The notes under the pieces: generated by a model
Seen by the model: only the letters and a program-made list of their open reading frames with translations
Databases searched by the model: none
Told to the model about the DNA's origin: nothing
Part shown: positions 1 to 64,000 of the stretch, piece by piece
How the letters are laid out: each line of letters begins with the position of its first letter
How positions within the stretch are numbered: the first letter of the stretch is position 1
Program-made: the position numbers and the translations under genes
NCBI GenBank assembly: GCA_963664405.1
Contig: OY761158.1
Coordinates: 1,728,001-1,792,000, forward strand
Source of the DNA: Thermoanaerobaculia bacterium
Lineage (GTDB): Bacteria > Acidobacteriota > Thermoanaerobaculia > Multivoradales > Multivoraceae
Direction: 5' to 3'
DNA length: 64,000 bases

Positions 1-149
1 CCCTGCCTTCCGCGTCGGTCCCCGTCGCGTCGCTGTGCGGGCCGCGCACCTTGTCCCTCCTGCTCTTGCTCAGGCGTTGATTGAGCAAGCACGCCGTGGG
101 CAGCGAAGAGCAGCAGCGAGGCAGCGAACGGGGCGGATATCTTGATCAT
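1..149 (-). CDS. 5' part of a secreted protein (runs off the window start)
   Basis: Manual translation MIKISAPFAASLLLFAAHGVLAQSTPEQEQEGQ...; Sec signal peptide-like; GAGG upstream of ATG at 149. Confidence 0.6.
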   Translation of the reverse strand, partial: MIKISAPFAASLLLFAAHGVLAQSTPEQEQEGQGARPAQRRDGDRRGRQ

Positions 150-403
150 TCTGATCTACCTCGAGCTGGGACGCCTCCAGAACAGGCCAGGCGAAACGCG
201 AGTAGTCGAGTGCTTGGAGTGTAGCTCCGTCGGCGTCGAGATGGCCAGCACCGCCCTGAGCAAGTGATTAGAGGCCACGACCCCACGCCTTTGAAATGAC
301 TGATAGGCCCTGAACCGGCTCTCTGTTGGCTGGCCAGTTAGGTTTCTGCTAGCGTTTCTCGGCGGCTCGAGCGTCCGAGCCTCGATCCAGCGAAGGAGAG
401 CAA

Positions 404-2116
404 GTGTCTAGGGAAATCTACCGGCCCCTTCCTCTGGCTATTGTCTTCTCTGCCGTTGCCCTTGGTTGCGGCGGGTGCGGAGGCTCTCCTCAGCCAGAAG
501 AGAGGGCAACTACCGACGACCGACCCAACATACTCATCATCGTTGCGGACGATCTGGGCTACAACGATATCGGGCCATTCGGTGGCGAGATTGAAACACC
601 GAGCCTAGACGCGCTGGCAGCAGCAGGGCTCTCGTTGACAACCTTCTACGTCTTGCCCACCTGCTCGCCCTCCCGGTCGGTGCTGCTCACCGGGACCGAT
701 AATCATACCGCGGGGATGGGCGCGATGGCGGAGGCTCTGACCTCGAATCAGATCGGTTTGGCTGGGTACGAGGGCTACCTGAACGAGCGCGTCGTGACCG
801 TTGCGTCCCTTCTCCGAGACAACGGCTACCACACATATATGGTAGGCAAATGGCATCTCGGACACGAACTGGAGCACGGGCCGGCAGCCCGGGGGTTCGA
901 AAGATCCTTCACTCTGTTGAATGGAGGTGGCAGCCATTGGAGCGATCGGCGGGGACTGGTGCCAGGCGAGGCTTCGATGAGCTATCGCAGCGACGGCGTC
1001 GCGGTGGAAGCGTTGCCGGAGGACTTCTTTTCCTCCGAGTTCTACACCGATCGGCTGATCGAGAACATCGACGCCGGACGAGACGACGGGCACCCTTTCT
1101 TCGCCTACCTAGCCTACACGGCGCCCCACGATCCGTTGCACGCTCCCGAGGAATGGTTGCAGAAATACCGCGGTAGGTACGACGCCGGCTACGACGAGCT
1201 ACGCGATCAGCGCCACGCCAGCATGGTCGCACTGGGTCTCATGCCCGAGTCGGCCAAGCCTTTTCCGCGACTGCCTACTGTTCCGGCGTGGGATGAGCTG
1301 GCTCCGGAGGTCCAAGCGGTCGAGGCGCGTGAGATGGAAGCGTACGCGGCGATGGTGGACAACATGGACCACCACATCGGTCGCATCCTCGATCATCTCC
1401 GTCAGATCGGCGAGTACGACAACACCTTGGTCCTGTTTTTCTCTGACAACGGCGCCAACGGCTTGGAGGCGCGGAACTATCCCGGCCAGACCGATGAGTA
1501 CCTCGGCGCTTTCGACAACAGCTTGGAGAACATCGGTCGTGAAGGCTCCTTCGCTGCTCCAGGACCGGCATGGGCGCAGGTCAGCATGGTGCCGTTTCGC
1601 TTGTACAAGGCAAGTGCCGCCGAGGGTGGGATTCGCGCGCCCTTCATCGCTACCGGACCCGGCATTTCGGCCGGAGGGCGGAGTACTGTGTTTGCGCGCG
1701 TGGCAGACATCGCTCCCACTCTGCTGGAGCTAGCTGGAGTCGAGCACCCGGACTCGTACCAAGGTAGGGAGGTGGCCCCGCTGATCGGCAACTCGATGCT
1801 GTCCCTGTTGCGGGGTGGTGCCACAGCAGTGCACGGAGCCGACGTGGCTTTCGGCTGGGAACTGCACGGCCAGAAGGCGCTGATCAGCGGTCGGTGGAAA
1901 GCGCTCAATCTCCCGCCCCCCTTCGGCAACGCCGAGTGGGAGCTTTTTGATTTGTCCGTCGACCCCGGCGAGATGACCGATCTCTCCGACACGGAGGGCG
2001 AGCGCTTGCAGGCAATGATTGCTTCGTATCAGCAGTATGCCGACGGGGTCGGTGTGGTCCCGCCGGACCTCGATGAGCTTCTGCGGAGTATGGGGATCCG
2101 ACAGCCTCAGGAGTAG
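404..2116 (+). CDS. Arylsulfatase (Cys-type, formylglycine-dependent), probably exported or a lipoprotein
   Basis: PNILIIVADDLG, CSPSR (CxPxR) + LLTG, VGKWHLG, FFSDNG motifs; N-terminal hydrophobic stretch ending in ALGC. Confidence 0.93.
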   Translation: MSREIYRPLPLAIVFSAVALGCGGCGGSPQPEERATTDDRPNILIIVADDLGYNDIGPFGGEIETPSLDALAAAGLSLTTFYVLPTCSPSRSVLLTGTDNHTAGMGAMAEALTSNQIGLAGYEGYLNERVVTVASLLRDNGYHTYMVGKWHLGHELEHGPAARGFERSFTLLNGGGSHWSDRRGLVPGEASMSYRSDGVAVEALPEDFFSSEFYTDRLIENIDAGRDDGHPFFAYLAYTAPHDPLHAPEEWLQKYRGRYDAGYDELRDQRHASMVALGLMPESAKPFPRLPTVPAWDELAPEVQAVEAREMEAYAAMVDNMDHHIGRILDHLRQIGEYDNTLVLFFSDNGANGLEARNYPGQTDEYLGAFDNSLENIGREGSFAAPGPAWAQVSMVPFRLYKASAAEGGIRAPFIATGPGISAGGRSTVFARVADIAPTLLELAGVEHPDSYQGREVAPLIGNSMLSLLRGGATAVHGADVAFGWELHGQKALISGRWKALNLPPPFGNAEWELFDLSVDPGEMTDLSDTEGERLQAMIASYQQYADGVGVVPPDLDELLRSMGIRQPQE

Positions 2117-2338
2117 CGAGGGTCCAATCGCTTTGGTCTCTCCGCTCTGGTAGATCGTGACCGCACTGCCCGAATCGGTCTCCGCGGAGCCGGTGTTGCT
2201 TCACGCGGATGTGAGCAGCGACCACTTCCTCGGGGCTCCACCACTACGCCCACGTCGCGATCATGATGGGGAGGCGAAGTTCGAAATCGAGGAGTAGAAT
2301 GGGCGCATTCAAGAGACGACTTGCATCTGGAGGCTGTA

Positions 2339-3448
2339 ATGAAGCGTAGAGAGCCACGGATTCCTCGACCCCTAGGCACACTAACCGCGGCCGTGCTCAC
2401 CTGTTTGCTTGTAGCACCCGTCGCGGTGAGATCGGCGGATGGGTCCAGAGAGATCCCCCGCACCGCCGACGGCCGGCCGGACCTCAGTGGCACTTACAAC
2501 GTTGCCACCTTGACGCCACTCAGTCGCCCGCGCGGGCTCGGTGAGAAGCTGACCCTCACCGATGAAGAGGCCGCAGAGCTCCGAGATCATTGGCTCTCGA
2601 ACCTGGCGAAAGATGCCGAGCCGAGCGACCCTGACCGGGGCGCGCCTCCGGTGGGTGGGGTCGACTTCTTCGTTCCCGAGTTCAACGGCGCAGCGGGAGG
2701 CGTGGGCGGGTACAACGCGTTCTTCATCGACCTCGGCGACAGTGGGTTCAAGATCGACGGCAAGTGGCGGACTTCGATCCTCGTCGATCCGCCCAACGGC
2801 AAGCTGCCACCTCTGTCGGCCGCGGGCAAGAAGAGAATGGCCGCCAACGCCGGTTTTGCCCACGCCAACACCGGCGAGGCGTGGTGGCTCGACCGCGAGG
2901 CCGGGCCCTACGACGATCCCGAGAAGAGGCCACTGGGCGAGCGCTGCCTCTTGGGCTTCGGCTCGACCTCGGGTCCCCCGATGCTGCCGGTCATGTACAA
3001 CAATATGAAGCGGATCGTTCAGACCGAAGAGCACGTGATGATCCTGGTCGAGATGGCCCACGATGTGCGGGTCATTCGCCTCGACCAGGAGCACGCCTCA
3101 CCCGACGTCAGAAAGTGGCTGGGTGATTCTGTGGGTCACTGGGAGGGCGACACCCTGGTTGTGGACACCACGAATTTCCGCGACCAGTCGGGCTTCTCGC
3201 AGGCGTCGAGAGACCTCCATGTCGTCGAGCGCTTCTCTCGCATCGACAAAGACACGCTGCTCTATCACTTCACCGTCACCGACCCGACCTGGACCGAGCC
3301 CTGGAGCGGCGAATACCCGTGGCCGGCGAGTGACGATCGTGTCTACGAATACGGCTGCCACGAAGGCAACTACGCTCTCGGCGGGATTCTACGCGGCGCG
3401 CGCATCCTGGAGCAGGAAGCTCTCGCCAAGCGTGCCGGCGGCGAGTGA
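2339..3448 (+). CDS. Secreted protein of unknown function (PRTADGRPDLSG / GDSVGHWEGDTLVVDT / YEYxCHEGN family)
   Basis: ORF with signal peptide; GGAGG RBS before ATG 2339; family recognised from motifs. Confidence 0.75.
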   Translation: MKRREPRIPRPLGTLTAAVLTCLLVAPVAVRSADGSREIPRTADGRPDLSGTYNVATLTPLSRPRGLGEKLTLTDEEAAELRDHWLSNLAKDAEPSDPDRGAPPVGGVDFFVPEFNGAAGGVGGYNAFFIDLGDSGFKIDGKWRTSILVDPPNGKLPPLSAAGKKRMAANAGFAHANTGEAWWLDREAGPYDDPEKRPLGERCLLGFGSTSGPPMLPVMYNNMKRIVQTEEHVMILVEMAHDVRVIRLDQEHASPDVRKWLGDSVGHWEGDTLVVDTTNFRDQSGFSQASRDLHVVERFSRIDKDTLLYHFTVTDPTWTEPWSGEYPWPASDDRVYEYGCHEGNYALGGILRGARILEQEALAKRAGGE

Positions 3449-3465
3449 AGAATCCTCGTTAGGAG

Positions 3466-4183
3466 CTACTGTTCCTGACGATCGTAGTACCGCTTCACCG
3501 TGAAGGGTGAAGAGCCGGGACCCATGCCTACCGAGGTGGCGACCAGGAGGCGTCCCTTCTTGTCGACGCTGTAGTTCTGCGTCAGCGTCGGAGTCGCGCC
3601 CTTCTTCCCTGGGAAGGTCACGTCGACCACCAATTTGGTCTTCTTCCATCGAGTCTTCACCGTGGTCTTGGCGCCGTCCTCGCCTTCGCGCTCCTCGACC
3701 CGGCCGTCGGTAAAGACGGTGGTAGCGACTCCATTCGCGTTCTCGATGTTGAGCTCCGGATCGGCCTGGGTGATGGTGAGCTCTTCAGTTCCTTGAGAAA
3801 AATTCTTCATCATTCCCAGAAGACCGCCGGGCGCCCACATCGCCTTTACCGCCAAAGCTTGATTTGACGCCTCCGAAGTCACCACCGCCGCCACCGCCCT
3901 TACCACCACCACCGCCGTCTCCTCCCTTGCTTCCACCGCCTCCTCCCTGGCCTCCCGCGGATCCGCCGCCCGCACCGGCATTGGAGACAGCGCTGCCTCC
4001 CCGGTTGCGCATAACCGTCATCCGCTTCTCGAACGCCTTCTCGATATTGTCGCTGAGGTCGACATTGAGGGCCCACACCCCACTGAGATCGGGACTCGCC
4101 GCATCCGCCGCCAACAGCGGAAGAGCGGTAAGGACCAGCACACCGGCTAGTGCCAGGATTGAAACTCGAATAAAACGTCGCAT
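3466..4183 (-). pseudogene. Secreted Gly-rich protein, paralog 1, split by a +1 frameshift near 3826-3832
   Basis: N-half (MRRFIRVSILAL..PDLSGVWALNVDLSD) in ORF 3785..4264 and C-half (GLLGMMKNFSQG..PFTVKRYYDRQEQ) in ORF 3466..3981 together align with paralogs 2 and 3; GGGAGG RBS. Confidence 0.75.
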
Positions 4184-4284
4184 AGAGAACCTCCCACGTG
4201 CTGGAGCCATGCCTTCAAGGATAGTCATCGCGGCCAGAAGCGCTCCCAACGGTCGCGTAGGCAACGGCGGAGGCCGCGAAAAAG

Positions 4285-4750
4285 GGGGCCTTGGGGACCG
4301 GGCTGCGAAGCATAACTATTCAAGCACAACTCCGCTTCAACGCGAGGCCCTATCCAAAGCGCGAAGCAGCCCGTGCGTGTAAGGCAAGGGTGGAGGCCGC
4401 GCCAAGGGGTCTTGGGGGCCGGGTTGCGAAGCATAACCATTCAAGCACAACACCGCTTCAACACGACGCTGTATCCAAAGCGCGAAGCAACCCGTGCACG
4501 TACGACAGGGTGGAGGCCGCGACAAGGGGGTCTTGGGGACCGGGCTGCGAAGCATAACTATTCGAGCACAACTCCGCTTCAACACGAGGCCCTATCCAAA
4601 GCGCGAAGCAGCCCGTGCACGTAGCGCAAGGGTGACGGCCGCTTCAGGGGTCTTGGGGACCGGGCTGCGAAGCATAACCATTCGAGCACAACGCCGCTTC
4701 AACACGACGCTCTATCCAAAGCGCGAAGCAGCCCGGTCCCCAAGACCCCC
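4285..4750. repeat. Tandem array of four 120-121 bp hairpin units
   Basis: Units start at about 4285, 4406, 4527 and 4647 (GGGG(T/C)CTTGGGG(A/G)CCGGG(C/T)TGCGAAGCATAAC...GCGCGAAGCA(G/A)CCCG); the last unit closes with the full 22-bp reverse complement GCAGCCCGGTCCCCAAGACCCC. Confidence 0.92.
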
Positions 4751-4780
4751 TCGCGGCCGGCCCCCGGCCCCGCGCGCGCG

Positions 4781-5509
4781 CTACTCCTGTCGGTCGTAGA
4801 GGCGCTTTACGGTGAAGGGGCGCATGCCGCCGCCGACGCCGACGGTGGAGTTCACCAAGAGACGTCCGTCCTTGGTCAGACTGTAGGTCTGGGTCAGCGT
4901 CGGAGTGGTACCGCCGGATCCTGGGAACGACACGTTTACGGCCAGCTTGTTCTTCTTCCACCGGCTCTTCACCTTGGTCGTGCCGCCATCTTCCGCTTTG
5001 CTCTCCTGGGTCCGCCCGTCGGTATAGACCGTGCTGGCCACGCCATTCGCGTTCTCGATGGTGACTTCAGGGTCACCCTGGGTGATGGTGAGCTGCTGCG
5101 CCCCCTGCGAGACAGCTTGCATGATTCCCAGCAGACCGCGGGCGGCGCCTCTCCCCTGTGCACCGCCAATGCTCTGGCCGTCGGTTCTCGCTCCTCGACC
5201 CGCGGCGCTACTTCCCGCCGACGACAGACCACCGGCACCTCCGCCGCCGCCACCGCCGCCACCTCCGCCACCGCCGCCACCGCCGCCTCTGCCACCCGTA
5301 CCGCTACTTTCAGCCCCGCCGCCTCCGCGGTTTCTCTGCTGAGCCTTCATCCATTTCTGGAAGGCCTCTTGTGGGTTGTCGCTGAGCTCCCGATTGAGAG
5401 TCCAACCGCCACTCAGGTCCGGGGCCTCGGCCGCCAATAGAGACAGCGGAGCCAGGACCAGCGCCAATATCGCGAAGATCAGGGTCGGGGATAGCTTCGA
5501 ACTTTGCAT
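4781..5509 (-). CDS. Secreted Gly-rich protein, paralog 2
   Basis: Signal peptide, PDLSGGWTLNRELSD, poly-Gly tract, C-terminal PFTVKRLYDRQE; GGGAGG RBS before ATG 5509. Confidence 0.8.
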   Translation of the reverse strand: MQSSKLSPTLIFAILALVLAPLSLLAAEAPDLSGGWTLNRELSDNPQEAFQKWMKAQQRNRGGGGAESSGTGGRGGGGGGGGGGGGGGGGGAGGLSSAGSSAAGRGARTDGQSIGGAQGRGAARGLLGIMQAVSQGAQQLTITQGDPEVTIENANGVASTVYTDGRTQESKAEDGGTTKVKSRWKKNKLAVNVSFPGSGGTTPTLTQTYSLTKDGRLLVNSTVGVGGGMRPFTVKRLYDRQE

Positions 5510-5566
5510 AGAGCACCTCCCGAGTGCTGCGGCCATGACTTCCAGAAACCAGAGACGAGTATAGCG

Positions 5567-6262
5567 CTACTCCTCCTGCCGATCGTACACGCGGTTGACC
5601 GTGAACGGCCGCCTACCGTCGCCCAGGCCAGCGGTGGTCGAGACCAGAAGGCGCCCGATCTTGGACACGCTGTAAGTCTGGCTCAAAGTCGGGGTCGCCC
5701 CGGAACTGCTGGCGAACATCACCTTCACCAGCAGCCTATCCTTCTTCCACCGTGTCTTCACCCGGGTCTTGCCGCCCCGCTCTTCCTCGCGCACCATCTC
5801 CCTGCCGTCGGTGAAGAGGCGGGTCTCGTCGCCGTTCGAGTTCTCGATCACAATCTCCGGGCCTACCAGGGAGAGGGTCAGCCGCTGGGAGCCCTGAGAG
5901 AATGCTTGCATCATGCCAAGGACACTGCGGGCGCCAGCCACTTCCTGGCCTGGGATACCCCCGGCTGCTCCTCCATAGGCTTCGGCGCTAGGGCCGGCCT
6001 CGTTGCCGCCTTCACTTCCAGGGCCAGAGACCCCTCCATCAAGACGGTGGCCCTCCGCTCCCTCATTTGAGAAATCATCGGTATCGCCTCGGTCGTGAAG
6101 ACTCCCCAGCCATCTCTCGTACGCTCGCTGCGGATCGTCGCTGAGATCCCGATTGAGAGTCCAGCTGCCACTGAGGTCCGGGTTCTCGGCCGCCGAAAGA
6201 GACAGCGAGGCCAGGGCCACCGTCGCAACGATCAGGACCAGAGCACGGTTCCAATACTGCAT
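5567..6262 (-). CDS. Secreted protein, paralog 3
   Basis: Signal peptide from MQYWNR, PDLSGSWTLNRDLSD, C-terminal PFTVNRVYDRQEE. Confidence 0.78.
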   Translation of the reverse strand: MQYWNRALVLIVATVALASLSLSAAENPDLSGSWTLNRDLSDDPQRAYERWLGSLHDRGDTDDFSNEGAEGHRLDGGVSGPGSEGGNEAGPSAEAYGGAAGGIPGQEVAGARSVLGMMQAFSQGSQRLTLSLVGPEIVIENSNGDETRLFTDGREMVREEERGGKTRVKTRWKKDRLLVKVMFASSSGATPTLSQTYSVSKIGRLLVSTTAGLGDGRRPFTVNRVYDRQEE

Positions 6263-6273
6263 GACCGTTCCGC

Positions 6274-7680
6274 TCAGCCGGGGATACGACCCGACAGCAG
6301 ATGAAGAGGTCGCCCCAGCGCTCCCCAAGCAGCCTCGCCGAGGGCCTCAGAAAGCGTCGGGTGGGGATGGATGGTCAAAGCCAGATCCTCCAGACTAGCC
6401 CCCATTTCGACCGCGAGAGCCGCCTCTCCTGCAAGCTCAGACACATGAGGACCAGCCATGTGAACCCCGAGCACAGTGTCCTCTTCGTCTGCGACGACCT
6501 CGACGTGACCGAGTGGGGCCGCCACCGCCCGGGCTCGGGACGACGCGGTCAAGGGAAAGCGAAAGTGGCGGGGGTGGCATCCCATCTCCTCGGCCTGCGC
6601 GATCGTCAAGCCGACGCTCGCCACCTCCGGATCGGAGAAAACGATCTCAGGCACTGTCGCCGGATCGAAGGCCGCCCGCCGCCCCGCCGCGGTGAGAGCG
6701 GCGACTTCGGCCTCTGCCGTGGCCTTGTGGGCCAACGCCGGGCCCGCGGTGAGGTCGCCGATGGCGAGCACGTGCCTGGCGGCACGTCGAGCCTCGTCGA
6801 CGATGACCCTTCCTTGTGCATCGACCCGAGCACCCGCCGCCTGCAGCCCGAGATCGTCGGTCCTCGGTACCCGCCCGACGGCGACCAGGATCTTCTCGGC
6901 GGCGACCGCGACGTCCTCTCCACGGCGGCTCACTCGAAGACCCGACTCGGTCATCTCCTTCGCTTGCGAGCCGAGAAGGATCTCGACTCCCAGAGCGCGC
7001 AGACGGCGCTCGACCACCGCTCCCAGAGACGCATCCAGCAGCGGCAAGAGGCGATCGCAGAGCTCGATCACGGTCACTTTCGCACCCAGTTTGGCGAAGG
7101 CCGTACCCAGCTCGACGCCGATATAGCCGCCGCCGACCACCGCAAGCGAAGAAGGAACTCGCTCGAGCGCCAACGCACCGGTCGAATCCAGCGTGCGCTC
7201 ACCATCGAAGGGCAGCTCGCTCAGCTCCGCGGGGCGAGAGCCGGTAGCGACAATCGCCTCTTCGAACTCGAAATGCCGCACCAGTTCGCCGGAGACCACG
7301 GCGCTCCGATTTTCTTTGGTGAATCGGGCCACACCGCTCACTCGGTCGACACCCGCCGCGCTGAGCAGCGAGTCGACTCGCGAAGTCAACCCGCCGACCA
7401 CCTCGGCGATGTGCTGCTGAATCCGCTCCATGTCGGGTGACGCTTCGAGATCTACCCCCACCACCGCTGCCTCCTCGCCGAGCCCCGCGATGTTCGCCGC
7501 GTGGATGAGCATCTTCGAGGGGATGCAACCGACGTTCAGGCAGGTACCTCCGACCCGATCCTTCTCCACCAGGGTGACGCGCTTCCCCAGCTTCGCCGCT
7601 CGCAACGCGGCGGCGTAGCCCCCCGGACCCGCCCCGATCACCAGGACATCGGTCGAGGAGGCGACTTCGCCGACGACCAT
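6274..7680 (-). CDS. lpdA: Dihydrolipoamide dehydrogenase (E3)
   Basis: GAGPGG FAD motif, GGTCLNVGCIP redox disulfide, GGGYIG, HPHPTLSE. Confidence 0.93.
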   Translation of the reverse strand: MVVGEVASSTDVLVIGAGPGGYAAALRAAKLGKRVTLVEKDRVGGTCLNVGCIPSKMLIHAANIAGLGEEAAVVGVDLEASPDMERIQQHIAEVVGGLTSRVDSLLSAAGVDRVSGVARFTKENRSAVVSGELVRHFEFEEAIVATGSRPAELSELPFDGERTLDSTGALALERVPSSLAVVGGGYIGVELGTAFAKLGAKVTVIELCDRLLPLLDASLGAVVERRLRALGVEILLGSQAKEMTESGLRVSRRGEDVAVAAEKILVAVGRVPRTDDLGLQAAGARVDAQGRVIVDEARRAARHVLAIGDLTAGPALAHKATAEAEVAALTAAGRRAAFDPATVPEIVFSDPEVASVGLTIAQAEEMGCHPRHFRFPLTASSRARAVAAPLGHVEVVADEEDTVLGVHMAGPHVSELAGEAALAVEMGASLEDLALTIHPHPTLSEALGEAAWGALGRPLHLLSGRIPG

Positions 7681-7683
7681 CGT

Positions 7684-8946
7684 CTAAGGCCCTGGCCCTA
7701 TTAGAAGGTTGATGGGGTCGGTCAAGAGCTCGCGCACACACTCCTGGAAGGCCACCGAGAGATCGCCGTCGATCAGGCGATGATCGGCGCCGAAACAGAG
7801 GGGCAGCGTCGGCCGCGCTTCCACTCGTCCTTCGACGGCGATAGCTCGCTCGCGAATGGCGCCGAAGCCGAGGATGCCGGCCTCCGGTGGTCGGATGATC
7901 GGCGCGGCGAAGCGACCTCCGATGGCGCCGTAGTTGGTGAGAGTGAAGGTTCCGCCCTGAAGCTCGGCGGCTTTGATCTTTCGCGTCCGTGCCGCCTTGG
8001 CAAGGCGGTCGATCTCGGCGGCCAGATCGAGCAGCGAACGCTGGCCGGCATTGCGGATGACCGGCACGATGAGCCCATCGGGAGTCGCGGCGGCAATTCC
8101 GAGGTTGATCTCACCGTGAACTCGGATCTGCTTCCGCTCCAGATCGAGAGAGGCGTTGACCAAAGGGTAGCGACGCAAAGCCTGACATGCGGCCATCGCC
8201 AGAAAAGCAGTAACGGTGAGGGGGCTCTCCCCTTCCCCGACTTTCTGGCGCAGTTTGCGATGGCAATCGAGCAGAGCCGTGGCGTCGATCTCGTCAAAGC
8301 CGTGGATATGAGGAATGGTCTCCCAGGCACGGGACATGACCTGAGCCGTCACTCGGCGCAAACCGGCAAGGGGCATCACGCCGGGGGTCGCCTGTCCCAG
8401 ACCTGAAGGCGCTTCGGCACCAACCGACTCCGGAGCCTCGACTACCCCAGCTACCTCGGTCATTGGAACCGTAGCCTGAGCCACGTGTCCACGCACGTCT
8501 TCGGCGAGGATCCGCCCGGATGCGCCACTACCGACGACGTCGGCCAGAACAATACCGAGCTCGGTCGCCAGTCTTCGTACCGCCGGTGCGGCCTTCGGTC
8601 GTGGTTTTCTCGAAGATCCGGGCTGAGCCATCACCGCTACGGGCTCGGGGTCGGCGGGCGCCGAGACCTCCTTGGTCTCGCTCGACGGAGCCTTGACGCC
8701 TCCGTCGCCGTTACCGGCAATCACGAAGAGAAGCTCCCCGACCTTGACGATCGCCCCGACTTCGGCGGCCAGACTCGACATCGTGCCCGCAACCGGCGCC
8801 GGAATCTCCACCAGAGCCTTGTCGGTCTGGATCTCGACCAGAGACTGGTCCCTGGCCACTTCCTCGCCGGGCGCCACCAGCCAGCGGATCACCTCCGCCT
8901 CTTCCAGCCCCTCGCCGAGATCGGGCAGTAGGAACTCGTAGGGCAT
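7684..8946 (-). CDS. Dihydrolipoamide acyltransferase (E2) of a 2-oxoacid dehydrogenase
   Basis: Lipoyl domain EIQTDKA, PSBD AAPAVRRLA, catalytic DHRLIDG. Confidence 0.92.
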   Translation of the reverse strand: MPYEFLLPDLGEGLEEAEVIRWLVAPGEEVARDQSLVEIQTDKALVEIPAPVAGTMSSLAAEVGAIVKVGELLFVIAGNGDGGVKAPSSETKEVSAPADPEPVAVMAQPGSSRKPRPKAAPAVRRLATELGIVLADVVGSGASGRILAEDVRGHVAQATVPMTEVAGVVEAPESVGAEAPSGLGQATPGVMPLAGLRRVTAQVMSRAWETIPHIHGFDEIDATALLDCHRKLRQKVGEGESPLTVTAFLAMAACQALRRYPLVNASLDLERKQIRVHGEINLGIAAATPDGLIVPVIRNAGQRSLLDLAAEIDRLAKAARTRKIKAAELQGGTFTLTNYGAIGGRFAAPIIRPPEAGILGFGAIRERAIAVEGRVEARPTLPLCFGADHRLIDGDLSVAFQECVRELLTDPINLLIGPGP

Positions 8947-8952
8947 GAGGAG

Positions 8953-9930
8953 CTACTTCTCCAGAGTGCGTCGGGCGGCGGCGACCACCCGATCGATACT
9001 CGGTACGTAGTGATCCTCGAGCAGACCGGCCGGATAGGGCACATCCCAGCCGGAGACCCGAGCCACCGGCGCCTCGAGGGAGTAGAAGGCCTCATCGTTG
9101 ATGGTGGCGATGACCTCCGCGGCAAAGCCACAGGTCTCAGGCGCTTCCTGAACGACCACTGCACGGCCGCAGGCTTCCACGGCCTCGGCGATAGCCTCGG
9201 TGTCCAGGGGAACGAGAGTGCGTAGATCAAGGACCCGGGCTCCGACCCCTTCCTTCTCGAGCTCAACGGAAGCACGACGCGCCACCTCGACCATGTAGCT
9301 CCAGGCGATGAAGACCAGGTCGTCGCCGTCTCGCACCGACCTCGCCTTGCCGAGAGGAACGACGTAGTCGCCCTCCGGGACGTCGTCGCGAAGCGCTCGA
9401 TAGCCCCGCAGCGGCTCGAGAAACATCACCGGGTCCGGGTCGCGAATGCTCGCCGCCAGGAGGCCCTTGGCGTCGGCCGCCGAGGCAGGCAGCACGACCT
9501 TCAGGCCGGGGATGTTGGCGAGCTGAGCTTCCAACGAATCGGAGTGAAGCTCGGGCGTGCGGACACCGCCGCCAAAGGGTGCACGAACCGTGATCGGTGC
9601 TTCGAAACGACCGCGCGAGCGGTAGCGAACACGAGCGAGCTGCCCCGCGATCTGGTGGAAGGCCTGGTAGGCGAATCCAAGAAATTGGATCTCTGGGACA
9701 GGGACCATACCGGCGACAGCCAGACCGATCGAAGAACCGACGATGGCTCCTTCGGCGAGGGGGGTGTCGACCACGCGGTCACCGCCAAAATGGTCGAGAA
9801 GTCCTTCAGTCGCCCGAAAAACACCGCCATTGACGGCAACGTCCTCACCGAGGACGACCACTCTCTCGTCACGCTCCATCTCGTAGTGGAGCGAGGCGTT
9901 GATCGCCTCGACCATGGTCATCTCGGCCAT
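8953..9930 (-). CDS. pdhB: 2-oxoacid (pyruvate or branched-chain) dehydrogenase E1 beta subunit
   Basis: GEDVAVNGGVFRAT, DTPLAE, GGGVRTPELHS. Confidence 0.88.
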   Translation of the reverse strand: MAEMTMVEAINASLHYEMERDERVVVLGEDVAVNGGVFRATEGLLDHFGGDRVVDTPLAEGAIVGSSIGLAVAGMVPVPEIQFLGFAYQAFHQIAGQLARVRYRSRGRFEAPITVRAPFGGGVRTPELHSDSLEAQLANIPGLKVVLPASAADAKGLLAASIRDPDPVMFLEPLRGYRALRDDVPEGDYVVPLGKARSVRDGDDLVFIAWSYMVEVARRASVELEKEGVGARVLDLRTLVPLDTEAIAEAVEACGRAVVVQEAPETCGFAAEVIATINDEAFYSLEAPVARVSGWDVPYPAGLLEDHYVPSIDRVVAAARRTLEK

Positions 9931-9934
9931 CAGC

Positions 9935-10972
9935 TCAATCGTCCTCGCTGAGCCCTTCGAGAAGCTCTGCGCGCTGCCTCTCCAACCTTGGGGTTGGCCG
10001 CTGGTAGACGTGCTCGAAGATGACGTCTGGCTCGATCACCACAGCCTCGGCAGCGGCGATCATTCGATCCATGCGTTCGTCCGCCTCTTTCACCGTCTCC
10101 GCCTCGAGCTCCTCGCTCCAAAGGCCGACCTCTTGCAGCTCGGCGCGGAAGAGGTCAATGGGGTCGTGCTCACGCGCCTCGGCGATCTCCTCCGCCGGCA
10201 CGTAGCGGGTGAGGTCGTCGGCGGTGGTGTGAGGGCCAAGCCGATAGGCCACAGCCTCGATCAAGGTCGGGCCTTCGCCGGCGAGAGCGCGCTCGCGAGC
10301 CCTCCGGGTCGCGGCGTAGACCTCGAGCACCGAGCAACCGTCGATCTTCTCACCGGGGAATCCGAAAGCAGCCGCCTTCTCTGCGAAGCTCGCCGCGGCG
10401 GTCTGCCTCCTCGCCGGCGTCGAGATCGCCCAGGAGTTGTTGTTGCACATAAAAATGACCGGTGCCTCGAGCACGCCGGCCAGATTCCCTGCTTCGTAGA
10501 AGTCACCCTCGGAGCTGGCACCGTCGCCGAAATAGGTGAGCACCACACCCTCTTCTCGCTTGAGCTTCATTCCCCAGGCCAAGCCGACGGCCTGCGGAAG
10601 CTGGGCGGCCAGAGCGATCTGCTGCGGCCAGACACGAATCGGCTCGGGAATGAATCCACCGGCGGGATCTCCACGCATGTAGCGCACGGTTCGCGCCACC
10701 ACCTCTTCGCCGAAGCGAGAGAGCCCCAGCGGCTCCCTGTATTGAGGCAAGACCCAATCCCGCTCCGGATCGAGAGCCGCCGCCGAGCCCACCACCAGAG
10801 CCTCGGCGCCGTCGATCGGCGCCATCGTTCCAGAGCGACCCTGGCGCTGCAGCGAAAAGCAGCGGGTGGAGTTGAGCCGAGCCGAGATCATCTCTCGAAG
10901 AAGCCCCTGGAGCTCGGAGTCCGAAAGATCACACTCTTGGTGAAGCTGTGCTCTTGGTTCGGTCAGCGTCAT
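9935..10972 (-). CDS. pdhA: 2-oxoacid dehydrogenase E1 alpha subunit
   Basis: TPP motif GDGASSEG...NN, YRLGPHTTADD. Confidence 0.88.
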   Translation of the reverse strand: MTLTEPRAQLHQECDLSDSELQGLLREMISARLNSTRCFSLQRQGRSGTMAPIDGAEALVVGSAAALDPERDWVLPQYREPLGLSRFGEEVVARTVRYMRGDPAGGFIPEPIRVWPQQIALAAQLPQAVGLAWGMKLKREEGVVLTYFGDGASSEGDFYEAGNLAGVLEAPVIFMCNNNSWAISTPARRQTAAASFAEKAAAFGFPGEKIDGCSVLEVYAATRRARERALAGEGPTLIEAVAYRLGPHTTADDLTRYVPAEEIAEAREHDPIDLFRAELQEVGLWSEELEAETVKEADERMDRMIAAAEAVVIEPDVIFEHVYQRPTPRLERQRAELLEGLSEDD

Positions 10973-10977
10973 TTCAG

Positions 10978-12999
10978 TCAGATTCCACTGCCGGCGGAAG
11001 GGAGCTGTTCCGTCTTCTCGACCGGCGGCACGTCGAGAGCCGGGTTTCGATCAAAGAAATTGTATGGCCTCAGCGTAAGGCTGTGCCACCCCAAGTTATA
11101 CACCGGCCAATCCTCAGCTGAAGGTACGTGATGAAAGCCAAGGGTATACCAAAGTACGATGTCCTCGTCTTCCACACTACGACGATCGGCAGTCCAGGCC
11201 GGTAGACCCTGACCTGGCGTGGACTGATTAGGGAAGTCTCCCGCGGCGTAACGCTCCTTCGGCGAATACGGCGTCACCCATAAGTGGTGGGTGGCGAAAA
11301 GCGCGCGACTCAGCGGCACATCGTCTTCATCGACCAGGGGCAGGGCATTGCCGGCAGTACGCAGGGCGTAGCTCACCGGATATCCCAGCGAGTTTTTCTT
11401 GTGCGGGTTGACTACCCGCCACAGCGCGGGCTTCTCGTAGCTGAGGCGAAACTTCGCCTCGGTATCGGTCTTCGCAATCTCCGGCTGCACCCGCCACACA
11501 CTCCGTCGTGGGCTGTGGGCCGGCAGCCTCTCCGCCACCAGCCGGTCCCGAACGAAGCTGTTGCGCACGCCATCGACATCGAGATCGAGGCGAATCGAAA
11601 AGAAGTGATCGTGGTGGATCCCTGCCCTGCCCGGAGCGACCAGGGGCCCCCAGGCGGTGTCCTCCGCCGCCGTGGGATCGTCCAGGCTCTGCGCTCGCAC
11701 CCCCTTGACCGAGTCGATACCGGTGGCGCCGCCGCGGAAGGTGAAGCTGCCTTTCTGATCCATGACCCAGTCGAAGGCGTAGTCATAATTGCCGACCGTC
11801 GCAATATGGCGCACCACCAGCTCGAGCGCGGGCCGTGACTGAATGGCCTCGGTCACGATGTCGAAGTGTCGCCACAGCGGGTCGCCGGGAGCCCGCTCGA
11901 AGATGCAGATTCGATTCTCGAGTGATTCCGGCTCGCCCGCCGCATTCGCCATCACCGGTGAAAGGAAGTGCGACGAAGCAGGGCAATCGGCGCCTGCGAC
12001 GAGTCTGGTGGCCATAATACCGATACCGTACTCACCCTCGTCCATGTAGTTGCGGTAGTACCAGCCCTCGGTCGGATCCTGGTAGGGAACGAAGATCTCG
12101 GACAGCGAGCCCTGGTAGAGAATGGAACGGGGCTCTCGCTCATCGTCCTCAGCGAAACGGAGCTGGGAGAGGACAACTCCCGAGCGCGTATCCCAACGCA
12201 GGTGAAAGGACCATTTCTGCCAGTGCACAAAAGATCCGTCGAACACCACGTTAGCGCCCAGGGGCAGAGCTTGCACTACCGGCTTCACTTCCCGCTGCCG
12301 ACCCACCGACTGCGGATCGAGCTCGCTGGGCCCGGAAGGTGTCGGCACCACTCCGAGGTCGGTCACCTCGAGCACTTCGTTGGTGTCAATATCGACGAGC
12401 GCGAAAAGGCCCTCGATCGGATTGGCGAACACATCGGTCACAATCCCGGTGGTATCAAAACAGTCGACCTTGAGGATCCGTCGCGTCATCTCCTCCGGAC
12501 GACCGAAATTTCCGGCGGTCCGCGGCGCGCAGAAGAGAGCCTCGGGGTCGGTGATGCCTCGCTTCTCCAGCCCGGTCTGGAAACGAGGGTCACTGATCGT
12601 GGCCTCCATGGCTGACAGAAACTCCGGAAGAACGACTATCGGCTGGGCGCCCGGAATCTCTTCGATCGAGGTCACTCGTCGCGCATCGAGGTCGACGGCC
12701 GCTCTGTAGGTCGAGCCCTGGTGGCGCATGATCACTTCCGCCGCGCGTGGGATCGGGCTCCCCTCGGTCCACGCCAGAACCGCCGCCTTCAAGGGCTCTT
12801 GCAGCGTGATCGAGCTGAAGAGAGTGCCTGCGTCGAAGCGAGAGGTGTCGAAGAGTAGGGCGACCGCAGCCGTGATCTCTCCGGCATCGAGGGCGTCGAG
12901 CGGGTGCTCGGCAGCCACCGAAGCATTGACACCGGCACCGAGGAGCAGGGAAAGAATCGTCGCTCCCGCTAGGCGATTCGGTGTGAGAGCTGCTCGCAT
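10978..12999 (-). CDS. tynA: Copper-containing (TPQ) primary amine oxidase, exported
   Basis: HPLDAL N-terminus, TVGNYDY topaquinone motif, HHDH and GFHH copper ligands, RPYNFFDRNP; signal peptide; ORF extends to 13032. Confidence 0.92.
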   Translation of the reverse strand: MRAALTPNRLAGATILSLLLGAGVNASVAAEHPLDALDAGEITAAVALLFDTSRFDAGTLFSSITLQEPLKAAVLAWTEGSPIPRAAEVIMRHQGSTYRAAVDLDARRVTSIEEIPGAQPIVVLPEFLSAMEATISDPRFQTGLEKRGITDPEALFCAPRTAGNFGRPEEMTRRILKVDCFDTTGIVTDVFANPIEGLFALVDIDTNEVLEVTDLGVVPTPSGPSELDPQSVGRQREVKPVVQALPLGANVVFDGSFVHWQKWSFHLRWDTRSGVVLSQLRFAEDDEREPRSILYQGSLSEIFVPYQDPTEGWYYRNYMDEGEYGIGIMATRLVAGADCPASSHFLSPVMANAAGEPESLENRICIFERAPGDPLWRHFDIVTEAIQSRPALELVVRHIATVGNYDYAFDWVMDQKGSFTFRGGATGIDSVKGVRAQSLDDPTAAEDTAWGPLVAPGRAGIHHDHFFSIRLDLDVDGVRNSFVRDRLVAERLPAHSPRRSVWRVQPEIAKTDTEAKFRLSYEKPALWRVVNPHKKNSLGYPVSYALRTAGNALPLVDEDDVPLSRALFATHHLWVTPYSPKERYAAGDFPNQSTPGQGLPAWTADRRSVEDEDIVLWYTLGFHHVPSAEDWPVYNLGWHSLTLRPYNFFDRNPALDVPPVEKTEQLPSAGSGI

Positions 13000-13149
13000 C
13001 TGAACCTCAGGACCGCATGGACGAGTCTTCACTTTATCGCAAGAGGCCCCTCCTGGGCGCGACCGACACCGTTCTAGTAGGATGGGTAGATTCAGCCAAC
13101 AGGAACCCGCGAGCCATCACGCCCGCCGCTCCGTACCAGGGAGAGAACG

Positions 13150-14259
13150 ATGAAGATGAGAGCTCCAGTCACCGCCATCCTTTCACTGCTCCTGCTCTGT
13201 GCCCCGATCGCATATGCCGCGAACGCGGACCTGGGCTCGGCAGCCAAAACCGGCGCCGCCGAACTCGAGTCCGCCGGTCCCCTCGCATTCGGGCCTGACG
13301 GTATTCTCTTTGTCGGCGATACGAAAGCTGCGGCGATCTACGCCATCGACACCGGCGATCGCAAGGGAGCCACCAAGGCGGGCGCTCTCAACCTCGAAGG
13401 TGTGACAGCCAAGCTCGCGGCCCTGGCCGGCACAACGGAGGACGGCATCCGGATCAACGATCTCGCGGTCAACCCACTTTCGAAGAAGGCCTACCTCTCG
13501 GCCTCGCGGGGGCAGGGTGACAACGCACGCCCCGCCATCTTCACTGTCAGCCCCAACGGCGACATCGACCTCCTCTCACTCTCGAAGGTGCGCTACGCCA
13601 GGGCCACGCTCACGGACGTCCCAGATCACAGTGCAAAAGACCGGCGCGATCGCAGTCTGCGCGTAGAGTCGATCACCGATCTCGCCTACGTCGACGGTCA
13701 GCTCCTGGTTACCGGCCTCTCCAACGAAGAGTTCTCCTCGCGGCTGCGCTCGCTCGAGTTCCCCTTCCAACAGATCGCTCCCGGAACCACAATCGAGATC
13801 TACCACGGTTCTCACGGACGCTGGGAGACCAACGCCCCGATACGAGCTTTTGCCACCTATGACATCGGCACAGCTCCTCACGTGCTTGCCGCCTATACCT
13901 GCACCCCGCTGGTGAAGTTCTCACTCGAAGAGCTGGCGATGGCCGACAGGGTAACGGGCACCACGGTCGCCGAGCTCGGGAACCGTAACCGTCCCCTCGA
14001 CATGGTCGTCTACACTCAGGGCGGTAGGGACTATCTGCTGACCTCCAATAGCGCCAGAGGGGTGATGAAGATCGACCTCGCCGAAGCGGAGAAGACCGCG
14101 GCGATCACCGATCGCGTTCCGGACAAAGCCGGTCTAGCCTACGAGACGCTCACCGACCTAGAAGGGGTAGTGCAGCTCGACCGCTACGACAAAGATCACG
14201 CTCTGATCTTGATCGCGGGCGACTCGGGGCAGGACCTGCGCACGATTCCCCTGCCTTGA
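13150..14259 (+). CDS. Secreted hypothetical protein, probable beta-propeller
   Basis: Signal peptide; GPLAFGPDGILFVGD blade-like repeats; IEIYHGSHGRWET, YTCTPLV, ELGNRNRP. Confidence 0.72.
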   Translation: MKMRAPVTAILSLLLLCAPIAYAANADLGSAAKTGAAELESAGPLAFGPDGILFVGDTKAAAIYAIDTGDRKGATKAGALNLEGVTAKLAALAGTTEDGIRINDLAVNPLSKKAYLSASRGQGDNARPAIFTVSPNGDIDLLSLSKVRYARATLTDVPDHSAKDRRDRSLRVESITDLAYVDGQLLVTGLSNEEFSSRLRSLEFPFQQIAPGTTIEIYHGSHGRWETNAPIRAFATYDIGTAPHVLAAYTCTPLVKFSLEELAMADRVTGTTVAELGNRNRPLDMVVYTQGGRDYLLTSNSARGVMKIDLAEAEKTAAITDRVPDKAGLAYETLTDLEGVVQLDRYDKDHALILIAGDSGQDLRTIPLP

Positions 14260-15428
14260 ACGGAGTCGCGGTGGAGGCAAGGCGAGCCACGGCAGCCTTC
14301 GCCCTCCTCTGCTCTGCGACGGCAGCCGTCGCGGAGGCGGAGGTGCGCCTGGAGCTCGTAGGGGGTGGCGACGAAGCCTCTTTCGCCGTTGTCGGTCTGG
14401 CGCCGGCGCTTCTCGAAGCCACTAGCCTTGGGAGTCTCTCTACTCGAGAGTGGCAGTCTTTTTTCTCTGTGCATGTCGACAGAGTGGAGAGTCCCGCATT
14501 GCTGGGGGATTACAGCGCCGACTCGACCGGTCTTCATCTCCGCCCCGCCTTCCCGCCGGAGCCCGGGGTGCGATACCAGCTGGTGTTCGAGCCGGGAATC
14601 CTCGCCGACCTCGTTGGCCACCCGCAAGAGGTCGATCGCCGCCTGACCCGAGAGCTCCTGATCCCCTTCGACGCCCCGCAATCCACAACCGTCGTGGAGA
14701 TGATCTACCCGAGCACGGACCTGCTGCCGGAGAACCTGCTGAAGATGTACCTGCACTTCAGCGCACCGATGAGCCAGGGGGACTCGTACCGCTACATCTC
14801 GATCCTCGATAGCCAGGGGGAAGTCGAAGAGCTCTCATTTCTCGAGCTCGAGGAAGAGCTCTGGGATCCTCGCGGCCGGCGCCTCACCCTCCTCTTCGAC
14901 CCCGGTCGGCTGAAGCGAGGGCTACGCCCCCACCGTGACATCGGACCGGCTCTCGAGTCGGGCTTCGACTTCGCCCTGCGCATCGACCCCTCCTGGCCCG
15001 ACGCCCGAGGCGCTCCTCTCGTCGCCGAGTACCAAAAAAGGTTCCGGGCGCGCCCGCCTGATCGCAAATCTCCCGACCCCAAGCGCTGGAGGGTAGAGCC
15101 GCCATCGGGGCACAGTTTCGAAGCGCTTACCGTCCACTTGGACGAGCCGCTGGACCACGCTCTGCTCCACCGCCACCTGACGTTGGAGGACGCCGGAGGA
15201 AAGATCGTCGACGGCCGGATCGAGGTAGGCGAGGAAGAGCGGTCGTGGAGATTCTTTGCCAAAAAAGCGTGGACTCCGGGGCGCTATCAGCTACGGGTCA
15301 ACCCCCGCCTCGAAGATCTCGCCGGCAACCGCGTCAGCCGACTCTTCGAGGTAGACCTCACCGAGGTGCCCACCGTGGCGCCTAGCGCGGCAGAGCTGAG
15401 CATCGAAGTCGTTATCGTGGCTCCCTAG
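14256..15428 (+). CDS. Secreted hypothetical protein with Ig-like repeats
   Basis: 4-bp overlap with upstream gene; LHFSAPM, HLDEPLD, LEDLAGN Ig-like signatures. Confidence 0.7.
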   Translation: MNGVAVEARRATAAFALLCSATAAVAEAEVRLELVGGGDEASFAVVGLAPALLEATSLGSLSTREWQSFFSVHVDRVESPALLGDYSADSTGLHLRPAFPPEPGVRYQLVFEPGILADLVGHPQEVDRRLTRELLIPFDAPQSTTVVEMIYPSTDLLPENLLKMYLHFSAPMSQGDSYRYISILDSQGEVEELSFLELEEELWDPRGRRLTLLFDPGRLKRGLRPHRDIGPALESGFDFALRIDPSWPDARGAPLVAEYQKRFRARPPDRKSPDPKRWRVEPPSGHSFEALTVHLDEPLDHALLHRHLTLEDAGGKIVDGRIEVGEEERSWRFFAKKAWTPGRYQLRVNPRLEDLAGNRVSRLFEVDLTEVPTVAPSAAELSIEVVIVAP

Positions 15429-15625
15429 GGCCGGCCGTCCAGGGCGCCGCAGCCGAGTTGACCGTTTCCAATCCCGCTCGCTACACTGCGACATCGTTGC
15501 TCTGGAGCGTCGCCTGATGGAATTGAGTGCAGAGCCAAGCCAGTTTCACGACCAATACATCGCAGCTCAGCCGTTTCCACATATCGTCTTCGATCACCTC
15601 TTTTCCAAAGAGGAGTGGTAGCCCG

Positions 15626-16660
15626 ATGAATACGACCCCGAGCCTAGTCTTCATCATGCCCGCCACCTCACTGCACGGGGGCAATCGGATCGTCTTCGAG
15701 TTTGCCGAGCGCCTTGAAGACCGCGGATACCGAGTCAAGGTGGTCAGTCCAGAGCCGGCACCGGATTGGCATCCGGTGAGGATCCCTTACCAGCAAGTGC
15801 CGATCTACGAGCCAGGGGCGATCGCGCCTGCCGACATCGCGATCGGCACCTATTACCCGACGATGCACCCAGCCATGGGGTCGGGCTCGAAGCACGTCTT
15901 TCATCTCTGCCAGGGGTACGAAGGCGTGCATCGGGAGTTTGCACCCAAGATGCCCGAAATCGATGCCGCCTACAACCTGCCGGTGCCGAAAATATTGATC
16001 GCCCGGCATCTGAAGCCTGTGCTGGAGGACAAGTATGGATGCCGGTGTCATGTTATCGGGCAAGGGATCGATCGTCAGGTTTTCCACCCGCGCCCATTTG
16101 TCGAACAGGGTGGGCCATTGCGAGTCGGGGTAGTCGGGACATTCGGGATTCGCCCGAAAGGCATCCACGAGCTGCTCGAAGGATTCAGGCTAGCGCGAGC
16201 CGAGGGGATCGAGCTCGAGGTGTTCCACGCCTCGGCGGAGCCGCTCCTCGAACAAGAAGAGAGTGAAGGCATTACCGATCATTTCTTCCATCATCTTCCG
16301 ACCTCGGAGATGCCGAGCTTCTACCATCGACTCGACGCCTACTTTCATCCGTCCCACGACGAAGAGGGGTTTCCACTGCCACCGTTGGAAGCGATGGCCT
16401 GCGGCGTACCTGTGGCTCTGACTACGATTCGTCCATTCGCGATCCTGCCCGACGATTGCGTGCTGCGATTTCCGCCAGGAAAGCCTTCGGCGGTAGTGCC
16501 CATCGTTCGACGGCTGCTCTCGAAGGAATTGCGCCAAAGGTTGCGTGACGCCGCGTTGGTCGCTCTGGAGGAGTTTTCCTTCGACCGGGTCATCGACCGC
16601 ATGGAGGCTGCGTTTTCCGCCGAGGGAGCCCCCACCGCTTCGCGAGAGGCTGTCGGCTGA
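15626..16660 (+). CDS. Glycosyltransferase family 4
   Basis: HGGNRIVFE, EGFPLPPLEAMACG (E-x7-E); GAGGAG RBS. Confidence 0.85.
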   Translation: MNTTPSLVFIMPATSLHGGNRIVFEFAERLEDRGYRVKVVSPEPAPDWHPVRIPYQQVPIYEPGAIAPADIAIGTYYPTMHPAMGSGSKHVFHLCQGYEGVHREFAPKMPEIDAAYNLPVPKILIARHLKPVLEDKYGCRCHVIGQGIDRQVFHPRPFVEQGGPLRVGVVGTFGIRPKGIHELLEGFRLARAEGIELEVFHASAEPLLEQEESEGITDHFFHHLPTSEMPSFYHRLDAYFHPSHDEEGFPLPPLEAMACGVPVALTTIRPFAILPDDCVLRFPPGKPSAVVPIVRRLLSKELRQRLRDAALVALEEFSFDRVIDRMEAAFSAEGAPTASREAVG

Positions 16661-16664
16661 CCCA

Positions 16665-17366
16665 CTAATAGCTGTCGTGCCTTCGAAGCCAAGCCATTGA
16701 CCAGGGGAGCTCGCTCTCGTCACGCCCCTTGGGCGCCATGTCCAGGTAATGGTAGGCGGCGTTCAGCCGATCGAGACCTCGAGCGTAGGTCGAATAGGTG
16801 TGGTACACAACGCCGCCGTCGTCTTTGTAGAAAACACTCATCCCCGGCATCTCGTCGCCGAAAGAGCTAGTCCGGCGGTAGTTGTAGTAGGTCTCGCCCT
16901 TCTCCACTTCCTCACTGGTGGCGGAAACGTGGAAGTCGCGATTGAACTCGTTCTGCGCCGACGACAGCCACTTGAAGCTCCACCCCATGCGCTCGCGATA
17001 GGCCTGGAGCTTGGCCAGAGGAGCCTTGGAGATCGCAACCATGCTCACATCGCGATGCTCGAGGTGGACGACCAGGGGATCCCAGCCGTCGGCCCAGAAA
17101 GAGCAACTGGGGCAACCTTCGTCCCAGCTCTCGCCATACATGAAGTGCTGCACGATGAGCTGGCTACGCCCTGCAAAGAGATCCGCCAAGTTCTCTTCTC
17201 CATCGGGGCCGGAAAAGACGTAACTCTCTTCTACCCTTACCCAAGGTAGCGAGCGCAGCGACTCGGCCAATGCGTCGCGCTGGCGATCGAGGGCCTTCTC
17301 CTTCTCGAGGTGGGTTTTGCGAGCAGCGGTCCACTCTTCTCTAGAAACGACTGGGTGGTTGGGCAT
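16665..17366 (-). CDS. DUF899 thioredoxin-like protein
   Basis: LADLFAGRSQLIVQHFM, GCPSCS, HTYSTYARG, PKGRDE. Confidence 0.9.
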   Translation of the reverse strand: MPNHPVVSREEWTAARKTHLEKEKALDRQRDALAESLRSLPWVRVEESYVFSGPDGEENLADLFAGRSQLIVQHFMYGESWDEGCPSCSFWADGWDPLVVHLEHRDVSMVAISKAPLAKLQAYRERMGWSFKWLSSAQNEFNRDFHVSATSEEVEKGETYYNYRRTSSFGDEMPGMSVFYKDDGGVVYHTYSTYARGLDRLNAAYHYLDMAPKGRDESELPWSMAWLRRHDSY

Positions 17367-17449
17367 GGACTCTCCCTCTCTCGGGTTAGGATCGACTCTC
17401 TCGGAGGCCTTCTAGACTAATAGACGAACGTCGAGGATCGAAATCGACC

Positions 17450-17917
17450 ATGCCAAGCCGACGCGGATCAATTGCCATGACTCTGGAAGAGCAGGCGCAG
17501 TACCTGGAAGAAGGCCGCAGCCTCCAGGTCGCTTCAAACGGGCCTCGCGGATACCCCCACCTGGTGGCGATGTGGTACGTGGTGGATGACGGGGACATCG
17601 TCTTCACCACCTTCGCCAAGTCTCAAAAGGTGCTCAACCTGCAACGCGATCCGAAAATCACCTGCATGCTCGAGAGCGGCGTTGGTTATGCCGAGCTCCG
17701 CGGACTGGTGATCGAAGGTGACGCGCTGGTCATCGTCGACGACGCCGATCTCACGGCCCATTACATGGCACAGGTTCGGGTCAAGCACAGCGGTGACCCC
17801 ACCAAAGCCGTTCCCGACGAGGCCCAGCTGAAGGCCGCCACGAAACGAGCAGTGGTACGAATCAAGCCAAAGCGCGTCTACTCCTGGGATCACAGCAAGC
17901 TAGGCGGCCTCTATTAG
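17450..17917 (+). CDS. Pyridoxamine 5'-phosphate oxidase-like (split-barrel flavin/F420-binding) protein
   Basis: PHLVAMWY, KSQKVLNLQRDP, YAELRG, SWDHSKL. Confidence 0.85.
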   Translation: MPSRRGSIAMTLEEQAQYLEEGRSLQVASNGPRGYPHLVAMWYVVDDGDIVFTTFAKSQKVLNLQRDPKITCMLESGVGYAELRGLVIEGDALVIVDDADLTAHYMAQVRVKHSGDPTKAVPDEAQLKAATKRAVVRIKPKRVYSWDHSKLGGLY

Positions 17918-17980
17918 CTCCGGAAGTGCTATGTAGCACTTCCGGAGCTAACATTCTGTTGGCGCCGCGGACGGCGCGCG
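17914..17980. repeat. REP-like unit: perfect 18-bp-arm palindrome plus GCGCCG-CGGA-CGGCGC hairpin
   Basis: TTAGCTCCGGAAGTGCTA-TG-TAGCACTTCCGGAGCTAA then TTGGCGCCGCGGACGGCGC; lies between convergent genes. Confidence 0.75.
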
Positions 17981-18014
17981 TCGCACGTCCGCAGACGGAC
18001 GCGCTCCCTAGCCT

Positions 18015-18794
18015 CTAGTCACTCTCGACCGAAATATCCTCGACCGTCACCTGAACCGGCTCGGCGTCATCATCGAGCCCGGCGAGCCATAGACAGACGC
18101 TGTTGAAGGTGCCGGCGACGGGGTCGCGGCGGAAGCGGTAGTCGGCGGCGACCACTACCGGTGGCCCTCCGTCGATCGAGGCTTCCATATCGTAAGTGCC
18201 TCGCTTCGGGTCCAGAGTGGCCGTCATGGTGTATGTGGCGTCGCCCAAAAAAGGCACCAGATTCTCGGCTTCGAAGGTGCCGTCGCCGAGGCCATCACCG
18301 TCACGACCCATGATCTTGCCCTGTGACCCGCGGAGGTAGAGCATCGCCCCAATCGACTGAAAGAACGGCCAAGGATGACCGTTCTTTGAGTAGTTGGCGC
18401 TGTCATCGACGCTCAGCGAGAAGTTGGGAGGCATTCCGGACTTCATATTGTCGACGCGCACTCGGATCTTGATCGAGAAAACGTCGTCCTGCGGCGGGAT
18501 CGGCACCCACGCCCAGCGATTGACGCGGTAACGATCGCCCTTCATTACGATCTCGCCATCCACCACCTCGAAGTAGTCGGCCCCCACAAGAGCACCCGAG
18601 GCGGGCTGGATGGTGGACCAACCGCAATTCCCGTCGAGCGCTCCCGGGCTCAGCTTCGCAAGATTGAGTGGGTCACAGCCTCCAGGGCCCCGCGACTGCG
18701 AGAAAAGAACCGACACCGCGAGCAGAACCCTACCGACCACGATTCCGAGTAGGGACAAAGGCCTTCTGACGTCCCGTCTCGAGCTCACTTCCAC
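18015..18794 (-). CDS. Hypothetical exported protein, beta-rich
   Basis: 259-aa ORF with N-terminal hydrophobic segment; no family recognised. Confidence 0.55.
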   Translation of the reverse strand: MEVSSRRDVRRPLSLLGIVVGRVLLAVSVLFSQSRGPGGCDPLNLAKLSPGALDGNCGWSTIQPASGALVGADYFEVVDGEIVMKGDRYRVNRWAWVPIPPQDDVFSIKIRVRVDNMKSGMPPNFSLSVDDSANYSKNGHPWPFFQSIGAMLYLRGSQGKIMGRDGDGLGDGTFEAENLVPFLGDATYTMTATLDPKRGTYDMEASIDGGPPVVVAADYRFRRDPVAGTFNSVCLWLAGLDDDAEPVQVTVEDISVESD

Positions 18795-18881
18795 CCTCTG
18801 CAGCTCAGTACCTGAAGTTCTTGAACCCGCAGACGAAGAGAGCGCGGATCGGATTCCCGAAGAGGCAGAGGCATGGCACTT

Positions 18882-19784
18882 TCACGCCACCGGCTCCTCA
18901 GCTGGCTGACAAGAATCTTGGCACCAACGACTCAACCAACGACGGGCGAGGTCAGGAAAATCGGTGAAGACTCCGTCAACGCCGTATTCGCCGAAAAAGA
19001 GTGCCAGTTCGTCGTCGAAGGTGGAAAAGTGCCCAGGCAGATCGTCGGCCCTGAAAGTGTAGGCGTGGACAGCAAGCCTTCGTTGATGCGCCCACTCTGC
19101 CAGGCGCGGGTTCGCTTCCAACAAACTCTTCGCCAGTCCGATCGCGTTGGCAAAACCTGAGATCTCGTCGAGAAGGGCTTCGCTCACCTCGTCGCTGCCG
19201 CCGAGGAGACGCACCTGGGGCAGACGCGAGCCCAAGCGGCGCAACCTTTCCAAGGGCTCCGACTCGAAACATTGCACGAAGATGCGGGCATCCCCTCCGT
19301 CGTATCCATGAGCCTGCACAATCTCGAGGAAGTCCTGCTCCATCGGCAGATCGTTCTGACGATGCCAGGCAGGAGCCTTTAGCTCGGGGTAGATCCCCAC
19401 GTCGCGACCGGTCGTAAGGTTGAGACCTTGCACCAGCTCGATCATCTCTTCGAAGGTAGGGACTTCAAAGCGGGCTGCCGAAGCGCGGGGGAAACGCCCC
19501 TCCAATCGCTCGTGCACACGCAGACATCGGATCTCCTCGAGGCTGAGATCAGCCGCATACCATCGGCCATCTTCTCGCCGCGCCTCGGGGAAGACCTCAC
19601 GGACATCGGTGGTGGCCTCCAGATAGATGTCGTGAAGGCAGATGAAAGCACCGTCCCGCGTCCGCACGAGGTCCGGCTCGATGAAGTCTGCGCCCAGCGA
19701 GTGAGCCACGGCGTACGCCGGAAGCGTGTGCTCGGGCAGATAGCCGCTGGCGCCGCGGTGGCCGACAACGATCTGCTCGCTCAT
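18882..19784 (-). CDS. glpQ: Glycerophosphodiester phosphodiesterase
   Basis: GHRGASGYLPEHT, IEPDLV, GIYPELK, GVFTDFPD. Confidence 0.92.
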   Translation of the reverse strand: MSEQIVVGHRGASGYLPEHTLPAYAVAHSLGADFIEPDLVRTRDGAFICLHDIYLEATTDVREVFPEARREDGRWYAADLSLEEIRCLRVHERLEGRFPRASAARFEVPTFEEMIELVQGLNLTTGRDVGIYPELKAPAWHRQNDLPMEQDFLEIVQAHGYDGGDARIFVQCFESEPLERLRRLGSRLPQVRLLGGSDEVSEALLDEISGFANAIGLAKSLLEANPRLAEWAHQRRLAVHAYTFRADDLPGHFSTFDDELALFFGEYGVDGVFTDFPDLARRWLSRWCQDSCQPAEEPVA

Positions 19785-19945
19785 AGGTCGAATTGCACTA
19801 TGGACACAGCCCCTGTCTCACAGTCCTGATCAAGGCCCCTACCCAATAGAACGCAGTCTGCGAGTGTACCCATGATCCGCTGTCGATTCTCCGCTCCTAT
19901 CTTCGTCTATTGGGAGAACGGCCACAAACCAAAAGGAGAAAACAG

Positions 19946-20299
19946 ATGTCCCAATTCATTCTTCTGCTCCATGAGCGCACCACCGACTTCAGTGGAATGT
20001 CCCCCGAGGAAATGCAGAGCGTCATCGCCGAGTACAGCGCCTGGAGCCAACAGATGGCGGAGGCCGGCAACCTCGTCGGGGGGCACAAGCTCACCGCCGA
20101 CAATGGCCGCCGACTGTCCGGTTGGGAAGGAGAGTTCTCCGCCACCGATGGACCCCACGCGGAAGCCAAGGAAGTCATCGGCGGCCTCTTTCACATCAAC
20201 GCCGAGGACTACGACTCGGCAGTCGAGCTCTGTCGCAGCTGCCCCCATCTCAAATACGGTGGCCGGATCGAGCTCCGCCAGATCGATCTGATCGACTGA
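19946..20299 (+). CDS. YciI/DGPF-family protein
   Basis: TDGPHAEAKEVIGG; AAGGAG RBS; upstream of an ECF sigma gene. Confidence 0.85.
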   Translation: MSQFILLLHERTTDFSGMSPEEMQSVIAEYSAWSQQMAEAGNLVGGHKLTADNGRRLSGWEGEFSATDGPHAEAKEVIGGLFHINAEDYDSAVELCRSCPHLKYGGRIELRQIDLID

Positions 20300-20300
20300 G

Positions 20301-20432
20301 CTAGCCAGAGAAAATGATGAATCTCATTTCCTCTGACTAGTTGCTGTTGGCGCCGAGGACGGCGCTCGCAGAGAAAATGATGAATATCATTTCCTCTGAC
20401 TAGTTGCTGTTTGGCGCCGAGGACGGCGCTCG
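20301..20432. repeat. Two tandem REP-like units (AGAGAAAATGA..TCATTTCCTCT hairpin, CTAG, GCGCCG-AGGA-CGGCGC hairpin)
   Basis: Near-identical ~63-bp direct repeat; same family as 57562-57669 and 59224-59258. Confidence 0.85.
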
Positions 20433-20499
20433 CAGGACTTGCTTCCTGTTCGCTTCGAGCGGCGTTTCCGGCTGAGGGCCTGTGAGAAGAGGCCATAGG

Positions 20500-21786
20500 A
20501 TGGATGCCGTGGCGGATGCGACTCGATCGGGCGAGCTCGACACCTTGGTCGACCATCTCTTCCGACGCGAGTCGGGGCGGCTGGTCGCCCGGTTGCTGCG
20601 AGCGCTCGGTCCCGAGCACTTCGAGCTCGCCGAAGAAGCGGTACAGGAAGCGATGATGCAGGCCCTGCGAAGCTGGCCTCTGGCCGGTACTCCCAAAGAG
20701 CCCGCGGCGTGGCTGTCGAGGGTGGCCAAGAATCGCGCCCTCGACGTGCTACGCCGTCGGACCAGCTTCGAGAACAAGCGCCCCGATGTGGTCTCACTGA
20801 TGGAAGCACGCCTCGAGCGCCTGCCGGAGCCCGGCTTCTCAGGCGAGATCGAGGACGACCAGCTTCGACTGATCTTTACCTGCTGTCACCCGACTGTCCC
20901 TGGCGATGCACGGATCGCCCTGACACTGAAGACCGTCTGCGGTTTCTCGGTCGCGGAGATCGCGCGAGCCTTCATGGCCAAGGAGTCGACGGTTGCGCAA
21001 CGGTTGACGCGAGCCAAGCGCCTGATCGCGGAACGCGGGATCCCGTACGCCGTACCGCCCCCTCAGGAGCTCCACGCGCGCTCGAGCTCGGTGCTCAAAG
21101 TCGTCTATCTGATGTTCAACGAGGGCTACGCACCGGGCGGGGGCGAGGCGGTGATACGCGCCGACATCTGCGAAGAGGCATGTCGCCTCGCGCGAGTGCT
21201 CGCGGATCACCCGCTCACCGGCTCCGGCGCCAGCCAAGCCCTCGCCGCCCTGCTGCTCCTACAGGGTGCCCGACTCCCCACCCGTGAGGGACCAAACGGG
21301 GAGATCCTGCTGCTCGAGGAACAGGATCGCACGCGCTGGAGCGCCGCCTGGCTCGAGGAGGGATTTTGGCGCCTTCGGGCGGCCATGGAGACCGAGGAGC
21401 TCACTCCCTACCACCTCGAGGCCGGCATTGCCGCCTGCCACGCCGCCGCGCCCACCTACGCCGACACCGACTGGCCTGCCATCCTCGCCTACTACGAGCA
21501 ACTGGAGCAGATTCAACCCTCCCCGGTAACGACCTTGAACCGAGCGATCGCGGTGGCGATGGTGGAGGGACCCGAAGCAGGTCTTCGCCTCCTGAGGCCG
21601 CTGGGCGCTGAGCGGGAGCTCTCCAAGTACTATCTACTACCGGCTACGGAGGCCGAGCTCCTTCGCCGCTCCGGGGAGCGTGACCAGGCCGCTGAGAGCC
21701 TCCGACGCGCGCTCGACCTCGCCACTTCCGAGCCGGTGAAACGACTCCTGGAAATGAGACTGGCAGCCTGCATGGCCGGCGACTGA
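20500..21786 (+). CDS. ECF sigma factor with C-terminal TPR extension (ECF42-like)
   Basis: AEEAVQEA region 2, DDQLRLIFTCCHP, YLMFNEGY, TDWPAI, LNRAIA; paired with YciI. Confidence 0.88.
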   Translation: MDAVADATRSGELDTLVDHLFRRESGRLVARLLRALGPEHFELAEEAVQEAMMQALRSWPLAGTPKEPAAWLSRVAKNRALDVLRRRTSFENKRPDVVSLMEARLERLPEPGFSGEIEDDQLRLIFTCCHPTVPGDARIALTLKTVCGFSVAEIARAFMAKESTVAQRLTRAKRLIAERGIPYAVPPPQELHARSSSVLKVVYLMFNEGYAPGGGEAVIRADICEEACRLARVLADHPLTGSGASQALAALLLLQGARLPTREGPNGEILLLEEQDRTRWSAAWLEEGFWRLRAAMETEELTPYHLEAGIAACHAAAPTYADTDWPAILAYYEQLEQIQPSPVTTLNRAIAVAMVEGPEAGLRLLRPLGAERELSKYYLLPATEAELLRRSGERDQAAESLRRALDLATSEPVKRLLEMRLAACMAGD

Positions 21787-21801
21787 GCCCCTCCTCGGCT
21801 G

Positions 21802-21830
21802 CTAGTGTTGTGTCTCCGACATGGCACTAG
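21802..21830. repeat. Collapsed CTAG-bounded mini element (only TIR-like ends remain)
   Basis: CTAG TGTTGTGTC TCC GACATGGCA CTAG; ends resemble TGTCGTGTC of the 53501 element. Confidence 0.55.
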
Positions 21831-21989
21831 ACCAGCGTTTCCAAAGTCGCGCTACAATAGCTCGCGGTCATTCTGTTCGCTGGCAAGGCGCGCCGACGTA
21901 GGCATATTGGGGAATATGTCGAGGAGGCGCAACGCCGCCAGCGGGGCAGAACGGGCCGAGATATGTAGCGCTACTTTGGAAACGCTGGT
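21831..21989 (+). mobile_element. MITE-like structured element, TIR type A (159 bp), CTAG duplication
   Basis: 17-bp TIR ACCAGCGTTTCCAAAGT / ACTTTGGAAACGCTGGT; CTAG at 21827 and 21990; shared core. Confidence 0.88.
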
Positions 21990-22043
21990 CTAGATGCACC
22001 ACAGCGGCGAGCGACGTAGTATGGGGCGACGAAGGAGATCGCT

Positions 22044-22777
22044 ATGAGGCCCCAAAGCTGACCCCCGCAACCCTCGCCCTGAGCTTGACCGCAGCCTGCC
22101 TGGCCTCCACATCCGCGACAGCGCAGGGACCCGCTCCGGACCGAACGGTCACTGTTGTAGGCCGGGGCGAAGTCAGCGTGGCTCCCGACGTGGCCATCCT
22201 CGAGCTGGCGGTCGAAACCACAGCTACCGAGGCGCAACAGGCTACGGCTGAGAATGCGGAGAAGGCGACCGCAGTGGTCGAGGCACTCCGGGCCAAGCTC
22301 AGTAGCGAAGACACGGTGGCCACGACTCGCTATCAGCTCGATCCCCGCTACGCCGCCAGGCGACCGGGCAGTCAGGCGCCTCCCGAGATCACCGGCTATG
22401 TCGCCCGTAACTTCATTCGCGCCGAAGTGCACGCACTCGACAGCGTTGGAGAGGTTCTAGACGCCGCGATCGAAGCCGGCGCCAACCGAATGACTCAGCT
22501 CAACTTCGCGCTCGAGGAGCGCGGGCCACACCTCGCGGAAGCTCTGAGCCGAGCCGGGAGCGAAGCTCGAGCCCAAGCCGTCAGTATCGCCGATGCGCTC
22601 GGAGTGAAACTACGAGAAGTCCTCAGCGCATCCACGACGGCTCCCCCAGCGGCTCCCTCGAACCGCGTCCAACGTTTCGCTGTATCGGCGGCCATGGAGG
22701 CAGCCCCCTCGACACCTGTCGAGCCCGGCGAGATCCACCTCACGGCGACGCTCACGGTCACTTATCGCATCGAGTAG
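22044..22777 (+). CDS. SIMPL (DUF541) domain periplasmic protein; probable 1-nt deletion in the C4 run near the start
   Basis: TVTVVGRGEVSVAPDVA, GEVLDAAIEAGAN, PVEPGE; AAGGAG + ATG 22044 is out of frame with ORF 22085 unless one C is added (gives MRPPKLTPATLALSL...). Confidence 0.8.
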
Positions 22778-22794
22778 CCGCGCGGTCGGCGGCA

Positions 22795-22848
22795 GACGGT
22801 GACGACCGGCACCAGCTCGGTCGGGTTCTCATCCTCGAGCGGAAACAT
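22795..22848 (-). pseudogene. N-terminal scrap of a rhomboid-family protease
   Basis: MFPLEDENPTELVPVVT resembles the typical rhomboid N-terminus (MFPLxDxNPT..P.VT); no continuation. Confidence 0.5.
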
Positions 22849-22875
22849 GGGCCTGCCTCGCCGGCCGCGACCTAG

Positions 22876-23046
22876 ACCAGCGTTTCCAAAGTTCGTGCTG
22901 CATAGCTCGAGCTCATTCTGTTCGCTGGCCAGGCGCGCCGACGCAGGCATATTGGGCAATATGTCGAGGAGCGCGGGGGCGCCTAGCCAACGCCGGCAGC
23001 GGGCAGAAGGGGCCGAGATATGTGCGCGAACTTTGGAAACGCTGGT
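22876..23046 (+). mobile_element. MITE-like structured element, TIR type A (171 bp)
   Basis: Same 17-bp TIR; CTAG left, CTCG right; core plus extra GGGGGCGCCTAGCC insert. Confidence 0.86.
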
Positions 23047-23054
23047 CTCGACCC

Positions 23055-23369
23055 CTATTGGTCGATCAGGCGCGCGAGCTCGAAGTCGAATCGGGTCAGC
23101 CCTCCGGCATCGTGAGTCGACAGGGTCAAGGTCACTCGATTGTAGCGAATGTCGATATCTGGGTGATGCGCTCGATCCTCTGCCAACTCACCGACGAAGC
23201 TCACGAAGGCGAGAGCGGCCCGGAAGCTCGGAAACTGGTAGGTACGCTGAATCGAGCTGCGTCGGTCGCGACCTTTCCACCCGGGTGTATCTCGTAGCTC
23301 TGCCGAGATCTCTTTGTTTTTCAGCTTGCCGGGTCGCGAAGAACCGCTACTCTTGGCTTCTGTCATCAT
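23055..23369 (-). CDS. phhB: Pterin-4-alpha-carbinolamine dehydratase
   Basis: AHHPDIDIRY, LSTHDAGGLT. Confidence 0.9.
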   Translation of the reverse strand: MMTEAKSSGSSRPGKLKNKEISAELRDTPGWKGRDRRSSIQRTYQFPSFRAALAFVSFVGELAEDRAHHPDIDIRYNRVTLTLSTHDAGGLTRFDFELARLIDQ

Positions 23370-23510
23370 CTCCTCCTCTTATCTACACTCCGTCAGCAGA
23401 TGCCCCACTCTAGTCGAAAAGCCTGAGCTCGAGGGCTGCCGGGTTTCTAGACTCGTAGGGGGGCTCGCCGTAGAATGACCTGTCTTGCCCCTTTAAAGGA
23501 GAGTCCTGAA

Positions 23511-24422
23511 ATGAGAAAGCCGCTGTCCACCAGCCTCCCGCTTCTTTTCCTCACCGCGCTAGCGGGCGCGGCCCTCGCCGGCGTTGCGCTCGCAGCCGAT
23601 GGCGAAGCTCGACTTCTCACCGTCGAGATCACCCCCGACGTCGTCTACGGCCACAAGAGTGGCATGGCCCTGACCTATGACGTGATCCAACCCGCGCAAG
23701 CCAATGGCGCCGGTATTCTCTACATGGTCAGCGGCGGCTGGTTCTCTCGCTGGTCGCCTCCGGAGAAGACGGCAGAGAACTTCGAAGGGCTTCTCGACAA
23801 AGGATTTACGGTGTTTGCGGTGCGACACGGATCGGCGCCGCGATTTAAGGTACCTGAAGCGGTAGAGGATGTGAAACTGGCGACCCGCTTCATTCGTTTG
23901 CATGCCGCCGATTACGGTGTCGACTCCGATCGTCTCGGCGTCTTCGGCGGCAGTGCCGGCGGTCATCTTTCTCTCATGCTAGGCACCACCGGCGACGAGG
24001 GGGATGCCGATTCGAAGGATCCGGCACTGCGGGAAAGTAGTCGCGTCGCCGCCGCTGTCGCCTACTTTCCACCGGTTGACCTCAGGGAGTCAGTCGGGCC
24101 CAACGATCGCTTCCCAGCACTCGACTTCGACCCCACGCTCGCCGCGGCGATCTCTCCCATTCTCCACGTCTCGCCGGATGACGTACCCACTCTCATGATC
24201 CACGGAGACAAGGACACTTTGGTACCTCTCCACAACAGCGAGAGAATTCTGAAAGCCTTCGAGGAAGTGGGTGTAGGTACCGATCTGATCGTCCTCGAGG
24301 GCGCCGGCCATGGATTCCGCGGAGCCCACGCCGAGACCGCGAGAGAGGCGATGGCGAACTGGTTCGAGACCCATCTCGGCGGAGCGCAGGCTCACTCGGA
24401 GGCCCAAAGCACCGCACGGTGA
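23511..24422 (+). CDS. Exported alpha/beta hydrolase (esterase-like)
   Basis: GGSAGGHL nucleophile elbow, HGDKD, GAGHGF; SGG in place of the HGG oxyanion motif; signal peptide. Confidence 0.88.
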   Translation: MRKPLSTSLPLLFLTALAGAALAGVALAADGEARLLTVEITPDVVYGHKSGMALTYDVIQPAQANGAGILYMVSGGWFSRWSPPEKTAENFEGLLDKGFTVFAVRHGSAPRFKVPEAVEDVKLATRFIRLHAADYGVDSDRLGVFGGSAGGHLSLMLGTTGDEGDADSKDPALRESSRVAAAVAYFPPVDLRESVGPNDRFPALDFDPTLAAAISPILHVSPDDVPTLMIHGDKDTLVPLHNSERILKAFEEVGVGTDLIVLEGAGHGFRGAHAETAREAMANWFETHLGGAQAHSEAQSTAR

Positions 24423-24579
24423 GCGCATCAAACGAGAGCGAACGATGACACTTGGCTATATCGACCCGGCGAGTGGAAGCTTCGTCGGTCCCTCATGGCC
24501 AAGACGTGCCGAACCTCCAACAGCAAGCTGCGAAGCCTTTTGGACACTCGCTCTCCCCCGGCGCCGCACCGAGTATCGA

Positions 24580-24855
24580 TCAACCGTATCGGACTTGAAA
24601 CTGTCCGAGCTCGGTTCGCTCCGTATCCTCACACATCTCGACCTCGTCGACATGGGCTCCGGGCGGACCCGTCCGACACCAGCCGGCAAGGGCCTCGATA
24701 TGTTCGCGAGGAGCTTCGGCGACCAGCTCCACCCGCCCGTCAGGGAGGTTGCGAACCCAGCCTCGGATCTCCAGCTCTCTGGCCTTCGCCATGGTGGAGG
24801 CTCGGTACCAGACACCCTGGACCCGTCCAGAGACAACAATACGGACGCGGCGCAA
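24580..24855 (-). CDS. acyP: Acylphosphatase
   Basis: VSGRVQGVWYR, GWVRNLPDGRVE, GPPGA; TTG start at 24855 inferred. Confidence 0.9.
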   Translation of the reverse strand: MRRVRIVVSGRVQGVWYRASTMAKARELEIRGWVRNLPDGRVELVAEAPREHIEALAGWCRTGPPGAHVDEVEMCEDTERTELGQFQVRYG

Positions 24856-24899
24856 AGCTAGGGATTCCGGCCAGATTCGAAACCGCCAGACTGAGGGAA

Positions 24900-25385
24900 T
24901 CAGTTGGGTTCGGCGACCGGGATGCTCTCTTCGTAGGTCACTTCCATGCGATCGAGATAGTGATCCCATTTGCGCACGCTGAGTCCCATCATCACCAGCA
25001 AAATAATAAACATGACGCTGTAAGAGATCAGCCTGGTACGGTTGCTGGTCAGCCCGAGCCGGCGAGCGCGGTACATGCTGAGGGCTTCCCAAGCGGCGAG
25101 CACGGTCAGGATCATGCCGATGATGAGATAGGTCCAGTTGAAAGTCGGCGTGCCATAGACTTCGATCGGGCCGCTCTCCTCGAGGGGCAAGTAGAAGTAG
25201 GCGAAGGCAACATAGGGGACCAGCAACAGGAGCGTAACGACGTGAAATACGACCCTGGAGAGGTTCTGCGAAAGGCCGTCCCTCCGCGCGCGCAAAACGC
25301 CAATCAGTTCGTTGCCGGCAATCAGGAATACCGCAACGGCGAGTAGAATCTCTAAGATCGTGTATGAGCCAAGCATCCCCTTCAT
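24900..25385 (-). CDS. Hypothetical membrane protein (about 4 TM)
   Basis: Four hydrophobic segments with an internal repeat (ARR.GL..N..R...). Confidence 0.72.
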   Translation of the reverse strand: MKGMLGSYTILEILLAVAVFLIAGNELIGVLRARRDGLSQNLSRVVFHVVTLLLLVPYVAFAYFYLPLEESGPIEVYGTPTFNWTYLIIGMILTVLAAWEALSMYRARRLGLTSNRTRLISYSVMFIILLVMMGLSVRKWDHYLDRMEVTYEESIPVAEPN

Positions 25386-25505
25386 CCCTTCAAACAGTCA
25401 GTATGAGCATCTCGATTCACACTATACGCAAGTGGCGAAAAGGTAATATTACTACTTTTGCTGACGATCCCACAATCTCGTCCTCATAAGCAGGAAGGAT
25501 CCGAA

Positions 25506-27254
25506 ATGCCCGACGACCCTGCCAAGAAGCGCAAAGGATGCCTGATCGTGGCCGTCGTGCTGCTACTCCTGCTGTTGATTCCGGTGACCCTGTTCTGGCT
25601 GATGGTACGAAGCTTCGAGCAACAGGAGACCCATGTGGACGGCGGCAGTGTGCTCGAGATCAACCTTTCGCAGCTATCCGGCGAAGGGCCGGCCGAGATC
25701 GACTTCGGACCTCTATTCTCCGTTCCACTCTTCTCACTATGGGAGCTCGGAAGAGTCATCGACCACGCAGCCACAGACGACGACATCGTCGCGGTGCGAC
25801 TCCTACCGAGCGGTGCGTCGGTGGGCTGGGCTGCCGCCGAAGAGATCCTTTCCCACCTCGACTCTTTCCGCGACTCCGACAAGCCAGTTCACGCTCTTCT
25901 CGAGTCTGACATCGTCGTCGACCTCGAGTACTTTCTCGCCACCGGAGCCGATCGCATTCGGGTTCCTGCAGAGAGCGCCGCAGCAATCAACGGCCTGGCG
26001 GCGGAGGCCCACTTCTACCGGGGCACTCTGGACAAGCTCCACATCGAGCCTCAGGTCTTCATGTACAAAGAGTATAAGAGTGCCGGCGAGGCCTATGCCA
26101 ACTATGAGATGAGCCCCTATATGAGGGAGTCTCTAGAGGTCTTGCTCGAAGCCACCCACGACCTATTCGTCAAGCGAGTCTCCGAGCGTCGGGGCCTTCC
26201 TATCGATAGCATTCACGCATTCCTCGAGCGCGGACTGGCACCTGCTCGAGCCCTGGTCGAGGCCGGCCTGGTGGACAACCTAGGCTTCCGCGAGGACCTC
26301 GAAGAGGAGCTCGGCGGAATCGACGGAAGCGATGGATATCGAGGCATCAGCGTCGGCGACTACCTGGCTTCCCTACCGGACACGACCCGACGAGGGGAGA
26401 AGATCGCTCTCGTTTTCGGCGAAGGTCCGGTGGTGACCCGGGCTTCGTCGTCGCTCTTCCCGCTGCTGTCGACCCGGATTCTTGCCGGTAACCGGGTAGC
26501 AGCCGACATTCGTGAAGCCACCGCGGACGACCAGGTGCGTGCCATCGTTTTTCGAGTCAACAGCCCAGGTGGATCCGTATTGGGGTCAGACCTGGTCCGT
26601 CGCGCCGTCGTGTCGGCTCAAGCGGCCGGCAAGCCGGTGGTAGTGAGCATGTCTGACATGGCCGCCTCGGGCGGCTACTGGGTGTCGATGGAGGCTGACG
26701 CCATCGTCGCCCAGGCCACCACGATAACCGGCTCTATCGGAGTGCTCTTCACCAAGCTCAATCTCGACGGCTTCTTTGCCTGGCTCGGCACCCACGTGGA
26801 GCGAGTCGCAACCTCTCCCGCCGCCCATGTGTTGAGCACCGGTCCTCTGGATGAATCCGAGGAGGCCGGCATTCGGGCGTGGATGGACGAGGTCTACGCC
26901 TCCTTCACCGGCCACATCGCAACCGCCCGCGGCCTCGATCCTGAGAAGGTGCAAGAGATCGCTCGGGGGCGAGTCTGGTCGGGTCAGGACGCCCTCGAGC
27001 TCGGCCTCGTAGACCGCCTCGGAGGACTCCGAGAGGCCTTTGAGATCGCCAAGGAGAAGGCCGGGCTCGACCCGCTGGTCGAGTACGGGGTCACCGTCTT
27101 CCCTCGCCCCAAATCCCTCTTCACCAGGCTCTTCGAGGGCGACCTCGAGGCTCCAAGTATGCCCATCCTGGAGCGAAGTGCTCTGATCGAGTGGGCTCGC
27201 GGACTCGCGGCCCCTCAGGTGCAGGCCCGCGCGCCCCACATCCGCATCCACTAG
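25506..27254 (+). CDS. sppA: Signal peptide peptidase SppA, long form
   Basis: YKSAGE, RVNSPGGS, AASGGY, TITGSIGV, GRVWSG. Confidence 0.93.
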   Translation: MPDDPAKKRKGCLIVAVVLLLLLLIPVTLFWLMVRSFEQQETHVDGGSVLEINLSQLSGEGPAEIDFGPLFSVPLFSLWELGRVIDHAATDDDIVAVRLLPSGASVGWAAAEEILSHLDSFRDSDKPVHALLESDIVVDLEYFLATGADRIRVPAESAAAINGLAAEAHFYRGTLDKLHIEPQVFMYKEYKSAGEAYANYEMSPYMRESLEVLLEATHDLFVKRVSERRGLPIDSIHAFLERGLAPARALVEAGLVDNLGFREDLEEELGGIDGSDGYRGISVGDYLASLPDTTRRGEKIALVFGEGPVVTRASSSLFPLLSTRILAGNRVAADIREATADDQVRAIVFRVNSPGGSVLGSDLVRRAVVSAQAAGKPVVVSMSDMAASGGYWVSMEADAIVAQATTITGSIGVLFTKLNLDGFFAWLGTHVERVATSPAAHVLSTGPLDESEEAGIRAWMDEVYASFTGHIATARGLDPEKVQEIARGRVWSGQDALELGLVDRLGGLREAFEIAKEKAGLDPLVEYGVTVFPRPKSLFTRLFEGDLEAPSMPILERSALIEWARGLAAPQVQARAPHIRIH

Positions 27255-27427
27255 CGGACCGTAACACTCGAACGTTTAGTGGCTGAGTGAGTCATTCGTG
27301 GTCGAGATCAAGGCGCGCTGACGCAGGCATAGCGGGGACTATGTCGAGGAACGTGGGGGCGCCCAGCCAACGCAGAGATCGGCCGCGAGGGCCGCTCAGG
27401 CGCTAAACGTTTGGGTGTTACGGTCCA
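27255..27427 (+). mobile_element. MITE-like structured element, TIR type B (173 bp), CTAG duplication
   Basis: (C)GGACCGTAACAC..GTGTTACGGTCCA; CTAG at 27251 and 27428; core plus GGGGGCGCCCAGCC insert. Confidence 0.9.
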
Positions 27428-28273
27428 CTAGGGCTCGATGGGGGCCTCGGGATCGTGGAAGTCGGTCCACCTCCCGAGGTACTGGCCTCCGTCGGCAACG
27501 ATCGAAGACCCGTTTATGTATCGGGCGGCGGGCGAGCATAGGAAGAGAGCGATCGCCGCCATCTCGTCTGACTCGCCAAAACGGTGGGCGGGGATCTCAC
27601 GCAGAGCGTAGGCCGCGTGGTCGTCCTTGTCGGAGTGAGCGAACTCTTCTTCATTGAGACCCCGCGTCTGGACCATTCCCGGCGCCAGCGCGTTCACCGT
27701 GACGTCGCGATGCGCCCAGTGGTAAGCGAGGCTCTTGCTCAGGCTGACGACTCCTGCGCGGGCCGCTCCCGAGTGCGCCCAATCCGGCCCGCCGCGATCG
27801 AAGGAGTAGATGTGAACGACGTTGACGATCGAGCCGAAGCCCCGCGACAACATGTGGCGTCCGAAGCGCGAGCACATGTTCCAAGTGCCGTTGAGATTGA
27901 GATCGACGACCGCGCGCCAGCCCCCGTCACTGATCTCGGTGGGGCGGGCGGGAAATTGTCCGCCGGCATTGTTGATCAGGAAATCCACCTGGCCGAAGCG
28001 CTCGATGCTCCCCTCCAACAACGCCTCGACCTCGCCGATCTCGCGAATGTTTGTCGGCATCGACAGGCATTCGGCGCCTAGCGACGTCAACTCTTCCTCG
28101 GTCGGATCGAGATTCTCACGGTGCCGACTCGCGATCACGACATTGGCGCCGTAGCGGCCAAAAGCAAGAGCAATTCGTCGCCCTATCCCGCGCCCGCCAC
28201 CGGTCACGACGACGGTGCGCCCCGCGAACAAACCCGGGGCGAATACATTCAGAGATGCGTGAAAGTCAATCAT
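27428..28273 (-). CDS. SDR oxidoreductase (2,4-dienoyl-CoA / trans-2-enoyl-CoA reductase-like)
   Basis: TGGGRGIG, NNAGGQF, HSGAARAG, DGG; start MIDFH inferred. Confidence 0.88.
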   Translation of the reverse strand: MIDFHASLNVFAPGLFAGRTVVVTGGGRGIGRRIALAFGRYGANVVIASRHRENLDPTEEELTSLGAECLSMPTNIREIGEVEALLEGSIERFGQVDFLINNAGGQFPARPTEISDGGWRAVVDLNLNGTWNMCSRFGRHMLSRGFGSIVNVVHIYSFDRGGPDWAHSGAARAGVVSLSKSLAYHWAHRDVTVNALAPGMVQTRGLNEEEFAHSDKDDHAAYALREIPAHRFGESDEMAAIALFLCSPAARYINGSSIVADGGQYLGRWTDFHDPEAPIEP

Positions 28274-28371
28274 ATTGGAGCGCCCACCCTGCGTTCCACC
28301 GCCTACTTCAAAGAGGCGGAATCTTACCATCGACAAAAAGAGGATCAATTCCTCTCTCTGGGGCCAACCGT

Positions 28372-28914
28372 TTAGTACGCGCGCACCGAAAACAACCGAC
28401 TCCCTGAAGTGGGGCTGCCACTCCAAGTGAGGCGCAGCCGCTGCACCTGTTGGTCCTCCGCCTGCCATGCCGGAGCACTGCTCAGATCGAAGCGAATCAG
28501 CTTCGGACTCGCCGCTGTCGAGACGACAGAGCGGTTGGGGGTGAAAGCATCGTCCTGCGCCCACCACAGTCTGAAAACCAGCGCATCGAGGCCTTCTCCT
28601 TCGAGCATCAACCCGTCGATCTCCGGCGCCAAGAGATAGACCGACCAGTGGAATCGCCCCTCCGCGCCCTCGAGCGCCAGGCCTCCCTCATCACAGGTCA
28701 CGGTCGTCGAGTCCTGCCGAAACTTCCACAGGTCCTCACCCATGTTGCAGCCGGCGATCCAATAGTGAACGCCACGGGGGTCCCAAGGCGCTGAGCGAGA
28801 GGGGCCGGCTGACGAATCGACGGCTGACTCCCTGCCTCCCTCTCCGCCAGAAGGAGGGACGCAAGCGAGACAGACGAAGCCGATCGACAGCCCGGCAATG
28901 CCGAGAACAGACAT
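28372..28914 (-). CDS. Hypothetical lipoprotein
   Basis: MSVLGIAGLSIGFVCLAC hydrophobic leader with lipobox-like LAC. Confidence 0.55.
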   Translation of the reverse strand: MSVLGIAGLSIGFVCLACVPPSGGEGGRESAVDSSAGPSRSAPWDPRGVHYWIAGCNMGEDLWKFRQDSTTVTCDEGGLALEGAEGRFHWSVYLLAPEIDGLMLEGEGLDALVFRLWWAQDDAFTPNRSVVSTAASPKLIRFDLSSAPAWQAEDQQVQRLRLTWSGSPTSGSRLFSVRAY

Positions 28915-28934
28915 CGCGGTCGGTCGAAGATCTG

Positions 28935-29313
28935 TCGAGGCGATACTAGTGGACCGTAACACTTGAACGTTTAGTGGCTGAGCGAGTCATCGTGGTCGAG
29001 ATCAAGGCGCGCCGACGCAGGCATAGCGGGGACTATGTCGAGGAGGCGCAACGTAGAGATCGGCCGCGAGGGCCGCTCAGGCGCTAAACGTTTGGGTGTT
29101 ACGGTCCACTAGGGTGACTCAGCGATGCGGGCACTTGAGCCTCGCGCTCGAAGCGCGCCATCCGTTGCTCGTCCGAGGCGAAAGCCTCTCGGGAAGCACC
29201 TTGAGGGCGACGGCGCGGTTGAGCCGGGTGTCGATTGCTCGATATACCTCGCCCATCCCGCCTTCGCCGACTCTGGCGCTAATCTCGAAATGGCCGATCA
29301 ACTTGCCGATCAC
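28935..29313 (-). pseudogene. N-terminal remnant of a Hanks-type Ser/Thr kinase, interrupted by the MITE and frameshifted
   Basis: [42 protein letters not shown] / [25 protein letters not shown] |MITE| SIAS. Confidence 0.85.
28950..29108 (+). mobile_element. MITE-like structured element, TIR type B (159 bp), inserted in a kinase remnant
   Basis: TGGACCGTAACAC TIR; CTAG at 28946 and 29109. Confidence 0.9.
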
Positions 29314-29375
29314 GTTTCTCGCCCCGATTCTTGGCCAGGGGGAAGTCATAGTGTATGTCAGACTCACGGCCCAGA

Positions 29376-29921
29376 ATGAGCACTTCAGCAACCCTCGCGC
29401 GCGCTCCTCTACCGCTAGGCGCCTGCATTCTCCTCTCCACTCTCTTTATCCACTTTGGGTTGGCGGCACAGCCGAGTCCTGCGACCTGCGGATCGGCCGA
29501 GCACCGCCAATTCGACTTCTGGATCGGCGACTGGGAAGTCTACGGACCGAACGGCAAGCTCGCCGGCACCAATCGCGTCGAAAAGATCCTCGCCGGATGC
29601 GTGCTGCAAGAGAATTGGGAGAGCGTTCAGGGGGGCCAGGGCAAGAGCTTCAATATGTATTTCAGCCGCGACAAGACCTGGAGGCAGACCTGGGTAGACG
29701 GGGCAGGAGGTAGGCTCGACCTGGTCGGCGGACTTGCGGCGGAGCGCATGGTCTTGCGCGGAGAGATGGCCGGCGACAGCGGCGGAGCGAGGGTACTCCA
29801 CGAGATCTCTTTCACACCTAACGAAGACGGCTCCGTCACCCAGCAGTGGCGAGCGTCTCCGGACGGTGGCGAGACTTGGAAAGACGTATTCGTTGGGATC
29901 TATCGTCGTACCAAGGATTGA
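29376..29921 (+). CDS. Exported hypothetical beta-barrel protein (QFDFWIGDW family)
   Basis: [40 protein letters not shown]. Confidence 0.75.
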
Positions 29922-30302
29922 GAACAGACGCAGAAGTGCTTTACTGCGATCAGGAGTCTTTGCAGCGCGCCTGGATCCGCAGCAGCAGACAATCCGCGTG
30001 GCTGGGCTCCAGTTGGTGGGCCGTCTGGAGCTCGCAGGTGTTGGTGTGGATCTTGCGCCCGGACCCCCGCAGCTCCGTGCGAAGCTCTGGACCTCGACTG
30101 AGGGCGACAAGTGGTTCAAGCTCGCGTTCGAGAACTTCTTCCGCGGGAGAGCTCGGGCAGGACGCCACTTCGCGCCCGCCATTGCCCTTGGCGATCTCCG
30201 CCTAGAAAGCGGCCGAGCGCGAGTCGATCTATCGGCTCGAGATCCTCGAGGCCGGACACAGCGCTCCGCCATCGGCCCGATCGGCGGTAGACTTCCCTGA
30301 TC

Positions 30303-31097
30303 TTGAGCTCTGTTCTCCGCTTCCTGGGCAGGTCGGTACACAACGCGCTCGAAGACGCCGGCGCGATGTGGCGACTGGGGTCTGCGGCACTGTCCTGCTG
30401 CCTTCTCGGCCCTCTGCGAGGCGAGAGATTTCGCCTCCAGGCGACTATGGACCAGTCGGTCCGGGCCGGTTACAGCTCGTTGCCCCTGGTCGCGCTGATC
30501 TGCTTTCTCGTCGGCATGATCATGGTTCTGCAGTCCGCCTATCAGCTGCAAGAGCTCGGAGCCCTCGATATGGTCGCCAGCCTCGTCGGCATCTCGGTGA
30601 CGCGCGAACTGGCTCCCCTGCTGACGGCGGTCATCGTTTCCGGGCGAGTCGGTTCCGCTATCGCCGCCGAGCTCGGAACGATGCAGGTCTCCCAGGAGGT
30701 CGACGCCATGAAAGTGATGGGGATCGACCCCGTCTCGTTCTTGGTCGTGCCGCGACTGATCGCACTACTGATCGCGCTGCCGTGCCTGACCGTCTTCGGC
30801 GACGTGATCGGTATTTTGGGTGGGCAGTTCGTCGCAGTGACCGTACTCGAGATGTCCGCGAGCCACTACAGCGCCCTGACCCTCGACGCTCTCGTACTCG
30901 AGGACATCTACACCGGCCTGGTGAAGGCAGTGGCCTTTGCCGTTATCATCGGGCTGGTCGGATGCCACCAGGGTCTGTCGACCTTCGGGGGAGCCGACGA
31001 GGTCGGGCGCTCCACAACCGCCGCGGTTGTGCGATCGATCGTTCTGGTCATCGCCGCCGACCTTCTGGTCACAGCCCTCTTCTTCTTTCGCGGATAG
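30303..31097 (+). CDS. mlaE: MlaE-family ABC permease
   Basis: RELAPLLTA..SGRVGSAIAAELGTM...E.DA..MG.DP..LVVPR; VGRSTT. Confidence 0.93.
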   Translation: MSSVLRFLGRSVHNALEDAGAMWRLGSAALSCCLLGPLRGERFRLQATMDQSVRAGYSSLPLVALICFLVGMIMVLQSAYQLQELGALDMVASLVGISVTRELAPLLTAVIVSGRVGSAIAAELGTMQVSQEVDAMKVMGIDPVSFLVVPRLIALLIALPCLTVFGDVIGILGGQFVAVTVLEMSASHYSALTLDALVLEDIYTGLVKAVAFAVIIGLVGCHQGLSTFGGADEVGRSTTAAVVRSIVLVIAADLLVTALFFFRG

Positions 31098-31101
31098 AAG
31101 C

Positions 31102-31899
31102 ATGGACGTCGAAAAAACGATCCTCGAAGTCAAGTCACTACGCAAGACTCTGGGAGGGCGCTGCGTTCTCGATGGCCTCGACCTAACGGTTCGCTGCGGC
31201 GAGACCCTGGTCATCCTTGGCGGCAGCGGCAGCGGCAAAAGCACTCTGCTACGCATTCTGGTCGGTTTAGAGCCACCCGACGAGGGCTCCGTTCACATCT
31301 GGGGAACCGACATGTATCGGGCCGACAGGAGGGAGCTGGCCCAGATCCGCCGTCGCATCGGCATGTCGTTCCAGGGCAGTGCTCTGTTCGGATCCATGAC
31401 CGTCGCAGAGAACATCGAGCTACCGCTGGCGGAGCTCACAGAAGTGCCGCGAAAGACACGCCGCATCATCGCGCGCATCAAGCTCGGTATGGTGGGACTG
31501 GAAGATTCTATGGATCGGCTACCTTCGGAGCTCAGCGGCGGCATGAAGAAGCGTGCGGCGTTGGCGCGAGCCCTCGCCCTCGACCCCGAGCTGGTGTTCT
31601 TCGACGAGCCCTCGGCCGGCCTCGACCCGGTGACGGCGGCGGGGCTCGATGACCTCCTGATAAAACTCAGAAAGGCCTTCGACATGACGCTGGTCGTGGT
31701 GACCCACGAGCTCGACAGTGCCTTTCTCATCGCCGACCGGCTAGCGCTGATGCACGAGGGCCGTTTTCTGATCGTCGACACCCCGGAAGTGGTGCGTCAA
31801 TGCCAGAACCCGATCGTGCGGCGATTTCTGGATCGCCAGCCGCCCGAACAGGTTGACAACAGTGACAAGTTCCGCGAGTTTCTCAAGGAGCTGAATTGA
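31102..31899 (+). CDS. mlaF: MlaF-family ABC ATPase
   Basis: GGSGSGKS Walker A, LSGGMKKR, FFDEPSAGLDP, VTH. Confidence 0.92.
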   Translation: MDVEKTILEVKSLRKTLGGRCVLDGLDLTVRCGETLVILGGSGSGKSTLLRILVGLEPPDEGSVHIWGTDMYRADRRELAQIRRRIGMSFQGSALFGSMTVAENIELPLAELTEVPRKTRRIIARIKLGMVGLEDSMDRLPSELSGGMKKRAALARALALDPELVFFDEPSAGLDPVTAAGLDDLLIKLRKAFDMTLVVVTHELDSAFLIADRLALMHEGRFLIVDTPEVVRQCQNPIVRRFLDRQPPEQVDNSDKFREFLKELN

Positions 31900-32891
31900 C
31901 AGTCGGTCGCAATCACGCAAGCGATGCCAAGGTCGGCGCCTTCGTCGTCGTCGCGCTCGCCCTCTTGATCGCCGGCTCGCTGTGGATCGTCGGCTCCAAC
32001 CGCCTGGCTGGCCCGCAAGTCTCGTTCACGGTTGTGCTCAGAGACTCGGCCGGAATCACCGTCGGGGACCGGGTTCGGCTGGCGGGCGTCAATGTAGGGA
32101 GAATTCGGGATATCGAGCTGCACCCAGAAGAGGCTTGGCCGGTAGTCATGAAATTTTCGGTAGATAAGGAGTATCCGCTGCGAAAGGACGCGAGCGCCAC
32201 GATCGCGACCTCGGGGCTGATGGGCGCGAGCTTCCTGCAGATCCTCCCGGGCTCTCCAGATGCCCCTCCGTTGGAGCCGGGAGGAACGATCCGAGCTCAG
32301 CCCAGCTACGGACTCGAAGGCACGTTGGCGCAGGTCGAGGAGATCTCGACCAAGCTCTCGCAGATTCTCGACCAGACCTCTCGCTTGATCGATCAAGTAG
32401 CGACCGATATCGGCCCGGTGCTCACTCAGCTCGGAGAGCTCCTCTCCACCGACAATGTCGATCAGATCAGCGCCATCCTGCTCCGCGTTCGCACCACTGT
32501 CGATGAGGTGTCACCACGCATAGAGCCACTCCTGGCGCGGATCGAGTCACTCACTCTCACTGTCGAAGGCGGTGTGGAGAGTCTGCCGGAGCTGAGTAAA
32601 AGAGTCGCCGACCTGGTCGCAGACCTGGAGAGCGCTCTCGGCCCCGACGGGGAGCGGCTGAAAGATCTGCTCGAAGGAGCTCAGACAACACTTGGCTCAG
32701 CCGACGAGTCGCTGTCGGTAATTCGAGACAATCGTGCCGGTATCGAGCGAACGATGCGCGGTCTGGAGGAGACAGTGGCCAACCTCAGAGCCTTCTCGGA
32801 ACAGATCAAGCAACAGCCCTCGAGCCTCATCCGCAGCTCGTCGCCGCGGGAGCGCCGTCCTGGAGACGCGGCCGGGGAGCGTGGCCGATGA
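31896..32891 (+). CDS. MCE/MlaD-family protein with helical extension
   Basis: N-terminal TM, G..VRLAGVNVGRI, GLMG..FLQI.PG. Confidence 0.9.
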   Translation: MTVGRNHASDAKVGAFVVVALALLIAGSLWIVGSNRLAGPQVSFTVVLRDSAGITVGDRVRLAGVNVGRIRDIELHPEEAWPVVMKFSVDKEYPLRKDASATIATSGLMGASFLQILPGSPDAPPLEPGGTIRAQPSYGLEGTLAQVEEISTKLSQILDQTSRLIDQVATDIGPVLTQLGELLSTDNVDQISAILLRVRTTVDEVSPRIEPLLARIESLTLTVEGGVESLPELSKRVADLVADLESALGPDGERLKDLLEGAQTTLGSADESLSVIRDNRAGIERTMRGLEETVANLRAFSEQIKQQPSSLIRSSSPRERRPGDAAGERGR

Positions 32892-33517
32892 GCCTGCGCT
32901 CGGCTCTAGCCCAGGCAGCGGCCGTTCTCCTCCTTGTCGCCGGTTGCGCCAAGCGGCCGCCTACGCACTTCTACATTCTGGAGCTGAGGGCTGCAGCAGC
33001 CGAAAGCCAGGACCGCAGCGCGGCGGCAGCTGCACCGGGCTTGGATATCGGAGTTCGAATTTTCCAAGTGGAGCCGCCCTATGACGAAGACAACATCGTC
33101 TATCGGATCGGCGAAAGTTCTCTCGAGATCGGCTTCTACACCTATCACCGCTGGGCTGCGCCGCTCTCGAGGATGCTGCCTGGAGTGATTGCAGACGGAC
33201 TGGCCGGCGCCGAGGGAGTGCGCACCATCGAGCCCGTCCTAGCGGGCCGAGAGTACTCAGCGTATCTCGAAGGCCGCCTGCGAAGCCTCGAGGAGATCGA
33301 CCAGCCCAGCCAGCAACTCGTGCGCATCGTCGCCGACCTACGATTGGTCACCGCCGATGGTAGCGAGATCTGGTCGCACGCGCTGCAGGCAGAAGGCACG
33401 ACCCAGACCGACGAAGTGGCCGCCATCGTCCAGAAGATGAACTCGGTCCTCAGCGAGTCGATCGCCTTGGCGCGACCGAAGTTGGTCGAGGCCCTCGCCC
33501 AGACCCAGCTGCACTGA
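32888..33517 (+). CDS. ABC-type transport auxiliary lipoprotein (PqiC-like)
   Basis: Lipobox VAGC, HFYIL, IVYR, RWAAP; last gene of the MCE operon. Confidence 0.82.
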   Translation: MSLRSALAQAAAVLLLVAGCAKRPPTHFYILELRAAAAESQDRSAAAAAPGLDIGVRIFQVEPPYDEDNIVYRIGESSLEIGFYTYHRWAAPLSRMLPGVIADGLAGAEGVRTIEPVLAGREYSAYLEGRLRSLEEIDQPSQQLVRIVADLRLVTADGSEIWSHALQAEGTTQTDEVAAIVQKMNSVLSESIALARPKLVEALAQTQLH

Positions 33518-33569
33518 GACGCTTCTCAATACGCCGGTACGACGCCGAGAGAGACGGCCCTCCGGCACG

Positions 33570-34721
33570 ATGGCATGGGGTACGACTCGCCGACACGCTC
33601 GGCGCAGTCGGTCACGACCGGCCGTCATGCGATCAGCCAAGATCAAGGCCCTGTCTACGATGCCGTCTGCGACTACGCAGCATCGTAGCGAGGCTCGCGC
33701 CGGCGTCTCTGCAGACTCTCGATTGTTCGCGGCCTTCTCGCTGCTCAACGCAGTCGGCTACGATCGAGCGGACTCGCCAAGCTACCTCGGCGTGCGCCGG
33801 CGGATCAGGCTCGCCGTTGTGCCAACGAGAGCGCGCTGGCGCGAAGAGCTCAGAAGGCTGGGACTTCTGGAAGAGGTCTTTGCGGGCAGAGGCGCTGCGG
33901 TCATGGACCTCGCTTCGGTTGTCTCCGGGCCGGACGCCTTCGCCCTGCCTCACCCCCCACCAACCCTCTCTACTACCAGGCAGCAGGGATCCCTAGAGCG
34001 CCTCGCCCGGCTGCCGGCCGTCCTCTCCGAGTTCTGGATCGAGCAGAGGCTCGCGACTCTCTGGGCGGACCTCGAGCCCTCCTACGGGGCGCGCTGCAGG
34101 GATCTCGACAGGTACCTGCCAATGCTGGAGGATCTCGCGGGCCGGATCAGCCCTCTCCCGATCACACTGAAAGTCCTGCCCAACCTGCTCGACGTCGATA
34201 GCAGGGCCTACGGAGTCTCGACACGAGACAAGATGAGCATCATCGTCGGCGGCGAGACCGGCGAAGCCGATCTGGGACAGCTTCTCGCCAAGGAGCTCCT
34301 TCACCGATGGGCTGACGTCGCCGCGCAGGCAGCTATACAGGAGTGGACAGGCCTCGACCCAATGCCTCGATTGGGTGCAATCTACCCGGTGGTCGCCCAG
34401 GACTACCCGGAGGTCATGCTCTGGCTGGCGGAAACTGTCGCGAGGGCCGCGGTCTGTGTATTGTCGGAGACGAAGGGGCTCAGCCTGGTGCCTCGGCTCG
34501 ATGGGCAGGTCGCCCGAGTCAGAAACGCGGGCTTCGTCGGTGTTGCTGACATCTGCGAGCTTCTGGCCTCTCGCCCCCTGTGGACATGGACGGCAGTCTT
34601 CCCCGAAGCTGCGATGCGGGCTCTCGAGAGAACGCAAAAGATCGCTCAGGGGTCACCGAGCGGGCCCTCCGTGCACTCAGGCGTGGTCGCTGGTACCGGC
34701 GGCGACAGCGAGAGCCAGTGA
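33570..34721 (+). CDS. Hypothetical protein (start uncertain)
   Basis: 383-aa ORF; DSRLFAAFSLLNAVGYD; KELLH resembles a degenerate HExxH. Confidence 0.55.
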   Translation: MAWGTTRRHARRSRSRPAVMRSAKIKALSTMPSATTQHRSEARAGVSADSRLFAAFSLLNAVGYDRADSPSYLGVRRRIRLAVVPTRARWREELRRLGLLEEVFAGRGAAVMDLASVVSGPDAFALPHPPPTLSTTRQQGSLERLARLPAVLSEFWIEQRLATLWADLEPSYGARCRDLDRYLPMLEDLAGRISPLPITLKVLPNLLDVDSRAYGVSTRDKMSIIVGGETGEADLGQLLAKELLHRWADVAAQAAIQEWTGLDPMPRLGAIYPVVAQDYPEVMLWLAETVARAAVCVLSETKGLSLVPRLDGQVARVRNAGFVGVADICELLASRPLWTWTAVFPEAAMRALERTQKIAQGSPSGPSVHSGVVAGTGGDSESQ

Positions 34722-36110
34722 GGCAATCGCTGCGAAGCTGAGGTAGGCGAGGCGGGCGCCGGCAACGAAGGCCGACGCCGACGCCGCCGAGCCGCTCTCC
34801 TGGATTACCGATAGATCCGCATCCAGTCCGCGTCCGCTCATGACGGCAACGACGATGGAGGCAGCCATAGCGGTTGCGGCCACATTGGCCGTATTGCGGA
34901 CCAAGTTGACAAGAGCACCCGCAACACCGAAGGAGCTCTGCGAGATCGTCGCCATCGCCAGACTCATATTGGGCGCCACCCAGAGACCCATCCCGATGCC
35001 GTTCAGCAGCAGGGTCGGCATGATGACCCACAAACTCGACCCCTCATCGAGAGAAGCCAGTATGAGGACCGCAACGACCACAAGGCTGAGTCCTGGAACG
35101 GTGAACCGCCGCACTCCGAAGCGATCGGAGTAGCGGCCACTGATGGCCCCGAAAACGGCGAAGCCGAGTGCGGCCGGGAAAGTGATCAAGCCCACGCTCG
35201 ACGGCGCGAAGCCCTTGATGTCCTGGAGGTAGAAAGGCATGAGGAAGAAATAGCCCGAGTTCCCCAGGAACCCTAGAAAGCGGGCACTGACCGCCAACGA
35301 GAAACGACGATCGGAAAAGGCTGCCAGGTCGAGCATCGGCGCGCGAGCGGTACTTTCACGCACGAGGAAAGCCACCAGCGCGGCCACCCCGAGCGCGATG
35401 CCCACGAGAATCGGTTTCGATGCCCAACCAAGACTGTTGCCCGAGCTCAGCGCCAGGATCAGGAAAATCAGCGCGGCCGTAGACAGGAAGGCTCCGGCCC
35501 AGTCATAAGGACGAGAGTTGACTCCTCCGACGACTCCGGGCTCTGAGCGCCTCAGAACGGTTGCCGAGCGCCAGAGCGTGGCGAAGGAGCCGGCCGCGAC
35601 CAGAAGGAAGAAGGAACGCCAACCGAAGGCCTCGACCAGGCCCCCAGCGACCACTGGGCCGGTGATCGCGGCCATGCCAACGGTCGCGATAATGAGGCCC
35701 ATCCCTCTCCCTCTCTCCAAGGGTGGAAAGATCTCCGCGACCATCGCCGTGCCGTTCGCCAGCACCATGGCGGAGCCCACGGCAGCCACGACTCGTGCAA
35801 AGAGAAGCAGTCCAAGCCCCGGGGCAAGCCCTGCGCCGAGCGAGCCGACGGCAAAGACCGCCAATCCCGCAAGCAAGCTGGGCCTGCGCCCCCAGGCGTC
35901 GGAGAGGCTGCCCACGGGAAGAAGAGCGGCGCTGATTGTGAGCGCGCCGGAGAGAATAATCCAGGACGCGGCAGCAAGATCCAGATCGAGCTCGGAGGCG
36001 ATCGTCGGGGTCGCGATGCCGATGCCGGAGTAGTCGACTACTCCGAAGAAGATGCCGAGCGCAACTGAAAAGAAGGCCTTCCACTTGTAGGAGGCGTCGC
36101 CGACTGTCAA
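34677..36110 (-). CDS. MFS transporter, DHA2-like (14 TM)
   Basis: GSLSDAWGRR motif A, ERGRGMG, GWRSFF, PMLDL. Confidence 0.9.
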   Translation of the reverse strand: MTVGDASYKWKAFFSVALGIFFGVVDYSGIGIATPTIASELDLDLAAASWIILSGALTISAALLPVGSLSDAWGRRPSLLAGLAVFAVGSLGAGLAPGLGLLLFARVVAAVGSAMVLANGTAMVAEIFPPLERGRGMGLIIATVGMAAITGPVVAGGLVEAFGWRSFFLLVAAGSFATLWRSATVLRRSEPGVVGGVNSRPYDWAGAFLSTAALIFLILALSSGNSLGWASKPILVGIALGVAALVAFLVRESTARAPMLDLAAFSDRRFSLAVSARFLGFLGNSGYFFLMPFYLQDIKGFAPSSVGLITFPAALGFAVFGAISGRYSDRFGVRRFTVPGLSLVVVAVLILASLDEGSSLWVIMPTLLLNGIGMGLWVAPNMSLAMATISQSSFGVAGALVNLVRNTANVAATAMAASIVVAVMSGRGLDADLSVIQESGSAASASAFVAGARLAYLSFAAIASLALAVAAGTSDHA

Positions 36111-37627
36111 CTCTCCGCGACCGCCTCGTCGCTTCCCTGGACGTAGCGCCTACCCTGGTAGCGGGTCGCCGAGAACACGAATGCGATTGAGGTGATCACC
36201 ATCAGCACGGTGAAGAACCAGTAGTACGAAGCGCCTTCGAGCTTGGTGGATCCGTCGTCGTTCTGGATGAAGAAGTTCACACCGCTGGTGAAGAGATTAC
36301 CGAGCGAGACGCCGAGAAAGTAGATGCCCATGATGAACGACTTCATCGCCTTGGGCGCCTGGGTGTAGGCGAACTCGAGCGCGGTGATCGAGACCATTAC
36401 CTCCGCTGTCGTCAGCACGAGATAGGCAAGAAACTGCCAGCCGAGGTTCGGCATCTCTGCCATTGCCTCGCGCACCACCATGGCATCTAATCCGGCATCT
36501 CGCGCCGCCTGCACGGCCTCCGCGAGTCCGGCGCCACTCGCTCCACTCGAGACTCCCAGAGCACCCCACAATCTAGTTGCGGCGGCCGGCGCCAGCGCCT
36601 CGATTTGGGTCTCGATCCATGCCGAGATAGCGAAGGCGACACCGGTCAGAAACAAACCTACGCCGATTTTTCGTAGCGGCGTCACTTTGGTGAACTTGCC
36701 GACCAGAGGGTAGACGAGGTAGGTGAAAGTCGGGATCAGTACCAGAATCAAGAACGGATTGACCGCCTGCACCTGGGACTCGAGCCAGTAAACGCCGCCG
36801 AACTCGCGATCCATCCGCTCCGCCTGCAGCACCCAGGCGCTGCCGGTCTGATCGAAGATCGCCCAGAACATCGGAATGAAGATCAAGAAGATGGGAGCGA
36901 GGTTGGCAACGGCGCGGAGCCCGGCCGGGCTCAGTGTCTCTTCTTTGAAACGCGCCCAACCCGCTGCCGGCACGTGAATGAATTTGTGGCGGCCGAGCCA
37001 GAAGACAAAAGTGGCAAGCGCCATCAGCACACCGGGCAGGCCGAAGGCAGCCCAAGCACCGTAGCGCTGCAACAGCACAGGCGTCAAAAGATTGCTCGCC
37101 ATCGCGCCGACATTGATCGAGAAGTAGAACCAGCCGAAGATCTTGGACACCAGATGTTGGTTTTTGGTCCCGAACTGATCCCCGACATGAGCTGAGACAC
37201 ACGGTTTGATGCCTCCAGCCCCAATGGCAATGAAGAGCAGCCCGGCATACAGCCATGGCGCCATGTCGAAAGCCCCGGTGACCGGTCCCAGGTCCATGAC
37301 TGCGAGACATCCGTGACCGATGCAGTAGCCCAACGACAGAATCAGAATCGTCTTGTACTTGCCCCAGAAGATGTCGGAGATGAGCGACCCGATGATCGGA
37401 AAGAAGTAAGCCGCCGCGGTGAAGAGGTGGTACACGCTCTTCGCCTCTTCGTCGGACATCAACGCCGGCTCGCCGGCCGCGTTCAAGAGCTGCTGGGTCA
37501 TGAAGACGGTGAGGATGCCCTTCATGCCATAGAAGCTGAAGCGCTCGGCGGCCTCGTTGCCGATGATGTAGGGGATGCCTCCCGGGAGCTTCTCCGAGCT
37601 GGTCGGCTGGGTCTCGAAGTTCTTCAT
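36107..37627 (-). CDS. POT/PTR family proton-dependent peptide transporter
   Basis: EAAERFSFYG (ExxERFxxY), GGIKPCVSAHVGDQF, FYFSINVG. Confidence 0.93.
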   Translation of the reverse strand: MKNFETQPTSSEKLPGGIPYIIGNEAAERFSFYGMKGILTVFMTQQLLNAAGEPALMSDEEAKSVYHLFTAAAYFFPIIGSLISDIFWGKYKTILILSLGYCIGHGCLAVMDLGPVTGAFDMAPWLYAGLLFIAIGAGGIKPCVSAHVGDQFGTKNQHLVSKIFGWFYFSINVGAMASNLLTPVLLQRYGAWAAFGLPGVLMALATFVFWLGRHKFIHVPAAGWARFKEETLSPAGLRAVANLAPIFLIFIPMFWAIFDQTGSAWVLQAERMDREFGGVYWLESQVQAVNPFLILVLIPTFTYLVYPLVGKFTKVTPLRKIGVGLFLTGVAFAISAWIETQIEALAPAAATRLWGALGVSSGASGAGLAEAVQAARDAGLDAMVVREAMAEMPNLGWQFLAYLVLTTAEVMVSITALEFAYTQAPKAMKSFIMGIYFLGVSLGNLFTSGVNFFIQNDDGSTKLEGASYYWFFTVLMVITSIAFVFSATRYQGRRYVQGSDEAVAES

Positions 37628-37651
37628 CTACTGATCCTCTCGACGGCGCGG

Positions 37652-38848
37652 TCAACCTGGCCTCTCTTCCTCGATCGCCTCCGCCAGGCGCACGAAGTCC
37701 TCGACCTTGTTATACACCTGGACGCTGAGCCTCACCCACAGTCGGCCCGTTGCGGCGAACACGGGTACTTCGATCTGATACTTGGTGAGGAGCGCGTCAC
37801 GAAGTGCTTCAGCCTCAGCGTCGGTGGCGTCGAAACCGGCCGGCAAAGGCAGCGAGGTCATGAAGGCGCTCATCTCCTCTGGAGCGACCGGCAGCGTGCC
37901 CCAGCTCCGCGACAGCATCTCGACGCCGTGCCACAGCAGGTCGTGATTGTAGGCACGAAGATCCGCAAAGCCGAGATCCGCGAGGTAGGCGAGCCCGGCT
38001 GGGGCGCTGAGCCAGGCTGAAGGATCGCGAGTACCGGTCCAATCGAACTCCGCGGTGAAGCCCTCGTCGAGGCGCCACGAAACCACGAGTGGATGCAGAT
38101 CGGCTTGCCACCGAGGGTCGGCCCAGAGAATCCCGCAGCTGCGGGGGGCGAAGGCCCATTTGTGAAGATTCGCGACGTAGAAGTCGGCGCCTATCGCCGG
38201 GATGTCGAGAGGCACTTGGCCAGGCGCATGAGCTCCGTCGATGAGTACTTTCACGCCACGGGAGTGGCAGAGAGCGGTCAGCTCCCGCACCGGCAGTACG
38301 ACGCCCGACTCGGAGACGATGTGGTCGAGTACGGCCAGGCGCACTCCTGGCGACAAAGCCTGCTCGACGGCTGCCAGCACCTCCTCGGCTGAGCTCACGG
38401 GAGATGGGAGCGAAGCGACGGCGACCTCACTTCCAGCGCGGCGGCAGGCGTAGCGTACCGCCTGACGCACGCCGCCGTAGGTGGTCTCAGTGATGAGAAC
38501 CGCTCCTCCCTCGCCGAGGTCGAGCGAGCGGAGGATGGAGTTGACGCCGGCAGTGGCATTGTCGACAAAAACCAGATCCTCGCCCCGAGCGCCGACGAAA
38601 GCCGCCACCGATTCAGCAGCGGCACGCAGCTTCCCTCCACTTCCGGAGCCGAGCATGGGGGTGAGCTCACGAAGGAGAAACCTCGACGGTTGGACCTCGA
38701 TCTCACGTCGGATCTCGTACTGAGCTTCGAGCACAGCGCGCGGCGCGACCCCGACGGTGCCATGATTTAGATAGACGGCGTCGGGATCGAGATGCCATTC
38801 GGCCGAGATCGCACGACCAAAGGCATCGTTTTCAGGTGCCCTCGTCAA
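37652..38848 (-). CDS. PLP-dependent class V aminotransferase-fold enzyme (isopenicillin N epimerase / EgtE-like)
   Basis: YLNHGTVG, DGAHAPG, NLHKW, GTRD. Confidence 0.88.
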   Translation of the reverse strand: MTRAPENDAFGRAISAEWHLDPDAVYLNHGTVGVAPRAVLEAQYEIRREIEVQPSRFLLRELTPMLGSGSGGKLRAAAESVAAFVGARGEDLVFVDNATAGVNSILRSLDLGEGGAVLITETTYGGVRQAVRYACRRAGSEVAVASLPSPVSSAEEVLAAVEQALSPGVRLAVLDHIVSESGVVLPVRELTALCHSRGVKVLIDGAHAPGQVPLDIPAIGADFYVANLHKWAFAPRSCGILWADPRWQADLHPLVVSWRLDEGFTAEFDWTGTRDPSAWLSAPAGLAYLADLGFADLRAYNHDLLWHGVEMLSRSWGTLPVAPEEMSAFMTSLPLPAGFDATDAEAEALRDALLTKYQIEVPVFAATGRLWVRLSVQVYNKVEDFVRLAEAIEEERPG

Positions 38849-38874
38849 GGCAGCGGGAGCCTACCGCAGTTGCG

Positions 38875-39600
38875 TCAGCGGCGCCCCGTTACGACATACT
38901 GGTTGGGGAGCTCCGACTCCAACTGTGAGGTCTGCAGACCCCCTCCGTGCAGCTCCTCGGCGACGCGCTCGGCGGACAGCCGATGTCGGCGAGGGGGACC
39001 GACCGGGCTGTCTTCTTCGAAGTCGACGACATAAACCCTGCCGTCGGGCTTCAAGGCCCGGCGAAGCTTGGCCGAGTACGCACTGCGATCGCTAATGTGG
39101 TGCCAGGTGTCGACGACCAGAATGCGATCGATGCTCTCGGCGTCGAGCTGCGGGTCGTCGTAGGGCACCAGTCTGGGCTCGACCACACGAAGTCCCTCGT
39201 CTTCTACGCGCCGCTCCAGGTGCTTCACCATATTGGCCTCGACGTCGAGTGCGAGGACTTTCCCGTCGGCGCCGACAGCGGCTGCCAAATAGGGGGCGAA
39301 GAAACCCGTTCCAGCACCGATGTCGACCACCGTCATGCCGGGCTCGATCTCGAGAAGCGAGATGACGTGCTCGGGCTTCTGCCAAGCGCGGCGCTCGGGG
39401 CCTTCGAAGCGCGAGACGAATCGTTCGACGTCACTGAAGTCGTGCTGCATTCCCTGGGCCTGCTCCTGGTCGCTGTGGGCTCCCTGTCCGTGCGCCTCTT
39501 GGGTCCGTGGGTGCTGGGCCGAGAGCGCCAGGGAAGAGGCGACGATCGTGCTCGCCAAGAGTATCCTGGTAGCGAGGCCCATCGCCGGAGACCGGCTCAT
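38875..39600 (-). CDS. Exported class I SAM-dependent methyltransferase
   Basis: R.AWQKP, VDIGAGTG, LKPDG; signal peptide; ATGA overlap with upstream gene. Confidence 0.87.
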   Translation of the reverse strand: MSRSPAMGLATRILLASTIVASSLALSAQHPRTQEAHGQGAHSDQEQAQGMQHDFSDVERFVSRFEGPERRAWQKPEHVISLLEIEPGMTVVDIGAGTGFFAPYLAAAVGADGKVLALDVEANMVKHLERRVEDEGLRVVEPRLVPYDDPQLDAESIDRILVVDTWHHISDRSAYSAKLRRALKPDGRVYVVDFEEDSPVGPPRRHRLSAERVAEELHGGGLQTSQLESELPNQYVVTGRR

Positions 39601-41498
39601 TGGCGGCACTCCTCCACCAGATCTTCGAAGGCGGCGACTCGGGGCTCCAGGCGAGCTACAGCGTCGCGCCAGAAATCGGGCACTGACAAGTCGACATCAA
39701 GATGCCGGCGTGCGACCTCTTCGGCTGTCATCCGCCCGGTGTCACGCAACAGGGCGACATAGCGAGAGTGGAACTCATCGCCATAGAGCTCACGTCTCAG
39801 ATAGACGCCGGTGCTGAACAGATAGCCGAAGAGATAGGGGAAGTTGTAGAAACTGAGCTCGGAAATGTAGAAATGCAGCTTAGTGGCCCAAAACCAGGGG
39901 TCCGGCTCCGAGAGCGAGTCGCCGTACCAGCGCTCCCACGCTTGGCTCATCAGCGAACCGAGCTCCGCGGGCAGTAGAGGGCGCTCTTCGCGCTTCTGGT
40001 AGAGCTCCTTCTCAAAGCTGAAGCGCGCCGGGATGTTGAGCAGAAAGGATGTGAGTGCCGCCATCTCCTCCCACTGGATGTCGAGCCGCGACTGTCGAGA
40101 CGAAGCTTGCCCAAGGAGTGCGTCTCGTACCGTCGCCTCGCCGAAGGTGCTCGCGGTCTCCGCCAGCGACATACCGTAACGGCGCTGGCAGCGCGGCAAG
40201 TCCCGCATCACCCACGAGTGATAGCCGTGACCCAACTCGTGGGCCAGGGTCATGACGTCAGCGGGTGAGCCGGTGTAGGTCATGTAGACGCGGGGCGTTC
40301 GTGATTTGGCAAAGCCCGTGCAGTACGCGCCGGGTCTCTTATGCGGCGAAACCGTCCCCTCGATCCAGCGCTCGTCAACCATTTTATGAACGAAAGCACC
40401 CATCTCGGCATCGACGCCCGCGAAAGCTTCGGCAATGAGCCCGACTCCGTCGCCGAAGGACATCGGCGCCTCGCCCGAGCCCAAGCGAGGAGCAGGCGCG
40501 CGGTTGTCCCAAGGACCGATGCGGTCTCCGCCGTAGGCACGGCCCATGGCGCGCGCCGCCCGTCTCGCCAGCGACGAGGCCTCTTCGGCGACAGAGATCA
40601 GCGTGTCGAGAGTAGATCGAGAGATACGGTTGTCGTGGACGGGCCCGTCGAGAAAGTGGACCTCTCTCGTGTGCGACCTCTTGCGCACCATCTCCAGGCG
40701 CCAGCCGGCGATCGCGTTGAGTGCGGCAGCACAGGATTCGGCCTGGCTCTCCCAGGCGAGGTTGATGGCGCGCCAAGCGCTCTGCCTTTGCGCCGGATCG
40801 CTCTTCTCCAACAACCCACTCGCCTCGGCTAGCCCCATCGTCCGCGGAGCACCGTCTTCCCCGAGCTCACACTGCAAGGTCCCGGAGATCTGATCGTAAA
40901 GTCGGCCCCAGGCATGAATGCCGTCCTGGGCGAGCCCGCTGACCAGCTTCTCTTCGGCGACACTCAGGCGCTCGTGTCGGCGCTCTCTCGAGTGGCGTGC
41001 GATGAACTCCGAGGGCCTTACGGCGTCATCGGAGAGGTAGAGCTCGAGGACTGCATCCGGGATCAGATCGACAAACTGAGAAAGAGGCTCCGCAAGCTCT
41101 TCGAAGCGCTTCTGGCAAGCCTGCAGGCGGCCCTGTAGAACCTGCGCCTCCTCGTCGTTGGCGTCGACGCTCAAGAGACAGCTGGCGAACTCACTTGGGT
41201 TGCGTACCAAGAGGTCTGCCTTCTCGGCCAACTTGTAGATCGCTCTCGCCGCATCGAGGGTCTCGGCAGCCTCGTCGACAGCGAGGGTCGGCGCCTCGGG
41301 GAGGGCGGCCTCGAGCACCGGGTTCAGAGCCTCGATCTCATCGAGAAGGCGGCTGAGATCGCTGAGATCGCCTTCAATCTCAGCCGAGTCCGCTGCTGGG
41401 TACTCCGAAGACAGATCCCATGGCGGGCCGGCCACCGCAGCCTGGAGCCCGTCCTCGGTCGCGGCCTCTTCGTCTTCACGCTTGGGCGGCACGCTCAT
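39597..41498 (-). CDS. Oligoendopeptidase F (M3B)
   Basis: WDLS, KRPGAYCT, TLAHELGHGYH, AETASTF, FYNFPYLFG. Confidence 0.92.
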   Translation of the reverse strand: MSVPPKREDEEAATEDGLQAAVAGPPWDLSSEYPAADSAEIEGDLSDLSRLLDEIEALNPVLEAALPEAPTLAVDEAAETLDAARAIYKLAEKADLLVRNPSEFASCLLSVDANDEEAQVLQGRLQACQKRFEELAEPLSQFVDLIPDAVLELYLSDDAVRPSEFIARHSRERRHERLSVAEEKLVSGLAQDGIHAWGRLYDQISGTLQCELGEDGAPRTMGLAEASGLLEKSDPAQRQSAWRAINLAWESQAESCAAALNAIAGWRLEMVRKRSHTREVHFLDGPVHDNRISRSTLDTLISVAEEASSLARRAARAMGRAYGGDRIGPWDNRAPAPRLGSGEAPMSFGDGVGLIAEAFAGVDAEMGAFVHKMVDERWIEGTVSPHKRPGAYCTGFAKSRTPRVYMTYTGSPADVMTLAHELGHGYHSWVMRDLPRCQRRYGMSLAETASTFGEATVRDALLGQASSRQSRLDIQWEEMAALTSFLLNIPARFSFEKELYQKREERPLLPAELGSLMSQAWERWYGDSLSEPDPWFWATKLHFYISELSFYNFPYLFGYLFSTGVYLRRELYGDEFHSRYVALLRDTGRMTAEEVARRHLDVDLSVPDFWRDAVARLEPRVAAFEDLVEECRQ

Positions 41499-41654
41499 CT
41501 TGAAACAACCCTCCTCCAATTCTCTCGACATCTTACTGGACCCACCCCTCGCAGTCCCCTCGAACATCGGTCCTTCGAAACCTACCCACCTTGTACCTCT
41601 CAGTGCCAGCGAAAGTGCCGTAACTTTCGACATTGCCTCGACACACGGTGTCCG

Positions 41655-41800
41655 ATACGTAACTTATGGTATCAAGTTATCGTGATCGCCCCGCAAAAAA
41701 ACGAACCCGTCCGGCAGGATCGTCTGTTTTTTATTCTTTACTCATAACATCTTACGGTCTAATTACGCTCATATAGATAATCTGGTATATCTATTGCGCA
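41655..41800 (+). promoter_or_regulatory. Putative sigma54 promoter with an upstream palindromic activator site
   Basis: TGGTATATCTATTGC at 41783-41797 (GG-N10-GC); TAACTT-N8-AAGTTA at about 41660-41679; AT-rich spacer. Confidence 0.6.
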
Positions 41801-41912
41801 TGAAAACACCATCAAGGTAATGCTCAATGACTTGTCTATTTCGTAACAGACTGCGCTGACATTCACCATGGTCGAACCTGGCAATCCTCGGAAAACACTT
41901 GAAGGGGTCGAA

Positions 41913-42536
41913 ATGAAAGACACAGGGCGTAACAGCGGTTTCACTCTTTTTGAGCTCCTCGCAACCTTCGCCATATTGGCGCTGGCGAGCTCGCTCGCTC
42001 TTCCCGGGCTTCTGAACTTCATCCATCGCTCCAAGCTTGAAGGCGCCGCGAGGCAGGCGGTGTCGATGATGCAGATCTCGCGGCTGGAGGCCATCAAGCG
42101 AGGCGTTCCGGCCGTCGTCATCGTCGATCCGGTCCAGGGCGAGCTCGTCGCTTTCGCCGACGTTGACGGCGCCAGCACGACGGACCCTCCGGACGGCATC
42201 TTCAACCCCGTCTCCGGTGAGCCGCTGCGTCTCACTGACTACGAGCTTGGCCGCTTCCGTCTGCCGAACGGCATCGCCCTCGGCGACCCGGATGGGAACG
42301 AAGGAATAGCCGCAGTCGCAGGCTTCATGAACGCTGCCCCGTTACCGCAAAAGCGAGCCGTATTCCGTATGGACGGCTCGGCCGAAGACGATGGCGCTTT
42401 CCGTTTCCGTGACCTCAGGGGGAACTTCCTCGAGGCACGCCTGGTAGCCCCGACCACAGCCCGTCTCGAGGTGCGCAAGTGGGACGGGAGCGACTGGAGA
42501 GCAGCGGGCGAAGAGGGTGCTTGGGTATGGCAGTGA
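41913..42536 (+). CDS. FimT/FimU-like type IV minor pilin
   Basis: Class III prepilin G/FTLFE; SRLEAIKRG.P. Confidence 0.85.
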   Translation: MKDTGRNSGFTLFELLATFAILALASSLALPGLLNFIHRSKLEGAARQAVSMMQISRLEAIKRGVPAVVIVDPVQGELVAFADVDGASTTDPPDGIFNPVSGEPLRLTDYELGRFRLPNGIALGDPDGNEGIAAVAGFMNAAPLPQKRAVFRMDGSAEDDGAFRFRDLRGNFLEARLVAPTTARLEVRKWDGSDWRAAGEEGAWVWQ

Positions 42537-43045
42537 AGCCGGAAGCCCAAGCCGGCTTCTCGCTCATCGAGGTCCTTCTGGGATCGGTACTCTTTCTCGC
42601 GATAGCGCTCGGAACGGTGCCGATGTTCGCGCGCTCGATGGTCTCGAACGCGACAGGGAACGACGCGACCAAGGTCGCAAACTTCGCCAGGACCCGGGTC
42701 GAGACCCTGGTGCAGATGCCCTTCAACAGTCTCGATCTGACCATCGATAGCGGCACCGAGAGAGTTGTCGAGGAGTACTACTCGGCGGCCGAAGAAACCT
42801 GGCTCCCCTACCCGATACCGCTCGATGGGTCGGGCGAGGCGATGTGGACGCTACGCTCCACAGTCCGGCAATATCCCACCGCCGCCCTCACCGACGGAGA
42901 GCTCGAGCTATCCGAGACACTTCCCGCCGGAACCGACCCGACCTTCATCCATATCAAGGAGATCGAGGTACGGGTGGATCAGCTCGGCGGTCTTCTAGGG
43001 TCTCCTCTTCAGCAGATCGTGCTGCGAAGACTGAAGTCTCATTAG
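42527..43045 (+). CDS. PilV-like minor pilin
   Basis: G/FSLIE prepilin site; position in cluster. Confidence 0.8.
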   Translation: MAVKPEAQAGFSLIEVLLGSVLFLAIALGTVPMFARSMVSNATGNDATKVANFARTRVETLVQMPFNSLDLTIDSGTERVVEEYYSAAEETWLPYPIPLDGSGEAMWTLRSTVRQYPTAALTDGELELSETLPAGTDPTFIHIKEIEVRVDQLGGLLGSPLQQIVLRRLKSH

Positions 43046-43060
43046 ACGGAGGAGAAAGGG

Positions 43061-44365
43061 ATGATCACTCACCCCCGTTCAGTGCCCTCGGCTCGATGCA
43101 CGGAGCCCCACACCTCAAGTAGCGAAGAGGGGTTCTCTCTGATCGAGACCCTGGTCACCATGCTCCTTCTAGTCGGTGTGGTGGCCGGTGCCCTGGATCT
43201 CTTCGATGGGAGCAACAAGCTAGCCCGCACCGGCACCCACGTCGCGGGCATGCAGCAGGCTCTGCGCTCAGGCCAGTACGAGCTAATACGGATGGTCCGA
43301 ATGGCAGGTAGGGGCGGGATCCAGCAGGGGCCCCTTCCGGAGGGCCTCGCCGTCGCGATCCGTAACAACACACCGACCTCCGGCGACGAGCGCTACATCT
43401 CGGTTGGCGACAGCGACTCACCCCAGGTTCTTGCCGGCACGGATGTGCTCACCGTACGAGGAGCGATCGCTTCGTCGATCTATCAGATCAATCCCCTCGG
43501 TGGCGGCCTCATTCTCGATGCTCCGCAAACACCCACTTCCGGAAGCATCAGGGTACGCAACCCGCATCCGACTACGGGAGTACCACAGGATCTAACATTG
43601 CTGATCGAAGCGGTTGAGAACGAGACTCACGCGGCGCTGCTCCTGGTCAGCCCACTCGACATCTGGACCGTGGTCGAGATCGACAGAACGGCCTCGGACG
43701 TGACCAGTGACCCGGCCGACATCCAGATCGGCTTCAAAATCGGCGCAGTCACGGGCACGACAATTGTCGATTACTTCACCCAGCTCTCCGGCGGGTTCCC
43801 CATCGGGCTGAGGAGCGCCGCACATATCGCGCTGCTCGAGGAGTACCGCTACTACGTTCGCGAAGAGTACGCAGTCGAGGGCGACGACGAGAGTGCGCTT
43901 GTACCCAAGCTCGTCAAGGCTCGCTACTACCCGAATACAGAAGTCCCCCATCCGTCGGATCCGGCGCTGGGAGCCGAAGTCTCCGACAATGTCGTGGATC
44001 TTCAAGTGGCCCTGGGTATCGACCTCGACGGCAATGGATCGATCATCGACGGTGCAGTCGAGCCGACGGTGACCCTGAGAGACGACGAGTGGCTATTCAA
44101 CTCTCAGGACGACGTGAACGAAGACGGCGACCCGATCGACCCCGAGCGCTGGAACCCGATCGGATCTGCACCGGATCTCTATTACCTGCGCATCAACACT
44201 CTCGCCCGCACGGACCGGCCGGACCGCGGCTATCTGGCCCCGATCCTGACCGAGGTCGAAGACAACGACTACAGCTCCGGCGAGCACGACCGCTTCAACG
44301 ATACCGACGAACGACGGTATCGCCGACGCCTTCTCAGCACCGTCGTCGACATGAGAAATCTATGA
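43061..44365 (+). CDS. PilW-like minor pilin
   Basis: G/FSLIE, RMAG, NVVDLQVALGID, C-terminal RNL. Confidence 0.85.
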   Translation: MITHPRSVPSARCTEPHTSSSEEGFSLIETLVTMLLLVGVVAGALDLFDGSNKLARTGTHVAGMQQALRSGQYELIRMVRMAGRGGIQQGPLPEGLAVAIRNNTPTSGDERYISVGDSDSPQVLAGTDVLTVRGAIASSIYQINPLGGGLILDAPQTPTSGSIRVRNPHPTTGVPQDLTLLIEAVENETHAALLLVSPLDIWTVVEIDRTASDVTSDPADIQIGFKIGAVTGTTIVDYFTQLSGGFPIGLRSAAHIALLEEYRYYVREEYAVEGDDESALVPKLVKARYYPNTEVPHPSDPALGAEVSDNVVDLQVALGIDLDGNGSIIDGAVEPTVTLRDDEWLFNSQDDVNEDGDPIDPERWNPIGSAPDLYYLRINTLARTDRPDRGYLAPILTEVEDNDYSSGEHDRFNDTDERRYRRRLLSTVVDMRNL

Positions 44366-44925
44366 GGAGCCAGAGAATGAGCCAGACCGGCTCCTCCAGC
44401 GAGGAAGGCAGCGCGCTGCTGATCGCTCTCTTCGGCATCGTGGTCCTCACCATCCTCGGTCTCTTTCTGTCGGTGATCACTCAGACCGAGATGCGCCTGG
44501 GAATGAACGAGCGCACCCTGCAGCGCGTCTTTTATGCCGCGGACTCGGGCTTCGGAGCCTCGGTCTCGCGCGCCCTGGTCGAGGCGGACTACACCTCGAA
44601 GACCTTCGCCCTCGCCGACCCTGGGTCCAAGCCCGGGCTGGAGTTTCGTCACCAGATCGATGTCTCCCCTTTTCTACCGATACTCAACGCTCCCTGCAAT
44701 CTGTGCGAGATCAATAACTCCGGCACTTACGGCACCAAGCAGTACCTCAAAGTCAGTCACGCCGTAGCCGCCGAGGCCGGCCGCCACGGTGGCGGCATCG
44801 GCAGTCCTGGGATAACAGCCTTGAAGACTCTGAGCTCGATGATCGACATCCAGCCCACCGAGTCGACACCAGAAGCCTTCCTTGCCCTCGAAGACCCGGA
44901 ACAGCTGGCGAAGATCAGATTCTGA
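44362..44925 (+). CDS. PilX-like minor pilin
   Basis: G/SALLIAL (no Glu5), FYAADSG. Confidence 0.85.
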   Translation: MRSQRMSQTGSSSEEGSALLIALFGIVVLTILGLFLSVITQTEMRLGMNERTLQRVFYAADSGFGASVSRALVEADYTSKTFALADPGSKPGLEFRHQIDVSPFLPILNAPCNLCEINNSGTYGTKQYLKVSHAVAAEAGRHGGGIGSPGITALKTLSSMIDIQPTESTPEAFLALEDPEQLAKIRF

Positions 44926-44956
44926 GATCGACCGACCCACCCCACAGGAGTAGCTC

Positions 44957-47900
44957 ATGAATTGGGTCCCCCGCTCCCTACCACGGCGCACGGCTACGAG
45001 CTGCGGCCTCTTGGTTCTCACGATTCTTCTGCTGCCTATGGCAGCCGATGGCGACGACCGTGACCTACTGCGCTTCAAGACGGCCAAGCCCTACCTCTTC
45101 CTGTTACTCGACACCTCGAGCTCGATGAATCTCAAGTTCGGCCCCCACGCCGTCGCCGATGGGCATGGTGACGATCCGAGCTCTCGTCTCTACGGTGCGA
45201 AGGAGGCCCTCTTCACGGTGTTCGAGAATGTCGAGGACGTCAACTTCGGCTTCGCCGCGATGAACCAAGACGGGCTGAGAGTTCACGACACGCACTGGCT
45301 CTACTATCTAGACGCTGTGCCGCCCAATTGGCCCTTCCAAGGCAGCGCAAAACTGGTCTGGCCGATCCCCGATCCCGATGGGCTCACCACCGATCTCATC
45401 ACCGAGGACACCGACAACGACGAGATCCCTGATTCAGGAGACGGCATTCCGGACGGAGACACCGAAGGAGACGTGCTCGTCTTCGGTCAGAAGTTCATCG
45501 ATGTCAGTGGCAATCCCGTGCCGGGGGGGACCTGTCAGGTGCCGATTGCCATCGACGAGGACGATGGTCGAGCGAAAGTCAACGCCTTCGCGAGGCTCGG
45601 CTTGCTCGGCGACGAGGAGACCGTGACCTGGTTCCGCTATGGCAAGGGTGGAAACCGAAAGGTCTACCGGGTCGCCTTCGACCGGCCGGAGCTCATCCCC
45701 GACACCGCGCTTGGGAACAACTCGATCGGCGCCGACAACCTCTACGTCACCTGGAAGTTATCGGGGCCGGTGTCGAATTGTTCGAGCGTGCCGGCGCCAA
45801 CCCAGTTCGACTTCCTCATGCGCCAAGATCCCAATCTCAACCGCTTCGTCATGGTCGACCGCGGCGTACCGGCAGTCGGCGGCGACAACCCGACCGAAGA
45901 CACCGCAGCGCTGTGGCCCTGGGAGGACGCAACCATCGACAATGACTGCTCGTCGTCCCACCCCTTCAGCGGCAAGGGCTGGGAAGGGAACTACGACGCG
46001 GACGTCGCTCAACTCATCAGCGAAGGGCTCCAGGCGCCGGCTCCACCCAACGTACTCGAGAGCGCTGATGTCTACTGCCTCGACCAAAACAACCCGGCCA
46101 CCTGTGTCGCTCTGAAGCCGATGGTAGGTACGACCCTCAGTCCACTGGGTCGCCCACTCGACTACGGCGACATGATCCCATTCAACTGGCAGGACGGGGG
46201 CGCCAATCGAGACCTGATGCTGCAGCGCCTAGCTCCGAACTGGCCGCTGGAATCGCTCCCCAACTTCGGCGTTACCTACCACCTGAGCACCGCGCTCAAT
46301 ATGAGTGCGGAGGTTCTCGAGCCGCGCCTCCCCGGTCGCGAGCCGATCTTGGCACAAGGCAACACCGCTCTCGCCAAAGCCATGAACGACTTTCGATGCT
46401 GGTACATGGGCGGCAAGGGGCGCCACGCGGACAGCAAATGCGGCGACTCCGCCTACTTCGAGAGCGACGGTTGGTCGGCGCTGGCTTGCGGACGCGACCC
46501 CGACTACGGCTGCCGCCGTCCCTACCTGATCGTTATCAGTGACGGAAATGACGTCTGTAAAGGCGAGGACGCGACAGCCGACGTTTCCGACATGAAGTCC
46601 TTCTCCGGGGTCAGCACCTGGGCACTCAATCTCGGCGACCCCAAAGGCTGCCAATCGGGCGGAGGGCTGCACTCGATCGTGCAATCTTCGGGTGGCACCT
46701 GCATCAACGTCGCCGACAAGGACGACCTCAAACAAACCCTCGAAGAAGTGCTGGGTCAGATCCGCGAAGAGACCAGAGCTTTCGCCACCGCTGCGGTACC
46801 GACGGTTCAAACCACCTCCGACCAGGCGATCTACGTCAGCTCCTTCACCCCTCTGAATGAGAAATCGGTTTGGGACGGCCACATGAACGCCTTCCTCAAG
46901 CCCCTGCCGCTGACCGACCAGGGGACACCGAACACCGCCGAGTCATGCAACACCGGCCTCCAGTCCGGATGTCATCTCTGGGACGCCGGCGAGGCACTGA
47001 AGACGCAATACAACGCCGCCGCGCCCCTTGGTAACTCCATCGGCCAAAGGCGAATCAACTACCCTCTCTTTCAAAGCGGGGGTGCGGTGCCTCGTCAGAT
47101 GCGTCCCTTCGAGATGATCGACTGCAGCGACCCTGATCCCGACGACGACTGCGTCGACCTCCTCTTCGGACTCAACATACCCTTCGACGAGATCGACCCG
47201 GTCGACATGGCCAACGCCGAGATGCGCGCGAACGCGGTGATCTCCACCACCCTGAGCCCCAGAACTCACACCCTGACCAATCTCGATGGGAGCGATGGAG
47301 ACACTATCGAATACCTCCTCGGAGATGTCTTCCATTCCAATCCACTGGTCGTGGGGAGTCCCCCAAACGTCAGCTACTGGGTGCAGGACCTCCAAGGCGA
47401 CGGGACTGATTGCACCGATGACGAAACCGGCAATCCCGGATACAGATGCTTCTTTCAACGTCACCGATTCAGGCGCAAAGTGCTGCTGGCGGGTAGTGAC
47501 GACGGCATGCTGCACGCCTTCGACTCGGGCCGCTTTCACCAGAACGGGACCGACCCTGGAACCGGGCGGGCGCTCGAAGACGAGTTCGACAACGGCACCG
47601 GGCACGAGCTCTTCGCCGTCATCCCACGAAAGACCCTGCCAACGATCAAGAAGCTCGCCGAAGGCAACGAACATCACTTCGCGGCAGACGGAACCCCGAG
47701 GGTCGCGGACGTCTTCATCGATCCCGCTCACAACGGCTCGCCGGTCGTCACCGAGCGCCGCTGGCGCACCGTGGCCATTGCCGGGCTCCGCGAAGGCGGT
47801 GCCGGCTACTATGCGGTCGATATTACTCAGCCCGACAAGATCGGCACCGCGTCCGACGGAGAGACACTGATCCCTGATGACGGCGGACCAGCAAACTGGG

Positions 47901-49486
47901 TTCCGACCTGCATCAGCTCCTACAGCGCGGCGGAGTGCGGACCCTCCCCTTACGCCGCCGCGCTGTGGGAGATCCTCGACACCACCGACGACAGCATCCC
48001 TGGGGGCATAATGCCGCCGTCGCCGATGCCGATGGACGAAGACATGAATCTGCTCTCCGACCTCGGAGATACATGGTCGACACCGAACATAGGGCGCATC
48101 CAAGTCTGCCGGATCGGCGGGACAAATTGCACTCCGAACCCAGTCGTCGCCGGTGATGATGCCGACGTAGTCGTTCGCGATGTCGCCATTTTCGGTGGCG
48201 GCATGGATCCCGACGCTGCAGACAAATCAGCAGTCGGGCGGGGCGACTGGCTCTACATGGTCGACATCGAGACCGGGAAGATCATGTACAAACGTCAGCT
48301 CTGCTCGCCCTATGTCATCGACGAGTGCGTTTCCGCCGGTGCGGCAACTGCCGAAACCGCGGCAGTCGATACAAACCAGGACGGCCTCCTGGACCGCATC
48401 TACCTCGGCACCACGGCCGGTTTCGTCTTTCGAGTCGACCTCACACCCGACAGCCTGGGTCGGCTTCCCTCCCCCATAGGCCAGCCGGCCACGGCCCTCG
48501 ACCCCGAGCTTCTCGGCGTCGGGGGTGGCATCTCGCCACTGGTCGGGGTCACGGTCAAGAGAATCCCGAGATTCGACGCGAGCGGCGAAGAGATATGGCA
48601 ACCACGCGCGATCTTCGATTCGAGCTGGGACAGCGACGGAATGGGTGGGCTGGTAGCTTCAACCGCTCCCCGCCAGATTTACCACCCGCCCTCGGTTTTC
48701 TTTGCCGCGAAGGTGGGCCTCTTCGGCCTCGCCTTCGGAACCGGCAACCGTGAAGACCTTTGGGCGGTCTCCGAGCAGCACGAACGCTTCTACGTTTTCG
48801 TCGATGACAGCGACGAGCTCCTTCCTACCGTGCTCCCCCTGAACGAAGGGGGCTTCCAGCGGATTGAGATCGCGGACGGCAACATTCCGATCGATCTTCT
48901 GACCACCAGGAGCTCTGGTGAGCGGGGGTGGTTCCTCACCCTGGAGGAGGACGAGCGCGTCATCACCGACGCCTTCGCCCTCTCGGGCGTCACCATCTTC
49001 TCCAGCTTCGTGCCCGAGACCGCGCTCTCCGACGACGACTGTGATCCCTTGCTGGATCCAGGTTGCGCCGCGGTCGAGACTCTGACCTGCGGCGACAAGA
49101 AGTTCGAGAGCGATACCGACAATCTGTGCTCCCGCGCGGGGTCCAGCAAGAACTTCGTCGTCGGCACGGCGAACGGCAATGGATTCCTCAGAACCGAAGG
49201 AGGCGAAACTCTCCGATACAAGGCCGTCTCCACCTTTGTAACCAACCCCTTCACCGAGCCTGGCCAAAACAAGAACGCCGATCCGAGCGACGGCTCCACG
49301 CCCACATCGGACTCACTCACCGACCTCGAGATTGACACCATGGACTCGTTGAAGACACTCTTCCCCGACGCCTGCCGTTTCGCCAACTACCGAGTTGACA
49401 TCAAGACCGTCGTCGCCGATACCAGAGTCGAGCGCATCGCGCCGATCCCGGTCTGTATCGTCGAAAAGAACTGGAAGGAATACTAG
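44957..49486 (+). CDS. PilY1/PilC-like tip adhesin (vWA plus beta-propeller)
   Basis: LLDTSSSM MIDAS, ISDG, WDAG, LGDVFHSNP, DDGMLHAF, DGTP, DTNQDGLLD Ca loop, GTG. Confidence 0.9.
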   Translation: MNWVPRSLPRRTATSCGLLVLTILLLPMAADGDDRDLLRFKTAKPYLFLLLDTSSSMNLKFGPHAVADGHGDDPSSRLYGAKEALFTVFENVEDVNFGFAAMNQDGLRVHDTHWLYYLDAVPPNWPFQGSAKLVWPIPDPDGLTTDLITEDTDNDEIPDSGDGIPDGDTEGDVLVFGQKFIDVSGNPVPGGTCQVPIAIDEDDGRAKVNAFARLGLLGDEETVTWFRYGKGGNRKVYRVAFDRPELIPDTALGNNSIGADNLYVTWKLSGPVSNCSSVPAPTQFDFLMRQDPNLNRFVMVDRGVPAVGGDNPTEDTAALWPWEDATIDNDCSSSHPFSGKGWEGNYDADVAQLISEGLQAPAPPNVLESADVYCLDQNNPATCVALKPMVGTTLSPLGRPLDYGDMIPFNWQDGGANRDLMLQRLAPNWPLESLPNFGVTYHLSTALNMSAEVLEPRLPGREPILAQGNTALAKAMNDFRCWYMGGKGRHADSKCGDSAYFESDGWSALACGRDPDYGCRRPYLIVISDGNDVCKGEDATADVSDMKSFSGVSTWALNLGDPKGCQSGGGLHSIVQSSGGTCINVADKDDLKQTLEEVLGQIREETRAFATAAVPTVQTTSDQAIYVSSFTPLNEKSVWDGHMNAFLKPLPLTDQGTPNTAESCNTGLQSGCHLWDAGEALKTQYNAAAPLGNSIGQRRINYPLFQSGGAVPRQMRPFEMIDCSDPDPDDDCVDLLFGLNIPFDEIDPVDMANAEMRANAVISTTLSPRTHTLTNLDGSDGDTIEYLLGDVFHSNPLVVGSPPNVSYWVQDLQGDGTDCTDDETGNPGYRCFFQRHRFRRKVLLAGSDDGMLHAFDSGRFHQNGTDPGTGRALEDEFDNGTGHELFAVIPRKTLPTIKKLAEGNEHHFAADGTPRVADVFIDPAHNGSPVVTERRWRTVAIAGLREGGAGYYAVDITQPDKIGTASDGETLIPDDGGPANWVPTCISSYSAAECGPSPYAAALWEILDTTDDSIPGGIMPPSPMPMDEDMNLLSDLGDTWSTPNIGRIQVCRIGGTNCTPNPVVAGDDADVVVRDVAIFGGGMDPDAADKSAVGRGDWLYMVDIETGKIMYKRQLCSPYVIDECVSAGAATAETAAVDTNQDGLLDRIYLGTTAGFVFRVDLTPDSLGRLPSPIGQPATALDPELLGVGGGISPLVGVTVKRIPRFDASGEEIWQPRAIFDSSWDSDGMGGLVASTAPRQIYHPPSVFFAAKVGLFGLAFGTGNREDLWAVSEQHERFYVFVDDSDELLPTVLPLNEGGFQRIEIADGNIPIDLLTTRSSGERGWFLTLEEDERVITDAFALSGVTIFSSFVPETALSDDDCDPLLDPGCAAVETLTCGDKKFESDTDNLCSRAGSSKNFVVGTANGNGFLRTEGGETLRYKAVSTFVTNPFTEPGQNKNADPSDGSTPTSDSLTDLEIDTMDSLKTLFPDACRFANYRVDIKTVVADTRVERIAPIPVCIVEKNWKEY

Positions 49487-49558
49487 ACCAGCGCCGCATT
49501 CGGACCCCACGACGAACTCAGCGTATGATCGGCTTGACCTTTCAAGAGGAGCAAGCTG

Positions 49559-51238
49559 ATGGCAACCGTTTACGACGCGATCGTTGTCGGCTCCGGCGCG
49601 ACCGGCGGCTGGACCGCAAAGGTGATGACCGAAGCAGGCATGGACGTCCTCATGCTCGAAGCGGGTCGAGCCTTCGATGAGAGCCGCGACTATCGCGAGC
49701 ACACTCTTCCGCACGACCTACCCTTGCGGGGTCAGGACGACCCCCGCAACGAGCTCCTCGCACGACGACCGGTGCAGTCCTACTGCTACGCCTGCACCGA
49801 GGTCAACGCCGACTTCTTTATCGACGACATCGACAACCCCTACACCACCGCGCCTGGCAGAGACTTCAACTGGATCCGCGGCAATGTGGTTGGAGGGAGG
49901 TCGCTGATGTGGGCGAGGCAGTCGTACCGGATGAGCGACTACGACTTCAAAGCCGCGAGCCGCGACGGCTACGGCCAGGACTGGCCTCTGAGCTACGCAG
50001 ACCTCGCTCCGTACTACTCGCGCGTTGAGCGCTATATCGGTGTCTCGGGTCGAAAAGAAGGCCTCGACGTCTTACCGGACGGTGACTTTCTGCCGCCAAT
50101 GCCCTTCAGCTGCGGCGAGATGGCGCTCAAGGAAGCGATCGCCGAGAAGATGAACCGACCGCTCACCATCGGCCGGACCGCTGTTTTGACCGAGTCTCGT
50201 GACGGCCGCCTCGCTTGCCACTACTGCGGACCCTGTCACTACGGCTGCCGCACCCGCTCCTATTTCAACTCTCCCCAGACCACGCTCGTTGACTGCCAGG
50301 CGACCGGCAACTTCACCCTCGTGCCCGACGCTATGGTGAGTCACGTGATCACCTCGGGCGAGAACCGCGCCGAGGGGGTCGCCTACTTCGACAAGACCAC
50401 CGGCGCCGCACGCGAAGTCCGAGCGAAAGTCGTCGTGCTGTGTGCCTCGGCTCTCGCTTCCGCTCGAATCCTGCTGAGCTCGGCAGAGGGCGGCCTCGGC
50501 AATTCGAGCGACGTGCTCGGTCGCTATGTGATGGATCACATCTATTCAACCGGCGTCTCGGGCACGCTTCCGTCACGAGCCGGAGCTCGGGCCGAGAACG
50601 CGAACCGCCCCAACGGGGTCTACATTCCTCGCTTCCAGAACCTCGACGACCCTTCGACCAAGAAGCCGGCTTTCCTGCGCGGCTACGGCTACCAATGCGG
50701 CGAGGGCATCTCTAGCTGGGACCATGCCTACGCCGCCGCGGGCTTCGGCGCCGCCTACAAAGACGCGATTCCCAGCTCCACCGTCTCGACAATTCGGCTG
50801 AGCGGATTCGGCGAGATTCTCCCTCGGAAAGATAACCGCGTAACCCTCGACCCGAATAAGGTGGACAAGTGGGATCTGCCGGTGCTGCGCATCGAGTGCT
50901 CGCTCGGTGACAACGAGATTGCAATGGTCGACGACATCCTCGCCGAAGGGCGCGCCATGCTCGAGGCCATGGGCTGCGAAAACATCACCGAGCGCAGAGA
51001 TCCCGCGCCGATGGGCTCGGGCATCCACGAGGTCGGGGGTGCGCGAATGGGCAAAGAGCCCCAGACGTCCTATCTCAACGAGTACCAGCAGTCTCACGAC
51101 GTCTCCAACTTGTTCGTGATGGACGGTGCGGGCTATGTCACCATCGGTTGTGTCAATCCGACGTTGACAATGATGTCGCTCGCTCTTCGCTCGAGCGAAT
51201 ACCTCGTAGATCAGTTCGGTCGAGGAGCTCTGGCATGA
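49559..51238 (+). CDS. GMC oxidoreductase (sugar 3-/gluconate-2-dehydrogenase-like flavoprotein)
   Basis: GSGATGG, GGRSLMW, CHYCGPC, HEVGGARMG, NPTLT. Confidence 0.9.
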   Translation: MATVYDAIVVGSGATGGWTAKVMTEAGMDVLMLEAGRAFDESRDYREHTLPHDLPLRGQDDPRNELLARRPVQSYCYACTEVNADFFIDDIDNPYTTAPGRDFNWIRGNVVGGRSLMWARQSYRMSDYDFKAASRDGYGQDWPLSYADLAPYYSRVERYIGVSGRKEGLDVLPDGDFLPPMPFSCGEMALKEAIAEKMNRPLTIGRTAVLTESRDGRLACHYCGPCHYGCRTRSYFNSPQTTLVDCQATGNFTLVPDAMVSHVITSGENRAEGVAYFDKTTGAAREVRAKVVVLCASALASARILLSSAEGGLGNSSDVLGRYVMDHIYSTGVSGTLPSRAGARAENANRPNGVYIPRFQNLDDPSTKKPAFLRGYGYQCGEGISSWDHAYAAAGFGAAYKDAIPSSTVSTIRLSGFGEILPRKDNRVTLDPNKVDKWDLPVLRIECSLGDNEIAMVDDILAEGRAMLEAMGCENITERRDPAPMGSGIHEVGGARMGKEPQTSYLNEYQQSHDVSNLFVMDGAGYVTIGCVNPTLTMMSLALRSSEYLVDQFGRGALA

Positions 51239-51849
51239 ACAACGACGAAGACACTCCCAAGGTACAGAATCTCACCCGCCGCGGGGTGATCGCCGCCGGA
51301 GCCGCGGCCGGAGTTGCGACTCTCGCAAAGGTGCCAGGTCTTGGAGGTCCTTCCGTTGCCGGCGCCGCGGTGGCAGTGGGAGATGGTTCGACTTGGCAAC
51401 CAAAATTCCTCAGCTCCCAGCAGGTGGAGCTCATGTCTCGTATCTGCGACCTGATCCTTCCGGCAACTGAGACGCCGGGAGCCCTCGACACCGGAGCCGA
51501 TGAATACATCGACCTCTCGCTTTCCTTGGCGGATTCCGCAGACCAGCTCCGCTTCCTCGGCGGGCTCTCCTGGATGGAGGAGCGATCGGCTGAGCTCCAC
51601 GAGAAGCGCTTCGTCGAGCTCGCGCAAGATCAACAGATCGCGCTGCTGCGCGAGATCAGCGACGAGCACCCCATGCACTCCGCCGAGCTCTCAACTGGCG
51701 CAGCTTTCTTTACCGATATCAAGCGGAGGGTGCTCTTCGGTCACTTCACCTCGAAGAAAGCCCGTGTCGAGGCCCTTGGGCTCCCAGCCGAGGTCAGGCG
51801 CGAGAGCCTGCGCGGCTGTACCCATGAGGACGGCACTCACCGGCGATAA
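51235..51849 (+). CDS. Gluconate 2-dehydrogenase subunit 3 family (Tat hitch-hiker)
   Basis: TRRGVI Tat motif, ILPATETPGA, GHFTS. Confidence 0.85.
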   Translation: MNNDEDTPKVQNLTRRGVIAAGAAAGVATLAKVPGLGGPSVAGAAVAVGDGSTWQPKFLSSQQVELMSRICDLILPATETPGALDTGADEYIDLSLSLADSADQLRFLGGLSWMEERSAELHEKRFVELAQDQQIALLREISDEHPMHSAELSTGAAFFTDIKRRVLFGHFTSKKARVEALGLPAEVRRESLRGCTHEDGTHRR

Positions 51850-51855
51850 GGCGAC

Positions 51856-52827
51856 ATGCCGGAACCGAAGGCACAGCGGGCAGACAACCTCAGCAACGAG
51901 CAATCCCTCGGGCATCACGATACGGTGCTCGATCCGACATCGGAAGTCGCGGAGCGAAGCCGACTAGAGTCCACGGCCCCCCGCCACTCCTGCCTGGTTC
52001 AGATCTACGGTAGCGAGCTGGGGAAATGTTACGTCTTGGCGGGCCGAGTGACCATCGGCCGCGACCCCGCAGCCTCCATCCCGCTGGATATCGCGACGGC
52101 ATCACGGGAGCACGCGCGCCTGGTCGAGCGCGAGGGGCGATGGGTAGTTCACGATCTCGGCAGCACCAACGGGACCTTCGTAAACGGAGAGCGCGTTACC
52201 GCCAAAACGGCCCTCGACAACGGCGACCTTCTCAAGACCGGTCGCGCAGTCTTCAAGTTCCTTGCCGGCGGCAACGTCGAAGCGCTCTACCACGAAGAGA
52301 TCTACCGTCTGACCATCCTCGACGGCCTGACGGCTCTGCACAATCGACGCTACTTCACCGACTTTCTCGAACGAGAGATCGCCCGCGCCGCGCGCTATCG
52401 TCGTCCACTTTCAATCGCGATCTTCGACGTAGACCACTTCAAGAACATCAACGATTCCTACGGACACCTCAGCGGGGATCATGTACTACAGGAGTTGGCT
52501 CGTCTGATCCGCAACGAAGCCCGTCGCGAAGAGCTGGCAGCGCGCTACGGAGGCGAGGAGTTCGCTCTCATCCTCCCCGAGACGACGCTCGAAGCCGCGA
52601 TCGTTGTTTGTGAACGGGTTCGGCAAGGAGTCGAAAGCGAGCAATTCGTCTTCGACGGCGAGAGTTGTAGGGTGACGGTCAGCGCCGGGGCCGCCCGACT
52701 CGACGCCGATATGGACCTCGAGAGCCTGATCAAGGCAGCGGACGCGCAGCTCTACCGCGCCAAGACGAGCGGACGCAATCGAGTTTTCCCGGAGCCTGGC
52801 GAAGAGACTCTGATGGGGATTCGGTGA
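51856..52827 (+). CDS. FHA-domain diguanylate cyclase
   Basis: FHA motifs IGR, SREHA, STNGTFVNG; DGLT..NRR, DVDHFKNINDSYGH, RYGGEEF. Confidence 0.93.
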   Translation: MPEPKAQRADNLSNEQSLGHHDTVLDPTSEVAERSRLESTAPRHSCLVQIYGSELGKCYVLAGRVTIGRDPAASIPLDIATASREHARLVEREGRWVVHDLGSTNGTFVNGERVTAKTALDNGDLLKTGRAVFKFLAGGNVEALYHEEIYRLTILDGLTALHNRRYFTDFLEREIARAARYRRPLSIAIFDVDHFKNINDSYGHLSGDHVLQELARLIRNEARREELAARYGGEEFALILPETTLEAAIVVCERVRQGVESEQFVFDGESCRVTVSAGAARLDADMDLESLIKAADAQLYRAKTSGRNRVFPEPGEETLMGIR

Positions 52828-52855
52828 TGTCGATCGAGGCGGCCTCGAGACTTCG

Positions 52856-53717
52856 CTACCGTACTCGCACAATCAGACGCTGCGCTCCGGCCAAGATAGC
52901 CACCTGCGCGGGATGGTCGAGGTCGAGAACAATCCGAGTGACCGGAGTGGGCTCGGGCTGAAACTGAGCCGAACGAACAAACCGCACCGGAGCGTGGGCG
53001 CTATGGCCGTCATCTGGGCCTGCCCGGTGCAACACTCCTTCGAGGTCCACTACGAGTCGCTCCGGGTCCGGTAGTCGGAAGGCGCGCCAAGAAAACGCAC
53101 CGTCCCCAACCAGGATCACATCGACTCCGAGAAGGCCTCTCTCGACAACCTCGAGCCCTACCAGCTCGCTAGCCCGCTGCCCTTGTGGCTCCGCCCCGCT
53201 TACCCCTCTTCTACCTCCGTAGCCGATGGTCAGGGGCGGCGGCTCAGCCGCGGCAGCGGTGCCGTCCAAGGAGACCTGAGTCTCGATCTCTTCAACCTGC
53301 GCGGCTCGCTCGTCGAGGCCCTCATCCCCCTCCGTCTCTTCCTCTGTCTCGAGCCACTGCACTTCCCGGGTCAGCGAGGGCGGACGAAAAGGTTGATCTT
53401 CCACCACACGGTGCGGGCTTCCGGTCGCTTCAGGCACGGTGACCGGCGCCCGCGGCGCCGGTGAAGCGCAACCCGACAGCAGCTGTGCGGCGAGAACTAG
53501 TGTCGTGTCCCAGAAATGCCTACCCAATAGCTCGGCCCCTTTCGCTCGCTGCCTTCGTTACGCCTCGTCGACAGATTTCCCAATATGCCTGCCTCGACGC
53601 GCCTTGGCAGCGAACGAAATGACCTCGATCTATTAGGCAGGCATTTCCGGGACACGACACTAGAACGACTGCACCCTCTGCGCGTGCGAACGATCTCGAT
53701 CTGACCTTCTCCAACAC
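52856..53717 (-). CDS. AMIN-domain lipoprotein whose signal peptide is interrupted by a MITE
   Basis: FRLPDPERLVVDL, VRSAQF, TRIVLDL; removing 53501-53663 gives MLEKVRSRSFARAEGAVVLVLAAQLLSGC. Confidence 0.78.
53501..53659 (-). mobile_element. MITE-like structured element, TIR type C (159 bp), CTAG duplication
   Basis: TGTCGTGTCCC(A/G)GAAATGCCT TIR; CTAG at 53497 and 53660; shared core on the minus strand. Confidence 0.9.
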
Positions 53718-55807
53718 TAACGGCTCCTCTCCGAAGTGGCAATCGCCTCGAGCATCTCGCGCGCGCGACGCTCCATATCTGCGTCCGTCGCCAGGGTCAG
53801 TGCTTTCTCGACCAGAGGCCTGGCCCGCGCAGGTCGAGTCTCCAGGCTCGCCAGCATGAGGTAAGGCTCCGGCCGAGACGGCTCGGCCCTACTAGCACTC
53901 TCGAAGGCGGCACGAGCGGCGCGGGTCCAACCGAGCTGAGAGCGCGCCTGCCCAAGACTGATATTCGTCGCGAAGGATCGCGGGTCCAATGCCAGCGCCT
54001 GCTCGAGGGCAGCGCTCGCTTCCTCCGCTCTACCCGACTGCAAGTAGGCGACCCCGAGCACGTGGTAGTACGTCGCCTGGGTCGGATCGAGGGCGGCGGC
54101 GCGAGTCTGCGCCTCGATGGCTCGGGAGTAGTCCCCTTGGTCCAGCGCCAGATTGCCGACAAGCATCCATGCACGAGAGTTGTCCGGGTATTCCAAGGTC
54201 GTGCGCTCCGCCTCCGCAAGGGCCGCGGCGAGATAGTCCTCGCCCCTGCCCTCGAGCCAGGCCAGAGTTGGCTCTTCCGCGCGAAGAAACTCGTAGGGCT
54301 CGAGTGAGCCCTGAAGTCGATCGGAACGCACAAACACAGCAGCCAGATCGTCGAAGAAGACGAGCTCGTAGTCGCCGCTCGCACGAAAAGCACGCAACAG
54401 CCCGAGATCATCGAAGCGCACGAGACCGAGCCGCACATCGAGTTGGCGCAGCGTCTCCTCGGGCCCCCATTCCTGAAAGCGGCCGAGAAGATCCTCGAAC
54501 AACATCTGACGGCCATCGATGGCGACCTCCAGACGCGGCCAGGAGCGCCAGATCAGATAACCGCCAAAACTCCAGGAATTGAGAATGGGGCCTTCCAGAC
54601 GATGTGCCTCGATGAACTCGACCGCCGCGACCGGCGCCGAGTAACGGGCTAGATCGGTACCAAAACGGTAGCGCTGACTGTGGTCCTGATGCAGAAGGCT
54701 CCAGTCGCCTGAGAGCAGAGTCGCGGTCGCCCACAAGGTCGCTCCGGCAAGGAGGGCCCCTCGCAGTCCAGGAACGAAGAGACGGGCGAGAGTCGGCACC
54801 AGAGGCCGCAGCCGCTCGCCGATAGCTCGAGAAACGAAGTGAAGGTGACGAGCGAAAATCGCCGTGGAGCAAACCGCAAAGACACCGATGCCACGTAAAG
54901 ACATCAGCGAAAGAGCCAACGCGCCGGCGAGGATGGTCAGGTCCTGCAGGCGAGCCTTGCGAATCGTCACCGCAACCGCAGCTACGGCCAAGGCGGCGAG
55001 AAGGAAGAAAAGTGGGAACGCCTCGAAAGTCGGCGGCAGCCACTCACGAGTGGGCATGTCGCCGATCGAGCCGGGAGCATAGAGCTTGATCGCGGGTGTA
55101 TAGATACGAAAACCGTAGGGATTGATCAAAGTCGCGATCATCGCCAGCAAGACCGAAGCCCCCAAGTGGAGGGTGCTTCCCTCGCCACCGGCGCCGCCGA
55201 GATGCAGGCGGCGGCCCATGGCCTCACCGACCACGTGGGCAACCAACACGGCCATACCCACAATGACGAAAGGATGGAGGTTGCTCCAAGCACAAGCCAA
55301 GAACGGTAGGGCGAGAAGGATCCATTTACGACCATGCACCAGGTACCAGGTCGCCATGAGGTCCGCCAACGCGAGCAAGAAAAAGGTGAACACCTCCGGT
55401 CTCGCATAGAGCCGAAACCTGATCAGCAACAAGCCATAGAGGAGGGCGACCGGAATGACCAGACCGCGCCCTCCGCGCGCCCGGCAACTCAGGCCCAGGA
55501 GTACAAAAATAGACCCGCTCAGAAGAGCCTTGGCGACGACCACCAAGGGCACGCCTCCGACGCGATGAAGCAACGCTGCGACCACTTCGGCGAGCCAAGA
55601 GTAGTAGGCGTAGTACTCGCCTTTCGCGGTGTAGGAGTACACATCCTGTGACGGGATGTCTCCTGATTCGAGGATCTCGTACCCATTGCGGAGATGCCAG
55701 AAAAAGTCGCCATCGGCAATACCGAAGAGGCTGAGAACGACCGCACTGATGACCACCAGCAGCGAGCAGATGACGACGAGCCACCTCGACTGGGCTCGCA
55801 TTTTCAC
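53717..55807 (-). CDS. Multi-TM protein with C-terminal TPRs (GT-C-like)
   Basis: DGDFFWHLRNG, RPE, WSNLH, GGYLIW, IDGR; TPR helices. Confidence 0.8.
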   Translation of the reverse strand: MKMRAQSRWLVVICSLLVVISAVVLSLFGIADGDFFWHLRNGYEILESGDIPSQDVYSYTAKGEYYAYYSWLAEVVAALLHRVGGVPLVVVAKALLSGSIFVLLGLSCRARGGRGLVIPVALLYGLLLIRFRLYARPEVFTFFLLALADLMATWYLVHGRKWILLALPFLACAWSNLHPFVIVGMAVLVAHVVGEAMGRRLHLGGAGGEGSTLHLGASVLLAMIATLINPYGFRIYTPAIKLYAPGSIGDMPTREWLPPTFEAFPLFFLLAALAVAAVAVTIRKARLQDLTILAGALALSLMSLRGIGVFAVCSTAIFARHLHFVSRAIGERLRPLVPTLARLFVPGLRGALLAGATLWATATLLSGDWSLLHQDHSQRYRFGTDLARYSAPVAAVEFIEAHRLEGPILNSWSFGGYLIWRSWPRLEVAIDGRQMLFEDLLGRFQEWGPEETLRQLDVRLGLVRFDDLGLLRAFRASGDYELVFFDDLAAVFVRSDRLQGSLEPYEFLRAEEPTLAWLEGRGEDYLAAALAEAERTTLEYPDNSRAWMLVGNLALDQGDYSRAIEAQTRAAALDPTQATYYHVLGVAYLQSGRAEEASAALEQALALDPRSFATNISLGQARSQLGWTRAARAAFESASRAEPSRPEPYLMLASLETRPARARPLVEKALTLATDADMERRAREMLEAIATSERSR

Positions 55808-55921
55808 CGGAAGCTCCGTCGCAAGTTCTCAGGCACGCGCCTGCGCAGAAAAGGAGGGACAGACTCGAGAAGACACTATCATTCAGCCGCGAGCTTGAGG
55901 CCTTGCCTCAGGTACGGCAAG

Positions 55922-57565
55922 ATGATCGCTGTGAAAGCTCCACGGGTGCTTTTCGCCTTGGCTCTCATTCTGGTCTCGAGCAGCGGTCGAGGCCAGGATT
56001 CGGTCGACCTTCCAGGCGTCTTCTCAGAGACTATCGATGTCAGGGTGGTCAATATCGAGGCGGTAGTGACCGATGGTGAAGGAAGGCGCGCAACCGGTCT
56101 GGGCGCCGCGGACTTCCGTCTTCTCGTTGATGGAGAAGCGACTCCGATCCATTTCTTCAGCGAGGTCCGAGACCGAACGGCGGTCGAGAGCCGCGAGCCG
56201 AGCGGCATCGCTTCCGCACCCGGTGTCTCGCCGCAAGGCCTGAGCACGAGCTATCTGGTCTTCATCGACGACTTCTTCACCACGACTGAGGATCGCAACT
56301 GGGTCCTGCAGAAGATGGCCGAGGACCTGGGCCACCTCGAGAGGAGCGATCGCATGGCGGTGGTCGCTTTCGATGGCACAGAGCTGGCGGTGCTCAGTGG
56401 TTGGACCCGTCACCAGCCACTTCTCGAGCGAACGCTCTTTGACGCGCGTGGCCGTAGGGCCTATGGCAAGCGGCGGCTTCGTGAGCTACGAAGCAGTGAG
56501 CATCTGAGCGCGGGAGTCGGATCCGCCAGCAGCCGGCTCTCTCCGATCGAAGAGCGGTACGCGAGGCTCGTCGGCACGCAGGTGGAGGGAGCGGTATTGG
56601 CGGCGGTGGCGACTCTACGCAGCTTCGCTACGCCACCGGGAAGGAAGGTCATGCTTCTGGTGAGCGGCGGCTGGCCGGTCTCTCCTGCCGAATATGCAAT
56701 TCATCGCGGGGGTGGGGCTATCGGAGACGCCATCGAGCAGGCGCACGAAGACGGGATTCTGGGTTACGACGAGCTCTTCGCTCCCTTGACCGACGCCGCC
56801 AACCTTCTCGGCTACACCCTCTACCCCATCGACGCCCCAGGCACCGCAGGCAAGATCGACACCGATATCCCGGTGGGGACCCTGGGCGGAGCCGGCGACA
56901 CGAGTTTCCTGGGTCGAACGGGGAACCTGCACGCGGCGATGCGACTGCTGGCGGACACGACAGGTGGCCGACCCCTCACCAACAACGCTCGTGACGAAGT
57001 ACTGCAGCGAGTCGCGGCGGATACCAGCTCGTATTACTGGCTCGGATTCCAGATCGACCGACAATCGGACGGTGCCCGCCACACCATCGAGGTCGAGACT
57101 CTGGAGCCGGGTCTCGAGCTCCGATCTCGCGTCGGCTTCGTCGATCTGTCGCGCCGCAGCGAGATGACGATGATGGCCGAGAGCTCGCTGCTCTTCGGTA
57201 ACCCTGTCGGCGAGCGCCCGATCGAGCTGCGCTTCGGCAAGGCGGTAGACGAAAAGCGTGACCGAGTACGGATAGCCGTCGAGGCCGGGTTCCTCCTCGA
57301 CGAAATCACCATGCTCCCCTCGCCGGAGGGGGTGTCGGCGGAGCTCGAAACGCGAGTGAGCGCCCTCGACCATCTCGGCAGCCGGTCGAAGACCACGGTG
57401 GACAAGATCGAGATCAAGCGACCGGCTCGACCGGACCCCGGAGAGATGCACTGGTACACCACCGAGCTCCTGCTTCATCGCAAGCGTAAGCATCGTGTTG
57501 TCGTTGCCATCTTCGATCCGCTCAGCGGTAACATCTACTCCAGCGCCGCCGAGATCTCGCCCTAG
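55922..57565 (+). CDS. Exported VWA-domain protein (acidobacterial type)
   Basis: IDVRVVNIEAVVTD.EG..TGL..DF, GRKVMLLVSGG, LADTTGG, YYWLGF. Confidence 0.85.
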   Translation: MIAVKAPRVLFALALILVSSSGRGQDSVDLPGVFSETIDVRVVNIEAVVTDGEGRRATGLGAADFRLLVDGEATPIHFFSEVRDRTAVESREPSGIASAPGVSPQGLSTSYLVFIDDFFTTTEDRNWVLQKMAEDLGHLERSDRMAVVAFDGTELAVLSGWTRHQPLLERTLFDARGRRAYGKRRLRELRSSEHLSAGVGSASSRLSPIEERYARLVGTQVEGAVLAAVATLRSFATPPGRKVMLLVSGGWPVSPAEYAIHRGGGAIGDAIEQAHEDGILGYDELFAPLTDAANLLGYTLYPIDAPGTAGKIDTDIPVGTLGGAGDTSFLGRTGNLHAAMRLLADTTGGRPLTNNARDEVLQRVAADTSSYYWLGFQIDRQSDGARHTIEVETLEPGLELRSRVGFVDLSRRSEMTMMAESSLLFGNPVGERPIELRFGKAVDEKRDRVRIAVEAGFLLDEITMLPSPEGVSAELETRVSALDHLGSRSKTTVDKIEIKRPARPDPGEMHWYTTELLLHRKRKHRVVVAIFDPLSGNIYSSAAEISP

Positions 57566-57669
57566 CCTCCAGAAATGATGGCTATCATTTCCTCCGGCTA
57601 GTTGTCTTTTGGCGCCGAGGACGGCGCACTCGGCCTCCAGAAATGATGGCTATCATTTCCTCCGGCTAG
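57562..57669. repeat. REP-like units (hairpin-CTAG-GCGCCGAGGACGGCGC); the second copy is split by IS1182
   Basis: CCTCCAGAAATGATGGCTATCATTTCCTCCGGCTAG occurs twice; the second copy resumes at 59224 with TTGTCTTTTGGCGCCGAGGACGGCGCACTCGG. Confidence 0.85.
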
Positions 57670-59223
57670 GAGTCTGCGCGGCAGAAACGGAGTGTTTAGT
57701 GAAGAGATCGAAGACGGAGTAGAGTTGTGGCATGCCAACGTCATTTCGTCCGTATGCCCCGGATCAGCTGTATCTGTTAGCTCCGAGCCCTCGTGACTGG
57801 TTGCCGGAGGGTCACTTGGTGTACTTCATCTCCGAGACGGTGGAGGCGCTGGATCTGTCGTCGTTCTACGCTCGTTACGAGGGGGATGGTCGTCGGAATC
57901 AGCCGTTCGATCCTCGGATGATGGTGAAGGTTTTGCTGTATGCGTATGCGACGGGGACGTATTCGTCGCGTGGCATCGCGCGCAAGCTCGAGGAGGACGT
58001 GGCCTATCGTTTTCTGGCGGCGGGCAACTCTCCGGCGCATCGCACGATTTGTGAGTTTCGTCAGCTTCATTTGGCGGCCTTCCACGCACTGTTCGTGCAG
58101 GTGGTGCAGATCGCGCGTGAGGCCGGGGTGTTGCGTCTGGGGACGTTGGTGGTGGACGGTACGAAGGTCAAGGCCAACGCGAGCAAGCGCAAGTCGATGA
58201 GCTACGGTCGAATGCTGGAGGAGGAGAAGCGTCTGGAGGAGGAGATCGCCGCGCTGATGGCGCAGGCCGAGGCGGTGGATACGGCTGAGGATGCCGAGCA
58301 TGGAGCGCAGCTGCGCGGCGATGAGCTGCCGGCCGAGCTGCAACGGCGCGAGCAGCGCTTGGCGAAGATCCAGGAGGCGAAGGCGCGCCTCGAGGCGCGC
58401 CAGGCCGAGAAGGACCGCGCGCGCGGCCGTACGGAGGATGACGACGACGATCCGCCTCGTCGCGGACGCCCCTTCGCGCGCGATTTCGGTGTTCCGGAGG
58501 ACCGGGCCCAAGACAACTTCACCGATCCGCAGAGTCGGATCATGAAAACGGTCCATGGCTACGATCAGTGCTACAACGGCCAGTTGGCGGTGGAGGAAGA
58601 GTCGCAGATGATCGTCTCGACGAGCCTGACGAACAACGCCGCGGACGTGGACCAGATGATGCCGTTGCTCTCCCGGGCGAAGGCGGCGCTGGGGGAGGAT
58701 CCCGAGCAGGTCTTGGCGGACGCGGGGTATCGCAGCGAGGCGACATTCCTCGAACTCGAGGAGCGAAGCATTGACGCTCACATCTCCTTGGGTCGAGAGG
58801 GAAAGAAGTGGGAAGTGAGTACGCAGCTCGAAGCGTCTCACCGCATGCAGATCAAACTCGCCAGCGAGGCCGGCAAGCAACGCTACCGACGGCGCAAGGC
58901 GGTCGTGGAACCGGTGATCGGGTGGATCAAAGAGGTGCTGGGCTTCCGAAGATTCAGCCTCCGGGGCCAGGAGAACGTCGGCCACGAATGGGATCTGGTG
59001 TGTCTGGCCGTCAATCTCAAGCGCTTCCACGTCCTCCAAGCGGCTTTATGAGCCGCTCCGGGCCATGCCACCGAGTTAGAGCTCACTATACGACCCGCAT
59101 CGCGCTTCCTGACGCCTCGTCAGGCTTGCTCAACGCACTCTCCGCCATCCGAAACCCAATGCGGCGTCCATTCTGCAGCGCGATCGAAGCTTCACCGTAC
59201 CCGCACTCCTGCCGCGCAGACTC
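57670..59223 (+). mobile_element. IS1182-family insertion sequence, 1554 bp
   Basis: 15-bp perfect TIR GAGTCTGCGCGGCAG; CTAG duplication at 57666 and 59224. Confidence 0.93.
57732..59051 (+). CDS. IS1182-family DDE transposase
   Basis: WLPEGHL, MMVKVLLYAY, VDGTKVKANAS, TDPQSRIM, ADAGY, YRRRKAVVEP. Confidence 0.94.
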   Translation: MPTSFRPYAPDQLYLLAPSPRDWLPEGHLVYFISETVEALDLSSFYARYEGDGRRNQPFDPRMMVKVLLYAYATGTYSSRGIARKLEEDVAYRFLAAGNSPAHRTICEFRQLHLAAFHALFVQVVQIAREAGVLRLGTLVVDGTKVKANASKRKSMSYGRMLEEEKRLEEEIAALMAQAEAVDTAEDAEHGAQLRGDELPAELQRREQRLAKIQEAKARLEARQAEKDRARGRTEDDDDDPPRRGRPFARDFGVPEDRAQDNFTDPQSRIMKTVHGYDQCYNGQLAVEEESQMIVSTSLTNNAADVDQMMPLLSRAKAALGEDPEQVLADAGYRSEATFLELEERSIDAHISLGREGKKWEVSTQLEASHRMQIKLASEAGKQRYRRRKAVVEPVIGWIKEVLGFRRFSLRGQENVGHEWDLVCLAVNLKRFHVLQAAL

Positions 59224-59319
59224 CTAGTTGTCTTTTGGCGCCGAGGACGGCGCACTCGGGCGGTGCTTTCTATTCGCTCCGGGAAACGGCTCAGGACCAA
59301 TACTCGGACACGCTCCTAG

Positions 59320-59508
59320 CCTGGACTATTCATGAGGTCCGTAGCGAGGTGCCGCAGATGCCCGAAGATACAAGGCGTCGCGACCGAGAGCACCGCAGGC
59401 GTATTGGGCAATACGTCGAGGGGCGCGACGGGGACGCCCAGTCAGAGCGCAACGCAGTAGATTCGGGCAGCTGCGGCACCGTAGTAGGAGCTTCATGAAT
59501 AGTCCAGG
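59320..59508 (+). mobile_element. MITE-like structured element, TIR type D (189 bp), CTAG duplication
   Basis: CCTGGACTATTCATGA / TCATGAATAGTCCAGG; CTAG at 59316 and 59509; core variant GGCGTATT..AATACGTC. Confidence 0.88.
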
Positions 59509-59767
59509 CTAGGAGCGTGTCCGAGAATTCGGACAGGCGAGTAGTTCTTAGGGGGGGATGGGCCGGAGAACGGGCCGCAGGTCCGTTTTCCGGGGCTAGG
59601 GTTCGGCTGCGATCGATCAAACTGCAGTCGCTGAGTCGGACCGGTCTCGAGGCCAGATGCCGACCTGAGATCGCCGCATCGTATTGGCCCAGACCTCTGC
59701 TACGCTCTAGCCTTCCGAAGAACAACCGGGGCAGCCTCGAGCTGCCGCAGAGGAGAGACTTCTTGCG

Positions 59768-60413
59768 ATGTCGATAAGCGCCGCGCTGATCATTCTTGCA
59801 ATTGGCGGGGTGATGGTTGCCTTCATTGCCGCGGAGTACTTGAGCCGACGCCCCAAGAAAGCGGCAAGACCCGACTGCGACTTCGAGACCGCGTGCGATC
59901 ACTATCTGGGCAGCCCAGACCTTTGGTCCGAGCGAGACAGGGCTGCGATCAAGAGCGTAGCCTCGGATCTCGCAGGCGCGAAACGGGACTTGGTCGAGAG
60001 TCTGACAGCGACGATAGAGAAGAGCCTCGACTCGCCGCAGCCGATACCGGTGCTACGGGAGGCGATCATGGACGCTACCGACCGCTTTTTCATGGCCGAG
60101 ACCTTGTACCAACCTGTCGAAGGCGCGCCAACCGGACCAAGCCTGGCGGGGGGTTCTAGTTCGCTCGCTCGGAGGCTACGGGGACGTCATGCAGAGCGAA
60201 GAGAAGCTCCTCGAAGTCGCCAAGGCGGCCCATCAGGGCTGGCAGCAACACCAGGGAGACAGTCGACTCAACGCGGCACTCACTGCCGCCTGCGGGCTCG
60301 CCTTCGACGAAGCTGCGACCAGGACCGCGGGCGGAGCCGAGGGCCTCGCCGCCGGGATGCTGGAAGACGCCTCCGCTCTGGTCGGATCGATCCAGCAGGC
60401 CACCCGCGACTGA
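59768..60413 (+). CDS. Membrane-anchored hypothetical protein, probable +1 frameshift in the G6 run 60148-60153
   Basis: N-terminal TM; ORF 59768 turns low-complexity after the G run, while ORF 60189..60413 continues as a plausible helical sequence. Confidence 0.5.
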
Positions 60414-60441
60414 GACTGCGGCACCCGAGCTGCGCTCCGTC

Positions 60442-62517
60442 CTAGTGAAAGCCCTCGCCTTCGTCGGCGAGTCGCTGCAGCAGCGGCGAGATCTGCCAAT
60501 GATCTCCACCCAGCGTCTCGCTGTAGTGGTTGATCTTCTCGGCAACGTTATCGAGTCCCTGCCGCCCGGCCCAGAACATCGGACCCCCCCGGTACACCGG
60601 CCATCCATAACCGTTCACCCAGACCACATCGATATCGCTGGCGCGAATGGCCATGCCTTCTTCGAGAATCTTGGCGCCCTCGTTGATCATCGGGTAGAGA
60701 CAGCGTTCCAGGATCTCCTGATCGCTCACTTCGCGTTGGGCTATCCCCTGCTTGTCGGCGAACTCGCGAATGATCTCCTCCACTTCCGGATCCGGCGAGG
60801 AGGCGCGAGTCTCGGCATTGTAAACATAGAAACCGGCGCCGCTCTTCTGACCTAGACGGCCCCGCTCGCAGAGTACCTCTCGTACTGTCGACGAGGTCGA
60901 TGTTTCCTTCTTCCAACCGATATCGAGGCCGGCGAGATCGCCCATCGCAAACGGACCCATGGGAAACCCGAAGTCGTAGAGGACCTGATCGACCTGCCAG
61001 GGCGTTGCGCCCTCGAAGATGATCTTGTTGGCCTCGATGCCGCGCTTCGCAAGAATGCGGTTGCCGACGAAGCCTGGGCAGACACCGACCAGGGCAGGGA
61101 TCTTGTTGATCCTCTTGGCGAGAGCCATCGAAGTGGCAATCACCTCCTTCGAGGTCTTCTCCCCTCGCACCACCTCGAGCAGCCGCATGACGTTCGCCGG
61201 GCTGAAGAAGTGAAGCCCGATCACGCTCTCCGGGCGTCGCGTCTCGGCGGCGATCTGGTTCACATCGAGCCCGGAGGTGTTCGACGCCAGCACCGCACCC
61301 TCCTTGCAGATGCCGTCGAGCTCGCGGAAGATGCTCTTCTTGAGCTCCATGTCCTCGAATACAGCTTCGATGACCATGTCCTTGTCGGCGAAGTCCGCCT
61401 TGTCGACCGAGCCTTGGATCAGCGACATGCGCCTGTCGACCTCATCCATCGTGAAACGCCCGCGGCTGGCGGAGCGCTCGTAGTTCTTGCGAATGACCGC
61501 GAAGCCGCGGTCGAGGCGATCCTGGCTAGCCTCGACAACGGTGACCGGAATTCCGACGTTGGCGAAATTCATCGAGATCCCGCCCCCCATCGTGCCGCAG
61601 CCCAAGATCCCTACCGACTCGATTGGGATCTGCGGCGTGTCGCGAGGAACATCAGGAACCTTGGCAGCTTCCCGCTCGGCGAAGAAGTAGTACCGCTGCG
61701 CCGCTGATTGGGGCCCCGTAACCAGCTCTAGAAAGAGCTCTCTCTCCCTGGCGAGACCCTCGTCGAAGGGAAGATTGACGGCTGCCTCGACGCAGCGGAC
61801 GTTGTACTCCGGAGCGAGGAATCCGCGAGTCTTGCGAGCGATCTTGCGACGGAAGTCGCTGAAGATCTCGCCCCTTGCCTTGGCCTCTTCGATCTTTTCT
61901 TCTCGGTCGCGGATTCTCTTCAGCGGCCGGCCCTCGGCCAGAAGCTCCTCGGCAAAATCGACTGCACCCTGCTTGAGGTCGCCGTCGACGATCTTGTCGA
62001 TAAGACCGTAGGACAGCGCTTGCTCGCTACCGATGGGATCTCCAATGGCACACATCTCGAGGCCCTTCTCGACCCCTACAACACGCGGTAGCCGCTGAGT
62101 TCCGCCGGCTCCGGGAAGCAGCCCGATCTTGACCTCCGGCTGTCCATATTGGGCTGACGGCGCGCCGACGCGATAGTGAGCGCACATTGCCACCTCGAGG
62201 CCCCCGCCCAGGGCGGTACCGTGAATCGCCGCCACAACAGGCTTGGAGCAGGTCTCCATCGCATCTTGGACGTCGCCGAGAGCCGCACCCTTAGCTTCCT
62301 GACCGAACTCCTTAATGTCGGCACCGGCGATAAAAGTGCGTCCGTCGCAGACCACGACTACGGCCTTGATCTGGTCGTCGAGCCCGGCCTGAGTCATGCC
62401 TTCGAGGAGGCCTGTTCGAACATGCCAGCTGAGGGCGTTGACAGGTGGATTGTCGACGACGAGAAGACCGATGTCGCCCTTCTTTTCAAGACTCACGCTT
62501 TCGCTGATCGCTACCAT
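60442..62517 (-). CDS. Enoyl-CoA hydratase / 3-hydroxyacyl-CoA dehydrogenase multifunctional enzyme
   Basis: NPPVNAL, GGGLE, PGAGGTQRLPR, GCGTMGGG, EAVFE, HFFSPA, GFVGNR. Confidence 0.93.
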   Translation of the reverse strand: MVAISESVSLEKKGDIGLLVVDNPPVNALSWHVRTGLLEGMTQAGLDDQIKAVVVVCDGRTFIAGADIKEFGQEAKGAALGDVQDAMETCSKPVVAAIHGTALGGGLEVAMCAHYRVGAPSAQYGQPEVKIGLLPGAGGTQRLPRVVGVEKGLEMCAIGDPIGSEQALSYGLIDKIVDGDLKQGAVDFAEELLAEGRPLKRIRDREEKIEEAKARGEIFSDFRRKIARKTRGFLAPEYNVRCVEAAVNLPFDEGLARERELFLELVTGPQSAAQRYYFFAEREAAKVPDVPRDTPQIPIESVGILGCGTMGGGISMNFANVGIPVTVVEASQDRLDRGFAVIRKNYERSASRGRFTMDEVDRRMSLIQGSVDKADFADKDMVIEAVFEDMELKKSIFRELDGICKEGAVLASNTSGLDVNQIAAETRRPESVIGLHFFSPANVMRLLEVVRGEKTSKEVIATSMALAKRINKIPALVGVCPGFVGNRILAKRGIEANKIIFEGATPWQVDQVLYDFGFPMGPFAMGDLAGLDIGWKKETSTSSTVREVLCERGRLGQKSGAGFYVYNAETRASSPDPEVEEIIREFADKQGIAQREVSDQEILERCLYPMINEGAKILEEGMAIRASDIDVVWVNGYGWPVYRGGPMFWAGRQGLDNVAEKINHYSETLGGDHWQISPLLQRLADEGEGFH

Positions 62518-62707
62518 GGCATCGGACTCCTATTTAGTGGCCTATGTCGTGGCCTCTTGCGCTACCATGGAGGCGGCACAAAACATTTCCTTGTGGCCTG
62601 AGCTAAGACTCGAGCACTTCGTTCTGCACGGGGGCAGGCCGCCGGGCTCGCAGGCATACCGTCCGACACCAAGTGTCGGGAGCCTCGGAGACTCGAGATT
62701 CACAGTG

Positions 62708-63088
62708 TCAAAGGCTGCGCTTGCGGCCTCGAATGCGACGGCGACTGCCCTTCGGCTTCCCCTGAGGCTTCTCGAAGGGGGGACGGGATCCGCCGCCGAA
62801 GCCTCCCCCCGATGAAGACATGGGGGCGCGCTGCGGCCGGTCGTCGGCCATATTCACTCGTAGGCTGCGGCCGCCAAGATCCGCCCCATCAAACTGAGAA
62901 GCGGCCTCGGCAGCCTCCTGCTCCGATGAGAACTCGACAAATGCGAAGCCACGAGGACGGCCGGTATTGCGATCGTTCGGGATCACAACATCGGTGATCT
63001 CACCAGCCTTGGAGAAGTGCTGCTCCAACTCGACACGGGTGGTATCGAAACTGAGGTTGCCGACAAAAACTTTCCTGGAAATAACCAA
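62708..63088 (-). CDS. RRM RNA-binding protein
   Basis: RNP2 VFVGNL, RNP1 RGFAFVEF, Gly/Arg-rich tail. Confidence 0.92.
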   Translation of the reverse strand: MVISRKVFVGNLSFDTTRVELEQHFSKAGEITDVVIPNDRNTGRPRGFAFVEFSSEQEAAEAASQFDGADLGGRSLRVNMADDRPQRAPMSSSGGGFGGGSRPPFEKPQGKPKGSRRRIRGRKRSL

Positions 63089-63143
63089 ACCTCCTTGACA
63101 TGAACGGTAAGTCTACACGGATTCGAGTCCTTCCGCACCGAGC

Positions 63144-63692
63144 CTACTTGCCCCCCAGCCAAACCACCTTGGCGCCGGCAACCGCGGCCTCCGCTCGAGC
63201 GTCGATCTGCTCATCAGTCAAGGTGCTGAGAGGGTGCTCGATTAGCACCGGAGAGAGCGAGCTCATACCCAACGCGTCTCGCTGCATCCTGGCCTCGAGC
63301 TCGAACTCGGCGGTGATCACGACAGCAGTCGCGACGCCGCGCTGTTCGAGGCCCACTGAGTCGTGCATACAGCACGACGTGCACGAACCTCAATCGCCTA
63401 TCGCGGTGATCACCAGATCGCAGTCTCGAGCGATCTCGTCCAAGAGCTGAGGGTCTGCAGCTCGCGAGAAGCTCTCCTTGGCATAGAAGCGGATCTCACC
63501 CAATCCATCCTCGGCCTCCAGTCGCGCGGCGATCCTGCGAAGGAGCTTGCCGGCGTTCCACTTGGTGTTATCAAGGACGCCCAAGCTCCGCCCCTGCAGG
63601 CGTTGCGGCCGGGGCGCTAGAGGCTGTGGCGTAGCGTCAGTGTTTCCCCGGGGGTCGAAGACTAGATCTTGGTCGGGCGGTGACTGGGTCAT
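63144..63692 (-). CDS. UGSC-family selenoprotein (182 aa; Sec at TGA 63392-63390)
   Basis: Two ORFs in the same frame joined by one TGA: ...VITAIGD-U-GSCTSCCMHD...; hairpin 3' of the UGA. Confidence 0.88.
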
Positions 63693-63705
63693 GAATTCCT
63701 CCTAG

Positions 63706-63865
63706 TGGACCGTAACACTCGAACGTTTAGTGGCTGAGTGAGTCATTCGTGGTCGAGATCAAGGCGCGCTGACGCAGGCATATCGGGGACTATGTCGAGG
63801 AAGCGTAACGCAGAGATCGGCCGCGAGGGCCGCTCAGGCGCTAAACGTTTGGGTGTTACGGTCCA
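63706..63865 (+). mobile_element. MITE-like structured element, TIR type B (160 bp), CTAG duplication
   Basis: TGGACCGTAACAC TIR; CTAG at 63702 and 63866. Confidence 0.9.
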
Positions 63866-63876
63866 CTAGTCCACTT

Positions 63877-64000
63877 TCAGGAGTTGCTCTGGAAGCTCTG
63901 GATCACAGGGGTCGACATATGGCCCCACCCCGGGATGAAGGCCGAGAAACGACCGGCAGTGCCTCCCGCGACAAAGATGTGAATGTGCGCGGGCTCCGGC
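63877..64000 (-). CDS. 3' end of a protein of the type usually encoded next to UGSC proteins (partial)
   Basis: PEPAHIHIFVAGGTAGRFSAFIPGWGHMSTPVIQSFQSNS*; family recalled from the motif. Confidence 0.6.
   Translation of the reverse strand, partial: PEPAHIHIFVAGGTAGRFSAFIPGWGHMSTPVIQSFQSNS

Follow-up and report, generated by a model that had tools for sequence, protein, structure and literature searches.

A conserved structured centre and diverging ends in the hairpin mini-elements of a Thermoanaerobaculia genome

The 6.78-Mb genome of a Thermoanaerobaculia bacterium (assembly GCA_963664405.1) contains ~250 copies of a short hairpin element, which carry at least eight types of ends around a common structured centre. 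We think it probable, at roughly 60%, that these elements form one superfamily of non-autonomous hairpin MITEs whose members are collinear, retain their centre between fast-evolving, recombining ends, and are moved in trans. Mini-transposons are normally seen as gutted insertion sequences, of which only the ends matter. Here the usual logic is reversed on a large scale, with a covarying, one-strand middle that is kept and ends that diversify and recombine.

Seven copies lie in the window, the 64,000-nucleotide stretch (positions 1,728,001 to 1,792,000 of contig OY761158.1) on which a preliminary description of the elements was based, and all seven were re-found at the positions given there, flanked by CTAG except for one right flank of CTCG. 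Two belong to type A, namely A1 (21831–21989, plus strand, 159 nt), with CTAG on both sides (21827–21830 and 21990–21993), and A2 (22876–23046, plus strand, 171 nt), which has a long variant of the core (+13 nt), CTAG on its left, and the CTCG on its right. Three belong to type B: B1 (27255–27427, plus strand, 173 nt), with the long core variant and a mutated first base at its left end (CGGACC..), and B2 (28950–29108, plus strand, 159 nt) and B3 (63706–63865, plus strand, 160 nt), both flanked by CTAG. The core strand of C1, of type C (53501–53659, 159 nt, CTAG flanks), is the minus strand, and D1, of type D (59320–59508, plus strand, 189 nt, CTAG flanks), has a diverged core with extra insertions and a CTAG insertion site that sits at the centre of a palindrome. 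The centre CAAGGCG..AGGC(A/G)TA-loop-TA(T/C)G(T/C)CGA..(A/G)ACG, which had been reported as common to the elements, was seen in all seven of them, the GTCA / GGGCCG internal loop attributed to types A–C is visible in the alignment, and the claim of a tightly held length also stood, with 159 nt in A1, B2 and C1 (three different types) and 160 nt in B3. Core matches in the window were confined to these seven elements.

A 51-nt core profile made from four of the seven window copies found 241 matches in the genome, and the exact core pattern occurred at 99 places, compared with none for a reversed control pattern. The covariance-model search that had been suggested as a check recovered at least 150 genome candidates, with all listed matches at E ≤ 3.5e-11. 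CTAG was present on both sides of 193 copies in a set of 254 elements. Most copies were 157–160 nt long or 13 nt longer, and among the 233 CTAG-to-CTAG inverted-repeat pairs of no more than 400 bp, 153 measured 156–161 nt and 20 measured 168–173 nt. Nearly all copies of each end type had the core (e.g., 117 of the 120 copies of type A), and an identical 13-nt longer core variant occurred in types A and B, with +13-nt lengths found in type E as well. Being short (157–173 nt), non-coding, present in ~250 copies and bounded by inverted ends, the elements are a variety of MITE; no resident mover with matching ends can be named, and a mover is presumed. A coding role was considered for a 25-codon frame that runs, in types A and B, from an ATG in the core to a TAG in the right flank, and was rejected because the ATG is absent from types C, E, G and H and a stop interrupts this frame in type F.

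Elements that were nested, or back-to-back with a common CTAG, were frequent. A nested 74-nt element lies inside variants of 236 and 249 nt (10 copies), and a 2548-bp IS91-family insert occupies the type A loop at two loci, each of which is flanked by CTAG and has arms without differences. This IS91-family unit is a passenger in type A and not its parent, a role that was ruled out because its left end equals that of five IS91-like copies located outside any mini-element. The copies with 74-nt or 2.5-kb inserts still spread, which rules out a strict molecular length ruler and indicates that neither an exact length nor an unbroken hairpin is strictly required for movement.

At the centre of the elements lies a stem-loop that covaries and whose internal loops are conserved. 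Across 59 pairs scored on 19 elements of seven types, 93.7% of cells were paired, compared with 68.4% in shuffles and only 31–44% when the pairing partner was slid along the sequence, and both sides had changed at 47 of the 59 pairs. Among 58 cores from multiple phyla, 91.5% of cells were paired versus 71.0%, and the covariation score was 0.516 versus 0.160. Pairing between the arms strongly favours one strand: arm-to-arm oppositions included 1668 G.T but only 338 A.C, with G.T exceeding A.C in seven of eight types, and within-family changes at paired sites comprised 122 to G.T, 59 to A.C and 59 that were compensated. When folded as RNA, B2 had an energy of −115.2 kcal/mol for the top strand and −81.5 kcal/mol for the bottom strand, and the top-strand fold had z = −14.7. 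The strand bias counts against the explanation that we favour, in that cut-and-paste DDE transposition of double-stranded DNA, as it is known, offers no reason for it. The core was found to lie outside Rfam, with no matches at the gathering score in the window and, among 12 elements searched at E ≤ 1, two chance-level matches that were far below thresholds.

The four end types of the window had been described as unrelated, and a free-offset alignment test found no similarity among them. An in-register comparison of the terminal 26 nt across types A–C and E–H, however, gave a mean identity of ~40% versus ~25% for shuffles, with 41 of 42 comparisons above the shuffle mean, which marks these ends as diverged. 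Identity of type A to types C and F was 0.85–0.92 in the centre and 0.31–0.54 at the ends, and positions 14–26 of type A match types E and G, making type A a mosaic. The proposal of a structured cargo that swaps its ends has therefore to be divided: the common structured centre, the several end types and the held length were all seen, whereas no IS with these ends was found in this genome or in an element-rich relative. Because the types are homologous in register and collinear, the apparent swapping is more readily explained by fast divergence with recombination among family members.

Related populations lacked three of the four copies examined (A1, A2 and B1), providing the element-free sites that the preliminary description had called for. 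Contigs of runs X8 and X11 bridge the A1 site without the element, run X11 also bridges the A2 site without it, skipping 181 nt between 5-nt repeats, and has 25 different letters in place of B1. These alleles fall short of clean single CTAG sites, and no CTAG is left in the 'empty' A2 allele, an observation that counts against our favoured explanation. Run X2, which represents a near-identical population, was uninformative on empty sites, as its contigs break at each copy. In the flanking CTAG, the outer two letters were more variable than the inner two, a pattern that a duplication of 2 nt or of 4 nt would not predict and that likewise counts against this explanation. Private mutations per site numbered 0.30 in the core, 0.38–0.39 in the arms and 0.40–0.70 in the ends. 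Taken together, the pairing of the arms on one strand, the absence of copies from related populations and the even decay indicate that the elements are mobile and selfish. Polymorphic copies that subsequently decay neutrally would be under selection for their ability to spread, not for a per-copy host function.

Orientation with respect to neighbouring genes, which were taken from an ORF and GC3 selection, was random (54 versus 51), and a terminator or message-end function was thereby ruled out as the main role. Of the 227 intergenic copies, 82 lay between convergent genes, an arrangement found in ~20% of gene pairs. With the origin and terminus placed from GC skew only, orientation with respect to replication was weakly biased (150 versus 104, p = 0.005).

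Inverted-repeat elements of ~160 nt in many phyla contain the same core, in line with the preliminary description, and the range of the core includes Acidobacteriota, Actinomycetota, Planctomycetota, several proteobacterial groups and Bdellovibrio. Its distribution is patchy, with 35 of 41 relatives lacking any element, and counts vary hundredfold between genomes. CTAG is not its universal flank: in one relative the core elements are flanked by 3-nt TNA repeats, variable in sequence (TAA, TCA, TTA) and identical on both sides in 10 of the 20 copies as read from the printed flanks, and TNA repeats also surround core elements in several other phyla. A type B element had no match among 72,556 plasmid records, and the core pattern had none in viral contigs. 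A full-text search returned no paper with two of three core strings, and the parts of the literature consulted described neither this core nor any bacterial MITE superfamily whose centre is conserved; the supplementary MITE sets of a 2024 review of prokaryotic MITEs (PMC10969869) and of a 2024 census (PMC11602168) might include the family.

The CTAG-flanked insertion sequences of this genome comprise four IS1182-like groups and one IS630-like IS (1237 bp, with an interrupted reading frame, plus one partial copy). One full-length CTAG-flanked IS is located in the window (57670–59223, plus strand, 1554 bp, ends GAGTCTGCGCGGCAG, transposase at 57732–59051) and has eight genome copies, with the Pfam domains DUF772, DDE_Tnp_1 and DDE_Tnp_1_6; its ends match no mini-element, and it provides context only, as a resident transposase that targets CTAG. 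Of the suggestion that several CTAG-specific transposases move the elements, the residence of several CTAG-flanked IS families was confirmed, but none of them was found to have matching ends. An autonomous IS with the ends of the elements was found neither in this genome nor in an element-rich relative. None of the eight end types matched a resident IS end here, and long pairs of any end type were limited to neighbouring mini-elements and the IS91-carrying composite. In the relative, which has 56 copies, no IS with matching ends lay beside its transposase genes, and the IS630-like ISs were all full-length, with no short derivatives, which ruled out an IS630 link in that genome.

The ends of type H resembled the IS630-like end (z 4.0–4.5), but those of the other types did so no better than they resembled IS1182-like controls, and z ≥ 3 was reached in 5% of tests against IS630-like ends and in 3% against the controls; a by-eye, free-offset likeness of types A, B and E to IS630-like ends failed against shuffles. 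IS630-type transposase genes were found in 16 of the 41 relatives, including all three genomes with at least five elements. They were also found in 13 of the 38 others, so their association with the elements is weak, and two of these 13 element-poor relatives have 10 IS630-type copies each and no element. Transposases of PF13586 and PF13359 (DDE_Tnp_1_2 and DDE_Tnp_4) were absent from the five genomes tested. The genome also contains 13 diverged Y1_Tnp-like genes (~300 aa), 11 of which have no element within 4 kb and two of which have one, on one side only. Relatives carrying at most one element had Y1 genes (6, 5 and 3 matches), and a search of an element-bearing relative found none. A REPIN/RAYT system was rejected because the Y1 genes are unflanked and their presence does not follow that of the elements.

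We propose that all types descend collinearly from one ~159-nt element. Its central 50–100 nt, forming three stacked helices whose conserved internal loops set CAAGG against CAACG and place AGGC ahead of the tip hairpin, would have remained constant, and the outer ~26 nt of the arms would have evolved several times faster, always with compensation in the opposite arm. Recombination among collinear members would have produced mosaics of unchanged length, which would explain why different end types have one centre and one size. Insertion probably takes place at CTAG in this genome and at a TNA-type site in others, generating copies that would be polymorphic between populations and then decay neutrally. 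We infer a trans-acting transposase that cuts at CTAG with a short stagger, for which the candidates are the resident IS630/Tc1-mariner-like IS and one of the IS1182-like ISs; IS630 is reported to insert at the TA within CTAG (Tenzen and Ohtsubo, 1991, as cited in PMC2170065). The central stem-loop would be a cis-acting module that has to fold on one particular strand, as either RNA or single-stranded DNA, probably in order to bind a widely conserved protein that aids transposition. A more tentative extension is that the ~160-nt hairpin might itself be the unit of selection, an ancient, cross-phylum, strand-specific structured nucleic acid (RNA or single-stranded DNA) whose core recruits a conserved protein, of the cell or of a mobile element, and whose loosely specified ends allow it to be moved by any available short-stagger transposase, of the CTAG/TA type in this genome and of the TNA type in others.

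A different account, which we consider unlikely, regards the core as a cargo that has repeatedly captured the ends of unrelated CTAG-specific ISs, so that each type would be a deletion derivative or chimera of a different IS and be moved by the transposase of that IS. The coexistence in this genome of CTAG-flanked IS families whose ends differ completely would suit such captures, as would the occurrence of the same core between TNA-flanked ends in a relative and the sharp step in identity between type A and types C and F, which falls ~26 nt from each end; nested or back-to-back elements sharing a CTAG could also yield chimeras. However, a match to a resident IS end was lacking for all eight end types, the ends are alike in register well above the 25% background, and the types share a single length and a collinear layout, which would not be expected after the capture of foreign ends. 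The results fit one collinear superfamily with fast-evolving ends that recombine, and not the capture of ends from foreign ISs. An even less likely scenario is that the elements are single-stranded DNA hairpins moved by an HUH tyrosine enzyme (REPIN/RAYT- or IS200/IS605-like) that reads the conserved core and cuts at the hairpin foot, with CTAG as the cleavage or target word and no duplication. It would account for the strong bias of the fold to one strand and the conserved letters in the internal loops of the hairpin, and is consistent with the presence of the Y1_Tnp-like genes, the weak bias in replication orientation, and the failure to find a matching DDE partner. But those genes are not flanked by elements and do not follow them among relatives, the bias in orientation is slight and runs counter to that of IS608, the identical 3-nt repeats around half of the copies in one relative are as staggered cuts give, and copies interrupted by large inserts have still spread.

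We regard as improbable, the most so of these accounts, that the centre is a structured RNA or protein-binding site used by the host (e.g., one that stabilises messages or acts as a small RNA), spread by transposons and maintained by host selection. The covariation across phyla and the G.U bias are typical of RNA, the RNA fold of the top strand is very stable, and the elements are enriched between convergent genes. Set against these features are the random orientation relative to genes, the lack of any depletion of private mutations in the core, the presence or absence of copies between close populations, the patchiness among relatives and the disparity in counts between genomes.

The elements can be set beside several known systems. 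Correia and ERIC elements are bacterial MITEs of the IS630/Tc1-mariner kind. MITEEc1 of ISfinder is another (named in PMC11602168). Like MITEs of this kind, the present elements are short, non-coding, mostly intergenic and of high copy number, form hairpins through terminal inverted repeats, and are presumably moved in trans with CTAG as the target; unlike them, they have no same-end partner IS that we could find, a centre conserved across families and phyla, a length held at ~159 nt, and a fold biased to one strand. Tourist-like MITEs belong to the IS5 / PIF-Harbinger superfamily and make a 3-nt TNA duplication. The core elements of relatives resemble them in starting with G, ending with C and being flanked by TNA, whereas the flanks in this genome are CTAG, and neither DDE_Tnp_1_2 nor DDE_Tnp_4 was present in the genomes tested. 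In REPINs, the conserved part is the two ends (REPs), which flank the RAYT gene. Our elements differ in having variable ends, and in the unflanked Y1 genes whose presence does not track them. The likeness to REPINs and their RAYT transposases (PMC2817692) lies in the high-copy intergenic hairpins, proposed to act as single strands, with a conserved four-letter word at the foot.

The reversed pattern of conservation, in which the centre is kept and the ends vary, was put forward as the opposite of classical MITEs and is indeed seen here, but it has one published precedent, in the CMITEs of corals (Wang et al., 2010; PMC2872659). According to the sections compared, CMITEs also resemble the present elements in forming tandem arrays and in giving rise to new elements through nested insertion, and their authors guess that the inside helps transposition. 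CMITEs differ in being animal elements linked to piggyBac-like transposons, and those same sections describe no covarying structure, strand bias, fixed length or cross-phylum spread.

Should the core act as a transposition enhancer or as a hairpin that binds protein, it would point to a co-factor, of the host or of the transposase, that is common to many phyla and has gone unrecognised, and a single genome that combines eight end types with several candidate transposases would offer a ready test system. If the hairpin is the unit of selection, the elements would represent a class of bacterial mobile element that is defined by structure and not derived from any one insertion sequence. On the practical side, one covariance model detects these repeats, which break short-read assemblies at every copy.

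The seven elements in the window belong to a superfamily of hairpin mini-transposons of ~159 nt that spans phyla, whose centre is conserved and folds on one strand and whose ends evolve rapidly and recombine; the phenomenon is real, and larger than the preliminary description had recognized. All seven positions given there were exact, and alignment of the copies showed a common centre together with four kinds of ends. With types named by end sequence, the window contains two type A elements (21831–21989, 159 nt; 22876–23046, 171 nt), three type B elements (27255–27427, 173 nt; 28950–29108, 159 nt; 63706–63865, 160 nt), one type C element with its core on the minus strand (53501–53659, 159 nt) and one type D element (59320–59508, 189 nt). 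CTAG flanks them on both sides, as had been described, with the sole exception of CTCG to the right of the second type A copy. Relative to the 159-nt copies, the 171- and 173-nt copies show the same replacement in the core's right half, 17 nt in place of 4 nt; types A and B both include this long core variant, and lengths increased by 13 nt are found in type E too. Directly before the type A copy at 21831 is a 21-nt piece of the left end of type F, between two CTAGs (21806–21826), an arrangement that also precedes a type A copy carrying an IS91-family unit at G000:C1:6758847 (on the single contig of the source genome). The type D element at 59320 is inserted at a CTAG in the middle of a palindrome formed by the sequence before 59316 and the start of an 83-nt element (59513–59595), which is itself flanked by CTAG and lacks inverted ends; ten type A copies contain a nested 74-nt form related to it.

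Searching the surrounding genome (a single 6.78-Mb contig, 62.6% G+C) with a 51-nt profile of the core, made from four of the seven window copies, yielded 241 matches at E ≤ 0.001; an inverted end pair could be defined for 235, and CTAG was present on both sides of 172. Type D and type H (the latter having a variant core and 12 copies) escaped this profile and were added, bringing the working set to 254 elements (A 130, B 26, E 21, F 12, H 12, C 10, D 9, G 8 and 26 untyped), 193 of which had CTAG on both sides. The core was found in nearly every copy with a given end (A 117/120, E 20/21, C/F 17/17, B 16/16), and a covariance model matched at least 150 candidates, all 150 of those scored. Identity to the type consensus was 0.92 for A, 0.99 for B, 0.99 for F, 0.98 for H, 0.98 for D and 0.79 for E. 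A scan for all CTAG pairs within 400 bp of each other and with inverted repeats in their inner 14 nt returned 233 pairs, of which 153 were 156–161 nt and 20 were 168–173 nt. CTAG is threefold rarer in this genome than expected from base composition (7502 observed, ~23,200 expected), and TTAA occurs only 770 times. Elements of differing type can also sit back to back and share one CTAG, as with F beside H at G000:C1:264381–264701 and, in a relative, a B-like beside a G-like element (locus L038, 1445–1640).

The entire element forms one long imperfect hairpin. A consensus fold from 19 elements of seven types contained 59 pairs, 47 of them with compensating double changes; 93.7% of its cells were paired, compared with 68.4% after shuffling and 31–44% when the partner column was slid, and its covariation score was 0.666 (0.193 for the control), with none of 500 shuffles reaching any of these measures. 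Most of the conserved letters are in internal loops (5′ CAAGG opposite 3′ CAACG, and AGGC before the tip hairpin), and the helices between these loops are variable in sequence and covary. Searches of Rfam with the window and with the elements returned no family, answering the question of whether the core had already been described there. When we aligned the left arm of each element with the reverse complement of its right arm, the oppositions comprised 15,053 Watson–Crick pairs, 1668 G·T and 338 A·C, with G·T exceeding A·C in seven of the eight types (the exception being D). Because a G·T on the core strand is an A·C on the opposite strand, folding is much better on the core strand; for the type B copy at 28950, the folding energy of the RNA is −115.2 kcal/mol for that strand and −81.5 kcal/mol for the other. 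Within families, departures from the paired consensus went to G·T in 122 cases and to A·C in 59, with 59 compensated, although copies share ancestry and these counts are non-independent. Ordinary cut-and-paste transposition gives no account of this one-strand bias. Orientation was random with respect to neighboring tandem genes (54 same, 51 opposite, by rough gene calls made for this analysis) and weakly biased with respect to replication (150 versus 104, p = 0.005, with the origin placed by GC skew only).

The end types had been called unrelated, and the core had been read as cargo that swaps ends so as to be moved by several CTAG-specific transposases. Four kinds of ends are indeed present in the window, and at free offset similarity among the end types was detected for C–F, E–G and D–E only. 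The types are collinear, however, so a comparison in register is the fair test, and by that test, which covered types A–C and E–H, they were not unrelated: 5–19 of the terminal 26 positions agreed, compared with 6–7 in shuffles, and in 41 of 42 comparisons identity was higher than the average for shuffles (a pair's two ends being non-independent). Type A is a mosaic, its centre matching C and F at 0.85–0.92 in most 13-nt windows and its ends at 0.31–0.54, and its positions 14–26 resemble E and G (0.69–0.77). We therefore read the in-register similarity and collinearity as rapid divergence and recombination rather than capture of foreign ends: a single ancestral element would have given rise to lineages whose ends evolve quickly with compensation and which recombine with one another. 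Because recombination among collinear relatives preserves length, such lineages are, in our reading, also a better account of the constant 159 nt than is capture of foreign ends.

That similar repeats occur in other phyla, as had been suggested, was borne out by a scan of one genome per species (taxa as labelled), in which at least 107 stretches matched across many phyla. Carriers among the matches listed included Acidobacteriota (many of them Thermoanaerobaculia), Gemmatimonadota, Actinomycetota (including a Nocardioides isolate), Planctomycetota, Latescibacterota, Binatia, Desulfobacterota, Geobacteraceae, several Gammaproteobacteria, Burkholderiales, a Bdellovibrio isolate, Omnitrophota, Verrucomicrobiota, Rhodothermales and one Clostridia bin. 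We looked more closely at 81 matches at 80 loci among those listed. In nearly all 81 there followed a right half that the search did not force, with CAACG or a variant differing by one letter at its end; inverted ends (≥11 of 12) were found in 62, eight lay at a contig edge and 11 had no inverted ends. Among the 62 listed with inverted ends, 47 measured 157–173 nt, counting in palindromic flank letters, and CTAG stood exactly at both termini in ten and one to six letters in for six more. In an alignment of 58 cores (55 from the loci listed and three from the source genome, with the search-pattern letters invariant by construction), 91.5% of cells were paired, compared with 71.0% after shuffling and 27–46% when slid, and the covariation score was 0.516 (control, 0.160). 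Neither 2.9 million viral contigs nor a plasmid collection contained a match. In the Bdellovibrio isolate the core lies within a shorter, 99-nt hairpin (locus L135, 3240–3345), beside a short tandem repeat and between convergent genes.

Private mutations in 93 type A copies were spread over the element (per site, 0.30 in the core, 0.38–0.39 in the arms, and 0.40 and 0.70 in the ends), and this even spread indicates that single copies are not under protective selection. Gaps between convergent genes were favored, holding 82 of 227 intergenic copies compared with ~20% of neighboring gene pairs (rough gene calls). Contigs of public runs aligned to 21000–30000 revealed element-free alleles at three sites, although none was a clean single CTAG. 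Two related populations, 1–3% diverged, bridged the first type A site (21831), skipping 194 and 200 nt and thus also lacking the adjoining type F fragment. One of these two populations bridged the second type A site (22876), skipping 181 nt, and at the position of the first type B copy (27255) it had 25 different letters. The stretch absent at 22876 is bounded by 5-nt repeats (CGACC), with no CTAG left, so this allele may reflect either insertion or imprecise loss. Two type A elements at different loci, each with CTAG on either side, carry in their tip loop a 2548-bp IS91-family unit (G000:C1:6758933–6761480 and 6272486–6275033) encoding a Y2 transposase (E = 5e-61) and a tyrosine recombinase. 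The two units are 97.25% identical, with most differences in the last 450 nt, and the differences between the carriers are confined to the passenger and its right junction, with none in the arms. Two CTAG-flanked loci without arm differences imply that type A ends most likely moved 2.7 kb as a single unit. The ten type A copies with a nested 74-nt CTAG-flanked element measure 236 or 249 nt, and ends-only copies of 51 and 53 nt are also present.

By anatomy and behavior the elements are miniature inverted-repeat transposons (MITEs), yet a matching autonomous partner, an insertion sequence (IS) with the same terminal inverted repeats, was found neither in the source genome nor in a relative with 56 core places. 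The CTAG-flanked ISs of the source genome comprise four groups with DDE_Tnp_1 transposases of 440–510 amino acids and an IS630-like IS (1237 bp, frame interrupted, plus one partial copy), and none shares any mini-element end. One group, IS1182-like, is represented at 57670–59223 (1554 bp, ends GAGTCTGCGCGGCAG, CTAG-flanked, eight genome copies; transposase of 439 amino acids with Pfam DUF772, DDE_Tnp_1 and DDE_Tnp_1_6), and the ends of the three groups elsewhere are unrelated to it. Type H alone resembled an IS630-like end (z 4.0–4.5 among 224 tests), and z ≥ 3 was about equally frequent for IS630-like ends (5%) and IS1182-like controls (3%). IS630 is reported to insert at the TA within CTAG (a study cited in PMC2170065); ISY100 duplicates TA (PMC2170065). 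In imperfect flanks of the 254 elements the outer two letters of each CTAG (left CT, right AG) deviated ~4 times more often than the inner two (left AG, right CT), a pattern that matches neither a 2-nt nor a 4-nt duplication.

The exact core pattern occurred in six of 41 related genomes (99, 56, 5, 1, 1 and 1 places; reversed control 0 throughout). IS630-type transposase genes occurred in 16 of the 41, including all three with at least five elements, yet also two genomes with ten copies each but without elements. The relative with 56 places has three other end types and no copy with CTAG on both sides; flanks read by eye showed identical 3-nt repeats in 10 of 20 copies (TAA five times, TCA four, TTA once), the pattern left by staggered cuts. 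It lacks the IS5–IS427 and Harbinger Pfam transposase families; neither its few DDE_Tnp_1 genes nor its IS630-like ISs have the element ends, and the latter have no short derivatives. The 13 Y1_Tnp-like (HUH) genes of the source genome, which are diverged, ~300 amino acids long and partial in the domain (for example at loci L031 and L033), are not flanked by elements; relatives devoid of elements also have such genes, and none was found in one element-bearing relative. Because no IS with matching ends was found and the Y1 genes do not track the elements, what moves them is something we infer.

The nearest published pattern is the coral CMITE group, whose families agree better in the internal region than in their terminal repeats; CMITEs form tandem arrays, and the authors' guess is that the inside has a role in transposition (PMC2872659). 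No bacterial MITE family of this kind emerged from full-text literature searches or from passages of two 2024 publications, a review and a census; an unlabelled listing of these repeats elsewhere, as in supplements or ISfinder, is possible. A mobile element defined by its structure and not derived from any one IS is a tentative reading, to which we give roughly three chances in ten.

The sole further sizeable class in the CTAG-pair scan was a 32-nt CTAG-flanked mini-palindrome (26 copies, two of them in the window at 57566–57597 and 57634–57665), which has the same reversed pattern in miniature, with a conserved centre (GAAATGAT....ATCATTTC) and variable outer 5–6 nt. One of these and the IS1182-like IS are bracketed by a 36-nt direct repeat of CTAG and 32 nt (57598–57633 and 59224–59259), for which a long target duplication and duplication of the insertion site are possible origins.
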